This document shows, one piece after another, positions 1 through 64,000 of a DNA stretch of 64,000 bases. The stretch is from an uncultured Gemmatimonadales bacterium (GTDB lineage: Bacteria > Gemmatimonadota > Gemmatimonadetes > Longimicrobiales > RSA9). The notes under the pieces were generated by a model, which did not search any database, was not told where the DNA came from, and saw only the letters and a program-made list of their open reading frames with translations. The first letter of the stretch is position 1; each line of letters opens with the position of its first letter. The stretch lies in assembly GCA_963798085.1 (NCBI GenBank), contig CAWCRS010000004.1, positions 1-64,000 on the forward strand, written 5' to 3'. Both the position numbers and the translations under genes were made by a program.

Positions 1-147
1 CCGGTCTAGCCGCCTCGCGAACATTGCCATTGATACCGGCGGGACGCCGGTGTAACGTGGGCCGGCCAGCTCGATAACAATGCTTGTGAGCCGCACGCCC
101 ACGAGCGCGGCGGCCATGCCTCGCCGCGCACTGCCACGGGAGCCCGC

Positions 148-479
148 ATGGGATGCGCGAACCTCGGCGAATTCGAGCACCAGGTGATGCTGGTACTGGT
201 GCGGCTGGGTGGCGAGGCGTACAGCGGCCCATTGTGCTGGAGCTGGAAGAGCGCACGGGTCGCGAGGTGTCGCAGCCCGCGGTGTTCATTGCACTGCGCC
301 GTCTCGAGGACAAGGGTCTGCTGCACTCGCGCATGGATGACCACGCGGTGGAAGAGACGTGGGACGCGTGCGCCGTTATTTCCGACTCGACGCCGCGCGG
401 TGTGCGGCGCCTGCGTGATTCGCGGCGCGCGCTGGTTCGCCTGTGGGAAGGCATTGCCACGGAGCTTGACCGCGCATGA
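148..479 (+). CDS. PadR-family transcriptional regulator (frameshift near 228-232)
   Basis: N-terminus LGEFEHQVMLVLVRLGGEAYS (148 frame) continues as IVLELEERTGREVSQPAVFIALRRLEDKGLL (153 frame), a winged-helix PadR pattern; stop overlaps the permease start (ATGA). Confidence 0.8.
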
Positions 480-3289
480 CGCGGCCGGCCGCGGGCGGGG
501 GCATGCCGCGCGCTTCGTGGTTCCTGCGTGTGCAGCTGCGCTTGCTGCTCTCGCCGGCCGAGTGCGAGGCCGCACTGGGCGAGCTGGAAGAGTTGTACCT
601 CGTGCGGCGCGAGTGGGCAGGCGAGATCGAGGCGGGGCACTGGCTGCGCCGGCAGTTGCGGCAGTACCCGTGGCGGCTGCTGCTCGCCCGTGCCCGCGTG
701 CGGTTTCCGCGGCGGCGCGGCGCGGACCTGGACACGGGTATCGAAGGCGACGACGCAGCGTCGCCTGACGGGATCATCCCTGACGCTGTTCCTCTCGTGA
801 GCAGGAGCTGGACGGTGGACGCTCTCTGGCAGGATGTGCGATACGCGCTGCGCGCGCTGCGGCGGCGCCCGCTGTTCGCGGCCATTGTGATGCTCACGCT
901 CGGCCTCGGCATAGGCGCGAACACGGCCATTTTCAGTGTGCTCAACGCCGCGTTATTGCGGCCGCTGCCCTTCCCCGAGCCGGAGCGCATGGTGAAGGTC
1001 AGCCTGGTGACTTCGGAAGAGCCGGACATGGTCTGGTCCTGGCCGAAGTACGAGCTGCTGCGCGACGAGCAGCATTTCCTGGCGGCGGTCGCGGGCTACG
1101 CGGGCTGGCAGGGCAATCTGGCGGGCACGGGTGATCCCGAGCGGCTCCAGGGGGAGCGGGTAACAGCGCATTACTTCGAGCTGCTGGGCGTGCGGCCGCG
1201 CGCCGGCCGTGTCTTCACGGAGGAGGAGACGCGCGATCCCGGCCGGGCCGGCGTCGCGCTGCTGGGCGAGCGTCTGTGGCGAGGCCGCTTCCAGGCGGAC
1301 CCGGGCGTGGTGGGCCGCACCGTGCAGCTGGATGGTGCGCCGGTGATCGTCGTGGGCGTGATTCCCGCCGGGTTCCGCGGCCTGAGCGGCGCAGCCGACA
1401 TTTCCTGCCGATGGCCACCATTGGCAGCCCGATGATGCAGGGAAGGTGGGCGCACTTCATGAGCGTGGTGGCGCGGCTGGCGCCGGGCGTGACGCTGGAG
1501 CGGGCGCACGCCGAGGCGGCGCAGCTGGGCAGGCGCATCGACGAGCGGTACCGTTCCCCCCGGGGACAAGGGCGCTTCCAGCGCCGCTGTGAAACCGCTG
1601 GCGGAGCTGCGCGTGGACCCGGCCATCCGCCGCTCGGTGCTGGTGCTGTTCGCCGCGGTGAGCGCCGTGCTGCTCATCGCCTGCGCCAATGTCGCAAACC
1701 TGCTGTTATCACGCGCCGCCGCCCGCCGCCGGGAGATCGCGGTTCGCCTGTCGATCGGTGGTGGCCGCCTGCGTCTGATCCGCCAGCTGCTCACGGAAGC
1801 GCTGGTGCTGGCGCTGCTCGGTGGTCGGCCTCGGCCTGCTGCTCGCCTGGGGCGGCGTGCACGCCCTCGCCGCGCTGGTGGCGCGCGCGGGCAGCGTCTT
1901 CGGCCGCCCGCTGGGTGGCTTCAGCGCCCTCTCCCCTCGCCGGCATCCAGCTCGACGGCGCCGTGCTCGTTTTACGCGCTGGCGTCGAGCCTCTCCACCG
2001 GCCTGCTGTTCGGCGCCGTGCCCGCGCTGCAGGCATTGCGCGCCAACCTGACCAGCGACCTGAAGGAAGGGAACGCCCTGATGCCCGGCCCACTGGGCGT
2101 GCGCGGCCTGAACGCGCGCAACATCCTCGTCGTCGCGGAAATCGCCGTGGCATTCGTGCTGCTCGTCGGATCCGGCCTGATGCTCACCAGCCTGTCGCGG
2201 CTGCTGCACACGGACGCGGGAGTGGACCCGCGCAATCTGCTGACCGTGCGGATCTCACTGTCCGATGCCAGTCCGCCCGCGGCGTCGATGGCGTTCTGGC
2301 CGCAGCTGCTGTCGCGCGTCGGCGGCGTGCCCGGCGTGCGCTCCGCGGCCGTCGCGGACTGTCCACCGCTGGGCGGCATTCGCTGGTTCACGCCGCTCTG
2401 GCTCCTGGATGATGCGTCGGCAGCCGGCAGCGCGCCGCAGTCGGGCGTCGCCGTGCACGCTGTAACACCCGGTTATTTCGCCACGCTGCGGGTGCCCGTG
2501 AAGCGCGGCCGCGCCTTCGATGCGCGCGACCGCGAGGGCGGTCCCAGGGTGGTGCTGGTCAACGAAGCCTTCGCGCAGAAGTACTTCCCCGGGCAGGACC
2601 CCGTGGGTCACCGCATTGGCGTGGGCCGCGGCTTCGCGGATGGCGCGGAGATCGTGGGTGTGGTGGGCGACCAGCGTTTCCGCTCGATCGAGGCACCGGC
2701 CGAGCCGGACGTCTACATTGCGTACGACCAGGCCGCGCAGCGCGATGGCTATCTGTACGTGCGCACGGACGGCAGGCCCGCCGCGCTGGCGTCCGCCATC
2801 CGTCGCGAGGTGCAGGCGCTGGATGCCGGCCTGCCGATTTACGACGTGCAGACCATGGAGCAGGCGCGTGTGGGCACGGCCACGGCGAGGACGCGCGTAA
2901 CAGGCATGTCTGCTGGCCCTCTTCGCGGGCGGTGGCCCTGCTGCTCGCGCGCATCCGCATCTACGGCGTGGTCGGGGCCTGGGCCGTGGCGCAGCGCACG
3001 CGCGAGATCGGCGTGCGCATGGCGCTGGGCGCGCTGCGCAGCGATGTCGCTCGCCTGGTCCTGCGCGACAGTGCGGCCCTGGTCGCGCCCGGCCTGGTGC
3101 TCGGTCTGCCGGGCGCATGGAGCGCTGCCGGCGTGCTGCGTTCCCTCCTCTATGGCGTCGAGCCGACCGATCCGGTTGTGTTCGTTTCACTGGCTCTGGC
3201 GACACTGCTCGTCGCCTTCGCGGCGAGCGCCGTGCCCGGTGCTGCGGGCGACGCGTGTCGATCCGCTCGTGGCGCTGCGATCGGAGTGA
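476..3289 (+). CDS. ADOP-type duplicated MacB/FtsX ABC permease, split by several frameshifts
   Basis: WQDVRYALRALRRRP, TLGLGIGANTAIFSV, LLIACANVANLLLSRAAARRREIAVR, QRTREIGVRMALGA and C-terminal RATRVDPLVALRSE, spread over ORFs 476-1435, 1276-2412, 1821-2051, 1589-3289 and 2932-3339. Confidence 0.85.
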
Positions 3290-3419
3290 CCCGGCGACGG
3301 CGGGCCGGGATTTCGGCCGGTCCTTTTCCGCCCGGTTAACACGGCCTTTCGTCCTGCGCGCAGCACACGCACGGGGCTCTACAGAACCCATCCTGCCTGC
3401 CGATCCTAGAGTAATCTCC

Positions 3420-5594
3420 ATGGTTGCCCGGTTCCCCCGCCGGGACTATCGCATCAAATCCGGACTTGAACGAACGAGAATCTTGGAGCAGAACGCAGCG
3501 CAGTCCCGGCGCCGGCGAGGCGAAGGTGCGTCCACCTGGTTGGGGGTGGCAGACGCGGTGATCACGATCGACCAGGCCAGCCGCGTGGTGTACGCGAATG
3601 CGGCCGTCGAGCGCATCCTGGGCTATGCCGCGCACGAGCTGCTAGGCCAGCCCATCGCGCTGATCATCCCCCCTCGGCTGCAGGCTGGCCACGAGCACGG
3701 CCTCGCGCGCTACCTCACGACCGGCGAGCACCTGCTCGACTGGGATGGCGTCGAGCTGCCCGCCCGGCGCAAGGACGGCGAGGAGTGCCTGCTCGAGATC
3801 GCGATCGGCGAGTACGCCGTCGGCGAGCAGCGCTTCTTCACCGCCGTGCTGCGCGACACCACCGCCCGGCGCATTGCATTGGACCGCCTGCGCGCCTCCG
3901 AAATGCACTTCCGCCAGCTCTTCGAGCAGAGCGTTGCAGGCGTCTACCGTGTGGGCCTGGATGGGCGCGTGCTCGAGCTGAACGAGGCCATGGCCAGAAT
4001 GCTCGGTTATTGCCGCGACGAGCTGCTGGGCGCCAGTGCCGTCAGCGCTTATTTCGATGTGGCGGACCGCGATCTGTGGATCCGCAGCCTGCTGGAGAAG
4101 GGCTCGCTCAGCAACTGGGTCCACAAGCTGCGGCGCCGTGACGGCACCGCCGTCTGGACGCTCGAGAACTGTTCGTTGATCGACGAACCGGTAACCGGAG
4201 GCAAGGTCGTGCTGGGAACCGCGATCGACATCACGGAGCGCAAGGCGCTCGAGGACCGTCTCGAACGCATGGCCTACCACGACCCGCTCACGGGCCTGCC
4301 CAACCGGCGGATGCTCCAGGAAATGACCGAGAAGGCCATTGCTCGCGCCAATCGTGAGGGCGGGCATGTGGCCATGTTGTACCTCGACCTGGTGCGCTTC
4401 AAGCGAATCAACGACGTGCTCGGCCACCATGCCGGCGACCAGGTGCTGAAGGAAGTGGCCGCGCGTTTCCGCGCATTCGTGCGCGCGGCGGACTCGCTGG
4501 CGCGGGTGGGCGGCGACGAGTTCGCCATTCTGCTGGTCACCGCGAAGACGCTCGATGCCGTGCTCACACCCGCGCGCAAGATGCGCGAGAGCCTGTCGCG
4601 GCCGTTCGTCGTCGACGGCCAGGCCTTCCACCTCGATGTGCGCATTGGCGTCGCCGTGCATCCCCAGCACGCCGCAAATTTCGACGAGCTGCTCTCGCAC
4701 GCCGACCTGGCCATGCACCACCCGGCCATTGCCGATGGCGAAATCGCTGTCTACAGGCCTGTAGACATCCGGCACAGCCGCGAGGACCTGGTACTGGAGG
4801 AGCGCTTCCGCGAGGCACTGGGCGAGGAAGAGTTTGTGCTGTACTTCCAGCCCATTGATCGCATGCCCGATGTCCGGCCCGCGGGCGTCGAAGGCCTCAC
4901 GCGCTGGCTGCAGCACGATGGCCGCGTCGTGGGCGCGGACCAGTTCATTCCGATTGCCGAACACACGGGTCTCATCCGCCAGCTCGATCGCTGGGCGCTG
5001 CGCAGCGCGCTGCGCCAGCTGCGCGTTTGGGACGGCGCACCCTCGCCATCCTGGATCGCGCTCAATCTCACTCCCTCCACCTTCGACGATGCGGAGTTCC
5101 CTTCACTCGTACGCAAGGCGCTCGATGAGGCCGGCATCAACGGCAACCGCATTGCGCTGGAAGTGACCGAGCGACTCACCATGCGCGATCCATTGCAGGC
5201 CGCGCGCATTCTGCAGGAGCTGAAGGAAATGGGACTGCGCATCGTGATCGACGACTTCGGCCGCGGTCACTCCTCGCTGGCGTACCTCAAGGACTTCCCC
5301 GCGGACGCGCTCAAGATCGACCGCTTCTTCGTGGGCCGCGTGGGCGCCGACCCGCACCACGAACGCCTGGTCGAGGGCATCATCGCGCTGTGCAATGGCC
5401 TGGGCATCGAGTTGATCGCGGAAGGTGTGGAAACAGCGGATCAGCTGGCATGGCTCGAGGAACACGGCTGCGACTTCGTGCAGGGTTACTACCTCTCACA
5501 CCCCATTCCGGCGCAGAACATCCAGCCCATCTTCGAGAACGCGCAATCGGCAGCAGCAGCAGCCTCTCCTGCGCCGCGCTGGAAGTCCGCCTGA
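3420..5594 (+). CDS. PAS-PAS-GGDEF-EAL diguanylate cyclase/phosphodiesterase
   Basis: Two PAS domains, AYHDPLTGLPNRR, RAAD I-site five residues before an intact GGDEF, EGL variant of EAL, DDFGRGHSSLAYL, EGVET, QGYYLS; start uncertain (ORF opens at 3117). Confidence 0.92.
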   Translation: MVARFPRRDYRIKSGLERTRILEQNAAQSRRRRGEGASTWLGVADAVITIDQASRVVYANAAVERILGYAAHELLGQPIALIIPPRLQAGHEHGLARYLTTGEHLLDWDGVELPARRKDGEECLLEIAIGEYAVGEQRFFTAVLRDTTARRIALDRLRASEMHFRQLFEQSVAGVYRVGLDGRVLELNEAMARMLGYCRDELLGASAVSAYFDVADRDLWIRSLLEKGSLSNWVHKLRRRDGTAVWTLENCSLIDEPVTGGKVVLGTAIDITERKALEDRLERMAYHDPLTGLPNRRMLQEMTEKAIARANREGGHVAMLYLDLVRFKRINDVLGHHAGDQVLKEVAARFRAFVRAADSLARVGGDEFAILLVTAKTLDAVLTPARKMRESLSRPFVVDGQAFHLDVRIGVAVHPQHAANFDELLSHADLAMHHPAIADGEIAVYRPVDIRHSREDLVLEERFREALGEEEFVLYFQPIDRMPDVRPAGVEGLTRWLQHDGRVVGADQFIPIAEHTGLIRQLDRWALRSALRQLRVWDGAPSPSWIALNLTPSTFDDAEFPSLVRKALDEAGINGNRIALEVTERLTMRDPLQAARILQELKEMGLRIVIDDFGRGHSSLAYLKDFPADALKIDRFFVGRVGADPHHERLVEGIIALCNGLGIELIAEGVETADQLAWLEEHGCDFVQGYYLSHPIPAQNIQPIFENAQSAAAAASPAPRWKSA

Positions 5595-5607
5595 CACGCA
5601 GGCGGAC

Positions 5608-5839
5608 CTACATTCTTCTTCTTCAGCAGCTTCATCGCGGAAGCCGAATCGCCCCTCGCCATCTCGCCGCCCGGTATGGTGTCGAGCATGGAGTCACGCG
5701 CCCCCGCGTCGTGCATCGCCCGCGCCACCGGCATGGAGTCCGGCATTTCCGCCTTCTCCGGCATGTCCCGCTCCCGCCCGCACCCGAGCAGGAGCAGTGC
5801 CGCCACCAGCGATAGTATTGTGTTAGAGCGCGCAGCCAT
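5608..5839 (-). CDS. small Met-rich lipoprotein
   Basis: MAARSNTILSLVAALLLLGC lipobox; 7 Met in about 55 mature residues; removing one A at 5611-5615 gives KKKM-stop at 5608 and removes the overlap with the EAL gene. Confidence 0.6.
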
Positions 5840-5979
5840 CAACCCCCGGTCCGTTGCAGCAGGATGCCCACCACACGACACGCCCGGCGCATTCGCCACC
5901 GAGGCCGAGCCCCGGCAACGCCGTTCCGTCCGTACCGCCGTTCCCCAACCCGAGCCCCAGCCCCGGAAACGCAGTTCGA

Positions 5980-6672
5980 CTATAACCCGCCAAACCACGG
6001 ATACCCCTGATCCTCCCAGTACCCGCCCGGCTGTTTGTCCGTGAACGTGATGCGCGTCAGGTACTTGGTCAGCTTGTAGCCCAGCTTGTGCGGCGCGTAA
6101 AGGCGCAGGGGCGCGCCATGGTCGGGCATCAGCTCGCGGTCGTTGAAACCCCACGCCAGCAGGGTCTCCGGGTGCATCGCGGAGGGCAGGTCCCAGCCGT
6201 TGTAGTAGCCTTCATCGAAGGAATCGAAGCGCACATAACGCGCTGTTGCCTGTACGCCCGCGCGCTCCGCCAGTGCGCGCAGCGGTGTGCCCGTCCAGGT
6301 GGCCACCGCCGACCAGCCTTCGACGCAGTGGTGTTCCACCGTGTAGGTGAGCCGGGCGAGCGAGCGAATGTCATCGATGCTCAGAGTAAGCGGCGTACGC
6401 ACGAGACCGCCCACTTCCAGCCGCCACGCGGGCGGATCGGGCAGCGTCGGCGTCATGCCGCTGATGAAGTAGCTGGGCATGCTGGTCGAGCGCCTCGCCG
6501 CATCGTACTGACGCGCGAGCCTCGTGGGCGAGAAGAGACGTGCGCTCACCCAGTCGTTCCAGCGGCTGCCCGCCATGAGGGCCGGACGCAGCGTGTCACC
6601 GCCATCCCAGCCGCAGGCGCCGGCCAGTCCCGCCGCGCCCAGTGCCAGAAATCGTCGCCTGTCCAGTGCCAT
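5980..6672 (-). CDS. Tat-exported molybdopterin oxidoreductase, sulfite oxidase/MsrP(YedY)-like
   Basis: MALDRRRFLALGAAGLAGAC twin-Arg signal, WRLEVGGLV, HHCVEGWS Moco Cys, HGAPLRL, LGYKLTKYL, GGYWEDQGY. Confidence 0.88.
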   Translation of the reverse strand: MALDRRRFLALGAAGLAGACGWDGGDTLRPALMAGSRWNDWVSARLFSPTRLARQYDAARRSTSMPSYFISGMTPTLPDPPAWRLEVGGLVRTPLTLSIDDIRSLARLTYTVEHHCVEGWSAVATWTGTPLRALAERAGVQATARYVRFDSFDEGYYNGWDLPSAMHPETLLAWGFNDRELMPDHGAPLRLYAPHKLGYKLTKYLTRITFTDKQPGGYWEDQGYPWFGGL

Positions 6673-7493
6673 CAGTGCTTCTCCACATTGGGCGCGGCGT
6701 CCTGCGCACCCGCGAAACGGCTTCGATAGCCGCCTGTCGTCATGGCGCGGAACGATGCGGGATCGGCGAGGAACACGAGCGTCACGTGCACGAGTGTGAA
6801 TCCCACGAACAGCCACACCGCAAGGAAGTGCCAGTAGCGCGCGAGCTGGTAGCCGCCCAGCACTGTCACCAGCCATGGGAGCTGCACCGGCTTCCACACC
6901 GCGAACCCGGTCACTACGGACACCATGCCGAGGAACACGATGAACGTGTACGCCTGCTTCTGCAGTGCATTGTGCTTGCCCTGCGGCGGATGATCGCGGC
7001 GGATGCGCAGATAGTATTTCGCCATCTCGAATGCGGCGGGGATGTCGCGCGGGCGGAAGACGAGCTGCTTCCACTCGCCGGACGCGATGATGTACACGAA
7101 GTACGTGATGCCCGTGATAATCAGCGGCCACATCAGCAGGAAATGCCAGTTGAGCCCGCCCGCCAGCCAGCCGCCCAGCCGCGACCACTCGGGAAAGGCC
7201 GCGTCCTGCAGCGGATTCGGATAGAAGGGACCGCCGCGGTCGCCGAACCGCGGATACGCACGGTAGATCTGCAGCCCGCTCGCAATCATGCAGAAGATCA
7301 GCGGAAACGTGAGCCAGTGCGTGATGCGCACAATGGGATGATGGCGGCGCTGTTTCGGGGCGCGCCGCGCCACAGCCATTGCGTCCATGCGCGCGCCATC
7401 CGATGCTGCACGCCGTGCCGCGTCGTCTGCGGCGCTGTCGTTGGCCGCGCCGTTCTCCGGCGCTGCGGCGTCGGGTTCCTGCGGACGGTCCAT
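6672..7493 (-). CDS. cytochrome b (Ni/Fe-hydrogenase b-type family) membrane partner
   Basis: VRITHW, WHFLLMW, GKHNALQK, RYWHF..FTLVHV four-His TM pattern; coupled to the molybdoenzyme (TGATG overlap). Confidence 0.85.
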   Translation of the reverse strand: MDRPQEPDAAAPENGAANDSAADDAARRAASDGARMDAMAVARRAPKQRRHHPIVRITHWLTFPLIFCMIASGLQIYRAYPRFGDRGGPFYPNPLQDAAFPEWSRLGGWLAGGLNWHFLLMWPLIITGITYFVYIIASGEWKQLVFRPRDIPAAFEMAKYYLRIRRDHPPQGKHNALQKQAYTFIVFLGMVSVVTGFAVWKPVQLPWLVTVLGGYQLARYWHFLAVWLFVGFTLVHVTLVFLADPASFRAMTTGGYRSRFAGAQDAAPNVEKH

Positions 7494-7701
7494 ATGGCTT
7501 CTCCCGGGATTCCGCCCGCGTCGGTCGAGTTGCTCAACAGAAACGCGGGGGCCAGCCAGTCGGCTCGTGGCAGACTAGAGTTGGAGCGCGTCCGCCACAA
7601 GCACCGATCCGTGCGGACCGGCCTGCATGGTGCGGGCCCGCTGCGGCACGGCCTTCAGCCCGTGCGTCTTCCTTGCGGGAGTCTCGTGAAACTGTTCCAT
7701 C

Positions 7702-8343
7702 ATGGCGGAATCGATGACGAAACAAGCGTGGCTGCCCGACGAGCGCGTCGTACTGGAGGCGCTGTCGTCGCCTGAATCCATTCAGTCTTTCCTGGACGAG
7801 CTGCCCTACTCGCCGGATGCGACGTACCGCTCGCCTCGCCAGGTGATGCGCGAGCGCGTAGCGAACTGCATGGAGGGCGCGCTGTTCGCCGCCGCCGCGC
7901 TCGAGCACATCGGCCATGCTCCTGTGATCGTCGATCTGCTGGCGGAGCGCGATGACGATCACGTGCTCGCCATGTTTCGCGAAAACGGGCGACTGGGTTG
8001 CATTGCGAAGTCGAACTTCAGCGGGCTGCGCTGGCGCTCGCCCGTGTACCGCTCGCTCCGCGAACTGGCGTTATCGTACTTCGACCACTACTACAACGTG
8101 GCGCGCGAGCTGACGATGCGCGGCTGGACGCGGCCGCTGCGCCTGGACGGGCGACGCTTCACCGACTGGCGCACGCGCGAGACCAACCTGGACGACATCT
8201 CCGATCATCTCGACCTGCTGCCGCGCACGCTGCTGTTTCCCGGCGGTGTGCCGTCGCTCAGGCTCGTGGATGACCGGCTGTACACCTCCGGCCTCGCGGG
8301 CGCGGAGGCGAGAGGGCTCTACGTTCCGGGCGATCGCGGCTAG
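7702..8343 (+). CDS. conserved hypothetical protein, possible transglutaminase-like Cys/His fold
   Basis: Protein-like composition; ANCMEGALFAAAAL and DDHVLA resemble a Cys-His catalytic pair. Confidence 0.6.
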   Translation: MAESMTKQAWLPDERVVLEALSSPESIQSFLDELPYSPDATYRSPRQVMRERVANCMEGALFAAAALEHIGHAPVIVDLLAERDDDHVLAMFRENGRLGCIAKSNFSGLRWRSPVYRSLRELALSYFDHYYNVARELTMRGWTRPLRLDGRRFTDWRTRETNLDDISDHLDLLPRTLLFPGGVPSLRLVDDRLYTSGLAGAEARGLYVPGDRG

Positions 8344-8458
8344 CTACGTTCCGCTCCAGTGCGATGTGAGCCACGACGTCGGCCGGGGCGCTTCTGCCCT
8401 GCCTTGCGTCATCGCAACCAGCGAGGAGCATGCACCCTGGAACGTCAGGAAAGTCTGA

Positions 8459-8962
8459 CTACTTCGCGGCGCGTGTCGAATCGAGGAATGCCATGACGTA
8501 GGCCGCGCGCCACTTGCCATCGGCACCGAGCACACAAACGCTTACAAAGCGGCCGTAATTGGTCTGCGCCTTCTTGCCCTTGGGCGTGTACGTCTCGCTG
8601 TACATGCCGCGCTGGTATGCTGTCATGCTGTCGCCCACAATGGTGCCCTCGGGGTTCACCACGAAATCGGAGTATTTGTTGGCAGCGAAGTCGTCGGTGA
8701 ACGCCTTCGTCAGCGCATCTCGACCCACGGTGGGAGGCGCGCCCTGGAAATCCGCGCGGGCCGTCTCCGTCCATAGTGCAGCGGCCTGCGTCGCGTCGCC
8801 GGCTACTTCTGCGGCCTTGAGGTCAGTCCAGAGCTGGTCCAGCCCTGCACGGACCGTCGCCGTGTCGGGCTTGGCCGCCATGGCCGGCGGTGCGGGTGCC
8901 GGCTGGGAGCAGGCGCACGCGAGTAACACGATGATGCCAGGGGCCAGCAATGCTCGCTTCAT
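8459..8962 (-). CDS. NTF2/SnoaL-like (DUF4440-type) lipoprotein
   Basis: GGAGG RBS, LACAC lipobox, AGDATQAAALWTETA, VGRDAL, GADGKWR. Confidence 0.8.
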   Translation of the reverse strand: MKRALLAPGIIVLLACACSQPAPAPPAMAAKPDTATVRAGLDQLWTDLKAAEVAGDATQAAALWTETARADFQGAPPTVGRDALTKAFTDDFAANKYSDFVVNPEGTIVGDSMTAYQRGMYSETYTPKGKKAQTNYGRFVSVCVLGADGKWRAAYVMAFLDSTRAAK

Positions 8963-9240
8963 GATGCCCTCCCGTCATCGGGTGCTGGCGTCGCGACCGG
9001 GAACGGACGCGGCGAACGCTGTGGCGAATTGTGCAGGATGCGTGGAAACTCCCTTGCGGGCGACATCCTGTCAAGAGCGGCCGCGGCGGCGCTCATGCCT
9101 CTCGCGACAGCGATGGGTTGCGGGGGCGGTCGGGGTGGAGGTGTGGGAATCAGTGACGGCTCGAACCTGACAATTTGTTAGAGCCGGACACGGCGGCCCG
9201 TTTTCCCAGGCAGGCCGTCGAGTCCCCTGCCACTCCCCTC

Positions 9241-9276
9241 AACGGGTGCCCGTGTCCGCCTCCGACCCCTGAACCC
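9241..9276 (+). repeat. 36-bp intergenic repeat, copy 1
   Basis: AACGGGTGCCCGTGTCCGCCTCCGACCCCTGAACCC; 2 mismatches to the copy at 26436-26471 and 3 to the copy at 26601-26636. Confidence 0.85.
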
Positions 9277-9849
9277 GGCCGTTCCCCCAACCCTCACGCA
9301 TTCGGATCCTACCGGCATTACTCCCGGGCGAACGTCAGATCCGTAAACCCAGCCGCAGCCCGGCCCAAGCCCGGAAACAGATCCGTTCTCAAGCAACGAG
9401 TCCCGGCAACCAGCGCGAGAAGCGACGTCAGTTTCGCGAACCCCGGCGCCAGCTCGGCCACGAATCTGGGTCCCAGCCTGCGCGCGGGCAGACTCATCGG
9501 CATTGTGAGCGGCAGTGCCGCGCGGTATTGTTGCCCGGGCCCAACGCAGCAGAGCAGTTGCCGGTTGCGAGCGTCAGTCCACACCCTCGGACGCTCAGGG
9601 CAGCATCTCGAACCATGGTCGCGGGCCAGCCTCGTCCCACACCCCCGGATCGAGCCATGACGTATGGCCGGATCCGCGGCACTCCTTTCCCGCATCCGGT
9701 GCCACACCTTGCACGAGTAATTGCGTTGCCGGGGTAACGTCCCGGCAATCGCCGTGAAGTGACACGGCCGGCGCTGGCGGCGGCCATGTCGCGGGGCGCG
9801 ATGTTCGCCACGGAAGCTGTCTAACACACAATTTGCCGGAGTGTCCATC

Positions 9850-11799
9850 ATGCAGCCCCTCCATTCCCGTGGCGCGGGCGTGCTTTCCCGCCCGGCGGCG
9901 TGCGCCGTCGCGCTGCTGTCCACGCTGTGTGTCAGCCCTCTTTGCGCACAGCAGATCCGGGTCGGACCGGGCGTACAGGTCAGCCGCGATCGGCCGCAGC
10001 AGGAACACGGCGAGGCGGTGATCTGCGCGCATCTCAGCAATCCCGACCTGCTGATTGCGGCGGCGGCCAGCGCCACGCACGCCAAACCGATCTACGCGCA
10101 CGGGGAGACGTCCGGTGAGATCGCGTACTATTCGACGGACGGCGGCGCCAGCTGGCACTACGCGCTGGACACCTTCAGCGCCGGTGCGATCTCGCCCGAT
10201 GCAGCCTGTGCCTACGGGCCTGACGGCTCGGCGCACTTCAGCACCATGGTGGCCGCGCAGTACACGCCGGACAACATCGATCTCGACCTGCGCCTGCTCG
10301 ACTACCGCTCGCCCGATGGCGGCAGGACGTGGGACAAGCCGGTGCAGCTGCCCGGCGCCAGCGGCGCCGACCGCCAGTTCATGATCTTCGACAACACGGG
10401 CGGACGCTATCAGGGCCGCTACTACATGTCGTTCGACGGCTCATTCAACCAGCGTACGATCGAAAACGAGCGGGTCACGGGCGTGTTCGGTCTCAGCCGG
10501 TCGCTGGATGGCGGCCGCACCTGGGACCTCCCGGCGGTACGCGCCACCAGCAACGCCTTTCACAACGGCAACCTGGTGGTGCTCTCCGACGGCACGGTCG
10601 TGTGCGTGCTGGGCACAGCCGTGAAGCCACCGGTCAACCCTGATCCAACGCGGCGTTATCCAACCGCCAATGTGCACGTGATAACGTCGAGCGATGGCGG
10701 CGAATTCGTGTCCCGGGCGACCGTCGTGAGCGACATGTATTACCTGCCCACGGCGGGCGTTCATCGCATCAATGCCATCGCGGTGGACGGCAGTGCCGCC
10801 TACCGCGACCGGCTCTACGTGGCGTGGAACGACGACCGTTCCGGCCGCATGCGCATCCTGCTTTCCTACTCGACGGACAAGGGTCACACGTGGTCGGTAC
10901 CGCGTGCCGTTGATGACGACGTCGCGTTCGATGCGCACGACCTGTCGAAAGGGCCGCAGGCCAGCGCGCCGTGGCTCGTGGTGAACCGGGAGGGCATCGT
11001 CGGGCTGGTCTGGCTCGATCGCCGGGACATGACGGACAACGCGGGCTACCGGATGCGCTTCACCGCCTCCCTCGACGGCGGAGAGACCTGGTTGCCCAGT
11101 GTGCCGGTCATGGAGCAGCCCATGCTGCCGCGCGCCGTTTGGTCTGTGGCGCCGCGTCGCTACAACGAGCGACCCAACCCGGACACGCTCTCGCTGGCGC
11201 TGGGCTGGGACTTCTGGGACTTCACCGGTGGTGACATGACCGCGATCGATGTCGATGCGGCGGGTGGTTTCCATCCGGTATGGGTGGATGCGCGCACCGG
11301 CGTGCGGCAGATCTGGACGACCACCATTCACGTGAGCGGACCCGTCATCGCGCAGAAACAGATCACGAAAGAGCCGGTCTCGCCGGTCACGCGGGTGCTG
11401 GCACTCGAATACCTGCCCGACAGTTACGCCTGGGACGCGTCCAGCGGCAGCATCAGCGTGGATGCGCGCCTGCGCAACACAGGAAAAGAGACGTTGACCG
11501 GACCGCTGATCGCACGTGTCACCACACTGGCCACACGCGTGGCGGATGACGTGAGTGTCAGCAACAGCGACAACGGCCAGACGAGTCGTGGCGCGGAATG
11601 GGATTTCACCACCCTGATGCCCGGCGGCAAGCTCGAGCCGGGCCAGGCCACGGGCGTGAAAACACTGCGCTTCACGCTGCTCGGCGCACGGACTTTCGTG
11701 CCCGCGCGCATGACGGCCACCGGCTTCGTGATTCTCAGTCTGGAAGTACTGGGCAAGGGAGCCGTGACACCTCCGAAAAAGACCGGTTCCCGGCCCTGA
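9850..11799 (+). CDS. secreted Asp-box (BNR) beta-propeller protein with C-terminal Ig-like domain, paralog 1
   Basis: Signal peptide; repeats STDGGASW, SPDGGRTW, SLDGGRTW, STDKGHTW, SLDGGETW. Confidence 0.85.
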   Translation: MQPLHSRGAGVLSRPAACAVALLSTLCVSPLCAQQIRVGPGVQVSRDRPQQEHGEAVICAHLSNPDLLIAAAASATHAKPIYAHGETSGEIAYYSTDGGASWHYALDTFSAGAISPDAACAYGPDGSAHFSTMVAAQYTPDNIDLDLRLLDYRSPDGGRTWDKPVQLPGASGADRQFMIFDNTGGRYQGRYYMSFDGSFNQRTIENERVTGVFGLSRSLDGGRTWDLPAVRATSNAFHNGNLVVLSDGTVVCVLGTAVKPPVNPDPTRRYPTANVHVITSSDGGEFVSRATVVSDMYYLPTAGVHRINAIAVDGSAAYRDRLYVAWNDDRSGRMRILLSYSTDKGHTWSVPRAVDDDVAFDAHDLSKGPQASAPWLVVNREGIVGLVWLDRRDMTDNAGYRMRFTASLDGGETWLPSVPVMEQPMLPRAVWSVAPRRYNERPNPDTLSLALGWDFWDFTGGDMTAIDVDAAGGFHPVWVDARTGVRQIWTTTIHVSGPVIAQKQITKEPVSPVTRVLALEYLPDSYAWDASSGSISVDARLRNTGKETLTGPLIARVTTLATRVADDVSVSNSDNGQTSRGAEWDFTTLMPGGKLEPGQATGVKTLRFTLLGARTFVPARMTATGFVILSLEVLGKGAVTPPKKTGSRP

Positions 11800-11853
11800 A
11801 CGCATCACGGGTGACGCATCGTCGAAATCCAGCATCCTTCACGAGGTGATTCT

Positions 11854-13851
11854 GTGCGAGCACTTCCGGCTTTCCTCCGCTCCGTTGCGTCCGTCCGCTG
11901 TCTCGCCCGGGCGAGGCACGCGGCCCTGCTTCTCTTCCTGCCCTGGCTGCTGCCTGCGCCCGCACAGGCGCAGCGCGCTGCTGCGCCGCGCATCGCGGTC
12001 GGCCCTAACATCCGGGTCACGCCGGGCGAACACAACGAGGCGTGGCTGGCGGTGAGCAGTACCAATCCGGATGTGCTGCTGGCGATGGCGCAGGCGGGTG
12101 GGGTCACGACGAGCGCGCGCGACATCAGCACACTCATGTCGCACGATGGCGGAAATCTCTGGACGCCCATTTCCCTGCCCGGATACACGCATGGTGCTTT
12201 CGATCCGATGCCGGTGGCCGGGACCAATGGCAGACTCTACGTCATGCAGGGCATCCTGGGCGGCAGCTTCGCGTCGTCCATCGGCTCCGATGCGCGCAGC
12301 ACGCCCACCATCCGCATCTGGTCCACCACCGACGGCTGGCGCTGGAACGGGCCCACGGATCTGAAAGCGACGGTACAGCCCGATCATCCGCGCATGGTCG
12401 TGGACATGACCGCGGGGCCCCACCGGGGCAGGCTCTACGTGGCGTGGAACGACGTATCCGATCAGTTCCTGCGCGACCAGTACGAGGTGTTCCTGCAGTA
12501 CAGTGATGACGGAGGCAGGACGTTCAACGACCCGATACTGATCGATCAGCGCCACGGCGGCAAGCTGGTAGCCACCGAGCCGGTCGTGCTCTCCGACGGA
12601 ACCCTGCTTGTCACCTATTATCAGTACTGGAACCCGCTGGCGGATCCGCGCAACGACCATCTGCCCTTCTTTGTGCGTCGCTCCCCCGATGGTGGTGCGA
12701 CCTTCGAAGCGCCGGAGAAGATCTTCGAGTTCGGGCCGCACGTCTGGCGCGAGCGCGAGGGAGAATTCGCGCGCTCGTTCTCGCTGCCCATCGTCATGGC
12801 CGACACGTCTTCCGCCAGCCCGCACAAGGACCACGTCTACATCGTCTACGATGACGTGCACACCGGCAAATCCGACATTTCCCTGGTACGCTCGACGGAT
12901 GCGGGCCACACCTGGTCGCGACCCTTGCGCGTGAACGACAACGCACCGGAGTCGCCACTCGGCGTCGTCGACTATCGCATGACGCCCACGGTCGCGGTCG
13001 CGCATGACGGCACACTCGGCATCACGTGGTACGACCGGCGCAATGATCCGACGCGGCGTTGCTGGGAGTATTTCTTCGCCGCGTCCGTCAATGGCGGCGC
13101 CACGGTGGGCCCGAATCAGCCCATTTCCTCGGCCCGCTCCTGCCCGCCGCCGGGACAGGCGCCCGCTGTTGTGATCCACAACCAGAGCCCCAACGTGGAT
13201 CGCAATCGCGCGCCCGATTCGGTGACGGCCCGGCTCGGTCTGATCGAACGTCTCGGCTCACTCGCGCAGGATGCCATCCGCGCAGCGCGCGATGAAGCAG
13301 ACAAAGGATTGCCGAATGGCCGGCTGCGCGTCTCGTTCGACCCCAGCCGCAACATCTGGCCCGGACATTACTCGGGTCTCGTGGCCGATGGTAACGGCGT
13401 GTTCCACGCGCTGTGGCTGGACCGGCGCAGCGGCATGCAGGAGATGTACACGACGCGCATCACGGTCGGCGCCGCGGCGCTGAACCGCACTGGCCTCCAG
13501 GAAGGCGACATCACCCAGCTGGTGGAGATCATTGCCGGCACGCCCGTCTACGATGCCCAGAAGGGGACGGTGCGTGTGCCACTGCAGGTGCGCAATGTCT
13601 CTAATGCGCCCGTATTCGGCCCGCTCACGGTGCGCATCCTGCCGTCCACCGGCAGCAGAGCGACGGCGCCCGCGATTCTGGCGGGCGATTCCATCGCGTC
13701 AGGCATCCGTTTCAACGGCCGCCTCGGCACGGACGATATCCTGCTGCCGCTGGGTCTGAGCGAGCCCGTGGAAATCACGCTGCGTACCGCGGAAGCCACG
13801 GGGCTCAATGCCTCACTCGATTTTCGCGTGTCGGGATCGGTTCGGCGGTAG
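11854..13851 (+). CDS. secreted Asp-box beta-propeller protein, paralog 2
   Basis: Signal ending AQA; SHDGGNLW, SDDGGRTF, SPDGGATF, STDAGHTW. Confidence 0.85.
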   Translation: MRALPAFLRSVASVRCLARARHAALLLFLPWLLPAPAQAQRAAAPRIAVGPNIRVTPGEHNEAWLAVSSTNPDVLLAMAQAGGVTTSARDISTLMSHDGGNLWTPISLPGYTHGAFDPMPVAGTNGRLYVMQGILGGSFASSIGSDARSTPTIRIWSTTDGWRWNGPTDLKATVQPDHPRMVVDMTAGPHRGRLYVAWNDVSDQFLRDQYEVFLQYSDDGGRTFNDPILIDQRHGGKLVATEPVVLSDGTLLVTYYQYWNPLADPRNDHLPFFVRRSPDGGATFEAPEKIFEFGPHVWREREGEFARSFSLPIVMADTSSASPHKDHVYIVYDDVHTGKSDISLVRSTDAGHTWSRPLRVNDNAPESPLGVVDYRMTPTVAVAHDGTLGITWYDRRNDPTRRCWEYFFAASVNGGATVGPNQPISSARSCPPPGQAPAVVIHNQSPNVDRNRAPDSVTARLGLIERLGSLAQDAIRAARDEADKGLPNGRLRVSFDPSRNIWPGHYSGLVADGNGVFHALWLDRRSGMQEMYTTRITVGAAALNRTGLQEGDITQLVEIIAGTPVYDAQKGTVRVPLQVRNVSNAPVFGPLTVRILPSTGSRATAPAILAGDSIASGIRFNGRLGTDDILLPLGLSEPVEITLRTAEATGLNASLDFRVSGSVRR

Positions 13852-13925
13852 CCGGTCGCATTCGCATCTGCGTCCCTCCACTGCGCATCGCGGCGGGGGC
13901 GAACTTCAAGGTCCGGGGAGGCATC

Positions 13926-15386
13926 ATGAGTCGAACGCGTCTGCGCCGGATTTCCTTTTTCGCGGCCTGCTTCTCGTGCTGTGCCGGCTTTGCCCATCTC
14001 GGGGCACAGAACACCACGGCAGTGGTGGGCGGAACCCTGATCGATGGCACGGGTCGGCCCGCTGTCTCTAACAGCGTGATCGTGATCCGCGATGGCAGGA
14101 TCGCCGCGGTCGGGCCGGCTGCATCCGTTGCGATTCCTGCCGGCGCAACCCGGATCGACGCCAGCGGCAAGTACATCGTGCCCGGTCTGATGGATGCCAA
14201 TGTCCATCTCATCCTGGACACCTCCATCGAATTCCTCGCCCGCTACGAGGGTCGCTGGGAGGAGCTGATCGCCGAGGCGGCCCAGGTCGCTCTCAGGAAC
14301 GGGCTCACCACGGTGTTCGATTCGTGGGGACCGCTGCAGCCGCTCATGAAGGTCCGTGACCGCATCGCACACGGCGAACTGCAGGGCGCACGCATGTTCG
14401 TGGCTGGCAACATTGTCGGCTTCTCAGGGCCGTTCGGCCGCGACTTCAATGTGGCTGCGGAAACCGTGGTGACCGCACCGTTCCTCGAGCGCATCAATCA
14501 GATGTGGGAATCGGGAGTGGGCGAAGAGCTGCTCTACATGACGCCGGATATGGTGCGTGCGGCGCTGCACCGTTACGTGGCGCTGGGCCCGGACTTCATC
14601 AAGTACGGCGCCAGCGGCCATCGTGATGAGGATTTCCTGATGTTCTCGCCGGAAGCGCAGAAGGCCATCGTGGCGGAGGCACACAGCGGCGGCATCATCT
14701 CGCAGACGCACACCACGTCCGTGGAGAGTCTGCGTCAGGCGATCGAAGCGGGCAACGACATGCTGCAGCATTGCGCGGTCACCGGATCTGTCGCGATTCC
14801 GGATGCGACCATCCAGCTGCTGAAGCGAAGCGGTATCTACTGCGCCGTGCAGCCACGCACCTTGCGCCGCCTGGAGTACGAGAAGCAGTCGGTGGCCAGC
14901 GGCCCGCGCAGCGAGCAGCGCAAGGCGAGGTTGCAGATCTGGCACGAAAACGAAGTGCGCCTGATCAGGGAGGGCGTGCCCCTTCTGCTGGCCACGGATG
15001 CGGGCGTGATCCAGCCGGATCGTCTTGCCAGCATGACGGCGAAGGAGCTGCAAGACCGGCCCACCACAATGGGCGACGCACATTTTCTCTGGCTGGAAGC
15101 GATGGCGGAGAAAGGCATGAAGCCGATGGACGAAATCGTCGCCGCCACGCGCAACATTGCAGCCGCGTACCACAAGCTCGACCGCTTCGGCACACTCGAG
15201 TCAGGCAAGTACGCGGATCTCGTGATCCTGGATGCCGACCCGCTCGCGAACATCAGCAATGTGCGCAGGATTTCGCTGGTCATGAAGGAGGGCCGGGTCA
15301 TTGATCGCGACCGCCTTCCCGATCCGAAGATCCTGACGGTGCCGCGAGCTCCGGTCACGCCGACGGGCGGTGCTGCCCGCAACTGA
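13926..15386 (+). CDS. secreted amidohydrolase-family protein (imidazolonepropionase/prolidase-like fold)
   Basis: GGTLIDGTG, IVPGLMDANVH (HxH altered to NxH), LATDAG, GTLESGKYADLVILDADPL. Confidence 0.85.
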   Translation: MSRTRLRRISFFAACFSCCAGFAHLGAQNTTAVVGGTLIDGTGRPAVSNSVIVIRDGRIAAVGPAASVAIPAGATRIDASGKYIVPGLMDANVHLILDTSIEFLARYEGRWEELIAEAAQVALRNGLTTVFDSWGPLQPLMKVRDRIAHGELQGARMFVAGNIVGFSGPFGRDFNVAAETVVTAPFLERINQMWESGVGEELLYMTPDMVRAALHRYVALGPDFIKYGASGHRDEDFLMFSPEAQKAIVAEAHSGGIISQTHTTSVESLRQAIEAGNDMLQHCAVTGSVAIPDATIQLLKRSGIYCAVQPRTLRRLEYEKQSVASGPRSEQRKARLQIWHENEVRLIREGVPLLLATDAGVIQPDRLASMTAKELQDRPTTMGDAHFLWLEAMAEKGMKPMDEIVAATRNIAAAYHKLDRFGTLESGKYADLVILDADPLANISNVRRISLVMKEGRVIDRDRLPDPKILTVPRAPVTPTGGAARN

Positions 15387-15785
15387 TCGGCGGCTGGCAC
15401 GACGTTTTCGCCGGCACGCAGCACAGGCAGTGACTGTAGCTGTGCATATGTGCGTGACGCGGGCCGCTGCCAAACGTGTCTGCATCGCATCAGTTGCGCG
15501 CCAAAAGCCATTGGTACACGCACGCGCGCGTGCGGGCCGTCGCGCAGTTGCGCGGCCGCGCGTGACCATGTTGCGGCGCGCAGCCAGCGTGTATACTAGT
15601 CGCCAGTAACAGGCTGCTCGCGCCTCCCCCGGCGCGCGAAATTCGTCCGGACACTACCGCCCCCGGCACGTTCTCCCCCCCGGTGCCAGTGAACGGACTG
15701 TCGTACATCCGACGAGCGGACCGGGCAGCCCGCATCTCTCCATCCTTTTTCCCGATCGGATTGCTCTTCACGAGGAGGGCGAATC

Positions 15786-18700
15786 ATGCTGCGCGCATTC
15801 ATGCTCACGGGTGTACTGTTGCTGCCGCCGACCGCCGGCTCTGCCGTAGGACACGTGCGAACCGGGGCCAGCTATAACGCGTCGTTATCCATGCCTGCGG
15901 CAGCCGTGAGGGCGCGGCGACAGGGCACGGTCACCGGGCGGGTGACGGAGGCGGCTGCGGGCGCGCCCGTCGTGGGAGCGCTCGTCTCGGTTGTCGGCAC
16001 GCAGATCAATGCCATCACCGATGCACAGGGCCGCTACCTGCTCAGTGCGGTACCGGTGGGCCGGCGCACGATTTCCGTGCGCCGGATCGGTTACAATGAA
16101 GCCTCCACGCCTGTGACTGTAAGCGAAGGCGCAACGGCCGTCGCGGATATTGCACTCAATACCCAGGCCGTGCAGCTCAGCGAAGTGGTGGTGACAGCGA
16201 CCGGAGAGCAGCGCAAGGTCGCGCTGGGCAACGTGGTGGCGACGGTGGCCGTGGATTCCATTGTGGCCGTGGCGCCCATCACCAACGTGACGGACATGCT
16301 GGCAGGTCGAGTGCCCGGACTGCTCACGTTTTCCAACAGCGGCATCACCGGGTCGGCCCCGCGCATCCGTCTGCGTGGCTTCAACAGCCTTTCCCAGTCG
16401 AATGCTCCCCTCATGATCATCGACGGCGTGCGTGTGGAGAACAGCACGGGCGGCGGCGGCGCGCTGGGTGCCGGCACGCAGTACGGCTGGACCGCGGGCG
16501 CGGTGACCGAGCTGAACCCGGACGAGATCGAGTCTGTCGACATCGTGAAGGGACCGTCCGCGGCCACACTCTACGGCACGGATGCCGCGAACGGCGTGAT
16601 CCTGATCAAGACCAAACGCGGTCAGCCCGGCCGCACGCAGTTCACCATTTACACCGAGGGCGGGGTCATCAACCAGCCGTCACGGTGGAACGATACCTAC
16701 TATGCGTTCGGTCACACGCCCACGGGCGGTCAAACACGCTGTTCGAATCTGCTGCGCATTGCCGGCGGTTGCGCGCTGGACAGTCTTTCGGTGTGGAGTC
16801 CGATGCGCGATGCGCCCAGTTCCCCGGTCGGCACCGGCAATCGGCAGCAGCTCGGCCTCCAGGCCGCGGGCGGCGTGAATCAGTTCCGTTACTTCTTCTC
16901 GAGCGAGCTGGAGAACGAGACCGGCTACCTCAAACTTTCGGATTCCGAGATTGAGCGGCTGCGTCTGCAGCGCGGCGGCGCCGAGATTCCGCAGGAGCAG
17001 ATACGGCCCAACTATCTGAAGCGCGCTTCCCTGCGCGGCAACATCTCCACGCACCTCGGCTCCAACGCGGATCTCGCCATCAACACCGCACTGGCGTTCC
17101 AGAAGAGCCAGCTGCCCAATGCCAGCGTCTTCCAGAATGGCGCCTGGGGTCCGGGCTACAACGATACCTTCGAAGGCTGGCAGAACGGCCTCCGTCCCGG
17201 CGAGCTCTTTGCCGTTCGTTCGGCAGAGAACCTCGCCCGGCTGACCACCGGACTGTCCGCCAACTGGAATCCGGCGCCCTGGCTCACCACGCGCGGCACG
17301 GTGGGCATTGACTTTTCCAGCAACTTCTCCGACAACCTGCAGCGGCGCGACGAGGGCGGGACACCCGTAAGCCCCAGCCTCGGACGGCGGACCGAGATCC
17401 GAACCTCCACTGTGCTGTACACGGTGGACCTGGGCAGTTCCGCGTCATTCACACTGGCGCCGAACATCACGTCCCGGACCTCGATCGGCGCGCAATACAA
17501 CCGCCGCAACGTGGGCTCCGTGGCGGCCACCGGGACCAACCTGCCGCCCGGCTCCAGCACGCTGGCCGGTGCGGCCACGCTTTCCAACGCGGAATCCACC
17601 GTGCAGTCGGTTGTGGCCGGCGGCTACGGCGAGCAGATGTTCGGCTTCCATGACCGGTTCTTCGTGACTGCAGCGCTGCGCGCGGACGGCGCCAGCTCGT
17701 TCGGTCGCAATTTCAAAACAGCGTATTATCCAAAAGCCAGCGCATCCTGGGTGATCTCGGACCAGAGCTTCTTCCCGAAAACCGATCTGCTGAGCAGCCT
17801 GCGGCTGCGGCTCGCGTACGGCAGCTCCGGCGTGCAGCCGGCCGCGGTTGCGGCCCTGCCCGCCCTCCAGTTCGTCACCGTCTATGTGAACGGCGCCACG
17901 GCTACAGGCGCACAGCTTCAGGCTCTCGGGAACGCCAACCTCAAGCCTGAGCGCGTGAACGAATTCGAAGGCGGCTTCGATGCCGACATGTTCCATCAGC
18001 GTCTGCAGCTGCAGGCCACGGCCTACTACCGCAAGAGTTCGGACGCCCTGGTGCAGCGTTCCATGCCGCGCTCCATTGGCATCACCGGCACCGGCCAGCT
18101 GGACAACGTCGGCTCCGTCCGCAACCAGGGTTTCGAAGGTGACATCAAGTCCACGATCATCGACGGCCGCAAAATCGGCTTCACTCTCGACGTGAACGGC
18201 TCCGTCAACTCCAACAAGCTGCTGAAGCTCGATCCCACACTGCGGCCGCCCGAGGATCGCTTCGTCAAGTTCGTCGCGGGCTACCCGCTGTTCGGCCAGT
18301 GGGACCGCAGAGTGCTGAGCTACAAGGATGCCAACAATGATGGCGTGCTCACGCAGGACGAAGTCGTGGTGGGCGATTCCATCGAGTTCCTGGGCAACAC
18401 CAACCCGACCCGGCTCCTCAACGTGACGCCCACCATCACGCTGTTCCAGAACCACGTGCAGATCAGCTCGCTGATCATTTACCGCGGTGGCTGGATCCAG
18501 ACCAACTTCACCGAACTGAACAAGTGCAATATCGGCGGCTGCCGAGCCCGCAACGATCCCAAGGCACCGCTGCGTGAGCAGGCGGCGTACATCGCCTTCA
18601 CCAAGCCCGGTCTGACCTACGCCGGATACGAAGAGGATGGCACCTACACGCGCTGGTCCGAGGCCTCCATCTCCTACCGGGTGCACGATCAGCTGCTGCA

Positions 18701-18908
18701 GAAGGTGGGACTCGGCGTGCACAAGGCGACGCTGACGCTGAGCGCGCGCAATCTGCACCTCTGGACCAAGTACAGCGGTCTCGATCCTGAAGTCACCAAC
18801 AACCCGTCCCTCAACGGCAACTTCGGCACCGTATGGGACCTGGGGTACGACAATCCGGTTTCCCCACCATCGCGCTATGTGATCCTGCGCATGACCATCG
18901 GGTTCTGA
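15786..18908 (+). CDS. SusC/RagA-family TonB-dependent receptor
   Basis: GAGGAGG RBS, N-terminal CarboxypepD_reg-like domain, LNPDEIESVDIVKGPSAATLYGTDAANGVILIKTKRG plug motif, GNANLKPE, C-terminal Phe. Confidence 0.93.
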   Translation: MLRAFMLTGVLLLPPTAGSAVGHVRTGASYNASLSMPAAAVRARRQGTVTGRVTEAAAGAPVVGALVSVVGTQINAITDAQGRYLLSAVPVGRRTISVRRIGYNEASTPVTVSEGATAVADIALNTQAVQLSEVVVTATGEQRKVALGNVVATVAVDSIVAVAPITNVTDMLAGRVPGLLTFSNSGITGSAPRIRLRGFNSLSQSNAPLMIIDGVRVENSTGGGGALGAGTQYGWTAGAVTELNPDEIESVDIVKGPSAATLYGTDAANGVILIKTKRGQPGRTQFTIYTEGGVINQPSRWNDTYYAFGHTPTGGQTRCSNLLRIAGGCALDSLSVWSPMRDAPSSPVGTGNRQQLGLQAAGGVNQFRYFFSSELENETGYLKLSDSEIERLRLQRGGAEIPQEQIRPNYLKRASLRGNISTHLGSNADLAINTALAFQKSQLPNASVFQNGAWGPGYNDTFEGWQNGLRPGELFAVRSAENLARLTTGLSANWNPAPWLTTRGTVGIDFSSNFSDNLQRRDEGGTPVSPSLGRRTEIRTSTVLYTVDLGSSASFTLAPNITSRTSIGAQYNRRNVGSVAATGTNLPPGSSTLAGAATLSNAESTVQSVVAGGYGEQMFGFHDRFFVTAALRADGASSFGRNFKTAYYPKASASWVISDQSFFPKTDLLSSLRLRLAYGSSGVQPAAVAALPALQFVTVYVNGATATGAQLQALGNANLKPERVNEFEGGFDADMFHQRLQLQATAYYRKSSDALVQRSMPRSIGITGTGQLDNVGSVRNQGFEGDIKSTIIDGRKIGFTLDVNGSVNSNKLLKLDPTLRPPEDRFVKFVAGYPLFGQWDRRVLSYKDANNDGVLTQDEVVVGDSIEFLGNTNPTRLLNVTPTITLFQNHVQISSLIIYRGGWIQTNFTELNKCNIGGCRARNDPKAPLREQAAYIAFTKPGLTYAGYEEDGTYTRWSEASISYRVHDQLLQKVGLGVHKATLTLSARNLHLWTKYSGLDPEVTNNPSLNGNFGTVWDLGYDNPVSPPSRYVILRMTIGF

Positions 18909-18949
18909 TCGGAACACTGACGATGAAACCAGAACGGGGAGACCCTTCC

Positions 18950-20269
18950 ATGACTCGCTATCAGACAGTTTGTCCCGGGAGCCGGCGCTTCGCAGGCACT
19001 GCGCTGGCTGCACTCTGCACGTTCTCGCTGGCGTGCACGTCACTGACCGATGTGGACGCACCCGATGTCGTCCAGCCTGTTCAGCTGGAAAGCGCACAGG
19101 GCGCCGAGGCGTACACCAATGCCGCGCTGGCCAGCATCTACGGGTCGTTCGCCACCTTCGCCTATAACACGGGCGTGTTCTCGGACGAGTTCTTTCTGGC
19201 GACCGCATTCACACAGTTCGCCGACATTGACTATCGTACGCAGTCGCTGACCTTCACCGAGTACGGCCCCATTGCCATGCACCGCACGCGTACGCTCGCG
19301 TCCCTCGCCATTGACGCGCGTCGCCAGTTCGTGCCGACACCACTCTCGAAAATCGGACAGATGTTCGCCCTCAAGGGACAGGTGGAGATGTACATCGGCG
19401 AGACCAGCTGCAACGGGTACCCGCTGAGCGAAGTGGAGAACTTCACGCCCGTGTACGGCGGTCCCATCAGCAGCGACAGTATGCTCAAGCGTGCCGTCGC
19501 CGACTTCGATTCCGCCGCCTTCCTGAGTGCCGACAGTGCACGGGTTCTGAACTACGTGCGTGTAATGCGCGGCCGTACGCTGCTCGACCTGGGCCGCTAC
19601 AATGACGCCGCGGCGGCGGTGAACGGCGTGCCCACGAACTACGTCTACAACGCCGAAATGACCACGGCGGTGGGCGGACAGAGCAATACCATCTGGTCCA
19701 CGATGAGTACCGGAGGCATCACCGTTTCGGACCGCGAGGGCGGCAATGGGCTGGACTTCCGCTCGGCCAATGACCCGCGTGTGCCCACGCAGTTCGTCAG
19801 ACTGGGCACGGACGGCCTGACGCAGGCCTACACATTCTCGAAGTACACAGGGCTCGCCTCGGCGATTCCCATGGCGACCGGCGTGGAAGCGCGGCTGATC
19901 GAAGCCGAAGCCGCACTGCAGGCCAATCACAACGACACGAATACGACAGGTACAGGCTGGCTCGGCATCCTCAACAGCCTGCGGGCTTCCGCCATTTCCC
20001 CGCCCATGGCGGCCCTGGCCGACCCCGGCAGCTTCAATGCGCGCGTGAATCTGCTGTTCCGCGAACGCGCCTTCTGGATGTACGCCACGGGCCACCGCAT
20101 GGGCGACCTGCGCCGGCTTCTGCGCCAGTACAATCGCACGCACGACAGCACCTGGCCGGTGGGTGCCTACAAGGCGGGCGTGAACTACGGAACCAATGTG
20201 GTCTTCATTCTGACACTTTCGGAGCAGTCCAATCCCAACGGACGGACCTGTACGGACAAGAATCCCTAA
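18950..20269 (+). CDS. SusD/RagB-like lipoprotein
   Basis: SLAC lipobox, EARLIEAEA, LFRERAFWMYATGHRMGDLRR; directly downstream of SusC. Confidence 0.88.
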   Translation: MTRYQTVCPGSRRFAGTALAALCTFSLACTSLTDVDAPDVVQPVQLESAQGAEAYTNAALASIYGSFATFAYNTGVFSDEFFLATAFTQFADIDYRTQSLTFTEYGPIAMHRTRTLASLAIDARRQFVPTPLSKIGQMFALKGQVEMYIGETSCNGYPLSEVENFTPVYGGPISSDSMLKRAVADFDSAAFLSADSARVLNYVRVMRGRTLLDLGRYNDAAAAVNGVPTNYVYNAEMTTAVGGQSNTIWSTMSTGGITVSDREGGNGLDFRSANDPRVPTQFVRLGTDGLTQAYTFSKYTGLASAIPMATGVEARLIEAEAALQANHNDTNTTGTGWLGILNSLRASAISPPMAALADPGSFNARVNLLFRERAFWMYATGHRMGDLRRLLRQYNRTHDSTWPVGAYKAGVNYGTNVVFILTLSEQSNPNGRTCTDKNP

Positions 20270-20295
20270 CGCCCCGTCAGTGGGCTGCAGCCGAG

Positions 20296-22252
20296 GTGGC
20301 CGTGAAACGAGTCGTGCTGTACTTCACCGCATTCATGGCGCTCTGGCCGGTGCTGCTCCCTGCGCAGCAGCCGGCCACGAGCGTACGCGTGGACGTGGGC
20401 CCCAATCACCGCGCTTCCGGCGCGGATACCCTGAATCGCAACGAAGGCTGGATTGCGGTCAGTCCCACGAATCCCAACACGCTGGTAGCCGTTTCGCACG
20501 AGGCTACCCGCGGCTGCGCCACGATGATCTCGAATGATGGCGGGAATCTCTGGCGCGAAGCCGCTCTGTCGAAGCAGCTGGATTGCTTCGACCCCATGGT
20601 GGCGGCGGGACCGGATGGCCGGCTCTTCGTCCTGCACGCCGGCCGCACACCGACCGCACCGACCTCACCCACGGGACAGCGCATGGAGGCACCCGTCCGT
20701 ATCTACTCCAGCAATGATGACGGGAAAACGTGGCGCCCCCCTGCCGAGCTCCGTACACCGCTGACACCGGATCACCCGCGCATGGTCGTGGATGCCAGCA
20801 GCGGTCCCCATCGCGGACGTGTCTACGTCGCATGGAACGAAGTCAGCGACGTGTTCATGCGTGACCAGTACCACATCTTCCTGCATTACTCTGACGATCA
20901 GGGCGCGACATTCACCGAGCCCATACTGCTGCAGACGGATTCCGGCGGAAAACTGGTGATCACGGAGCCGGTCGTGCTTTCGGACGGCACACTGCTCGTT
21001 ACGTACTACCAGTATTTTCAGCCGCTGAGCAGTCGCAAGAACGAGAAGCAACCCTTCTACATCATTCGCTCGACGGATGGCGCGCGAACGTTCAGCCCAC
21101 CCGAGAAGGCCTTCGAGGTGGGGATTTCCGCCTGGCCCGGCCTGCGCGCCGACTTCGGGCAGGCATTCACGCTCCCCATCATCACCGCGGACGCATCCCC
21201 TGGCAGCCCGTATCGTGACCGCCTCTACGCCGTGTGGGACGACGTGAGCACGGGCGCATCGAACATCTGGCTGGTTGCCTCCGCCGATCGCGGCAGGACC
21301 TGGTCCCCGCGGGTGCGCGTGAACGACAATGCTCCAGCGCCACCCGATGGCCCCGTGGATTTCCGCATGACGCCCGTGGTGGCGGTCAATCGCAACGGCG
21401 TGGTGGGTGTGGCGTGGTACGATCGTCGTGAGGAATGTCACGCGCCGCTGCTGGAAGCAGTACTTTGCCGCCTCCATCAATGGCGGTGCGAGTTTCACGC
21501 GCAACGTAGCCGTGTCCAGCGCACCGTCCTGCCCCACGAAGGATGTGGCGCCGCACGTGGTGGTGAAGAACGCCACACCGGATTCGTTGCTTCCCTCCGC
21601 GGATTCCGTCAACAAGCTCATTGCGGCGCGTCGTTTCGCCGAGGCTGAACAGCTCAATCTCGCCCTCGAGCAGCGCGCGCTGGAGCAGGCCGTCACGGGA
21701 ACACAGCTGCGCCTGTCGTTCGATCGCGCACGCAGTGTATGGCCTGGTCACTACTCCGGCCTGGCCAGCGACAGTGCAGGTCGCTTCCACGCACTCTGGG
21801 CCGACCGCCGCAGCGGCTACCAGCAAATGTACAGCGCGCACATCGATGTCTCGACGCAGCCCGAGCCGCCACTCCCACCGTTGCGCGACACGGTCGTCAG
21901 TCAATTCGTTCGGGTAATGGTGGGTCAGTCCAGGTTCAATGAAGCGAAGGGCATGAGCATGGTGGAGCTGCAGCTGCGCAACGAATCAGACCACACCATT
22001 TACGGTCCTCTGCGCGTACGCATCTCTCGCGTCATTTCAGGCGCTCCCGGTAACGCGGAGCTCATCGAGGATGCTTCGAACGGCCGCAGGACCGCGGGGG
22101 CGCTCTGGGATTACTCCGCGCTCCTGGGCTCACGCGGTCGGCTCGAGCCCGGGATGGTGAGCGAAGCACGCTGGGTCACCATCCGCAATCGCCCCGACGC
22201 TGGCCTGGACGTCGTCCTGGAGTTCGAAGTGCTGGGTCGTGTGCAACGTTGA
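20296..22252 (+). CDS. secreted Asp-box beta-propeller protein, paralog 3 (frameshift at about 21435)
   Basis: Colinear with 11854-13851 (PDHPRMVVD, GGKLV.TEPVVLSDGTLLVTYYQY, GHYSGL); ORFs 20296-21648 and 21407-22252 join after removing one A. Confidence 0.85.
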
Positions 22253-22267
22253 CAACGGAGAATTAGC

Positions 22268-22915
22268 GTGCGCCACAAACCGAAGCCCGCGGAAAGGACA
22301 CGTGCGCATGCATTGCGCCCGCCGTTTGCCACCTTCCTGACCAGCCTCGCGCTGTTGCTCTGCGCAACGGCGGGTGGCGCCCAGAAGCTGCCGCACGTGA
22401 TCCTCAGAACTGACCTGGGCGAAATCGAGATCGAGGTGGACAGCGCACGCGCCCCGATTACCGCAGCAAATTTCCTGCGCTACGTGGATGCCGGGTCTTA
22501 TCAGGGCGGCCGTTTCTTTCGCGTCGTGCGGGAAGACAACCAGCCGAATGACAGTGTGCGCATCAAGGTCGTGCAGGGCGACATCAGCTCCGCTCAGGCA
22601 GCCGGGCGGTTCCCGGCCATCGCGCTCGAGCGCACGTCGGTCACGGGCCTGCGACACCGTGACGGCACCGTTTCCATGGCGCGCGGTGGTCCCGATACCG
22701 CGACTTCCAGCTTCTTTATCTGCATTGGCGATCAGCCGGCGCTCGATGCCGGCGGCCACCGCAATCTGGACGGCCAGGGCTTCGCCGCCTTTGCACGCGT
22801 CGTGCGCGGCATGGATGTCGTGCGCAGGATCAATCAGGGATCCGCCAGCGGGCAGCAGCTCGCCGTGCCGGTGATGATTCAGGAGGCGCGCCGCGCAGCG
22901 AAGGGCACGGACTGA
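22268..22915 (+). CDS. periplasmic cyclophilin-type peptidyl-prolyl isomerase
   Basis: APITAANFLRYV, FFRVV, HRDGTVSMAR, ATSSFFI, FARVVRGMDVV. Confidence 0.9.
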   Translation: MRHKPKPAERTRAHALRPPFATFLTSLALLLCATAGGAQKLPHVILRTDLGEIEIEVDSARAPITAANFLRYVDAGSYQGGRFFRVVREDNQPNDSVRIKVVQGDISSAQAAGRFPAIALERTSVTGLRHRDGTVSMARGGPDTATSSFFICIGDQPALDAGGHRNLDGQGFAAFARVVRGMDVVRRINQGSASGQQLAVPVMIQEARRAAKGTD

Positions 22916-23073
22916 AGCTCGCAGGGATCTCCCCGCTGCGGACCGCTGCTGTCGAGGCATCGGTCCGGCGGTGCAACCGTGACGGGACTGCGCCTTTCGC
23001 ACGCCGGACCACGCCCGCAGCGGCCCGTTCCGAATAACGTGTTAGTGACTGCCGGACCGTTCCGAGGTCGCGG

Positions 23074-23628
23074 CTACGTGCGCTCCCACGGCGGACAGCG
23101 TGCCGGCGGGTCCGGTGGACGCGTGGGTGCCGGACCATCTCTCACATCGATCAGTTCCACATCGAAGATGAGCGTGGCCTTCGGCGGAATCACGGGCGGA
23201 TTGCCGTTCACGCCATAGGCCAGCTGATAGGGAATGATGAGCCGCCGGCGACCGCCCACGCGCATCCCTTCGAACCCGGCATCCCAGCCTGGAATCACAG
23301 TGCGGCGGCCCTGTTGAAACGCCAATGGCGTTCGCGGGCGCCCTTCACGCGTGGTGTCGTGCGAGGAATCGAACTTCGTCCCGTCCGTGAGCCAACCCGT
23401 GTAATGCACGTAAAAGCATTTTCCGGCTGCCGCCTCGGCACCGGAGCCAGCGGCCAGCTCGATGTACCGCATTGAGAACTGGGTTATCTCGCGGCCCTGC
23501 ACCCGCGGTGGAGCCGGACCGCCGGGCGCGCCATGCGCACAGCCTGTCGCGATCGCAGCCAGTACCGGGGCGAACGCCCGCACTCTCTTCGCGAGAGCCT
23601 GGCCGATGATCAGCTTGCCAACTCGCAT
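23074..23628 (-). CDS. FKBP-type peptidyl-prolyl isomerase (lipoprotein)
   Basis: ATGC lipobox, VHYTGWLTDGTKFDSS, VIPGWD, GMRVGGRRRLIIPYQLAYG, IPPKATLIFDVEL. Confidence 0.92.
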   Translation of the reverse strand: MRVGKLIIGQALAKRVRAFAPVLAAIATGCAHGAPGGPAPPRVQGREITQFSMRYIELAAGSGAEAAAGKCFYVHYTGWLTDGTKFDSSHDTTREGRPRTPLAFQQGRRTVIPGWDAGFEGMRVGGRRRLIIPYQLAYGVNGNPPVIPPKATLIFDVELIDVRDGPAPTRPPDPPARCPPWERT

Positions 23629-23804
23629 ACACCGCCTCGCAGAACGCGGATTGTCAGGGGGTTCGCGAGCCTCGGTTGGCGCCAGCGCGATTCATTCACC
23701 ATACGCTGCGCGCGCCGGCACCACAACGGCCTCACGCAGCTTTGATCCGGATCAGCCGCCCGCGGTAGAGATCCGGGGCAAAGGCAGGATATGGTTGGGA
23801 TGCG

Positions 23805-24090
23805 CTACTTCGTCACCGAGCGTCGCGTCCCGTGCCCGCTCTTCATGCGCCGGGTGCCTTTGTCTCCGGCCGGCGCGCCGCCGCGCTTTCCTGTGCGCCG
23901 GCCGTGTCCCGCAACCTGCTGACTGGATTCACGCAGGCGCTCACGAATGACGGCCATCAGGTCGATCACGTCGTCGTCGCTTTCCTCATTGTCGGCAACG
24001 TCGGATTCGACCACATCCTTCCCGGCCTTGCGTTTGCGCTCGACCAGGCGCAGCACGCGTTCGGCGTAGTCGTCGCGCAGCTGGTTCAAG
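23805..24090 (-). pseudogene. ku: 3' remnant of a NHEJ Ku gene
   Basis: LRDDYAERVLRLVERKRKAG...DVIDLMAVIRERL plus a basic tail match the Ku C-terminus; no Ku core upstream. Confidence 0.65.
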
Positions 24091-24104
24091 GCGCACCCGT
24101 TGCA
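24088..24104 (+). promoter_or_regulatory. candidate sigma54 (-24/-12) promoter of glnA
   Basis: GG-CGCACCCGTT-GCA with exact GG-N10-GC spacing about 170 bp upstream of glnA; a weaker GG-N10-GC lies at 24143-24156. Confidence 0.5.
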
Positions 24105-24271
24105 CCGTCCGCCACCCCGCCATGGGAGCCCGGTCGTAATGGGGCAAATTCCCTGCCAGTCGCGTCTCGAGGCCGGGTCAGATCTGCCTCTTGCGCCGCT
24201 GGCCCGACTGCCACCACTTGAAGCCCGAACCCGGCCTGCAATCGACCCCACACACGCGGAGGCTTTCGTCC

Positions 24272-25684
24272 ATGACGCCCAGGGAATTCTTCGATTTCTG
24301 CAAGAAGAACGATGCGGAGATGGTGGATCTCAAATTCACTGACCTGCTGGGCACATGGCAGCACTGTACCTTCCCCGTCGACACCTGGGATGAAGGCACG
24401 TTCGAAGAGGGCGTCGGTTTCGATGGCTCCTCGATTCGTGGCTGGCAGGCCATCAACGTATCGGACATGCTCGCGATTCCGGATCCGGAGACAACGAAGC
24501 TGGATCCGTTCTACGCGCGCCCCACCGTCAGCATCCTGGCCGATGTCCGGGACCCGATCACGCACGAGGACTACACGCGCGATCCGCGCCATGTTGCGCG
24601 CAAGGCCACGGAATTCCTGAAGTCCACGGGCCTGGCGGACACCTGCTACATCGGGCCGGAACCCGAGTTCTTCATCTTCGACGAAGTGCGCTACGAGCAG
24701 AACGAGCATCGCGGCTACTACGAGATCGACAGCGTCGAGGGCGCCTGGAACACGGCTCGCTTCGAGGAACCCAACCTGGGCTACAAGCCCAGCTTCAAGG
24801 GCGGCTATTTCCCGGTCAGTCCCACCGACACGTACCACGACCTGCGCAGCGAGATGGTCCACGAGCTGCGCAAGGTCGGCATTGTGGTGGAAGCGCACCA
24901 TCACGAGGTGGGCACGGCGGGTCAGAGCGAGATCGACATGAAGTTCGCCGAGCTGACCCGCATGTCCGATCAGATGATGTGGTACAAGTACATTGTGAAG
25001 AACGTGGCGAAGCGGCACGGCAAGAGCGTGACGTTCATGCCCAAGCCCATCTTCCAGGACAATGGCAGCGGCATGCACACGCACATGTCGCTCTGGAAGT
25101 CGGGTAAGCCTCTGTTTGCAGGCGATGGCTATGCCGGGCTGAGCCCGATGGCGCTCAACGCGATCGGCGGCGTGCTGCACCACGCGCCCGCCATTCTCGC
25201 GTTCGCAGCGCCCACGACGAATTCGTACCGCCGTCTCGTGCCCGGCTTCGAGGCACCGGTGAATCTCGCCGTGTCGCAGCGCAACCGCTCGGCATCCGTG
25301 CGCATCCCCATGTACTCGGCCAGCCCCAAGGCGAAGCGCATGGAGTTCCGCTGCCCCGACCCGAGCTGCAACCCGTACCTGACCTTCTCCGCGATACTGA
25401 TGGCGGCGATCGACGGCATCCAGAACAGGATCGATCCGGGTGAGCCGCTGGACCGCGACATCTACGAGATGTCACCCGAGGAGCTGGCGGGCACGCGCAA
25501 GACGCCCGGCTCTCTGCCGGAATCGCTCGGCGCGCTGGAGACCGACCACGCCTTCCTGACCAGGGGCGGCGTGTTCACGGACGACCTGATCAGCACGTGG
25601 ATCGCCTACAAAACGGAGAACGAAATCGACCCGCTGCGCATGCGGCCTCACCCCTACGAATTCCATCTCTACTACGACAGCTGA
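24272..25684 (+). CDS. glnA: glutamine synthetase type I
   Basis: [69 protein letters not shown] adenylylation Tyr, PHPYEF. Confidence 0.97.
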
Positions 25685-25821
25685 GGCCGACTGACAACGC
25701 GTTATCAGGAGCCGCAGCAGAGCGGGCGGGGAGGTGGAACATGGCGCTTCCCCGCCCGCGCACGTTTCCGCCTTGCCACGCCTGCCACGCGGGCGGCAAG
25801 CCATGCTTTCCAGAGGATTCA

Positions 25822-26313
25822 ATGCGACGCGACTGCCGATGGCCTTGCGCGCGCGTGGCCGGCGCAGTGCTGCTGCTGACAGTGCACGCGTGCGCGCAGC
25901 GGGACGCGGCGACCGCCAGTGATCCGTATGCCGTCGTGCTGGCGGAGACCGCGCACCGCCTGCATCTCGATCTGCCGCTCCGCGTGCATCCACTGATGGG
26001 AAAGCTGGACCGCAGCACGCAGTTCGGCGAGTTCCGCATGACCACGTTCTACGAGCTGGACACGCTCCCGGTCTTCGGGGAAGCGCCACAGAAGTACATC
26101 CAGTGCGACCTTGCCACGTCCGGCGCCTGCGCACCGCGCCCGGGCGCTGCGTCCATCGTGCTCTCCGAGAGCGTGGACCTCGGGCGAGGCATCTACGTGA
26201 TCATTGTGTACGTCAGCGACCTGCGGACGGACCTGGACACGCAGCGCTACTACCGCGCCCGTCTGAAAAAGGAAGGCACGCGCTGGGCGGTCTTCCGCTT
26301 CGAAGAGATGTGA
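25822..26313 (+). CDS. hypothetical lipoprotein
   Basis: AGAGGA RBS, hydrophobic stretch ending in VHAC lipobox, protein-like composition. Confidence 0.55.
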   Translation: MRRDCRWPCARVAGAVLLLTVHACAQRDAATASDPYAVVLAETAHRLHLDLPLRVHPLMGKLDRSTQFGEFRMTTFYELDTLPVFGEAPQKYIQCDLATSGACAPRPGAASIVLSESVDLGRGIYVIIVYVSDLRTDLDTQRYYRARLKKEGTRWAVFRFEEM

Positions 26314-26435
26314 GCCTCGTCGCTCGAGGGGCATGGGTCGCGTGAATGCGGATCCGCTCGCCTTCGCGCGGGTGGAAGCGCCGGTTGCCGTTGCCGTCTG
26401 ATTTCTTTCGGGGGAGGGTTGAGGGGGAGGGGTTC

Positions 26436-26636
26436 GGGTTCAGGGGTCGGACGCGGACAAGGGCACCCGTTGGGGGGTGGGGGAGGGTGGGGCGGGTGGG
26501 GTGCGGGTTGGTGTGTGCGGGTTGGTGTGTGCAATCCTGCCACCCCTCCACGTGTCAGGACGGCGGCCGGCGGCCGCGGATCCCCCCACCCGCTCCCCTG
26601 AACGGGTGCCCTTGTCCGCGTCCGATCCCTGAACCC
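26436..26636. repeat. inverted pair of the 36-bp repeat (REP/MITE-like element)
   Basis: 26436-26471 is the reverse complement of 26601-26636 (1 mismatch); TTC flanks both ends; interior has G-runs and a 14-bp tandem GTGCGGGTTGGTGT. Confidence 0.8.
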
Positions 26637-26979
26637 TTCCATCTCCCTTGCATGGTGTTAGGAAGGCGCGCTGGGCAGGCCTGCGGACCACGCGCAGTGC
26701 ATCGTCGCCCGCCCCCGTCGCTGCGACGCGCGCAGCGGGTCAAAGCGGGAAGAGAAAGACGAAGGATCCGCACTTGTGGCTCGCGCCACTCCGCTGTTCC
26801 TCACCCCTGCCTCGGAACCCGGACCAACCGCCGGCAATCGCGCCCGACCCCTGGCCGTTCGCCCACCCGTGCGGGTCCGTTTGCCAGCAGCAAACGGGCC
26901 CGGGCCGCTCCCTGCGCGATTGCGCATCCCGCCTCCATGGGCGCATGTTGCTGGTTCCCGACCGACCAGACGAGGGAGA

Positions 26980-29130
26980 ATGAAGGCAGTCCGATCCCTG
27001 GCACGGTTGCTGGCGAAGTTCGCGCTGCTCGTCGTGTTCGCCGCCGTGTTGACTCGCTGTGCGGATCCGTCCGCGGATCCTTCCTCGCCCCGCTCCTCGA
27101 TTCCGCTGGCCTTTTCGCTGAGCTTCGCGGGCAATGCCGCATCCGCGTTCGACAAGGCCGATGCGCTCGACGTCCGCCTCATTGCGGGTGAACAGACTGT
27201 GCTGGACACGGTGGTCGCATTCGCGTCAGGCGGCGCCGATGTGCGGCTGCACCTGCGCGTGGACCCCGGGCTCGAGGGCCAGTCGCTGCTCCTGAACGTG
27301 GAACTGCGGCAGGGCAATGCGCCCCTCTTCACGGGCTCCGCCACTGTGGTGCCCACCACCGGAACGTCGGCGCCGGTGGACGTGGTCCTGAACCCGGTCG
27401 TGGCCCGGATCGTGGGGCCAGCGTCGTCGCCTGTAATCAGCAGCATTGGCGGTATCCGGAAACTGACCGCGGCCGCTGTGTTCGCCACCGGCGATACCGT
27501 GCCGGACATTCCCCTGATCTGGTCGCTCATCGACAGGAACATCGTGAGCCTGAATACGGACGGCACCGCGCAGGCGCTGACCGAAGGCTCCGCCCGTGTC
27601 GAGGCGAGGTACGGCAATCTGACGGCGACGATCACCGTCGTGGTGCGCATTCCCACGGTCCTGGTCGTGGTGAATCCCGACAAGGCGACGCTGGGTCTGC
27701 AGGGAACGCAGAAGTTCGCGGCTTCGGCCTTCGATGCGAACAACAACCTGCTGAAGAATCGCGTACCGGTCTGGGGATCCTCGAATGCCGCCGTTGTGTC
27801 GATCGATTCGACCGGCCTGGCGCGCGCGGTAGCGGTGGGAACGGCGAATATCAACGCCACGGTGGATGGAGTCACCGGTTCCGCTCAGGTGACCGTGACG
27901 AGTGTGCCGCCGCCGGCGGCACCCACGAGTCTCGCACAAACCGCGTCAGGCACCTCGATCACACTGCAGTGGACAGACGTGGCCACCAATGAGGCTTCCT
28001 ACGAGGTCTATCGCGGCACGCAGGGCGGCGCACGCGCGCGCATCGCCACACTGTCGCCTAACACCACGTCATACACGGACAACTCGCAGGGCGTGGATCA
28101 GGTGCTGGACTATTCGGTGGCCGCCTGCAATGCGGCCGGCTGCGTCGAGTCGGCGGTGATCACGGCGAGGACCGTGCCGAAACCGCCATTGAACCTGACG
28201 GTCGCGGCCCTCAACGTGGTCAACTTCTCGTTTACCCTGCAGTGGGTGGATGGCAGTGCCGCCGAGACGCGCTTCCAGATCGACACGAGTGATTCCACGG
28301 CCTCGACGATCCTCTGGAACAAGCGTGGCGATGTGGCCGCGAACGTGACGACCTATGACGGGAGCAGCTCACCCGCGGATCACGAGCGCCTGCGCGTTCT
28401 CGCCTGCAACGACGCCGGCTGCTCCGCACCCAGTAATATCGTGTATGTGAGCTTCCCGTTCTCCGCGCCCAACGCCGGCACGCTGCCTTCGCTCACGCGC
28501 ACGGAACTGCGCGGCTCGACCGACGGCTTCGGCCAGCCGCACACGATCTGGTTCACCTGGTCCGAGACGGACCCGACACTGTCGACCGACACCATGGCGA
28601 CGTTGCCCTTCGCGTCCTCATCGGCCGGCATTTGGACGGAGCCGCTGTACGATATTTCACCGGGGTACCCGGTCTATTATCGCATGAACGCGCAGAACAA
28701 CGTGGGCATCGCACACGGCGCGGTTCTGAGCTTCACAACGCCCGACCTATCCATCGGCGGGCCGTTCTCCGCCAATGTCTGCAACCGCGATCCCTCCGGC
28801 GTCGTGGGCCAGCCGCAGCCCTGTCCCTTCAATCCGGACAGCGTGGTGATCACCATCTATTCTGCCGGTCCCATCAACACGTACCAGAACCCCTTCACGT
28901 TCGTCTCGGTCGACGACGACACGTACGAGACCGCCCTCGGCCAGGCTGCCGTCGTCAGCGTGTTCGACGATCCGGGCTTCAACCAGCGCTTCTACACGTT
29001 CCGCTTCGTATGGCGCCTCACGCCGAGCGTGTCGCCGGGAAACCATACCATCGTGGCGCGCGGATACACAGGCAGCAGCGGTGGCAATGTCATTGCCGGC
29101 AGTGCCTCCATCACCGTGAACATCGACTGA
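26980..29130 (+). CDS. large surface protein (probable lipoprotein) with Big_2 Ig-like and fibronectin type III domains
   Basis: GGGAG RBS, signal ending LTRC, WGSSNAAVVSIDSTGLARAVAVGTANINAT (Big_2), APTSL..LQWTD..NEASYEVYR (FN3). Confidence 0.85.
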   Translation: MKAVRSLARLLAKFALLVVFAAVLTRCADPSADPSSPRSSIPLAFSLSFAGNAASAFDKADALDVRLIAGEQTVLDTVVAFASGGADVRLHLRVDPGLEGQSLLLNVELRQGNAPLFTGSATVVPTTGTSAPVDVVLNPVVARIVGPASSPVISSIGGIRKLTAAAVFATGDTVPDIPLIWSLIDRNIVSLNTDGTAQALTEGSARVEARYGNLTATITVVVRIPTVLVVVNPDKATLGLQGTQKFAASAFDANNNLLKNRVPVWGSSNAAVVSIDSTGLARAVAVGTANINATVDGVTGSAQVTVTSVPPPAAPTSLAQTASGTSITLQWTDVATNEASYEVYRGTQGGARARIATLSPNTTSYTDNSQGVDQVLDYSVAACNAAGCVESAVITARTVPKPPLNLTVAALNVVNFSFTLQWVDGSAAETRFQIDTSDSTASTILWNKRGDVAANVTTYDGSSSPADHERLRVLACNDAGCSAPSNIVYVSFPFSAPNAGTLPSLTRTELRGSTDGFGQPHTIWFTWSETDPTLSTDTMATLPFASSSAGIWTEPLYDISPGYPVYYRMNAQNNVGIAHGAVLSFTTPDLSIGGPFSANVCNRDPSGVVGQPQPCPFNPDSVVITIYSAGPINTYQNPFTFVSVDDDTYETALGQAAVVSVFDDPGFNQRFYTFRFVWRLTPSVSPGNHTIVARGYTGSSGGNVIAGSASITVNID

Positions 29131-29132
29131 TC

Positions 29133-30408
29133 ATGCGGGTGCACCCATCCATCCTCGCGCTGGCGCTGTGCGGCTGCGCCACGGCCGCGGCCGGGCCGCG
29201 CGCCGCCGATGTGCCCGCGCTGGAAGCGCGGCTGCGCGCCGATTCGACGTCGAGCGATGTGCGCGTGCGGCTGGCCGCCGCCTACCGCGAAGCCGGCCAC
29301 GCCGATCGCGCCATTGCGCTGCTCGAACCGGTGCTTCGCGCGCACCCGAACGATGCCGCCGCCGCGCTCTATCTCGGGCTCAGCTATGAAGACGGCAACC
29401 GCCTGGCCGATGCCCGGCGCGTGTACGCGGTGGCGCTGCGCAACACGCGCTCCCCGGCGTTGCGCGACCGCATCCAGTCGCGCGTCGTGCTGCTGTCGCG
29501 GCGCGAGCTGCGCGAAGCCTCGCGCCAGGCGCTGGCCCGGGAACGCGAGCTGTCGACGACGCCACCACCGCCCCGCACCGTGGGCGTGTTTCCGTTCTTC
29601 TTCGCGGCGCAGGACACGACACTGCGGCCGCTGTCGCGGGCCATGGCGGAGCTGCTGACGACGGACCTGTCGCAGACCGACCGGCTGCGCGTGGTCGAGC
29701 GCGCGCAGCTGCAGGCACTGCTGGACGAGATGGCACTGGCGCAGCGCGGTACCGTGGACCCGGCGACGGCCGCGCGCACGGGCCACCTGGTGGGCGCCGC
29801 CCACATTGTGCAGGGCCGCATTGATGGCTCGCCCGCCACGCTGTCCATGCAGGCGCTGGTGGTGGCCACGGCATCGCCCCGCGACACCGCGGGCGCGGCG
29901 ATCCGCGGCCAGGGCGGCGTCAATCGCCTGTTCGACATGGAGAAGAATATCGCGTTAGGCGTCTACACGCGGCTGGGCATCCAGCTGACCGATGCGGAGC
30001 GTGCCCGCGTCAACCGGCGGGCCACGCAGAACGTGCAGGCGCTCATTGCCTTCGGCTATGGACTCGAAGCGCTCGACGCCGGCCGCTACGCCGAGGCCTC
30101 GCGCCAGTTCGCGCGCGCTGCACAGCTGGACCCGGGCTTCGTGAAGGCGACCGAGCTGCGCAGCGAGTCGGATCAACTGACCGCCACTGCCAACTTCGGC
30201 ACCGGCCAGATGGCGAGGCTGGCGGCCAGCGAGTTGAACCTGACGCTCACGCCGTTCCAGCGGCAGCAGCTGCGGCTGGAAGCGCTGGACGCGATCATTC
30301 CCATCGCGCAGATGCGCGATCCCACCGTCGAGGTGCTGGGCACGGAAGGCATTCGATCGCGGCACCGCCATCGACATCGTCATCAAGCGGCCCGGAGGCG
30401 GTCAGTGA
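29133..30408 (+). CDS. TPR plus CsgG/FlgO-like lipoprotein, copy A (frameshift at about 30352)
   Basis: LCGC lipobox, TPR helices, TVGVFPF..LRVVERAQLQALLDE..VDPATAARTGHLVGAAHIVQG; removing one T restores IDRGTAIDIVIKRPGGGQ-stop, colinear with copy B. Confidence 0.82.
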
Positions 30409-31511
30409 GGCGCTGGCAGACGCACGCCGCGCTGCTCGCCTGCGCGGGCTGCACGGTGGCTGGCCGCGCCGCGGCACAGGCCACGGGTCAGGCGGGCGGC
30501 GGCTTCGCCTTCGAGCTGTACCACTTCAGCGATGCGGCGGCGCTGGGCATGAAATCGCTCACGCTGCTGACACTGCCGTTCGCGGGGCGGGCCGACCTCA
30601 CGCCGCGGCTCAGCCTGTCGGTCAACGGCGCCTTCGCGCGGGGCGAACTCAAGCCCGCCACCGGCAGTGTCGAGACCGTGAGCGGGCTCACGGATACGGA
30701 GGTGCGCGCCAGCTACGTGGCGGGGCGGGATTTCGTCACGCTGTCCGTGGTGGGGCTGCTGCCCACCGGCCACTCGAAACTCACGGTTAGCGAGTCCGAT
30801 GTGGCGGGGGCGGTGGCCGCTGATGTGCTTCCTTTCCGCATCAGCAACTGGGGCTCGGGTGGCGGACTGGGCGCGAGTGTGAGCGTGGCCCGGCCGCTGG
30901 GCAGCGTGAACGCCGGCATCAGTGCCGGCTACGTCGTCGCCCGCGAATTCGAGCCGCTGGAAGGCTCGGCCAGCCAGTACCGGCCGGGCAATCAGCTCCA
31001 CCTGACGGGTGCGCTGGACCACAATGCCGGCGCTTCGCGACTGGCGCTGCGCGTGAGCTGGCTGTCGTTCAACGCGGACCAGTCGGATGGGGCCAACCTG
31101 TACCAGGCGGGGGATCGATTGCAGGCGACCGGTTCGGTCGCGTTCGCGGCGGGCGCTCGCGCCAGTGCGCTGGTGTACGCCGGCTGGCTGCACCGCAGTG
31201 AAGGGCGCTTTCAGACGGTCAGCCTGATCACGGCGGCCGAGCAGCTCTTGCTCGCAGGCGGTGGCCTGCGCATGCCGCTCGGGCCGGGCGTGCTGCAGCC
31301 GAGCATCGACCTGCGTGTGCTGGGCGGGAGCGCGGCCGCGGGTAGGGGGTACACCGCAAGTGCGGGCGCATCCGCCGAGTTCCCCGCCGGCGGTGCCACG
31401 GTGGCACCCACAGTGCGCGCCCGCTTTGGAACACTCAAACCGCGCCGCGGTGTGAGCAGTGGATTCAGCGGCGCGGAAATCGGGCTGAGTATCCGCTTCG
31501 GTCCGCGCTGA
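30405..31511 (+). CDS. putative outer-membrane beta-barrel protein, copy A
   Basis: GTGA coupling, signal ending AAA-Q, amphipathic beta strands, SGLTDTEVR, LPFRISNWGSGGG, terminal GLSIRF. Confidence 0.72.
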   Translation: MRRWQTHAALLACAGCTVAGRAAAQATGQAGGGFAFELYHFSDAAALGMKSLTLLTLPFAGRADLTPRLSLSVNGAFARGELKPATGSVETVSGLTDTEVRASYVAGRDFVTLSVVGLLPTGHSKLTVSESDVAGAVAADVLPFRISNWGSGGGLGASVSVARPLGSVNAGISAGYVVAREFEPLEGSASQYRPGNQLHLTGALDHNAGASRLALRVSWLSFNADQSDGANLYQAGDRLQATGSVAFAAGARASALVYAGWLHRSEGRFQTVSLITAAEQLLLAGGGLRMPLGPGVLQPSIDLRVLGGSAAAGRGYTASAGASAEFPAGGATVAPTVRARFGTLKPRRGVSSGFSGAEIGLSIRFGPR

Positions 31512-31534
31512 ACCAGCAACAACGGAGGATCGCC

Positions 31535-32233
31535 ATGCGACGTTGCCTCGCGACGGGTCTCTCGCTCCTGCTGCTCGTGCCCGCACTGACCGCGGCACAG
31601 CAGACGCCGGACACGCGCCCGGGCATCGCCGTGTTCCCCTTCACCAACGGCGGATCCTACGGCGCCAACAAGGAAGACCTGGACGCGCTCACCGTCGGTC
31701 TGCAGCAGATGCTGCTCACCGAGCTGAACCAGAACACGTCGCTCCGCATTGTCGAGCGCAGCAAGCTGCGCGACCTGATGGAGGAGCAGAACCTGGGCGC
31801 GTCCGGCCGCGTCGACGCCAACACCGCGGCGAAGCTGGGCAAGATCGTGGGAGCGCGCTACGTGGTGACCGGCGTCTTCGTCGATCTCAATGGCGACTTC
31901 CGCATGGACGGCCGTATTGTCGATGTGGAGACGAGCGAAGTGCTGAAGACGGAGCAGGTGCGCGACAAGATGGACAAGCTCTACGACATGCTCGTCATAC
32001 TCGCGACGAAGATCACGGATGGCGTGAAGCTGCCGCCGCTGCCGTCGCCCGTGCGCGAGGCGAGGGCCAAGCGCCCGATTCCGCCCGAAGCGATAACACT
32101 CTATTCGCGCGCCCAGGTCTTCGAGGACGGCGGCCAGAAGGCGAGGGCGGAAGAGCTGTACAAGCAGATTACCCAGCGCTTCCCGGAAATGACGGAAGCG
32201 AAGGAAGCGCTGCGCCAGCTCCAGGGCAGTTAG
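31535..32233 (+). CDS. secreted CsgG/HfaB-like protein with C-terminal TPR
   Basis: GGAGG RBS, IAVFPFTNG, LRIVERSKLRDLMEEQNLGASGRVDANTAAKLGKIVGARYVVTG, RIVDVETSEV. Confidence 0.82.
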   Translation: MRRCLATGLSLLLLVPALTAAQQTPDTRPGIAVFPFTNGGSYGANKEDLDALTVGLQQMLLTELNQNTSLRIVERSKLRDLMEEQNLGASGRVDANTAAKLGKIVGARYVVTGVFVDLNGDFRMDGRIVDVETSEVLKTEQVRDKMDKLYDMLVILATKITDGVKLPPLPSPVREARAKRPIPPEAITLYSRAQVFEDGGQKARAEELYKQITQRFPEMTEAKEALRQLQGS

Positions 32234-32262
32234 CGTTTCCAGGCAGTCCCGGACGTTCGGAC

Positions 32263-32284
32263 CCGGCCACGGAATCGTGGCCGG
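32263..32284. other. perfect 9-bp intergenic hairpin
   Basis: CCGGCCACG-GAAT-CGTGGCCGG; no U-tract, so terminator function is uncertain. Confidence 0.5.
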
Positions 32285-32321
32285 CTGACAGTCTCTACCA
32301 CCGCGGTCGAGGCGGGCTGCC

Positions 32322-34139
32322 ATGCTCCCGAAAACACACTTCCCTGCCAGTGGTACACCTGCGCACCGCGCGTCCGCCGTCAGCATCGCTGCACTGCTGC
32401 TGACGCTCGCAGGCTGCCACGCGGACGACATCTTCTACTCTTCGCCTGGCAAGGGAAAAGGCGCGCTGCTGCTGGGCTGGTCCATCGGCCACAGTGTAGC
32501 CAGTGGGGCGGTCGCCGCGGCGGATCGTGTGCACGTGCTCGTGGCCCGCTCCAGCGGCACGCTCTACGATGACACGATCGCGTTTCCGGTTGGCGAGAGC
32601 GAAGTCCGCGTGCGCATCGAAGTGCAGCTCGAGCAGTCGGCGGAAGTGCTGGTGGTAGCGGCCGAGCTGCTCGATGGTACACGCGTCGTGGCGCGCGGTG
32701 GGCAGTCGGTCACGCTGCAGCAGGGCACCACCACGGTCGCGCCCATTGTCGTGGACGACATTGCGAACGATCTGGCCATGGGCGACCAGCACGCCTGCTA
32801 CATCGGGGCCGCAGGCGTGACCTACTGCTGGGGCGGCAACGAATTCGGGCAGCTCGGCATCGGCAGCAACATTGGCAGCAGCCGACCGGTCGCGGTGGCG
32901 GGCGCACAGCATTTCGTCGCGGTCGCGGCAGGCGTCGGGCACACCTGCGCGCTCGCCGCCGATGGCTCCGCGTACTGCTGGGGCAATGGACTGGCCGGCC
33001 AGCTCGGCGATGGCAAGGTCACCACCAGCACGGTACCCGTCCCGGTGTCGGGCGGTCTGCATTTCGTCGACATCTCCGCCGGCGTGAACCACAGCTGCGG
33101 CCTCACGGTCAGCGGTGAAATATGGTGTTGGGGTGACAACGCGGTGGGCCAGCTCGCCGCTTCGCCCACCCGCGCGGCCGTTCCGGCACAGTCCGCATCC
33201 ACTCTGCATTTCAGCGCCGTGCGCGCCGGCTGGCTGCAGACCTGCGGCATAGTGAACAACGCGGGCTACTGCTGGGGCCAGGACTACTCGGGCGGCTCCA
33301 CGCCGCGCAACACGCCCACGGTCGTGCCCGGCGGCCTCAATCTGCGGCTCGTGCTGCCGGGCATTTTCACCGCGTGCGCCCTGAATGCGAATGGGGCCGC
33401 ATACTGCTGGGGCGGCAGCACCAACACCAACTTCGGCCAGCTCGGCAACAGCGGGTACAGCTACAGCGCCACGCCCGTCGCGGTCAGTGGCAGCCAGTCA
33501 TTCACTACACTGAGCGTGTCCAATGCGAATTCCTTCTACGCCGGCCATGTCTGCGGCATCAACCCGGCGAGCCTGGCCTGGTGCTGGGGCCTGAATCGGT
33601 TCGGCGAACTGGGCACGAACACGCAGGGATGTCTGCTCAATACCGTGGCGGGTCAGCAGGTACACCGCTGTTCCAACGTGCCCGTGCCCGTACAGGGTGG
33701 GCATCGCTACACCACCATCGCAGTGGGCAACGAGAACACGTGCGGCATTTCGGACAGCGGTACCGTGTACTGCTGGGGCTGGGGTCTCACGGGCATGCTG
33801 GGGCAGGGTGATCTGGGAGACCAGGCGCTGCCCGTGCCGCTGGGCGCTCCCATCGCCCCGCCCACGATCAAGTCGCTGATACTGAGCGGACGCAAGAACA
33901 CGCTGGCGGTGGGTGACACGCTCACGCTCGTGGCTGCGGCCGTCGACGCGCAGGGCATTCAGCTTCCCATGCCCATGGTCTGGAGCACGAGCGACAGCAC
34001 GCGCGTCGCGATTCAGTCCAACCGCGTGCCTTCGACCACCGCGCCCGCGGGGCTGATCGTCGCGCGCAATCGGGGTAACGCCACGATAACAGCCGCTTTA
34101 CAGGGCCTGACCGCCACGTTCAGCATTGTGGTGAACTGA
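32322..34139 (+). CDS. RCC1/BLIP-II repeat lipoprotein with C-terminal Ig-like domain
   Basis: LAGC lipobox; repeated YCWGxNxxGQLG and AGxxHTC; WSTSDSTRVAI. Confidence 0.9.
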   Translation: MLPKTHFPASGTPAHRASAVSIAALLLTLAGCHADDIFYSSPGKGKGALLLGWSIGHSVASGAVAAADRVHVLVARSSGTLYDDTIAFPVGESEVRVRIEVQLEQSAEVLVVAAELLDGTRVVARGGQSVTLQQGTTTVAPIVVDDIANDLAMGDQHACYIGAAGVTYCWGGNEFGQLGIGSNIGSSRPVAVAGAQHFVAVAAGVGHTCALAADGSAYCWGNGLAGQLGDGKVTTSTVPVPVSGGLHFVDISAGVNHSCGLTVSGEIWCWGDNAVGQLAASPTRAAVPAQSASTLHFSAVRAGWLQTCGIVNNAGYCWGQDYSGGSTPRNTPTVVPGGLNLRLVLPGIFTACALNANGAAYCWGGSTNTNFGQLGNSGYSYSATPVAVSGSQSFTTLSVSNANSFYAGHVCGINPASLAWCWGLNRFGELGTNTQGCLLNTVAGQQVHRCSNVPVPVQGGHRYTTIAVGNENTCGISDSGTVYCWGWGLTGMLGQGDLGDQALPVPLGAPIAPPTIKSLILSGRKNTLAVGDTLTLVAAAVDAQGIQLPMPMVWSTSDSTRVAIQSNRVPSTTAPAGLIVARNRGNATITAALQGLTATFSIVVN

Positions 34140-34197
34140 GGATCGCGATCGCAGGCGGCTCGGCGCCCGATGGTCTCGCGTCGGCGTCGCCGGCCGC

Positions 34198-36471
34198 TCA
34201 CGAACTCCTGACCTCCACCACGACCGGCCCGGAGCAGCGAGTCATGCAGGCAAGCCGGTACTCACCGGGCGCCAGGCCTTTGCGACCGAGAGTCTTCTTT
34301 TCCTTGTCGGTCACCTCGTTCAGATGCTCCGCACCCTGCACAATGCGGATCACATCACAGCCGCACATCCCCATCCAGCATTCGTAGTCCATGGCCACGC
34401 CGTGGGCGTCGGCCCACGTCAGCAGCGTCTCTGCCGCATCCGCCGCACCGGCAATGTTCTGACCCTGGAACGTGATGTGTGGCCCGGCCGCGGACGGCGA
34501 GGCGGCGGGCGGCGGCGGCGCACCCGGTGGCGCCGCCGGCTGCGCCGGCTGCACCACCGGCATGGATCCGCTCTTCTCCGGCAAATCCTCGCGCAGCCGG
34601 ATCTGGAACAACTGGTTGCCCACGCGGAGCAGATCGTTGTGCTCGAGCCGCTGCTCGCCATCGATCCTCAGATACGTGCCGTTGCGGCTGCCCAGGTCCT
34701 GCAGCACGAAGTGCATGGCACGCGCCGTGGCCGCGAAATGGAAGCGTGAGAGCGTGAGGTCCCGGTCGTCGAGCGCCACATCGGGCTGCGAAGGACCGCC
34801 GCGCCGTCCGAAAACAACTGTGTTAGTGCCAAGCGGGTAGCGCGCGACCGGTCGGCTGGTGGCGTCGTAATGATCGATGAACAGTCCAGCCGCATCGCCG
34901 CTGGCAACCAGGATCTGGCGCCCTGCGCGCAGCAGCGCGCCAGGCTGCACCGTCAGCGGCGCTTCCGGACGCAACCGCAGGTAGGTGCCGGAGCGACTGC
35001 CGTCGTCACGCAGATGGAACGCGCCGTCACGATGCGAGATGGAAGCGTGATTCTCGGACAGGGCCGTGTCCTGCGCGAAGCTGACATCGCAACCCACACG
35101 GCCGATGGTGGTCACACCGTCAGTGCGCAGCGTGAAGTTCTCCGCATCGACGCCGGTCGGTGTGAGACTCACCAGGATCGCGGCGCGCTCACCGGGCGCA
35201 TCGCCGACTGCCGCCCCACCTGCTGCCGCAGCCCGCTCCGGCGCCAGACCGAGCGCCGCACTGATGCGCGCAATCCCTGCATCCGGCGTCGCACGGGCAA
35301 CCGGCTCCGCATCCCGGATGACGACGTTGACGGTCGCCTGCCCGTCCAGCTTCTGCCGGATCACTTCGGCAACGAAAACGCCATCACGCAGGGAACTCTT
35401 GATGTTGCCGCGATGCTTGACCTGCCGGAACTGATCCGGCGGCGCGCCGAAGTCATCGGTTTCGAGATACACCTGCGAGAGCAGGTCGCCGATCAGGTAC
35501 ACATTGCGCTGCTGCGTTTCGAGCAGCGGTGAGACCACGCACATCTTGCGGTTCTGTGCCGCCGGCACCATGGCAATGCCCAGCTGGCGCAGGAACGCCT
35601 CCGGAATGTCCTCGCCGATGCAGGCAATGCAGCGCGTCTTCTGGAACTCGAGGTGCAGCGTCTCGGGCGGCCGGTCCGCTGCCATTCTGCGATCCACGCG
35701 CAGCGACAGGTACTCGACGCGATCGGGAGCCGTAACGACGCCAACCGGCTCGCTGTTAGGGTGGTAGCGAATGTTGCCGTTGCCGATGTACGCCTCGAAG
35801 AACTCGTCGGCCAGCGCCTTGGAGACACGCGGCATCTTCGAGCCGCGGTACGACCAGAAGACGTGTGACGCCTCCACCGCCTGGATCTTCGCCTTCGAGA
35901 TCGCGATCACGGCCTCGGCTGCGGACGTGCCGCCGCCGATCACGCAGACCGGGCCGGAAACGTAGTTGCCGGCATCATCCAGCCGGTACGCGATACCGTC
36001 GGTGTTGCCGGGAATGTCGAAGCGCCGAGGCACACCTCGCCCGATGGCGAGCACGACGTGACGCGCGTGCAGCAGGCCCGGCTCGCGCGTGCCATGATTC
36101 CAGGTGGACGCGTCCCAGCCGTGGCCGGCCGGCTGCAGTCCTGTCAGCTCGACACTGCATACGACCGGCACGCCAAAGCTGCTGTAGTGCTGTTTCCAGC
36201 GCGCGCAGATCTCGTCCTTGTCGATCGCCTCGAATTGCAGGCCGCTGATGCACTCGTCGCCCGCCGGAAACGCCATGCGGTCGCCACCGCCGAAATCCGG
36301 CAGGATGAGCTTGTCCTTGGGATAATCGCGAATGCGCTTGAGCACATCGTCGAAGTCGATCACGAGTGCCTGCAGTCCCAGCTCACGAGCGCGGAATGCG
36401 GCCGCGGTGCCGGCCGGGCCTGCGCCCACAACGAGCAGATCCAGGATTTCCGGCAGTTCGGCGCGGCTCAT
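34198..36471 (-). CDS. FAD/NAD(P) oxidoreductase (TrxR/YpdA-like) fused to two FHA domains and a C-terminal 2Fe-2S ferredoxin
   Basis: VVGAGPAG, LAIGRG, IGGGTSAAEA, YLIGD; FHA IGR..LSENH..GSRSGT and FGR..LSRFH..GSRNGT; CWMGMCGCD...RLAC. Confidence 0.85.
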   Translation of the reverse strand: MSRAELPEILDLLVVGAGPAGTAAAFRARELGLQALVIDFDDVLKRIRDYPKDKLILPDFGGGDRMAFPAGDECISGLQFEAIDKDEICARWKQHYSSFGVPVVCSVELTGLQPAGHGWDASTWNHGTREPGLLHARHVVLAIGRGVPRRFDIPGNTDGIAYRLDDAGNYVSGPVCVIGGGTSAAEAVIAISKAKIQAVEASHVFWSYRGSKMPRVSKALADEFFEAYIGNGNIRYHPNSEPVGVVTAPDRVEYLSLRVDRRMAADRPPETLHLEFQKTRCIACIGEDIPEAFLRQLGIAMVPAAQNRKMCVVSPLLETQQRNVYLIGDLLSQVYLETDDFGAPPDQFRQVKHRGNIKSSLRDGVFVAEVIRQKLDGQATVNVVIRDAEPVARATPDAGIARISAALGLAPERAAAAGGAAVGDAPGERAAILVSLTPTGVDAENFTLRTDGVTTIGRVGCDVSFAQDTALSENHASISHRDGAFHLRDDGSRSGTYLRLRPEAPLTVQPGALLRAGRQILVASGDAAGLFIDHYDATSRPVARYPLGTNTVVFGRRGGPSQPDVALDDRDLTLSRFHFAATARAMHFVLQDLGSRNGTYLRIDGEQRLEHNDLLRVGNQLFQIRLREDLPEKSGSMPVVQPAQPAAPPGAPPPPAASPSAAGPHITFQGQNIAGAADAAETLLTWADAHGVAMDYECWMGMCGCDVIRIVQGAEHLNEVTDKEKKTLGRKGLAPGEYRLACMTRCSGPVVVEVRSS

Positions 36472-37403
36472 CGCTGGATCAACTCGAACTCGAAGTAGGG
36501 ACCCAACCGGAATTTCATGCCGGGGACCAGACCGATGCTCTGAATGACATTGCCGTCCACATAGGTACCGTTCACGCTCTGCAGGTCCGTGAGCGTGATG
36601 CCCGTGGGCGCAATCTGCACCACGGCGTGTCTGCGGCCCAGCCACTTCTCCGGATCACGCAGTGCGATGTCGCATTCTTCCCAGCGGCCGATGAAGTTGT
36701 CGCCGGCACGCAGTGTCCATCTCTGCCGACTTCCATCCGGCATTGTCAGTTGCAACTCCAGCACGTGCGCCGGCATGGGCGCAGGCCGTGAGACTGGGGG
36801 CGGTGCGACCGGTGCAGACGGTGCGACTCGCGCAGGTGCTGCAGGCGGTGTGATGGGTGCGGGCGGCGCGACTGGTGGCAGTGCGACTGGTGCAGGTGGT
36901 GATTCCTGCGCAGGCTGCGCTGTTGTTGCAGGTGCAGGGGGTGCAGGGGGTGCAGGGGGTGCAGGCGTCGCGTACGCGACGGCGCGCGGATCAACGATGT
37001 CGTTGAAGCCGAGGTCGACCTGCGTGCTCTGTTCCTTCTGGACTTGCGGTGCCGGCGGCGGCGGTACGGGCGGCGCAACGGCCGGCGCATCCGCTTCACC
37101 GTGCACGAAGATCAGGTCGAGCGTTTCGGCGAGTGTGATGATGTTCACGCGATCCAGACGAGTGGGTGAGGTTACGGGCACGCCATCCACGCGCGTGCCA
37201 TTCCGACTGCCGAGATCCTCGAGGTAGTATTCGCCATCCTGCTGCCGGATGCGGGCGTGGCGGCCGGAAAGGAATGGGAAATCGAGCACGAGATCGTTCT
37301 CCGGGCCTCGGCCCAGACTCGTTTCTCGTCCGAACTCGTGGGTGACACCGGCTATGCTGCCGGTGCGACCGAGCAGCCGCGCTCGAGGCTGGGTCACAAT
37401 CAC
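36468..37403 (-). CDS. double-FHA protein with Pro-rich linker
   Basis: LGRGPEND..LSGRHARI..DLGSRNGT and IGRWEECD..GRRHA..DLQSVNGT; GTG start overlaps the upstream stop. Confidence 0.88.
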   Translation of the reverse strand: MIVTQPRARLLGRTGSIAGVTHEFGRETSLGRGPENDLVLDFPFLSGRHARIRQQDGEYYLEDLGSRNGTRVDGVPVTSPTRLDRVNIITLAETLDLIFVHGEADAPAVAPPVPPPPAPQVQKEQSTQVDLGFNDIVDPRAVAYATPAPPAPPAPPAPATTAQPAQESPPAPVALPPVAPPAPITPPAAPARVAPSAPVAPPPVSRPAPMPAHVLELQLTMPDGSRQRWTLRAGDNFIGRWEECDIALRDPEKWLGRRHAVVQIAPTGITLTDLQSVNGTYVDGNVIQSIGLVPGMKFRLGPYFEFELIQR

Positions 37404-38980
37404 CTCACCCGTTGATTCTGGCGCGACAGATTGGACCACTGCGCGTGGTCCGGATGGAAGCGGTGGCATTGCGTGCAGTCAGCAGGCGCGCGGCCGCTGC
37501 CGTGACAGCGCCGGCACACCTCAATGCCCGGCAGGTTCTGGATGCTGGCTCGATCCAGCGACGCCGGCACATCCTTGTCACGATCGACCCAGTCGCGGAT
37601 CGGTATCGCGGTGTGGCAGTCCAGACAGCGAGCGTGGATGATGTGGGCGCGGTGGCTGAACTCCGCGCGATTCAGTGTCCGCTGATCCGTCTGCACGCGC
37701 AGAATCGTGGCGCGCTCGACGATGTGACATTCGCGGCACTTCGTGGTCAGCGAGTCTGCCAGCGGTAGGACGGCGCTGTCGGCGAGCGAACCGATGGGAT
37801 CGGCCGCAGGCCGGTCGGCAACGCCCGCAGCGAAGCGACTCAGGTCGACCGGTGCCAGCGGGTCTTCCATGCGGCGCTCGATGACGTCCAGCAGACTCTC
37901 GAGCGAACGGAGTTCGTTCTGCACATCGCGTGACGGCTCGCCACGCAGCGCCTGGATCCAGGAGCGGAGTGTGGCGACGGCCTCCTGCGGCAGCACGCGG
38001 CCCTGGCCGGGCGGCACATCCGCGGATGCGCGCAGCAGCTGCGCCAGCGCGGCACCGGGATAGAGCTGCTGGCGCAGGCGGTTCAGGTTGTAGAGAATCC
38101 ACGGGTCCTCGTGATAGACGGGGCGCTTCAGAATGAATCCGCCCGCCTCCCTGAATTCATTCGAGTCCCAGTAGTTGGCGGCGTCCGCGCCCGGCGAGGA
38201 GGCATTGCGGATATCCTGCAGCGAGAGCACGCCCGCGGCTGTGCCACGCCCGGCCAGCGGCAGCAGCGGCGTCGCGTCCGACGCCGAGAGATGGCAATCA
38301 TCGCAGTGCCGCGCGAACGAGATGGGCTGGAAGAAGCGGCCCTCGGGCTCCGGCTCGTGACAGCGCACGCAGGTCGCTTCCAGATCGGTCAGCGAATCCC
38401 GCTTCATGATCTCGCGAACGTGCCGCACGTGCGTAAACAGCAGGTTAGCAGGATCGGGCACGGAATCAGCAATGAAGTCGAACTGCGGATGCCCGCTGCT
38501 GAAGGAGCCGGCCTTGTGGCAGGCCCGGCAGGTCGCGTCGGTCACCCGCTCGAGCGATGCCGTGCGGCCGCGGTGCTCGTCGTGGCACGCGGCGCACGGC
38601 GTCTCCCGGGTGCTCGGGGCGGAGCGGTCGAAGTCGGCCGACCGGTACACATAGTGGCGGCGGTAACTGTACGTGCCCAGCGGGTCGCCCGCCTTTTCGT
38701 GACAGTTGCTGCAACGCACGTCGGGCGTACCGCCGCCGGGCGCGTGGCAGTTCGCACAATCCCTGGCAAACAGTGCGTGGCTGTCCGAGAGCGGGCCGTT
38801 CGAGACGGCGGCCGCGTTGCCGAAAAGCGTGTCCGCGAGGAAGGGCAGAATCAGCAGCACCATGGCGCCTGCGCCGTACAGGAACAGGCGGCCGCGGCCC
38901 GTGCGCGGCGGATGCCGTGTCGCCACCGGCAGCCGGCTGGGCGTGAAGGCATCGTTCTCGAATCGGCGCTGGTCGCTCAC
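37400..38980 (-). CDS. membrane-anchored decaheme cytochrome c
   Basis: N-terminal TM; 10 CxxCH (CANCH, CSNCH, CAACH, CRACH, CVRCH, CDDCH, CRECH, CLDCH, CRRCH, CTQCH). Confidence 0.9.
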   Translation of the reverse strand: MSDQRRFENDAFTPSRLPVATRHPPRTGRGRLFLYGAGAMVLLILPFLADTLFGNAAAVSNGPLSDSHALFARDCANCHAPGGGTPDVRCSNCHEKAGDPLGTYSYRRHYVYRSADFDRSAPSTRETPCAACHDEHRGRTASLERVTDATCRACHKAGSFSSGHPQFDFIADSVPDPANLLFTHVRHVREIMKRDSLTDLEATCVRCHEPEPEGRFFQPISFARHCDDCHLSASDATPLLPLAGRGTAAGVLSLQDIRNASSPGADAANYWDSNEFREAGGFILKRPVYHEDPWILYNLNRLRQQLYPGAALAQLLRASADVPPGQGRVLPQEAVATLRSWIQALRGEPSRDVQNELRSLESLLDVIERRMEDPLAPVDLSRFAAGVADRPAADPIGSLADSAVLPLADSLTTKCRECHIVERATILRVQTDQRTLNRAEFSHRAHIIHARCLDCHTAIPIRDWVDRDKDVPASLDRASIQNLPGIEVCRRCHGSGRAPADCTQCHRFHPDHAQWSNLSRQNQRVR

Positions 38981-38992
38981 CCGGTCCGCCCG

Positions 38993-39847
38993 CTAGTAGT
39001 ACAGAACGAGTGACACGTGCAGCACCACCAGTCCCAGCAGGACCATCGCCACGGGCAGGTGCAACCAGAGCCAGAGCCGCAACCAGCGCTGCAGCGTGTA
39101 GTGCAGGTCCATCTCCAACTTGGTGTTATGGATCTGCTCCAGCTCATCGAGCGCCGGCGCCACGTCCGCGGGCACGGTCTGCCGCAGGATGTGGAACTCC
39201 TGGGAGCGGTAGGACTCCGAGCGACTCCGACCCAGCACGCTGCGCAGCGCGGCCTGCGGCGCCTCCATGTCGGGTGCGATCTCACGCGCGTAGTAGGCCT
39301 GCACCCGCGGACCGGCTCGCGCCGCCACCGCGCTGGCACGCGAGCGCAGCTCCTGCACCAGTTCCGGTATGCGCTGCAGGTTCACTTCGAAGGATGCGCC
39401 CGCATCCAGCAGCCGCGGAATCACGCGTTGCAGTGCCAGTCCGAAAGCGCCCGAGAGCACGACCCACAGACTGATCGTCCACAGCACGATCATCAGCGGA
39501 CCGGACGGGAGGCGGAAGTCCGTGTGCAGTAGCAGCAGCACCAGAAACAGCGTGCCGCCGGCCACGTGCAGCTGGAGATAGAACTGCGCGGGACCCAGAC
39601 TGCGCACGGCGGGCAGTGACCGGCGGATCGAGTAGAGCATCACGACCAGCAGCGTGGCGGCCGCGGCGATGCCGAACCCCTGACCCAGATCCGAGCGTGG
39701 TTGGAAAGCGCGGCCCGCGACGATTCGCAGGAGTATGGCAGTGATACCGATGAGGAGCGCAGTGTCGCGCATGGGTTGCCAGCGGAAGCGTACAGGTCTA
39801 CGCACTCTCCTGCGCACCGCGCCGAGAACCCCTGCAGCCGCCCGCAT
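38993..39847 (-). CDS. integral membrane protein, probable di-heme b quinone-interacting subunit
   Basis: His pairs in TM helices: QLHVAGGTLFLVLLLLH and WLHLPVAMVLLGLVVLH; TGATG coupling to the upstream gene. Confidence 0.72.
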   Translation of the reverse strand: MRAAAGVLGAVRRRVRRPVRFRWQPMRDTALLIGITAILLRIVAGRAFQPRSDLGQGFGIAAAATLLVVMLYSIRRSLPAVRSLGPAQFYLQLHVAGGTLFLVLLLLHTDFRLPSGPLMIVLWTISLWVVLSGAFGLALQRVIPRLLDAGASFEVNLQRIPELVQELRSRASAVAARAGPRVQAYYAREIAPDMEAPQAALRSVLGRSRSESYRSQEFHILRQTVPADVAPALDELEQIHNTKLEMDLHYTLQRWLRLWLWLHLPVAMVLLGLVVLHVSLVLYY

Positions 39848-41502
39848 CAGCGTTTCCTCGACAGCGTTTCGCGCTCCTGGTCCAGCCCCTGGGCCAGCGC
39901 CTTCGCGCGCAGCAGCGCGTCGAACTCGTCCGCCGTGCCGACGCGGTGTGCACAGCCATGCGGGCAGCTGCTCACGCAGGCCGGTCCGGCCGGCGAAGCG
40001 TAGCAGAGATCACACTTGGTGGCGACCCGCCGTTCCTGGCCGCGCAGATGCTCGGGCAGCGCGTTCGACGGCCAGGTCTCGCCCAGCTCGTGCATGATGA
40101 TCGCGTCGTACGGGCAGTTCTCGGCACACGCGCCGCAGCCGATGCAGATACTGGGGTCGATCTCGACGACATTACCCACGTTGGCGCGGCGGATCGCTCC
40201 GGTCGGACAGCCGATCAGGCACACGGGATCGGCGCAGTGATAGCACGCACGCGTGATCAGGAAACCGCTGTACTTCTCGCCTTCCCGCACGAAGCGGGGA
40301 ATGCCGCCGTGCGTACTGGCGCACCCGCGCACGCAGTCATCACAGCGGGTGCAGGTTTCCAGATCGATCACCAGGATGGAGTTGCCCTGGACCAGCCCCT
40401 TGGCCAGCGCGAAATCGACCAGGTCGGAGCGGTGCGGGTGGTGGCGCGTAAAACCGATCTCGCGGATGCGGTCGACGGCCGATTCCCAGACGTACTTCTG
40501 CAGCTCCGGCTGCTGCCCGAATACGGCTGACAGATCGTTATAGCGGATGCGCACCAGTTCGGAATAGCCGACGGAGCGGGTGGTCGTCTGCCACTTCCTC
40601 CCCAGCTCGGGAAGCAGCAGCTCCACTTCGCCCAGCAGTGAGCCCTTGCTCAGGTAGGAGACCGCCATTTCGCCGGCTCCGACCGCCTGCGTCAACTTCA
40701 GGAATCCGGAGCGCACGAGAATCACGTGCTCGGCCAGCTTGCCTTCCGCGGTCACTTCGTCGCCGGGCTGCAGCGATACCAGCTCCACGCGCTCGCACAG
40801 CTTCTCGATGATGGACGCATCGCAGCCGCGCAGCAGGGGTGTGGTGGACAGGTGCTGGCGCAGGGTGCGCACGCGATACAGCTCGTCCAGCCGCTCGCGC
40901 AGTTTCCTCGCCTTGCGCCGCAGCTTGCGCAACGCGGGCAGCCGGATCTGTACCAGCCGGCAGGCGCTGGCGGTGCGTGCCGTCACCGATTGCGGCCAGC
41001 CGTTCAGTGCGCCGATCTCGCCGAAGATGTCGCCGGCCGCGAGCCGCATGCGGCCACCGCGGGGCAGATCGAAATCCGCACTCGCCAGGAATGTGATGGG
41101 CGCGTTCTGCGCAACGTTCCTCTGCGCGAGCGGCGACACGACATTCCCGGCGAGCGTGTCCGTTGTGGGGATGGAACTCATGATGCGCGTCGGAAAAATC
41201 GGCTTGCCCGACTCGGCATCACTGGCCAGGTACAGCTCGACTTCGCCGCTGTCGATCCAGAATGCCAGGTCGACGTAGGTGCCTTCCTCGAAAAGGATCG
41301 CGCCCGCGCGCCACGTCGCGATGGAAACATCCGCGCTGATGTCCTTGAGGAAATCGTCGTCGAGGCCATCGAAGATGGGATAACGGCGCAGCTCCGACGG
41401 ATACATCACGCTCGAGATGTCGACGATGCCGGTGTGGTCTCCCCACGATGACCAGCGATCGGTGTGCAGCTGCCGGCGCATCACGAACGTCGGTGATTCC
41501 AC
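39847..41502 (-). CDS. two cNMP-binding-fold domains fused to a 4x[4Fe-4S] NrfC/DmsB-type domain
   Basis: GDIFGEIGAL and GSLLGEVELL; CTRCDDCVRGC, CYHCADPVCLIGCP, CIGCGACAENCP, KCDLC..PACVSSCP; GTG start after GAGG. Confidence 0.88.
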   Translation of the reverse strand: MESPTFVMRRQLHTDRWSSWGDHTGIVDISSVMYPSELRRYPIFDGLDDDFLKDISADVSIATWRAGAILFEEGTYVDLAFWIDSGEVELYLASDAESGKPIFPTRIMSSIPTTDTLAGNVVSPLAQRNVAQNAPITFLASADFDLPRGGRMRLAAGDIFGEIGALNGWPQSVTARTASACRLVQIRLPALRKLRRKARKLRERLDELYRVRTLRQHLSTTPLLRGCDASIIEKLCERVELVSLQPGDEVTAEGKLAEHVILVRSGFLKLTQAVGAGEMAVSYLSKGSLLGEVELLLPELGRKWQTTTRSVGYSELVRIRYNDLSAVFGQQPELQKYVWESAVDRIREIGFTRHHPHRSDLVDFALAKGLVQGNSILVIDLETCTRCDDCVRGCASTHGGIPRFVREGEKYSGFLITRACYHCADPVCLIGCPTGAIRRANVGNVVEIDPSICIGCGACAENCPYDAIIMHELGETWPSNALPEHLRGQERRVATKCDLCYASPAGPACVSSCPHGCAHRVGTADEFDALLRAKALAQGLDQERETLSRKR

Positions 41503-41509
41503 AAGCGCC

Positions 41510-43669
41510 TCAGTTTCCGTGTCCCAGCAGCGCGTACAGCCGTTCCAGCCGCTGCTTGACCAGCAACAGGATCTGCTCCGTGGAGAGCGTGTCCGCTCTC
41601 TCCGGCAGGGGCGGCAGTTCCACGCGCGTGTCGGCGTTCGCCGTGCCCCGGCGCGAACTCGTGGCGGACGGTCGCGGCGGCAGCGATGCCGTGGGTGGCG
41701 CGTCGCTCCCTCCGGTGGCAGTCGCCAAACTCTGTGTTTGGGGGCGCTCCGTCCGCGGCTGCGCCGCACCGCTGCTCGTGACTGCCGCCGCAGTCACGGC
41801 CACTACCGTGACCTGCGGAATCGGGCGACTGGATACCACACTGGCGAACGCCGCGCGCAGGCGAGCGTCGTCGGCCGCGGTGTATCCGGCGGCGCCGCGC
41901 TTCGCCCGCCCGCGCTCCGCGCCCTTGTCGGGGAAATGCCTGATGCGGTGATTGCCGTCGACGAAATCGTACTTGTCGCCCGATGTGTGGCCGGCGGCGA
42001 GCAGTCGCTCATCGGTGATGCGATGGCAGTTGCCGCAGGTGCGTGCGCGCACCTCGGCATCCTTCAGTGCCGTCATGCCCAGCTGCGGATTGCCGCCCTT
42101 CTCGTGCGGCTCGAGCCACTCCGAGCTGGGTCCGTGGCAGCGCTCGCAGCTGACACCGGTCAGCACTTCCGCATGCGGTGCATCACTGGTCGCCGTACCA
42201 TGACAGTTCATGCAGATCTGGTCGGCGCGCGTCATGCGGTCGGGCCCGATGCCGTACAGCGTGGCGATCTCGCGCGCCTTCGGCGCCTTGTTGAGCAGCG
42301 GGTCCGCCGAACCCTGATGCTTGTCACGCGCCCACCAGTCGTCGGCATCGCCATGACACTTGGCACAGTCCGGCAGTGTCGTGCGATAGCGGCTGTCGAC
42401 GGCGGGGAACCACTCGGGCCGCGTGCGGATGCTGCCCGGCAGGGCCGCGGCGCCCGGTGGGCGCGCTGTCGCGGCCGTGGCCGCAGCACCTGCCGCCCGC
42501 CCTGCGCCCGCACTGGCGGCGTTGGCGACATTGGCCGAATCTGCGTGCGCGGCGCCGCCGGCACCCGTGTCCGCAGCCGCGATCAATTCCGGCGGGGCAC
42601 CGCCCGCGATCAGCGCATCCAGTGCAGCGAGATCCGCACCATTGCTGGTGGTGGCGAAGTGCTCGCCGATCACGCGGATCTGATCGGCTGCGCTGCTCAG
42701 GCTGGCTTTGTTGTCCGGGGCCAGACGAAGCCTGGCGCCCAGCACGAGGATCTCACGCAACGCAGGCACGGCGGCCGTGCGCGCCACCTCATCCAGCTCG
42801 CGATAACTCTGCTGTACGCGGCGCAGCATCGACTTGGAGTAGCGGTCATCCGTCGTGGCGACAGCCAGGCCGCGCAGCGCGAACTCGTATGACAGAATCC
42901 GACCCACCGCGAACATGAGCCGTCTGCGCTCCGCCGTCGGCTCGCGATTCTCCGCCGCACCACCCCACTGCTGCTGCAGAAAGTTGTGCCGGATCCTGCC
43001 CACGTTCGCGAGCAGATCGAAACGCGCCGATCCGGTTGTGTGGCCGCCCTTGTTCACCAGTTCCTCGATGGGAACCGTGTGACACTCGAAGCAGTTCGCG
43101 GCTACGGCGTAGAGATCGCCTGAGGGGCGCAGCATACCGCCCTTGATGCTCTGCTCGATGCGCTGCCGGCGGTGTTCGGGCGCTTCGTCTTCCGGCTTCT
43201 TTATTCCTTCGCCCCACTTGTTGTGCACGTTCACCCAGTCTGCAGCCGGACCGTGGCAGGACTCGCAGGACACGCCGGCGATCGCAGTCAGCTCAGGCCC
43301 CACTGTGTAATGACAGCGCAGGCAGAGGCTCTCCTTGCGTTTGGTGACGACGAGGCCCATGCGCTGCAGGATGTCGTGCGCGCCATCCGACCGGTGCAGA
43401 CTGTCGAAGCCGGTCGCATGCTTCGTCATGCGCCAGACTTCGTATTCTGAGGAATGACATTCGCCGCACGGCGTGCGCGTATCGCGCGCCGACAGCACGA
43501 TCCTGGATGGATCGATGCGCAGGTATGGCGAATTCCGGTAATCCACCTGCTGCTGGGCGTGCAGCGGTGTTACGCGAAGCAGCAGAACGACGCAGCCGGC
43601 CAATACCCGACCCACCCGGCGGAAGCCGACACCACGGCAGCCACTAGGGAGCATTCCTGCAGACTGCAT
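41510..43669 (-). CDS. secreted octaheme cytochrome c (two c554-like tetraheme modules)
   Basis: Signal ending LHA-Q; 8 CxxCH; duplicated GVSCESCHGP and GVSCERCHGP; Ala-rich linker. Confidence 0.88.
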   Translation of the reverse strand: MQSAGMLPSGCRGVGFRRVGRVLAGCVVLLLRVTPLHAQQQVDYRNSPYLRIDPSRIVLSARDTRTPCGECHSSEYEVWRMTKHATGFDSLHRSDGAHDILQRMGLVVTKRKESLCLRCHYTVGPELTAIAGVSCESCHGPAADWVNVHNKWGEGIKKPEDEAPEHRRQRIEQSIKGGMLRPSGDLYAVAANCFECHTVPIEELVNKGGHTTGSARFDLLANVGRIRHNFLQQQWGGAAENREPTAERRRLMFAVGRILSYEFALRGLAVATTDDRYSKSMLRRVQQSYRELDEVARTAAVPALREILVLGARLRLAPDNKASLSSAADQIRVIGEHFATTSNGADLAALDALIAGGAPPELIAAADTGAGGAAHADSANVANAASAGAGRAAGAAATAATARPPGAAALPGSIRTRPEWFPAVDSRYRTTLPDCAKCHGDADDWWARDKHQGSADPLLNKAPKAREIATLYGIGPDRMTRADQICMNCHGTATSDAPHAEVLTGVSCERCHGPSSEWLEPHEKGGNPQLGMTALKDAEVRARTCGNCHRITDERLLAAGHTSGDKYDFVDGNHRIRHFPDKGAERGRAKRGAAGYTAADDARLRAAFASVVSSRPIPQVTVVAVTAAAVTSSGAAQPRTERPQTQSLATATGGSDAPPTASLPPRPSATSSRRGTANADTRVELPPLPERADTLSTEQILLLVKQRLERLYALLGHGN

Positions 43670-43675
43670 CGCCTC

Positions 43676-45253
43676 TCAGAGATTCAGAGTCAGGTCGAAG
43701 CGCCCGAATACGCGCATGCCGTTGCTCACGAAGTCCCAGGCCGTCGACCCGTCCACGACGAACAGCACCCGGCGATGGAACGCCGCCTGGTAGCGTGCGC
43801 CCAGGCCGGCCAGATTGCTGCCGCTGTTCAGCTTCTTCATGCGCGCGCGGCCGCCCACCTCGAAAACCAGCTGCTGCCGCGTGTCATGCAGGAAGATCTG
43901 ATGGCCGAAGCTGCCGCCCAGCGCATTGTCCGCCTGGTTGCTGAGTCCTGCCCCCACGCGACCAATGCCGGGCGCGGCGAAGAGGATCCCCGTCTGACCC
44001 AGCGGGCCGCCCGACGACGGGCCGCGCGCGGCGGAGCGGAACCGGTCGATCCCCACGAACGTGTCGAAATACCAGAAGTTGTCACTGTGCCTGGACGTCC
44101 ACGAGAACTGGTCGTGCAGCAGAACGCCGCGCGTGTTGAACGCGGTTTCACCACCTATGGGGAACGAGCCCAGTACGCGGAAAACATTGTTGGCGCGGCC
44201 CCAGCGGCGGATGTCGCCGATGCCGGCGTAGATGCCATCGCCGGAGGACGTGCTGCCGTTCACGAACGCCGCATCCAGCTGCAGCGTAGTGGAACGCAGG
44301 TCCATTTCCGAGAACAGGCCGAACAGCGAAGCCGAGTCGTCGCGGATGTTCCCCTGCGCACTCTGCCGGTCGATCTGACCCCATGAGTAAACCGCTGTTA
44401 TACGCGTGTTGACCACCGAGCCGAGTTTCATGTTGGCGCGCGTCAGGCCCACCATGTCCAGCGCATTCTCATTCACCAGCAGACCATCCTGGAAGTCGAG
44501 CGGCTGACGGCCAACCGAGAAGTAAATGTCCCAGGATCCGCTGTCGTCGTTGTCGATGTTGGGGAACAGCTCACCGAAATCGCCCTCGAAGAACAGCGTG
44601 CGCACCACACCGTTCAGCTCCGAGTGGAACGATTCCTTTTCTCCCTTCGCGTTGAGCGGCGGATTCGTGAACGTGTAGCTGGTGAAGCGGCCGTCGCGGT
44701 CGAGCGGGCGCAGTCCCACCAGCACGCGCTCGGTCTGCGTCAGATAGAGATTGCCGAAGAGATCGAAGCGACCTGCCGCCTCGGCCAGATCCGTGCTGCC
44801 CGGATTCGTGTGTCCACCCTGCGCCGCCGTGCGTAGCGTGCCGAAAGCCAGAAACGCCGGCTGCCACACCGCGCCGCCGGGGAGCTTGATGCCCTTGTGC
44901 AGCGTTCCCGTCCCCAGGAATGGCTCGCCCAGCTCGATGAGCGCATGCGGCCGCTGGGCGATCTCCGCGAGAGGCAGGCACTTGTCCGACAGCCGGCTTT
45001 CACCGCCCTTCTCCTGCTCCTTCGCGCCCTCGCTGCATTCTTTCAGAAACCGGTCTTTCTCGCCCGGCTTCGCCTGCTGCTGTTGCGACTGTTGCGACTG
45101 TTGCTGCTGGGCGCCGAGCGGCAGGGCCGTGAACAGAAGCACGGCCGCGGCGGCGACAGTCGCCCGGCGCGTCCCGTGCATCGGCCAGCGTCGCGCGCCG
45201 CGGCGCAATGGCCGGCGCGCCCCCGGCATGAGGACCCCCAGCCGCGCGCTCAT
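43676..45253 (-). CDS. putative outer-membrane beta-barrel (porin-like)
   Basis: Signal ending LGA-QQQ, aromatic amphipathic strands, C-terminal GRFDLTLNL; lies between two cytochrome genes. Confidence 0.68.
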   Translation of the reverse strand: MSARLGVLMPGARRPLRRGARRWPMHGTRRATVAAAAVLLFTALPLGAQQQQSQQSQQQQAKPGEKDRFLKECSEGAKEQEKGGESRLSDKCLPLAEIAQRPHALIELGEPFLGTGTLHKGIKLPGGAVWQPAFLAFGTLRTAAQGGHTNPGSTDLAEAAGRFDLFGNLYLTQTERVLVGLRPLDRDGRFTSYTFTNPPLNAKGEKESFHSELNGVVRTLFFEGDFGELFPNIDNDDSGSWDIYFSVGRQPLDFQDGLLVNENALDMVGLTRANMKLGSVVNTRITAVYSWGQIDRQSAQGNIRDDSASLFGLFSEMDLRSTTLQLDAAFVNGSTSSGDGIYAGIGDIRRWGRANNVFRVLGSFPIGGETAFNTRGVLLHDQFSWTSRHSDNFWYFDTFVGIDRFRSAARGPSSGGPLGQTGILFAAPGIGRVGAGLSNQADNALGGSFGHQIFLHDTRQQLVFEVGGRARMKKLNSGSNLAGLGARYQAAFHRRVLFVVDGSTAWDFVSNGMRVFGRFDLTLNL

Positions 45254-47080
45254 CGGGTGAGATCCACGGTGCGGTCCCACAGAACCTGCGCGCCGTTCAC
45301 CACGGCTGTGGCCACGGAGCGCGGGGACATGTAGTAGTCGAAACCGATGTCCTGGATTTCGCTGATCAGGTTCACCGGCACCATCTGCGCGATGAGCTGG
45401 ATGTGCGCGCGATACGGTCCGCGGCTGCTGCGCAGCGCCGCCGCGTCCACCTTGTATTCCGCCCAGTCGCTCTTCTCCGGCACAATGGTCATGCGGTGCT
45501 TGCGCGCGCCATCGGGCCGCGCCAGCAGTACCGTGGCGCGCGTGGATGGTCGCAGGAAAGGCAAGGGGCTGGGCGAGTAGTTCACCGCCAGCACCTGCTC
45601 GCGCTCGCCTCCGCGCAGCATGCGTGTCAGGAATTTCGACTGCAGACTGAACAGTGCCTTGTCGCGCGGCAGCTCGCCGTTGTGCACGTAGCGCGAGTGC
45701 GGATCACGCAGATCGCCGTTGGGATCGCGGTCACCCGACCGGAAGACCACCTTGCCATCGGCATCCAGCACGTCCACCTGCAGGAAGACGAGGCGTTCCG
45801 CATCGAAACCGGTGGGCACGTTGTGGCCGTTGGTGCCGTTCCTCACTTCCACCCTGAACTCCACGCCATTCTGCGCCCGCCCGGCCCACCTTCACATCGC
45901 CCAGGATGTAGCCGTTGCGCAGCAGCACCAGTCGCTGCTGTGCCGCCTTTGCCAGCAGCGTCTGATTCGCCTGGATGACTTCGCGCGCGTCAATGCGATC
46001 ATCGGCGGTGCGCCAGCGGTCGGGAAACGTGGTGCCCTGCGGAACGTGCTGCTCGAACGCGTCGGTTCCCCAGCCGGCGGCCGCGTCGAAGCTCAGCCAT
46101 TCCCGGATGGTGGCCAGCTCCGCGGCGCGCACGTTGTGGGGAAAGATGCCGGGGTGTATGACCGGATAGTCGGGCCCCACGAACATGTGGTTAGTGCGCC
46201 TGCGGATGCGCGTGGGCCGGCCACCCACGATCGCGGCCGCGGCGGAATCGTAGCCCGATACCTTGCCGGGCTCCTTCCCCATGTGACAGTCCTGGCAGGA
46301 TATCTTCTCGCCCGACGCCGGTGACGCCTTGTATTCGCTGAACGCTTCTTCCAGCCGGAACCCGTTCACCAGGTTGACATCATGGCAGGCGCCGCAGAAG
46401 CCGGAGGTACGGATCTGCGGCAGCACGCCGGCGTCGGCGTGAATGGCGCGGCCGGCCTGGCCGCGCTTCGCGTTCACACTGTACTGCGGATCGCCGATCA
46501 CGCGTTTCACCTCGGCGCCGCCCGTGGGGCCGTAGACGGGCGTGAAGATGTCGCCCTCGACGATGGCCAGCCGTCCGCTCGCCTTGCCGTTGGGCCGGTC
46601 CAGACGGTGACAGACGATGCACGTCACGCCTTCACGCGATGTCGGGTACCGGTCCATGTTCGTCATGAATTCGGGCTCGCGCAGGTTCATGCCGACCGGT
46701 GTGTGGCAGCGGATGCAGAAGTCGCCGTTCGTGCCGTTCGTCAGCTTCAGGATCTTGCCGTGCATGGCATTGAACACGGGACTCATCTGCGCGTAGGCGT
46801 GCTGCGAGACCGACCATTCGCGGTACTGATCGGGATGACAGTTGGCGCAGAGGTTGGCTGAGGGGAAGCGGTCTTCATCGTCGAACGCGCGAACGTGCGC
46901 CAGTGCGATCGCAGTGTCGCTCAGCTGGGCCGTCGGCGGGGCCGCGCCATTGGCCTGGGCAAGGAGCCGGCACGGGCGTGCGGCGAACAACGCCGCGGCA
47001 ACCACGAGCGTGCAAGCCCACCGAGCGCTCGCACCGCGACGGCCCGCTCCGGATACGTTCCGGGTACGCCTGATCCGCAT
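45250..47080 (-). CDS. secreted pentaheme c554-family cytochrome c (frameshift at about 45869)
   Basis: CANCH, CIRCH, CIVCH, CGACH, CQDCH; ORF 45731-47080 joins 45250-45864 (GHNVPTG) after removing one A. Confidence 0.85.
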
Positions 47081-47159
47081 GGCAGTATCTCAGCGTGAGG
47101 GAGGCCGGGTTTTCAGACTGTCGGCGCAGGCGATGCGCCTTGCAGCAACGCTCGCCGGC

Positions 47160-48296
47160 TCATTGCGTACCGCCGAAGCGAACTGTGGCGGATGCTTCAA
47201 TGCCGGTGAAAGCGCTCTCCACACCTTCTGTCGCGATGACTTTTCCGAAGCGCGCGCGCAGGGTTGGCAGCAGCGTCAGATTGCGTGCGTGCGCTTCCGC
47301 TCCCAGGCCCACTCCCAGCGCGTAACCCTGCCCCTGTCCGTCGGCACTCCGGAACACGCGTGCGTCGACACCAGGGAGCAGCGCGCCCGAGCCTGCGGGA
47401 AGACGCAGCGCACTGCCCGTCAGAATCAGATCCTGCGCCGGCGAGTCGCTGCCGCTGCCGAAGAGCGATGGGTCGAGGAACGTTCCGCGCTGGCGTCGCA
47501 GCCAGCCGCCATACAGCACGGCGCTGGCCCTCGCCGTAGCCGCGAACGCGTAGCTGAGCATGGCCTGCAGACGGTTGCCCGAGCGGTAAAGGTTCTGCCC
47601 GCTCAGCTGATCGTTCCCGTACCGCTGCAGACCTAACTGCAGAGTAGCCTTGCCCGACTCGCCAATGCTTCGATCGAGCGCGAGCCTGGCCTGGAAGCGG
47701 TTGCCCGGCAGATAGGCGCGCTGGTCCTCCGCAAGCGGCTCGAACTCGCGACCCAGCCCGTAGCCCAGACTCAGGCCCACACCGGTGCCGTTCACTGTCG
47801 TGAGCGCCGTGCCTTCCAGCGCGACGCCGCCACCCGAGCCCCAGTTCGAGATGCGGAAGGGCAGCAGGTCCGCGGCGATGGCGCCTGCCACCTCCGCTTC
47901 TTCCAGCGACTGTGTGGCGCTGCCAGTGGGCGCGGACCAGGTGGCCGCGATCAGGAAGCGGTCCTGTGCGACGGACAGCACGGCGCGCACGTCCGTGTCG
48001 GTGAGGCCGGACAGTTTCGCCTGCGAGCCATCGGGCCGGCTCAGCGTTCCCGAAGCATACGCCCCGGTCACCTCCAGGCTGAGCGTGCGCAGCAGCGCCA
48101 CCCGCCCGCCGAAGGGCAGGGTCATGAGCGACAGCGCTTCCAGGCCGGCTGCGGCCGCCGTGGCGAAGCTGTAGTGTTCGAAGGATGCGCCCGCGCCCAC
48201 CGTGGCGCGCTGCCCAAACACAGCGTTAGAGGCCGCCAGCAGCAGGCCCAGGGCGGCGCCCAGCGGGCGCGCACACACGATCCGAGATCGCCTCAT
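47160..48296 (-). CDS. putative outer-membrane beta-barrel protein, copy B
   Basis: Paralog of 30405-31511: SGLTDTDVR, AADLLPFRISNWGSGGG, REFEPL, PGN, LRARFG, terminal VRF. Confidence 0.75.
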   Translation of the reverse strand: MRRSRIVCARPLGAALGLLLAASNAVFGQRATVGAGASFEHYSFATAAAAGLEALSLMTLPFGGRVALLRTLSLEVTGAYASGTLSRPDGSQAKLSGLTDTDVRAVLSVAQDRFLIAATWSAPTGSATQSLEEAEVAGAIAADLLPFRISNWGSGGGVALEGTALTTVNGTGVGLSLGYGLGREFEPLAEDQRAYLPGNRFQARLALDRSIGESGKATLQLGLQRYGNDQLSGQNLYRSGNRLQAMLSYAFAATARASAVLYGGWLRRQRGTFLDPSLFGSGSDSPAQDLILTGSALRLPAGSGALLPGVDARVFRSADGQGQGYALGVGLGAEAHARNLTLLPTLRARFGKVIATEGVESAFTGIEASATVRFGGTQ

Positions 48297-48304
48297 GCGC
48301 CCCC

Positions 48305-49600
48305 TCAGTTCCGGCGGATGATGATTTCCAGGACAGTGCTCTTGCCAATGCCTTCAGTGCCCAGCACTTCGGGCGCGGCATCACGGCCGTTGGCGCCGGG
48401 CACCAGCGCCTGCAGGACCGCCAGCGACGCGGCCGGGCCCGCGGCGCTGGCCGCAGCACGTTGTCCCAGCTGGTCCGTAGTAGTGGCCTGCGCGCTCGCG
48501 GCGCGCGTGGCCACATCCGCGTTGCGGCGGGCCGCGGCGAAGCCACGATCCAGGCTGGCCGCGCGCTGGAACTGCTGCGCCGCTGCGCCGTAGTCTGCGC
48601 GGTCCTGCGCCTCCAGACCCCGACCGAACGCGAGCACGGCCTGCAGGTTCTGTGTGGGCCGCTGATTCACACGCTCCCGCTCCGCCACCGTCAGCTCGAT
48701 GCCCAGCGAGCCGTAGATGTCGAGCGCCAGCCGCTTCTCCAGATCGAACAGCCTGTTGAGCGCGTCCTGCTGCTGCACCGTGCGCGCTGCCGCGCCTGCA
48801 TTGGCCGCGTCCACTACCGCCGCCTGCAGCTGCAGCTGGGACTGATCGCCCGCGATGCGGCCCTGCACGATGCGCCCGGCGCCCAGCAGCCGACCGCTCC
48901 TCGCCGCTGTCGCCGGATCCACCAGACCGGTCCGGTCCAGCTTCAGCTCGTCCAGCAGGAATTGCACGCGCGAACGTTCCAGCACGGTGAGCCGCTGCGT
49001 CTGCGAGAGGTCCGTCACCAGCATCTCCGCGAGTGCGCGGCTGAGCGGTTCCAGCTCGGCATTCCCACCGTTGTAGAGGAACGGGAAAATGGCCACCGAC
49101 GCAGGCGCCAGCCGGCTCGTGCCCAGCTCCGCTTCGCGCGCCAGCGCATCGCGCACCGCCGCCTCCAGCTCCTTGCGCTCGATCAGCGGCATGCGTGCCT
49201 GGACCTCGTTCTTCAGGCCCTTCGACTTCTCGTCCTGCAAGTAGCGCGTGTACAGCTGCCTTGCCTGCGCGTACCGACCCAGGTCCTCGTACGTCAGCCC
49301 GAGGAAAAGGACGCCCTGCGAGTTCTGCATGCGCAGCGCGACCGCCCGCTCCAGCACCTGCCTGGCCTGGTCCGTGCGCTTCAGCCGGCGATACACCTGA
49401 CCCAGCTGCAGCAGAGCGTCGAAGTCCGTCGAGTCCTTCGCCACACTCGCCTCGAGCGCACGCACCGCGCCGGGTGATGGCGCCGCCGTCGTCTGCACCG
49501 CGGGCGCGCAACCCGCCAGCAGCGCCGGCAGTACCAGCGCGAGCGGCATGCCGCGGCCGGGCGAGAAGTTCCGGCGCAAGCGGGTTCCCAGCGGCTCCAT
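48305..49600 (-). CDS. TPR plus CsgG/FlgO-like lipoprotein, copy B
   Basis: AAGGAGG RBS, LAGC lipobox, PLSRALAEMLVTDLSQTQRLTVLER, VDPATAARSGRLLGA, EVLGTEGI. Confidence 0.85.
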   Translation of the reverse strand: MEPLGTRLRRNFSPGRGMPLALVLPALLAGCAPAVQTTAAPSPGAVRALEASVAKDSTDFDALLQLGQVYRRLKRTDQARQVLERAVALRMQNSQGVLFLGLTYEDLGRYAQARQLYTRYLQDEKSKGLKNEVQARMPLIERKELEAAVRDALAREAELGTSRLAPASVAIFPFLYNGGNAELEPLSRALAEMLVTDLSQTQRLTVLERSRVQFLLDELKLDRTGLVDPATAARSGRLLGAGRIVQGRIAGDQSQLQLQAAVVDAANAGAAARTVQQQDALNRLFDLEKRLALDIYGSLGIELTVAERERVNQRPTQNLQAVLAFGRGLEAQDRADYGAAAQQFQRAASLDRGFAAARRNADVATRAASAQATTTDQLGQRAAASAAGPAASLAVLQALVPGANGRDAAPEVLGTEGIGKSTVLEIIIRRN

Positions 49601-49930
49601 GGAACCTCCTTCGAAGCCAGGCGGAGGAGAAAAAGCCTCGTTTGCGCGAAGCCGAAGATCCATGAGGTAGCGACCGCTCCAAAATGCCGCGCCGCCTCAC
49701 CCAGCGTCAATCGCGGTGCAACCTGTCGCGCGAAATCGGTCGGCTCGAAATCCGGAATCGCGCCTTCGATTTCTACGTGAGCACATTTCTTCCATTCAAG
49801 CAGGATCGGGTTCCGCGAGTTGCGAAGCAGTGTGAGACGTGCGCCTTGCCGTTGACTGCCTTCCTGGTCAGTGGCGCAAAATGTCATGACAAGTGGCCGT
49901 GCCGCAGACGCACGGGCCCGCCGTCAAGAA

Positions 49931-51268
49931 CTACCGAAGCGTGTCCAGGAGTCGCGCCGCTTGCGTGGCCGGCGATGTCATGAGGATCTGCCCGGTCGCC
50001 TCCCGCCTCCCACCATAGATGATCGCCAACACCTCGCCGTTCTCGTCGAAAAGCGGACTGCCGCTGGCGCCGGCCGCACCGTAGCCCTGCACTTCGATGT
50101 GGTCGCTGGCCACGTGGTTGACCACGCCCACCGAGCCGAGCGGCCGGGCCAGCCGCCCGGTACGCACGTCCTGCGGCCAGGTCTCGCCACCCAGCGGGAA
50201 CCCGATCCAGGCGACGGGCGCGCCCGCACGCACCGTGTCCGCGTGCAGATTCAGGCCGCGCACCACGGGCACATCACCTTCGATGTTGTCCACCTTGATA
50301 ACAGCGATGTCAGCAAAGTCGGCAATGGCCAGCACGTGCGCCGGGAAGACCTGATTGGAGCCGGCGAACTGTACGGCCATGCGCTTCGGCGGCTGCAGGT
50401 CGTCACTCTGCACGATGTGCCTGCAGGTGATCAGCGTGGCATCCGGGCGCACGGCGAATGCGGTGCCCGTCACCACCACGCCGCCGGCCGTTTCCACGTA
50501 GATCACGGCCACCGCCGGCCGCGAGACCCGCTCGATGGACGCGTAATCGATGGAAGCCGCGAGCTGCTGCCGTTCCAGCGCCGCGAGCGCAGACTGGAGT
50601 TGTCGCTTGAGATCCTTTTCCTGGGAACGGTCACCCTGCGACGTGGCGCGCTGCAGGCCGTCACGCGCGGCACGCACTTCGGCCTGCGTCCGCTGCAGCG
50701 CCTGCGCCAGTTCCTCGCGCTGTCCGGCCAGCGCGCGCACCGCCGTGTCACCCGTGGCCAGCACGCGGTCAATGCGCGCCAGCAGCTGCGAACGCTCGGC
50801 CTGCTGCCGCTGCTGCTGCACGCGCGACGCGTAGGCCATCGCCGCGAGCATCACCAGCAGCGCGCCAATGATGATTTTCAGGCGACGATTCTGGGCAACG
50901 ATCGGGTCCCGACCTGCGGGCGTTACGGCAGCTTCACCCGACACGGGAACCGCGATGTCTTCGGCGCCCGGGATGCGGAACTCGACCTCGGGGCCATCCC
51001 AGCCGAAGCGGATGCGGTCGCCGTGGCGCAGTGCCTTGAGCGCGACACGCTCGCCATTGACGAACGTGCCGTTGCGGCTGCCGGCATCGCGCACGAACCA
51101 GCGCAAGCCATCGTAGCCCACGGTGGCGTGCTGCGCCGAGACATCCGTGTCGCGTTGTGGATCGAAGCGCAGGTCGACGCCGGCCTGGCGCCCGATCGTG
51201 ATCTCGCGCGTGATGGGAAACACCTCACCCGTACGCGCGCCGCGCAGGATACGCAGTTCGGCAGTCAA
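49931..51268 (-). CDS. FHA-TM-coiled coil-trypsin-like serine protease
   Basis: FHA IGR..VSAQH..GSRNGT; TM; catalytic triad TCRH, ADIAV, GASGSP. Confidence 0.88.
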   Translation of the reverse strand: MTAELRILRGARTGEVFPITREITIGRQAGVDLRFDPQRDTDVSAQHATVGYDGLRWFVRDAGSRNGTFVNGERVALKALRHGDRIRFGWDGPEVEFRIPGAEDIAVPVSGEAAVTPAGRDPIVAQNRRLKIIIGALLVMLAAMAYASRVQQQRQQAERSQLLARIDRVLATGDTAVRALAGQREELAQALQRTQAEVRAARDGLQRATSQGDRSQEKDLKRQLQSALAALERQQLAASIDYASIERVSRPAVAVIYVETAGGVVVTGTAFAVRPDATLITCRHIVQSDDLQPPKRMAVQFAGSNQVFPAHVLAIADFADIAVIKVDNIEGDVPVVRGLNLHADTVRAGAPVAWIGFPLGGETWPQDVRTGRLARPLGSVGVVNHVASDHIEVQGYGAAGASGSPLFDENGEVLAIIYGGRREATGQILMTSPATQAARLLDTLR

Positions 51269-51276
51269 GGAGCGCG

Positions 51277-52200
51277 TCAGCTGCGGCTGGGGGCGTAGAC
51301 GCGCCGGCCGACCTCATCAGCTTCGCCTGGGTCGAACAGGCCGCCCCCATCGAAGCTGGCGACCACCACCGTGATGTTGTCGGGGCCGCCTCGCTGATTG
51401 GCCAGGTCGACGAGACCCTGGCAGAGCGCCGCGGGTTCCGGGTGAAGACCCGCCAGCTCGGCAATGTCCGGGCGTGAGATGACTTTCGACAGGCCATCGG
51501 AGCAGACGATCACCACGTCGCCGCGACGCAGCTCCTGGTAGGTCAGGTCCACATCCACGAACGGCGATGTGCCCAGCGCCTGCAGGATCATGTTGCGGTG
51601 GTCGCTCTTCTCCGCTTCCTCTTCGGTCATGGTGCCGGCATCGACCAGGTGCTGGATGTAGGACTGGTCGCGCGTGATCTGCCTGGCATTGCCGCGGCGC
51701 ACGAGGTAGGCGCGCGAATCGCCCACCTGCGCCACATAGAGGAACGCATCGAACACGCCTACCGCCGTGGCCGTGGTGCCCATGCCGCGGAAGCGCTCGT
51801 CCGCCAGGCTGGTCTCATGAATGCGCGTGTTGCTCGCCTCCACGGCTTCCTTGAGCCGGGAAGCGAACTGCTGCGGCGTATTGATGCGGTCGGTCAGCCA
51901 GAAGCGCTGCAGCTGATCGTGGATCGCCGTAACCGCAACGTTAGCGGCCACGCCGCCGGCCGCGGCGCCGCCCATGCCATCCGCCACCAGGCAGAGCGCG
52001 CCTTTCTCGCCCAGGTCGAACTCGCCGACCGCGGGTTCACCCGTGCCCAGGTCGGGCTCCAGCACGAGGCCGCCGTTCTCCACCGTCGTGAGATCGGAGA
52101 CCAGGAAGGAATCCTGGTTCTCGCGACGTCGCTGCCCGATGTCGGTCTTGCCCGCGACGCGCACCCGGATGCCCCGGTGATCGAAGTCGAAGCCGCTCAC
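51277..52200 (-). CDS. PP2C-family Ser/Thr phosphatase (Stp1/PrpC/PppA type)
   Basis: TDIGQRRRENQD, VADGMGG, MGTT, VGDSRAY, CSDGL, GGPDNIT. Confidence 0.93.
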   Translation of the reverse strand: MSGFDFDHRGIRVRVAGKTDIGQRRRENQDSFLVSDLTTVENGGLVLEPDLGTGEPAVGEFDLGEKGALCLVADGMGGAAAGGVAANVAVTAIHDQLQRFWLTDRINTPQQFASRLKEAVEASNTRIHETSLADERFRGMGTTATAVGVFDAFLYVAQVGDSRAYLVRRGNARQITRDQSYIQHLVDAGTMTEEEAEKSDHRNMILQALGTSPFVDVDLTYQELRRGDVVIVCSDGLSKVISRPDIAELAGLHPEPAALCQGLVDLANQRGGPDNITVVVASFDGGGLFDPGEADEVGRRVYAPSRS

Positions 52201-53912
52201 CCGCGCAACGCCTTGCACAGGTCCTTCAACGTCAGATAACCCCGCGCGCCGGGTTTCAGCTGGAGTGCGCGGTCAACCCACAGGTCGCAATTGTCGGCAT
52301 CCCGCAGGTTCAGGTACGCGCTGGCCAGCATGTAGGCTGCTAATGCTTTGTTTGGGGCAGAGATTTCTGCGCCATCCCAGTATGCCAGGGCGGTGTCGAT
52401 GACCGCGTGGGCCCCGACTGATGACATTCTGTCCGTCGGCACATAGTCCAGCTGCCGGGGCAGAACTACCTTCGCATCCGCATCGGTCAGTACCGTGGCA
52501 CCCCCGCCGCCGCGATTCGGCGGCTGGCCGCCGCCCTGCGTCGCCTGACCGCTGTCACCGCGTGTGCCGGCGGCTGTCTGTCCGGTGTCGGTCTGCGTGG
52601 AAGCGCCGCCTCGGCGCTGCGGGTGGGCGCGCCCGCCGTCCCCGCCGGAGGCGGATTGCACGACCGTGGGCGAGTCGGCGTGCGCCACCGCATTGGGGTC
52701 GGGATTCTGCGTGCCGGCGCCGCCACGCGAGGGATTGGGGCTGAACAGCGAGAGCGCCGCCCAGGTGCCGCCCGCGATCACGACCACGGCGGCTGCTAAC
52801 ACCAGGGTCAGCGGGAAGCGCCGCTTTCCACCGCCTGCGCCGGTGCCCGCGGGAGGCGCGCCCTCGGGCGGCGGCGGACCCAGCCGGGTCTCGGGTGTCC
52901 ATTCGGCGGCGCCGCGCGGCGAGGGCGAATGGCGGGTAGCGCCGAGACGGCTGTTCGCAGCACCGCCCCCGCCTGCTGCGGTGGCCTGTGGCGCTGCCGG
53001 CGCGCCCGCCACCGCCTGCAGCAGCCGCGGATCCGCGAGATCGCGCGCCAGTGTCGCGGCATCGGGGTAGCGATCGTCGCGCTTGAGCGCGAGCGCGTGC
53101 GTGAGCACGGTCTGCAGCGGCGGCGGAAACGACTGGTCCGGCCTTACGTCCGCCAGTGTCAGCGGTGCGTGCGTGAGCCGCTCCACCATGATCGCCTGCG
53201 TCGATCCACCCTGGAACGGCAGCATGCCGGTGAGCATGCGGAACAGCACGATACCCAGCGAATAAATGTCACTGCGCCCGTCGAGGCGCTCGCCCATGAG
53301 CTGCTCGGGGCTCATGTATTCGGGTGTGCCCAGCACGTAACCCAGGCGGGTGACCTCGTCGCCACCCATGGCTTCCGGACCCTTGGCGATATCGAAGTCC
53401 ACGACCTTCGCGATGTCGCTGCCATCGCGACCCTGCTCGATCATGATGTTGGCGGGCTTCAGGTCGCGGTGCACGATGCCGGTGGCGTGTGCCGCCTCCA
53501 GCGCCAGCGCCACCTGGCGCGCGATGGCCACGGCTCTCGCCGGCGGCAGCGTGCCCTGCGCGCGCAGCAGGTCGCCGAGGGTTCCGCCCGTAATGAATTC
53601 GAGGGCGAGGAAGGGCGAGCCGTCGGCGGTCTCACCGTAGTCGTACAGCGTACAGACATTGGGATGGCGAATGGCGGAGAGATTGCGCGCGCCCCGATTG
53701 AAGCGCGCAATGGTCTCGGCGTCGAAGGCCAGCTGTCCGCGCAGCACCTTGATGGCATCGCGGCGGCCGATCTTCAGGTGCTCACCCAGGTAGACGGCGC
53801 CCATGGCGCCCTCACCCAGCTTCTGCACGATGCGGTAGCGCCCGGCCAGCGTGCTTCCGACCAGCGGATCTTCCGCCGGCGGAGCGCTGCCGGTGCCGCC
53901 GGACTCGCTCAT
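52197..53912 (-). CDS. membrane Hanks-type Ser/Thr protein kinase
   Basis: LGEGAMGAVY, AIKVL, HRDLKPAN, DFD in place of DFG, GTPEYMSPEQ, SDIYSLG, TM, short external helical domain. Confidence 0.93.
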   Translation of the reverse strand: MSESGGTGSAPPAEDPLVGSTLAGRYRIVQKLGEGAMGAVYLGEHLKIGRRDAIKVLRGQLAFDAETIARFNRGARNLSAIRHPNVCTLYDYGETADGSPFLALEFITGGTLGDLLRAQGTLPPARAVAIARQVALALEAAHATGIVHRDLKPANIMIEQGRDGSDIAKVVDFDIAKGPEAMGGDEVTRLGYVLGTPEYMSPEQLMGERLDGRSDIYSLGIVLFRMLTGMLPFQGGSTQAIMVERLTHAPLTLADVRPDQSFPPPLQTVLTHALALKRDDRYPDAATLARDLADPRLLQAVAGAPAAPQATAAGGGGAANSRLGATRHSPSPRGAAEWTPETRLGPPPPEGAPPAGTGAGGGKRRFPLTLVLAAAVVVIAGGTWAALSLFSPNPSRGGAGTQNPDPNAVAHADSPTVVQSASGGDGGRAHPQRRGGASTQTDTGQTAAGTRGDSGQATQGGGQPPNRGGGGATVLTDADAKVVLPRQLDYVPTDRMSSVGAHAVIDTALAYWDGAEISAPNKALAAYMLASAYLNLRDADNCDLWVDRALQLKPGARGYLTLKDLCKALRG

Positions 53913-53987
53913 GCAAACACTCCGTTATGGGGCTGCTCGCGCACGCTGGACTCGCCTGCGGGCGAGGCGACTACGCCGGAAACCCGG

Positions 53988-54485
53988 TCACCGGCAATTG
54001 GCCTGCTCCTTCCGCTCGTCCCATTTCACAGGCCCCTCGAACTTGCGCGCGCGTACGATCTCGACGGGATAGGCATCGGTGCGGAAGCGATGGCAGCCCT
54101 GCACCGTGCGCACCACGATGGTGAGCACATCCTCGCGCTTGCCGGCGGAGTTCAGTTCGGGCCGCACCAGCAGGCTGTCGACGTGAATCTGGTCGTCGGG
54201 CGTCATGCGACCGGCTCCCACAACGATCACCATTTCGCGGTTGAAATCGACGGTGGGCGCAGCGGGCGGTGACGCGAGCGGCGTCGTCGCCTGCTTCCAG
54301 TACTCGAGCATGCTGGCGCCATTGCGGATGACCACGCGCACCGAGTCGCGGATGCCGCCCCCGTTGTCGTAGAGCAGCGGCACGGGTGGCGGCATGGGTG
54401 TGGGCGGCGGCGGCTGTGCCGGCCGGTGGTGAGCGCACGCGCCCAGCAGCAGCGCGCCGAGCAGGATGCGGGCGGATTCGCGCAT
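53988..54485 (-). CDS. lipoprotein with a PrcB C-terminal-like domain
   Basis: LGAC lipobox; PTVDFNREMVIVVGAG motif. Confidence 0.6.
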   Translation of the reverse strand: MRESARILLGALLLGACAHHRPAQPPPPTPMPPPVPLLYDNGGGIRDSVRVVIRNGASMLEYWKQATTPLASPPAAPTVDFNREMVIVVGAGRMTPDDQIHVDSLLVRPELNSAGKREDVLTIVVRTVQGCHRFRTDAYPVEIVRARKFEGPVKWDERKEQANCR

Positions 54486-54524
54486 TGTCGTTCTATCGGT
54501 CGAGGGGAGAAAAGGCACCGGGTT

Positions 54525-57500
54525 TCACTTCGCGATCCGCGTGACACAACGGCCGAGCCGGCCCAGGTAGTCCTTCTGGAAGATGGGCGTACCCTTGCCG
54601 AAGCTCAACTCGGCGGAGAGCGTCGTCGTCTGCCCGGGCACCCTCCAGGTCACCAGCCAGGCCGCGCCGCGGCGCTCGAAGGACGTGGCGCTGTAGAACA
54701 CGTGGAACACGGCCCACGGTCCGGGCGGTGCATCCACCACGATAACATTGGCGTTACCGATCTTCGCGCGGATCTGCGCGCCCGACGTGCCGCCGCCCCG
54801 CCACTCGTAGGTACGCGACGCGGCCTGCGTCGGCGTGAAACGGTCGGGACGGCCATCCAGGTTCACCGTGACTTCGGGAATCTGCGGCGAAGTCTGCGGC
54901 TTGAGCGCGAACACGACGAACGGACCATCGCCATTCTCGTCGAAGAAGGCGCTGGACACTTCCGCCGCGCGATTGAAGAAGTCGACGAATGCGATGTCCG
55001 CCTGGGGCGTTGCACCCGCCTTGGCCACGTAGCGCGAGCCCTGGCGCAGCAGCAGGTCCTGCAGCGCATCCTGGTAGAACTGCCACAGTGCGCCGTTGCC
55101 GGGCTGCAGCGCATTGGTCACTTCGTCGATGGTCGCTTCGGTGCGCGACGCCGAGCTGAACGGGAACTTGCCCGAGAGCTGCGTCAGCGGTGCGCAGAAC
55201 GATGGGCCCTTCTTGTTCACCTCATCGACAGGCAGCGCGCCGATCACGGACTCCGCGCTGGTCACGGGCGCGAGCAGCTGCTGCTGAATGGCGGCGCCCA
55301 CCAGCCGGGCATCGCCTTCCGTGCTGAAATTCCGGGCCATGCCCGAGATCTCGCCCTTCACCTGCTGCGCCGACGAGCTGGCCTGCAGCATGGCCTGGGT
55401 CTGCAGGGAGCCGTTGCTGGTCGCCACTTGGTCGAGCGCCGACTGCAGCCCGCCCAGTGCCGTCAGGTACTTGCCGGCCGGGTCGGATACGCTCGTGGCG
55501 TGTGGCGGCACTACGTCCTGCGCCGGCTTGAAGGCCTTGCCCACCAGCACCGTGTCAACAGCGGTGTTATCAGAGACAATGCCGATCATGCGCAGCAGCG
55601 GCGACTGATTCGAGCTGAGCATGCGCAGCTTGCCGGATGCGTCCTGCACACTGCCGAACGAGCCCACACGACCACCCTGCAGGAAGCGCAGCCACCAGCT
55701 CGTGTACTCGCTGGTGTAACGCCCGCGCAGGTTCTGCTCGAGACGGGCGCGCGCATCGGCCGGCACCGCACTCTCGCCCGCCACCCAGGTCTCGCGATCG
55801 AACAGCTTCTGTATGTTGTTCAGGCTGGCCTGCACCACGTCCCAGCCGTGGCGAGTGAAGGCGCCGGGCACTACCACGTCATTACGCAGCGTCCCATCCG
55901 CCCACTGCACGGATGCCGCCGAATCCGCCGCCGCACCGAGCAGCACGCGATAGAACTGGTCGTCGCCGGCAAAGCCGCGCAGGAATCCACGCACCTGCTC
56001 GACCAGCGCGGTGTCGGCAACGTCGCGGAAGGGATTGCTGAAGGGCAGCTCGTCCGCGTAGAAGCCGAACTGCGCCTGCGCCAGGCGGGCGCGCGCGGAA
56101 TCGGTGGCGCCACCCGCCGTCCAGAACCTCATCAGCGCGGGCGCCAGAAAATCGCGCTTCGATTCGTCCGGCTTGCTGCTCGTGACGATGTACGCTTTCA
56201 GCGCGTCGTAGGTCTGCGGGTACTCGCTGGTCTCGCTGTTCTCGCCGGGCGAGGCGGGCCGCGCGCGCAGCCAGCCCAGCAGCGCGGAACGCGTGCGCTC
56301 CCAGAGCAGCTGCCGGAATCTCGTGAAGTACAGGAGCCGCATCTCTGGCTGCAGCCGGTCGCCCGCGTAGAGTCCCCAGCCCATGCTCGCCGGGTGCCCG
56401 CCGCGAACATAGGTGTTCAGGCGCGCGGCCTCGGCGCGCAGCGAATCGAGGCGCTGCAGCGTTTCCAGATCCGGCAGCGGGCCCACCGAGGCAAGTCCGC
56501 GCGCGCCCGTCACCGCGTTGCGCGCATCGCTCAGCAGGCCGCGATTGCGGAAGAACGAAACCGTGAAGCCAATGGAGAAGACGAGCGCGGCCACGCCGGC
56601 GGCGGCGATGACGGCGCGGCGCAGCAGATTCACCTTGGTGCCGCCCGCGGTCACCCTGCGTGCGACGTCGTCCTTCTGGATGACGTCGCGGAACACGCGC
56701 TCGAGGAAGGACCACTCCGGCACCTTGCGCGAGCCCGCGGGCGCCTGTGCGTGCGCCTGCATCTGCGCCATCTGCGCCTGCAGCTGGCGGGGGTCGAACA
56801 CGCCCGTCGCATCCATGGGCGTCTGCGAGACCGGGCCGCCGGCCGCCGCACGCGGCGCTTCCGCACCCGCGTCGTGCAGGAATACGGCCCGCACACCGGT
56901 GAAGTAGAAACCCCGCAGGAACGGACTGACACCGAGTTGGCTGGGGCGGCACAGATCGAGGAGGAACTGCGTCGCCAGATCCGTGATCTTGCGGAACTCG
57001 CGCGGGAACTCGTATGCGCCCGCCCTCAGATCATCGCGTGTCTCGCGCGGCAGCACATCCAGGCGGCGCAGCGCGAGGCCGCGGAACAGCACGTGGAACG
57101 CCTCCGACAGACGACGCGATTCGCGCTCTGCGTACGCGCCCACACCACCGGCCTGAGGCACGGTGAGCGTGACACCCAGCACATCACGCGTTTCTTCGCG
57201 CGTGAGGCTGCGCATGAAGTCCTCGAAGTACGGCAGCCGGTCCGACTTGGTGAACAGCACGTAGACGGGCAGGCGGATCCCGATCTGCTGCGAGACTTCC
57301 GCCAGCCGGGTGCGCAGCCGCTGCGCGGCCGCGGGCACCGCTTCCGATGCGCCCGGCTTGAGCAGCTCATCACAGCCGAAACACACGACGGCCACACGCG
57401 GCGCCTGCCGCCCGCGCGAGAACACTGCGCCCAGCCGGCTGGGCTGCACGTGCCGGATCAGCCGGCGCCAGCGGCCGGCTTCGTTCAGCACCTTCGCGCC

Positions 57501-57968
57501 CGCCTCGAGCACGAGCGTGCCCTGCGCGAACCACACGTTCACCGACGACGTCGGTACGATCGCGTCGCCACGATACACCTCGCCCGCGAGCAGCTCGGGC
57601 TCCATTCCCGAGTGCGCGACGATCGTGGTCTTGGCGCTGCTCGCCGGGCCCGTCATCAGAATGACCGGCAGCCGGCCGAACTTCGCCGCGGCCTTGCCCT
57701 TCGCCGCCGCGAGCCGGTTCCTTGCCGCCGAGAACGTGACGTCGATTTCGTCGCGGCCCTCCGCTTCCACCGGCTCGGCCTTCGCCTTCCCGGACTGCCA
57801 CAGGAACACGAGGATGGCGGCAATCAGACCGAGCAGCCACACGCCCCCCACCAGCAGCCATCGGCTCGAGCCGGTCAGACCCAGAAGCGCGGCCGCAGCC
57901 CAGCCCACCAGCAGGAAGAGCAGAAACGTGCTGCTCGTGAAGGTCCAGATCTTTGGCGCTCGCTTCAT
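54525..57968 (-). CDS. tssM: type VI secretion membrane protein TssM/IcmF
   Basis: N-terminal TMs, degenerate Walker A GPASSAKTT, LPVYVLFTKSD, FLRGFYFTG, WGLYAG, YDALKAY, KFPF, GPWAVF; follows tssL. Confidence 0.92.
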   Translation of the reverse strand: MKRAPKIWTFTSSTFLLFLLVGWAAAALLGLTGSSRWLLVGGVWLLGLIAAILVFLWQSGKAKAEPVEAEGRDEIDVTFSAARNRLAAAKGKAAAKFGRLPVILMTGPASSAKTTIVAHSGMEPELLAGEVYRGDAIVPTSSVNVWFAQGTLVLEAGAKVLNEAGRWRRLIRHVQPSRLGAVFSRGRQAPRVAVVCFGCDELLKPGASEAVPAAAQRLRTRLAEVSQQIGIRLPVYVLFTKSDRLPYFEDFMRSLTREETRDVLGVTLTVPQAGGVGAYAERESRRLSEAFHVLFRGLALRRLDVLPRETRDDLRAGAYEFPREFRKITDLATQFLLDLCRPSQLGVSPFLRGFYFTGVRAVFLHDAGAEAPRAAAGGPVSQTPMDATGVFDPRQLQAQMAQMQAHAQAPAGSRKVPEWSFLERVFRDVIQKDDVARRVTAGGTKVNLLRRAVIAAAGVAALVFSIGFTVSFFRNRGLLSDARNAVTGARGLASVGPLPDLETLQRLDSLRAEAARLNTYVRGGHPASMGWGLYAGDRLQPEMRLLYFTRFRQLLWERTRSALLGWLRARPASPGENSETSEYPQTYDALKAYIVTSSKPDESKRDFLAPALMRFWTAGGATDSARARLAQAQFGFYADELPFSNPFRDVADTALVEQVRGFLRGFAGDDQFYRVLLGAAADSAASVQWADGTLRNDVVVPGAFTRHGWDVVQASLNNIQKLFDRETWVAGESAVPADARARLEQNLRGRYTSEYTSWWLRFLQGGRVGSFGSVQDASGKLRMLSSNQSPLLRMIGIVSDNTAVDTVLVGKAFKPAQDVVPPHATSVSDPAGKYLTALGGLQSALDQVATSNGSLQTQAMLQASSSAQQVKGEISGMARNFSTEGDARLVGAAIQQQLLAPVTSAESVIGALPVDEVNKKGPSFCAPLTQLSGKFPFSSASRTEATIDEVTNALQPGNGALWQFYQDALQDLLLRQGSRYVAKAGATPQADIAFVDFFNRAAEVSSAFFDENGDGPFVVFALKPQTSPQIPEVTVNLDGRPDRFTPTQAASRTYEWRGGGTSGAQIRAKIGNANVIVVDAPPGPWAVFHVFYSATSFERRGAAWLVTWRVPGQTTTLSAELSFGKGTPIFQKDYLGRLGRCVTRIAK

Positions 57969-57979
57969 CGGGATCGATC

Positions 57980-58711
57980 CTAACTGCCGCTTACGAGCTG
58001 GGCGGCGGCATCACGAACGTGATTCGCGCCCGAGATCAGTGTGAGCTTGTACAGTACGAAGAGCAGCAGCGCGAAGGCGATGACACCACCCGCCATGAGC
58101 GCCAGCCGGCGCAGCCACGGATCCGACGCCGCCGCCACCAGCTCGCCCTGCGGCAGCACCCACGCCGCGGGCATGGCGGCACGCGTGCCGCGAATGCGCT
58201 GGATCTTCTGCTGGATCGACATCACCAGGCCCTGCAGCGTGCCCGGATCACTCGCCGTGTACTTGCCCCGGAAGCCCAGCAGCAGACACAGCACGTAGAC
58301 CTCGAGCAGGTCCGCCAGCTCCGGCGCATCCTGCCTGGCCATCAGCTCGCCCACGTAGCGGAAGAAATTCTCGCCCGCCATGTGCTCGCCGAAGATCTCC
58401 TCCTGCAGCGGCTGGCGGGTCCAGTCCGCGAACATGCCCTGGGACGAGTGCAGCACCGTCTCGTCCAGGAACGCGATGTACGCGTAGATGGCCAGCTTCA
58501 CATGCTCGGCGTCGTAGCCGCGCGCGCGCGCATCGCGGTCCGCGCTTGCCAGCAGCGCCTTCACGTGCGCGCGGAATGACTGCGCATCGGTCGCTGCCTG
58601 GCGGTTCGCGCGCAGCCGCACCGCCACCGTGAACGCCTCCTGCAGCGCCAGGGCCAGCTCGCCCGCGCGCGCCGCGGCTTCGGCCCCGGGCCGAACCGTC
58701 TGGGAACTCAT
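57980..58711 (-). CDS. tssL: type VI secretion TssL/DotU (no OmpA domain)
   Basis: YAYIAFLDETVL, W.RQPLQ..FGEHMAGENFF, LEVYVLCLLLGFRGKY, C-terminal TM. Confidence 0.92.
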   Translation of the reverse strand: MSSQTVRPGAEAAARAGELALALQEAFTVAVRLRANRQAATDAQSFRAHVKALLASADRDARARGYDAEHVKLAIYAYIAFLDETVLHSSQGMFADWTRQPLQEEIFGEHMAGENFFRYVGELMARQDAPELADLLEVYVLCLLLGFRGKYTASDPGTLQGLVMSIQQKIQRIRGTRAAMPAAWVLPQGELVAAASDPWLRRLALMAGGVIAFALLLFVLYKLTLISGANHVRDAAAQLVSGS

Positions 58712-60067
58712 GATCCGAGCACGATGGTCAGCTCCAGCTCTGCATTGGGAATCGCGGCCGGCAGGTACATGCCCACGTTGCCCGTCTTCGCCATGAGCGC
58801 CCAGCACGGACCGGCCGTCTGTACGTGGAAATAGTGCGAGCCCATGCGCGGCGAGATGGCAGCCGGGGGCGAGGCTTCGTAATCGAGTGTCAGGCCGGGC
58901 AGGCCCTCGCGCACCAGCCGCGTGATGTGTTCCGCGGAGCATACCTTGGTCAGGCGAGGCACGCCGGTGGCCACTTCTGCGCGCGAACCCGTCGAGCGCA
59001 CCCCCAGATACCAGTGTGTGCCGGGCGCGAAACAGCGCTGGTCCGGCACCGGCGCGCGATAGAAGAACTGCTGCTCGGTCGCCACCATGGGAACCACCAC
59101 CGCGTTGGTCGGAATGATGATCTCGAGAATGCCGCCGGATATGGCTCTCCAGCGCGTCGAAGCACGTCGCCAGATCGTCGTGATCGTAGGACGGCAGGTC
59201 ACGCGGGTGGGCATCGAACGAAAACGTGCACAGTGCGCCCGCCAGGCGGGACATCTCAATGAACAGGCGCTCGGGGTGCACCGCACGCGTCTGCAGCAGG
59301 TGCCGCAGCGGCGAGTTTGCCGCATTGACGGCGTGCGTCAGCCAGAAATTCGCCACTTCGCGCGCCGCCCATTCCGCCAGCGGCTGCTGCGTCGCGCGAC
59401 GCTCGCGCAGCATCGCGTCCGACTTCGCGTCCAAAATCTCGACAAGGCGGGCTGTCATGCGGAGCAGGCGCTCGCTCGCACCCAGCTGCAGGCAGGGCGG
59501 CACGTAGTCCGGATCATAAATGAAATGGCCCCGCCCGTCTCGGCGTACCCGCGCGATGGGCAGCGTCACCAGATCTTCGTGCTCCTGATGCTCGAGCAGC
59601 AGGCGGAAGTTCTTGCGACCCAGTACGACCTGCTTCTCGTCGCTGCCCGTGATCTCGTCCGAGAGGGACTGCGGCGTGGCGACGTAGCGCACCCCGGAGC
59701 GGTCGACTTCGCCGTCCAGCGCACAGTTGGCGTGACCCGCGCGCTCCGGCGGAATCGCCAGCAGCACGGCATGACGGTCGTGCACCGGTGAGAACAGGGG
59801 TCCGACGTCGAGCGGGTCGGGCGGCGTGTCTTCGGGAAAATGGAAGGCCAGACCATCGGGCATCAGCCCGCGCGCGTGTGTCAGCGAAACGGTCCCGTTC
59901 AGCAGCGCGTCGACGTCCAGCTCGCACCCGACCAGTCCATACGTGCGGAAGAAGAGGCTGCCCAGCGCGAACGAGGTCAGCTCTTCGAAATACCGGTTTT
60001 GCGCCTGGAAGTGGTGCTGGGCCAGGTGCATGCCCTCGCGCCACACCACGGGTGACAAGAACTTCAT
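58708..60067 (-). CDS. tssK: type VI secretion baseplate TssK, copy 1 (frameshift at about 59129)
   Basis: VVWREGMHLAQHHFQAQ, YVPPCL, HPERLF, YDHDDL; C-terminus in ORF 58708-59325 (GLPGLTL, HYF). Confidence 0.9.
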
Positions 60068-60139
60068 GCTCTCCTCCGAGCCCAGCGCGCGCATGCACAA
60101 TGCACGGCCACGCTCGATTGCCGGCTACGGTAACGGCGG

Positions 60140-60151
60140 GTAGTATACTAC
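60140..60151. promoter_or_regulatory. perfect 12-bp palindrome in a divergent promoter region
   Basis: GTAGTATACTAC carries TATACT (-10-like) on both strands, between tssK-1 and the Pro-rich gene. Confidence 0.45.
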
Positions 60152-60236
60152 GTTGCCGGCGCGTTGGCCGGAACCATCGACGCATCCGCTCCGATCGACG
60201 CATTTGATCACAACGCTCGCGCCGCCCGAGTACTGA

Positions 60237-62339
60237 ATGACCAGCGCCGGTTTCCACGAACGATATCAGGTTCTGCAGCAGGTGAGCGACGGACCCGTCC
60301 GCTCGTTTCACGCCATGGCCGCTACCGGCGCCGTCGTCATGGTGCACTTCGTCGCTGCAGGCGACGACACGCGGCATCGCATTCTCGGGCTGATCGACCG
60401 GCTCCGACCCGCCGAGCGAAAGCGCGTCGTCGAGACCGCAGACGTGGACCAGAGCTTCGTCATCGTCACCCGTTTCATTCTCGACTTCACCTCGCTCGAG
60501 GCCTGGCTGCTCGCGCATCAGGCGGACGCCTCGAGTACCGGTCCCTTCGCGGTCGCGCGTGAGCATACCGGGGGTCAGGCGACGACGCCGCCGCAGCGCC
60601 CGGTCCCGCCGCCGGCAATGTCGCTCCAGCCGCCGGGTCCGCCCATCGCGCGTCCACCGGCCGGCGCCACTTTCGCTCCACCGCCGCGGCCACTCACTCC
60701 GCCGCCCCTGCCGCCGGTCGCGCCGCTGCAGCCGGTGGCCAGCCGGCCGCCCGTGCCGCCGCCCGCGCCGCCCATGCCGCCACCGCCACCCCCGGCGCCC
60801 CCGGCGCCCCCGGCGCCGCCGGCCGGTAAGCCGCCGGGCGAATTCACCATGATGTTCGCGAACCCAAACCCGGCCGGGGCGCCGGCTTCCCCACCGCCAC
60901 CGGCCGCGGTTCCGCCCTCACCGCCGCCCTTCACGCCACCGCCGCCACCACCGCCAGCGCCTCCCGTGGCGAGCAAGCCGCCCGGCGATTTTACCATGAT
61001 GTTCGCGAAGCCCGAGGCTCCGGCGGGCCAGCCAGCCCCGGCAGGAATGATGCCCGCCCCGCTGCCACCGCCGCCGGCCCAGCCGCCACCGGCGCCGCCC
61101 GTGCAACCGCCGCCACCGCCACCACCTCCAGCGAAACAGCCCGGCGATTTCACGCTGATGTTCATGAAAGCGCCCGGCGAACTGACGGCAAACGCACCCG
61201 CCGTGCAGCCGCCGGCCGTGACGCCGCCAGCGCCTCCAGCGCCGCCCGCTCCGACTCAAGCGCCACCCGCGCTTCCGGCATCACCGCCGCCACCACCGGC
61301 GTTCGCGGCGCCGCAGCCACCGATCTTCGCGGCACCCGTACGGCCACCGCCGCCGCTGGCGCAGCCGCCGGCAGCCCCGCCGCCCATGCCGCCGCAGGCG
61401 CCACCTGTCTGGTCGCCGGCGACCCGGCCAATCTCGCCGCAGCCACCAATGGCGCAGCCGCCCGCACCGCCATCGGCGCCGGGTGACTTCACGCGCATTT
61501 TCCGCCACGAGAGCGGTCCGCCTCCCCCGGCCTCGCCCGGGATGCCCCCCGCAGGGGCTACGGGCAGCTTCGCGATTCCCGGTCCATTCGCGCCCCAGGC
61601 GGCGCCGCCGCCCGCGCCGCCGAGGCCGGCCTCGCCACCCCCTCCGCCAGCGCAACCCGCGGCGCCCGGCGAATTCACCCAGCTTTTCGCGGGGCCGGCG
61701 CAGCCGTCAGCAGCGCCGCCGCCACCACCGGCACCGCCCGGGCGCATGCCGGGAGCGACATCGCCGGGCAGCATCGGCCCGAGCGACAACTACCTCGACC
61801 GGCTCAGCTCACCGAGTTCGTTCAGTGCCGGCCCGACGCCGTCTTCCGCGGCCACGCCGCCTGCGCCGGGCGCCGCCAATCCGAAGGAACCGGGCGAGTT
61901 CACGAAGATGGTGCGGGGCGCCGGTGCTCAGCCCAGACCGCCGTCGACACGGCCGCCGACACCGGCGCTGACGCGGCCGCCTTTTGCGACGCCTCACATG
62001 CCCGGCATGACTCCGCCACCGCCTCCTCCCACGCCGCAGGGGCCGAGCGAATTCACGCGCATCGTGTCCGCCGCACACATGGCGCCGCCACCCGCGCCTG
62101 CGCCGCCGCCACCGCCACCACCTCCAAGGGTCGTGGCGGCGCCACCGCCCAACCCGAACCAGAAGCTGCTGATCATCGGGCTGATCGTGATTGCGGTTCT
62201 GGCGCTGGTGCTGATCCTGGTGTTCGCATTGCGCCCGCAGGCGTCGCCCGCGACCTCGCCGGGCAATGTGCCGGCGGCGGGCGCGCCGGCCGCTCCGGCG
62301 GGCAGCTCCTCGCCGGGGGCTGCGGGATCCGGCTCCTGA
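60237..62339 (+). CDS. Pro-rich membrane protein with seven [GS][ED]FTxx(hydrophobic) repeats
   Basis: About 95-aa globular N-terminus, Pro/Ala-rich region with the recurrent motif, TM LLIIGLIVIAVLALVLILVFAL near the C-terminus. Confidence 0.8.
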   Translation: MTSAGFHERYQVLQQVSDGPVRSFHAMAATGAVVMVHFVAAGDDTRHRILGLIDRLRPAERKRVVETADVDQSFVIVTRFILDFTSLEAWLLAHQADASSTGPFAVAREHTGGQATTPPQRPVPPPAMSLQPPGPPIARPPAGATFAPPPRPLTPPPLPPVAPLQPVASRPPVPPPAPPMPPPPPPAPPAPPAPPAGKPPGEFTMMFANPNPAGAPASPPPPAAVPPSPPPFTPPPPPPPAPPVASKPPGDFTMMFAKPEAPAGQPAPAGMMPAPLPPPPAQPPPAPPVQPPPPPPPPAKQPGDFTLMFMKAPGELTANAPAVQPPAVTPPAPPAPPAPTQAPPALPASPPPPPAFAAPQPPIFAAPVRPPPPLAQPPAAPPPMPPQAPPVWSPATRPISPQPPMAQPPAPPSAPGDFTRIFRHESGPPPPASPGMPPAGATGSFAIPGPFAPQAAPPPAPPRPASPPPPPAQPAAPGEFTQLFAGPAQPSAAPPPPPAPPGRMPGATSPGSIGPSDNYLDRLSSPSSFSAGPTPSSAATPPAPGAANPKEPGEFTKMVRGAGAQPRPPSTRPPTPALTRPPFATPHMPGMTPPPPPPTPQGPSEFTRIVSAAHMAPPPAPAPPPPPPPPRVVAAPPPNPNQKLLIIGLIVIAVLALVLILVFALRPQASPATSPGNVPAAGAPAAPAGSSSPGAAGSGS

Positions 62340-62348
62340 ACGCTGCGC

Positions 62349-63704
62349 TCAGCGGGCGGGGGGCAGGAGGATGACCAGCTCGAGCCGTGGATTGGGCAGG
62401 TCGGACGGCACGTAGACCGCCAGATTTCTCGCCACCTTGATCGAGTCCCAGTCGCTGCCCGTCAGGTCCAGCGCGAAGTACTGATAGTCGAGGCGCACGG
62501 GCAGGGCGCTGGGTGGATTGGCTACGTAGCTGAGCGACAGGCCGGGCAGAGCCCGCTTGATCAGCCGGTCCAGCTGGTCCGCCGAGCTGACTTTCAGCAA
62601 CTGCGGCGCCTTGCGCGACAGTTCTTCCGGCTTCACATCCGCGGCCACGGCCAGGTACATCTGTGTCGACTTCAGGTAGCGCTCCTGATCGATGGCCGCG
62701 GCGTAGACGGCGGGTTCCGTCAGGCGCAGCGGCAGCGACGCATGGTTCGACGGCACCACGGTCTCGAGCAGCTCCCGCACCATGTCATCCAGCTGCGCGA
62801 AGCAGGTGGAGAGGTTGCTGTGGTCGTACTCCGGCAGCATGCGCGGGTGCACGGTGGTGGAGAAGGTGGTCAGCGCGCCCGCCAGCCCGAGCATTGCGCC
62901 GTACAGCTCGACGGGGTGACCGTGCCGGGTCTCGAAGAGATGGCGGAACTCCGGTAGCCACGTGTTCATCGTATAGAGCAGCCAGAAATTGGCGACATCG
63001 GACACGCCGAAGTCGGCCAGGCCGAGATTGCGCTGCCGGCGTGAGCCCGAGAGGCTGGTGCTGCGCGCCGAGAGCTGCTCGACGAGGCGGCGGGCATAGC
63101 CCATGAGGTGGTCGCTCGCGGCAATGTCGATCAGCGGCGGCACGAACACGGGGTCGAGCTGGAACACGCCCGCCACCGAACGTGTGATGCGCGCCAGCGG
63201 GATCGTGGAATTGCCTTCCAGCGTTTCGCCCTCGATCACGAGCCGGAGATTCTTGCGCGCCACCTGGATCGGCTTCTCGCCCTTGCCGGTGTTCTCGTCC
63301 CGGCGGTTCACGACTTCCGCTATGAAGCGCGTCTGCCGGTCCACCGCGTTGGTGGAGACGTTGTAGCCGCCGAAGCGCAGCTCGGGCACACCCAGCCACA
63401 CGTGCAGCGCATCGCGATCCGGATGCCAATGCTCCTCGATGGGCCGGGGCGCGGGCGACGGCTCCGAGCGCGGTACATCGAAAGGCAACCCATCGGGGAA
63501 GATCCCGGCCGCGTCCGTCACCGCCAGCTCGCCGCCCGCGAGCGCCTCGCGGTCGATCTCCAGGCGGGCGAAGCCCCACGGACAGAACGTCAGCGAGCCC
63601 AACTGGAAATGGAGCAGCGTCTCCAGAAACCGGTCCTGCGTCTGCAGGTGCTGCGGCGTGAGCAGCACGCCCTTGGTCCAGAGGACCTTCTGCATCTGGG
63701 TCAT
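62349..63704 (-). CDS. tssK: type VI secretion baseplate TssK, copy 2
   Basis: VLWTKGVLLTPQHLQTQD, FVPPL, VANFWLL, HPVELY, YDHSNL, ALPGL, YQYF. Confidence 0.92.
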   Translation of the reverse strand: MTQMQKVLWTKGVLLTPQHLQTQDRFLETLLHFQLGSLTFCPWGFARLEIDREALAGGELAVTDAAGIFPDGLPFDVPRSEPSPAPRPIEEHWHPDRDALHVWLGVPELRFGGYNVSTNAVDRQTRFIAEVVNRRDENTGKGEKPIQVARKNLRLVIEGETLEGNSTIPLARITRSVAGVFQLDPVFVPPLIDIAASDHLMGYARRLVEQLSARSTSLSGSRRQRNLGLADFGVSDVANFWLLYTMNTWLPEFRHLFETRHGHPVELYGAMLGLAGALTTFSTTVHPRMLPEYDHSNLSTCFAQLDDMVRELLETVVPSNHASLPLRLTEPAVYAAAIDQERYLKSTQMYLAVAADVKPEELSRKAPQLLKVSSADQLDRLIKRALPGLSLSYVANPPSALPVRLDYQYFALDLTGSDWDSIKVARNLAVYVPSDLPNPRLELVILLPPAR

Positions 63705-63773
63705 TGCACGGACTCGACTGCGCTGCTCGGGCTGGGGATCACGAACAACGAACGAACTGCGTTGCTGGCGCGG

Positions 63774-63840
63774 GTTGCCGGGGCTGGTTGCCGGGGAACG
63801 GCGACGGGTTCAACTGCGTTGCCGGGGCTGGTTGCCGGGG
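63774..63840. repeat. duplicated 23-bp GTTGCCGGGGCTGGTTGCCGGGG upstream of tssK-2
   Basis: Exact copies at 63774-63796 and 63818-63840, each with two GTTGCCGGGG units. Confidence 0.7.
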
Positions 63841-64000
63841 CTCTTTGCTCGGAAACCAATGCAGCCGCGCGAGCCCGTGCGCAGCGCGAGCCTTCGACAC
63901 GGAGCACGTCCGCCTCTTCCGCCCCGCTCGTGAGTCGCGGATTCCGCCACATCATTCTGCCGCCTTCCATGCCGCTACCGTTCATCGCCGGTCATTCACT

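Follow-up and report, generated by a model that had tools for sequence, protein, structure and literature searches.

In the window, 64,000 nucleotides of DNA from an uncultured Gemmatimonadales bacterium, a long minus-strand gene run probably joins two separately inherited units: a T6SS operon with its kinase-PP2C-FHA-protease cassette, and a likely inserted ptd-type operon that is predicted to form a phosphorylation-gated trans-envelope wire independent of the T6SS. From tssK-1 (start 60067) down to 34198 the minus strand carries every gene, as the initial annotation had stated, 17 in all, and with the chosen starts the intergenic gaps range from -70 to +79 bp, the sole exception being the 330 bp at 49601-49930 that had been singled out as the only gap above about 100 bp (Table 1). 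The Pfam census of this run agreed with the original count of one Ser/Thr kinase, one PP2C and five FHA domains, and a Pfam search of the 6.23-Mb genome at E<=1e-4 returned five FHA matches, all within 34618-51202. The description of 34198-63704 as one co-oriented super-locus did not survive, as a real plus-strand gene (60237-62339) interrupts it between the two tssK copies. Same-strand runs of at least 25 kb accounted for 28 of 1052 in the genome with a crude gene caller that overlooked this gene and joined the minus run through to 63704; the run length is in the top 3% of the genome's same-strand runs, yet not unique.

Table 1. Coordinates of the annotated features and the basis of each assignment
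Feature	Coordinates	Strand	Basis or remark
CsgG-like protein, 232 aa, left mark of inferred insertion	31535..32233	+	Convergent cassette neighbour in relatives
RCC1-repeat protein, between CsgG-like gene and redox operon end	32322..34139	+	Pfam RCC1
Thioredoxin-reductase-like flavoprotein + FHA + FHA + 2Fe-2S	34198..36471	-	Pyr_redox_2, 2 FHA, Fer2
FHA - Pro/Thr-rich linker - FHA adaptor	36468..37469	-	2 FHA (Pfam)
PtdG-like membrane-anchored decaheme cytochrome c	37400..38980	-	10 CxxCH; one hydrophobic segment; Cytochrome_C7
PtdF-like 5-TM protein, predicted di-heme b	38993..39772	-	Conserved His pairs; no Pfam match
PtdE-like, two cNMP-fold domains + predicted four [4Fe-4S] clusters	39847..41487	-	cNMP_binding x2, Fer4; marker gene for redox operon counts
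PtdD-like cytochrome c554-type, doubled, 8 hemes	41510..43669	-	8 CxxCH; Cytochrome_C554 x2
PtdB-like outer-membrane beta-barrel (porin)	43676..45250	-	Beta-barrel model; Foldseek
PtdA-like pentaheme cytochrome with C-terminal domain	45250..47080	-	5 CxxCH; two frames near 45869
Putative outer-membrane protein, partner of TPR-CsgG gene	47160..48296	-	One of four genome paralogues (tblastn); barrel from sequence only
TPR + CsgG-like putative lipoprotein, first gene of inferred inserted block	48305..49600	-	Pfam TPR, CsgG; one of four paralogues
330-bp gap, right synteny breakpoint	49601..49930	.	blastn to G001 picks up again at 50055
FHA - TM - trypsin-like protease, last gene of T6SS cassette	49931..51268	-	FHA, Trypsin_2; TM 130-148
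PP2C phosphatase, PppA-like by position	51277..52218	-	Pfam PP2C
Membrane Ser/Thr kinase, PpkA-like by position	52197..53912	-	Pkinase; TM 368-386; DFD replaces DFG
Putative lipoprotein, PrcB_C-like	53988..54518	-	Atlas features 0.92; PF14343 in ~80% of members
tssM	54525..57968	-	Four IcmF Pfam domains; TIGR03348 345.6 bits, below 388 cut-off
tssL	57980..58711	-	DotU; own 244-aa ORF in G001
tssK-1	58708..60067	-	TIGR03353 in two pieces; two frames near 59128; intact 457 aa in G001
Pro-rich membrane protein	60237..62339	+	Seven [ED]FTxx[FVILM] repeats; TM 644-662
tssK-2	62349..63704	-	TIGR03353 411 bits

A T6SS accessory cassette conserved among relatives

The tssK, tssL and tssM genes, together with those for the lipoprotein, kinase, PP2C and FHA-protease, form a T6SS accessory cassette that is conserved in the family. 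Among 72 other family genomes, tssM was found in 12 and a PP2C orthologue in 13, with 10 genomes carrying both; in eight genomes PP2C is encoded co-directionally with tssM and downstream of it, and by synteny the PrcB_C-like lipoprotein gene always comes next after tssM in the relatives examined. Association of the kinase/PP2C pair with the T6SS, PpkA/PppA-like by position, is supported. In a quick tree of 62 rows (weak row L069 left out), the window kinase clustered with tssM-adjacent kinases, in a clade that includes those of G001, G017 and G428, and away from the kinases found at most other ptd loci. The FHA-protease has His/Asp/Ser motifs visible in its sequence.

Most of the T6SS is encoded outside the window, at C4:64294-102839 of the plus strand, where tssB, C, hcp, tagJ, tssA, E, F, G, clpV, four vgrG and PAAR are found, and the subtype i core is present (tssA, B, C, hcp, E, F, G, clpV, vgrG, K, L and M). 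The TssJ lipoprotein domain, PF12790, was absent from the matches in G000 and four relatives. The parallel with PpkA/PppA/Fha1 drawn in the initial annotation stood as regards a T6SS-associated kinase/PP2C pair; it failed for Fha1, with TIGR03354 (Fha1/TagH) over its cut-off in none of five genomes and scoring at best 72.8 bits against 120.25 in this one. The Pro-rich protein, whose N-terminus is kept in G001, G425, G434 and G708, is the only ORF in the genome with three or more [ED]FTxx[FVILM] repeats, and its counterparts in G001, G425 and G434 have 4-6. It may serve as a substrate of the kinase and as a scaffold on which FHA domains dock.

An FHA-bearing redox operon

Judged from its sequence, the redox block (34198-47080) is a ptdABCDEFG-type porin-cytochrome operon in a variant form that carries FHA domains. 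The flavoprotein, with a best PDB match to 7A76 (E 2.7e-9), is the predicted NADPH entry or exit point; all 40 homologues keep GxGxxG and GGGxSA as well as the Gly-Arg, Ser-Arg and Asn of its second FHA domain. In the adaptor, homologues retain Ser (44/46), His (46/46) and Asn (44/46) in the first FHA domain, and the second has Gly here where 44 of 46 have Ser. PtdF carries two His pairs, each 14 residues apart (His69/His83 in 49/49 homologues, His238/His252 in 48/49), the four-His layout of NOX/ferric-reductase-type di-heme b domains. Its model is helical (pLDDT 89.7), and a fold search matched cytochrome b561 (Z 8.2, rmsd 3.2, 136 aligned) at a level not above unrelated helical bundles. The PtdE-like protein has 16 Cys in 58 of 58 homologues. 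Cyclic nucleotide binders carry a canonical Arg in the pocket, and the ligand of PtdE is uncertain because Gln replaces that Arg in both pockets. PtdD homologues have either 3-4 or 7-8 CxxCH motifs. The PtdB model matches MOMP, OprD-family and AlgE barrels in Foldseek (best E 8e-12), whilst PtdA, the homologues of which are single ORFs of 612-731 aa, matches 5ZE8 (E 4.7e-13), a cytochrome c552 that we take to be the purple sulfur bacterium protein related to PtdA in the ptd literature.

The junction between the two units

In 10 of the 16 relatives examined, including the congener G001 and G708, the cassette lies tail-to-tail with the CsgG-like gene, and in G001 only 4 bp separate the two stop codons. 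Here the CsgG-like gene is 17.7 kb from the cassette end, so the redox block was likely inserted behind the T6SS cassette at the 330-bp gap, with the polarity of the event deduced from synteny. The RCC1-repeat gene is not at the cassette junction in G001, and the TPR-CsgG protein is 43.5% identical to the G001 copy, compared with 60% for the plus-strand copy. The redox block bears no IS, target duplication or compositional anomaly; repeats at its ends were only GC-rich chance matches, and its tetranucleotide distance is ordinary (76th percentile). Scanning 46000-64000 gave one promoter-like site against 0.9 by chance and six terminator-like sites against 7.1. A hairpin at 49653-49634 was not taken as evidence. 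Loss of the redox block in relatives is formally an alternative to insertion.

Two ORFs were each read in two frames, ptdA near 45869 and tssK-1 near 59128. Near-identical contigs of run X1 lack one base at each break (one contig each, depth <5), and the homologues are single ORFs; for these reasons both breaks are likely assembly errors, and neither a split PtdA nor a TssK-TssL fusion was retained. Such likely single-base errors, and the fact that no run X1 contig examined covers the full 330-bp gap, would suit a misassembled metagenome contig as the source of the adjacency, an explanation to which we attach very little weight. Near-identical short X1 contigs match pieces of both blocks, and one starts inside the gene for the FHA-protease and extends 156 bases into the gap. 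A single chimeric join is also unlikely because both outer flanks follow the gene order of G001.

Linkage across genomes

None of 80 genome loci and none of 80 metagenome loci with the redox marker had a T6SS gene nearby, within flanks of at most 10 kb, many of them short, compared with a tssM-marker distance of 13 kb here. TssC was found in 16 of 79 redox-carrier genomes (63 without a match), and only in G433 did it share a contig with the marker, some 160-180 kb away. The marker was absent from all 12 T6SS-bearing family relatives and present in one of 72 other family genomes, G017 (96% complete), in which neither TssC nor TssM was found. G708 carries cassette and redox operon on different contigs, in G425 and G434 each of the two runs to contig ends, and L129, the nearest ptdA relative (75%) to have upstream sequence, showed no T6SS or kinase-cassette match in 8.2 kb. 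Since relatives keep the clusters apart, a local insertion is the likely origin of the pairing, and the notion of T6SS and redox operon as one conserved unit finds no support in the 160 homologous loci.

Kinases behave differently, being found inside or within 3 kb of the redox operon at 24 of the 47 loci with at least 5 kb of flank and coming from several clades in the quick tree. Random positions in G000, the genome for which this background holds, lie near a kinase in 3% of cases. The 10 genomes counted had been picked for a kinase near the operon, and the Acidobacteriota carriers are kinase-rich. The sequences support an operon apparently built for reading phospho-threonine and recurrently kinase-linked. 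The possibility that homologous redox operons stand apart from T6SS and kinase genes alike was confirmed for the former and not for the latter.

Some observations count against two independent units. In G017 the same kinase-PP2C clade lies 7-11 kb from the ptd operon with no T6SS. tssM occurs in five of eight marker-bearing Gemmatimonadota, a small and related sample, versus 13 of 73 genomes in the family. Finally, because all five FHA domains of the genome fall within 34618-51202 and the redox operon here is without a kinase of its own, the closest kinase that could act as their writer is that of the cassette.

Alternative readings and a proposed mechanism

These same observations, together with the kinases present at about half of the homologous loci, would favour a local but functional pairing, in which phospho-threonine for the redox FHA domains is likewise added by the T6SS kinase and removed by its PP2C, and a single envelope signal switches T6SS and electron flow alike; PpkA-PppA of P. 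aeruginosa influences oxidative-stress responses according to the available part of PMC3224232. We consider this unlikely, given at least 22 other kinases in the genome, twelve T6SS-bearing relatives without the redox marker and the unlinked systems of G708, and a shared kinase needs no adjacency and would not alone couple firing to redox state. Quite improbable, in our judgement, is the more specific proposal that the insertion gave a kinase-less wire to the T6SS kinase, which with PP2C would act through all five of the genome's FHA domains and, when cells touch, turn on T6SS firing together with NADPH-driven electron export through the envelope.

That the whole run is a conserved T6SS-redox super-operon for oxidative burst or metal handling during attack draws on its co-orientation, its tight spacing and the four-His layout of PtdF, yet is very improbable: no T6SS gene was found within the flanks (at most 10 kb) of the 160 redox loci, TssC is unmatched in most carriers, the T6SS-bearing relatives lack the marker and the ancestral CsgG-like junction is intact in 10 of 16 relatives. 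A superoxide-producing oxidase would also presumably not need the periplasmic cytochromes and porin of the wire. From the suggestion that a Thr-phosphorylation switch is shared with a redox module, an FHA-bearing, kinase-linked redox operon stood, and a conserved tie to the T6SS did not.

Two separately inherited units are therefore our preferred account, for which we infer the following phosphorylation and electron-transfer steps from gene content, motifs, synteny and distribution. Cytoplasmic partners in the T6SS would be phosphorylated on Thr by the membrane kinase, the likeliest sites being the GEFTxxF-type repeats in the Pro-rich protein encoded between tssK-1 and tssK-2. This phospho-Thr would be recognised by the FHA-protease and reset by PP2C. 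In the wire, electrons may pass from NADPH through FAD, 2Fe-2S and the four 4Fe-4S clusters of PtdE to the di-heme b of PtdF, and onward through the decaheme PtdG and octaheme PtdD to the pentaheme/porin PtdA/B, in either direction, with the FHA-FHA adaptor and the reductase FHA domains gating docking of the reductase on the wire.

The T6SS-redox pairing is known from one genome and matters little as originally posed. Were the T6SS kinase to control both firing and the wire, the improbable reading above, a contractile weapon would for the first time be seen coupled directly to extracellular electron transfer. Of wider significance is a widespread, uncharacterised porin-cytochrome operon with conserved phospho-threonine readers and kinases recruited from several clades, which suggests trans-envelope electron flow under phosphorylation control. 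The Longimicrobiales cassette, for its part, offers a concrete variant of the PpkA switch, with a DFD kinase, an FHA-protease, a Thr-repeat protein and no TagH or TssJ found.

Comparison with known systems

We found no paper on phospho-threonine readers or kinases of a ptd-type operon, save a passage on an FHA-nonaheme cluster in bioRxiv 10.64898/2026.01.22.701106. The ptdABCDEFG operon is a porin-cytochrome operon of unknown function (bioRxiv 10.1101/2023.11.21.568154), and by the description available from that paper the likeness covers a pentaheme, porin, c554-type cytochrome, cNMP/4Fe-4S protein, a membrane protein that may be ferric-reductase-like, and decaheme in the same order. The operon here is classed as a variant because the position of PtdC, an FAD/NAD(P) oxidoreductase between B and D in that description, is empty (B-D gap 6 bp), and a TrxR-like flavoprotein instead closes the operon. 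As described, PtdD is a tetraheme and PtdE has two clusters, as opposed to two c554-type modules with 8 hemes and four predicted clusters here, and the FHA-FHA adaptor, the terminal reductase-FHA-FHA-2Fe-2S gene and the kinase linkage are further differences. The main text of that preprint, as far as available, mentions no FHA, kinase, secretion or Gemmatimonad, and the accessible part of 10.64898/2026.05.27.727921 no FHA, kinase or ptd. A 10-heme forkhead-associated cluster appears in a table of PMC9900912, from the portion available. In the Ferrigenium straubiae nonaheme cluster, as described in the accessible text of bioRxiv 10.64898/2026.01.22.701106, FHA is fused to a cytochrome, whereas here FHA domains occur in separate proteins and in the reductase.

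PpkA/PppA/Fha constitute the Thr-phosphorylation switch of the T6SS, according to the parts of PMC3953482 and PMC3224232 available. Like that switch as described there, the cassette places a membrane Ser/Thr kinase and a PP2C downstream of tssKLM and keeps them with the T6SS in relatives. Unlike it, no Fha1/TagH exceeds the cut-off, no TssJ was found, the kinase carries DFD, the FHA domain of the cassette forms part of a membrane-anchored protease, and a Thr-repeat membrane protein lies between two tssK genes.

Organization of the gene run

An array of 17 minus-strand genes extends from 60067 down to 34198, interrupted by a single large gap, with no other exceeding 79 bp. As the initial annotation had noted, a Pfam search of this run returned one kinase, one PP2C and five FHA domains, the latter being every FHA match in a whole-genome search of the source genome G000 (6.23 Mb, 12 contigs; the window is C4:1-64000). 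The super-locus it had proposed, spanning 34198..63704, is not co-oriented throughout, because a conserved plus-strand gene interrupts it at 60237-62339; the remainder of the T6SS is also on the plus strand, from C4:64294 onward. Same-strand runs of at least 25 kb made up 28 of the 1052 runs in G000 as delimited by a crude gene caller. Two apparent frameshifts, in the ptdA-like gene and tssK-1, are likely assembly errors, since near-identical contigs of sequencing run X1, which may be the source sample (one low-depth contig per place), lack one base at each place and the homologues are whole.

Features of the redox block, the T6SS cassette and related loci (contig C4 unless stated)
Feature	Position	Strand	Observation
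TPR-CsgG + outer-membrane protein pairs	28632-32233; 47160-49600		four in G000, the others on C5 and C7
CsgG-like gene	31535-32233		
ptd-type redox block	34198-47080	-	
2Fe-2S domain	34198-34500	-	pattern C-x4-C-x2-D...C; Asp in 39/40
PtdA-like pentaheme cytochrome			5 CxxCH; 5ZE8 match, E 4.7e-13
PtdB-like porin			beta-barrel model; Foldseek best E 8e-12
PtdD-like doubled c554-type cytochrome			8 CxxCH
PtdE-like cNMP/4Fe-4S protein (marker)	39847-41487	-	16 Cys kept in 58/58 sequences; Gln in both cNMP-fold pockets (first pocket 53/58)
PtdF-like 5-TM protein			four conserved His
PtdG-like cytochrome			decaheme
Large gap	49601-49930		330 bp
T6SS cassette	49931-60067	-	tssK-L-M, lipoprotein, Ser/Thr kinase, PP2C, FHA-protease
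FHA-protease	49931-51268	-	FHA-TM-trypsin fusion: cytoplasmic phospho-reader and predicted periplasmic protease
Ser/Thr kinase	52197-53912	-	DFD replaces DFG
Pro-rich membrane protein	60237-62339	+	between two tssK genes; seven [ED]FTxx[FVILM] repeats
T6SS structural operon (L001-L003)	64294-104890	+	four vgrG, several DUF2169 proteins, Rhs-repeat protein, PAAR; second kinase at its end
FHA-domain protein of G017	L014:14535-15428		faces ptd operon end

Distribution of the redox operon and its linkage to T6SS

We analysed the best 80 of 563 confirmed genome loci, many of which end at contig ends; these spanned Gemmatimonadota, Rhodothermota, Bacteroidota, Ignavibacteria, Acidobacteriota, KSB1, Calditrichota and others, and encoded the membrane protein (70/80), decaheme (67/80), FHA adaptor (60/80) and reductase (50/80). 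In four loci (L021, L033, L082 and L094), from Ignavibacteria, KSB1 and some Acidobacteriota, PtdA/B was replaced, upstream of the c554 gene, by an alternative outer module made up of an HbpS-like protein and a second protein, 1160-1280 aa long, that bears 9-10 hemes as well as LVIVD repeats. The marker gene was detected in 5/400 order and 2/400 phylum genomes, and in one of 72 other family genomes, G017, whose FHA-domain protein facing the operon begins with what we take to resemble a class III nucleotide cyclase. Labels of homologues, among them the Gemmatimonadota label on the G017 marker protein, together with kinship suggest that G000 belongs to the Longimicrobiales (Gemmatimonadota).

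The loci gave no support for a conserved linkage to T6SS, with T6SS queries matching none of these best 80 of 563 genome loci, nor any of the best 80 of 262 metagenome loci, which were centred on the porin (24 with at least 3 kb upstream of ptdA). Because locus flanks reach at most 10 kb, whole carrier genomes were searched for TssC, which was found in 10/41 and 6/38 (two loci dropped as second loci of one genome, G017 added). Marker and TssC shared a contig in only one of these 16 carriers, G433, about 160-180 kb apart; the others are fragmented assemblies, with both blocks at contig ends, and so perhaps linked, in G425 and G434. Among the 72 other family genomes, 12 carried tssM, and neither TssC nor TssM was found in G017. 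A literature search found no paper on this system.

Synteny of the T6SS cassette

The PP2C orthologue occurred in 13/72 family genomes, ten of which also had tssM, and lay downstream of tssM in eight. Ten of 16 examined cassettes abut a convergent CsgG-like gene (G001, G003, G006, G010, G015, G292, G510, G522, G523 and G708), five have other genes or a contig end downstream, and in G017 ptd lies 7-11 kb away on the opposite strand; co-oriented ptd behind the cassette was found in 0/16 relatives. Given that the CsgG-like gene is here 17.7 kb from the FHA-protease, and that G708, which also has both systems, preserves the ancestral junction, the RCC1 gene, redox operon and TPR-CsgG/outer-membrane pair likely entered at the cassette-CsgG junction. 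No mobile-element marks were found for this putatively inserted block. In other phyla, TPR-CsgG/outer-membrane pairs recur next to ptd loci and next to kinases, and the FHA-TM-trypsin fusion is kept along with the cassette.

Phospho-signalling components

The redox operon is kinase-linked in its own right: among 47 loci with at least 5 kb of flank, of which related ones are not independent, 24 show a kinase in the operon or no more than 3 kb away. The background for this comparison comes from G000, where 23 kinases were detected and 3% of random positions fulfil the same condition. Kinase totals range from 2 to 28 in ten carriers selected for a kinase near the operon; in G440 and G447, with two apiece, one lies within it. 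A quick tree joins the window kinase (SH-aLRT 99) to the cassette kinase of G017 and to the kinases next to tssM in G001 and G428; those of most other ptd loci lie outside this group, and the kinases of other ptd loci fall in at least four clades. The DFD of the window kinase is common to orthologues in G001, G006, G008, G010, G015 and G708; those of G510 and G428 have DFG. In the reductase, Gly-Arg, Ser-Arg and Asn of the second FHA domain are conserved in 40/40 sequences, though most carriers lack a TssC match.

FHA domains show a preference at pThr+3. The repeat array of the Pro-rich protein is the only one in G000 and is kept in three relatives, and on these unique, conserved repeats the protein would be what the T6SS kinase most likely phosphorylates; it is also a candidate for a multivalent phospho-Thr scaffold in T6SSs of this type. 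It falls in unnamed Atlas clusters of Gemmatimonadota and Acidobacteriota. Neither a TagH-level FHA protein nor TssJ was found in G000 and four relatives.

Probable independence of the two systems

We consider it probable that the region holds two units acting independently, one a T6SS switch of the PpkA/PppA kind and the other a wire across the envelope that is gated by phosphorylation, although five of eight Gemmatimonadota marker carriers have tssM, which counts against independence. A T6SS kinase shared with the redox operon in this lineage only is a considerably weaker prospect, retained because the operon lacks its own kinase here and the same cassette accompanies ptd in G017; in P. aeruginosa, according to PMC3224232, oxidative-stress responses are influenced by PpkA-PppA. 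With T6SS genes missing from the operon's analysed loci, a conserved T6SS-redox super-operon is very improbable, and we would scarcely expect the adjacency to be a misassembly.

Comparison with known ptd operons

The 2Fe-2S domain may possibly have 3Cys-1Asp ligation, judging from its residue pattern. Binders of cNMP carry Arg where the PtdE-like protein has Gln, and because the replacement affects both pockets, its ligand may not be cAMP. In gene order and make-up, the redox block matches the published ptdABCDEFG operon (bioRxiv 10.1101/2023.11.21.568154), but differs from what is described there in having no PtdC at its usual place, an extra FHA-FHA adaptor, and an extra flavoprotein resembling thioredoxin reductase that carries two FHA domains plus the 2Fe-2S domain. 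An FHA-nonaheme together with a 5-TM protein and a 4Fe-4S protein is described in a second preprint (10.64898/2026.01.22.701106).
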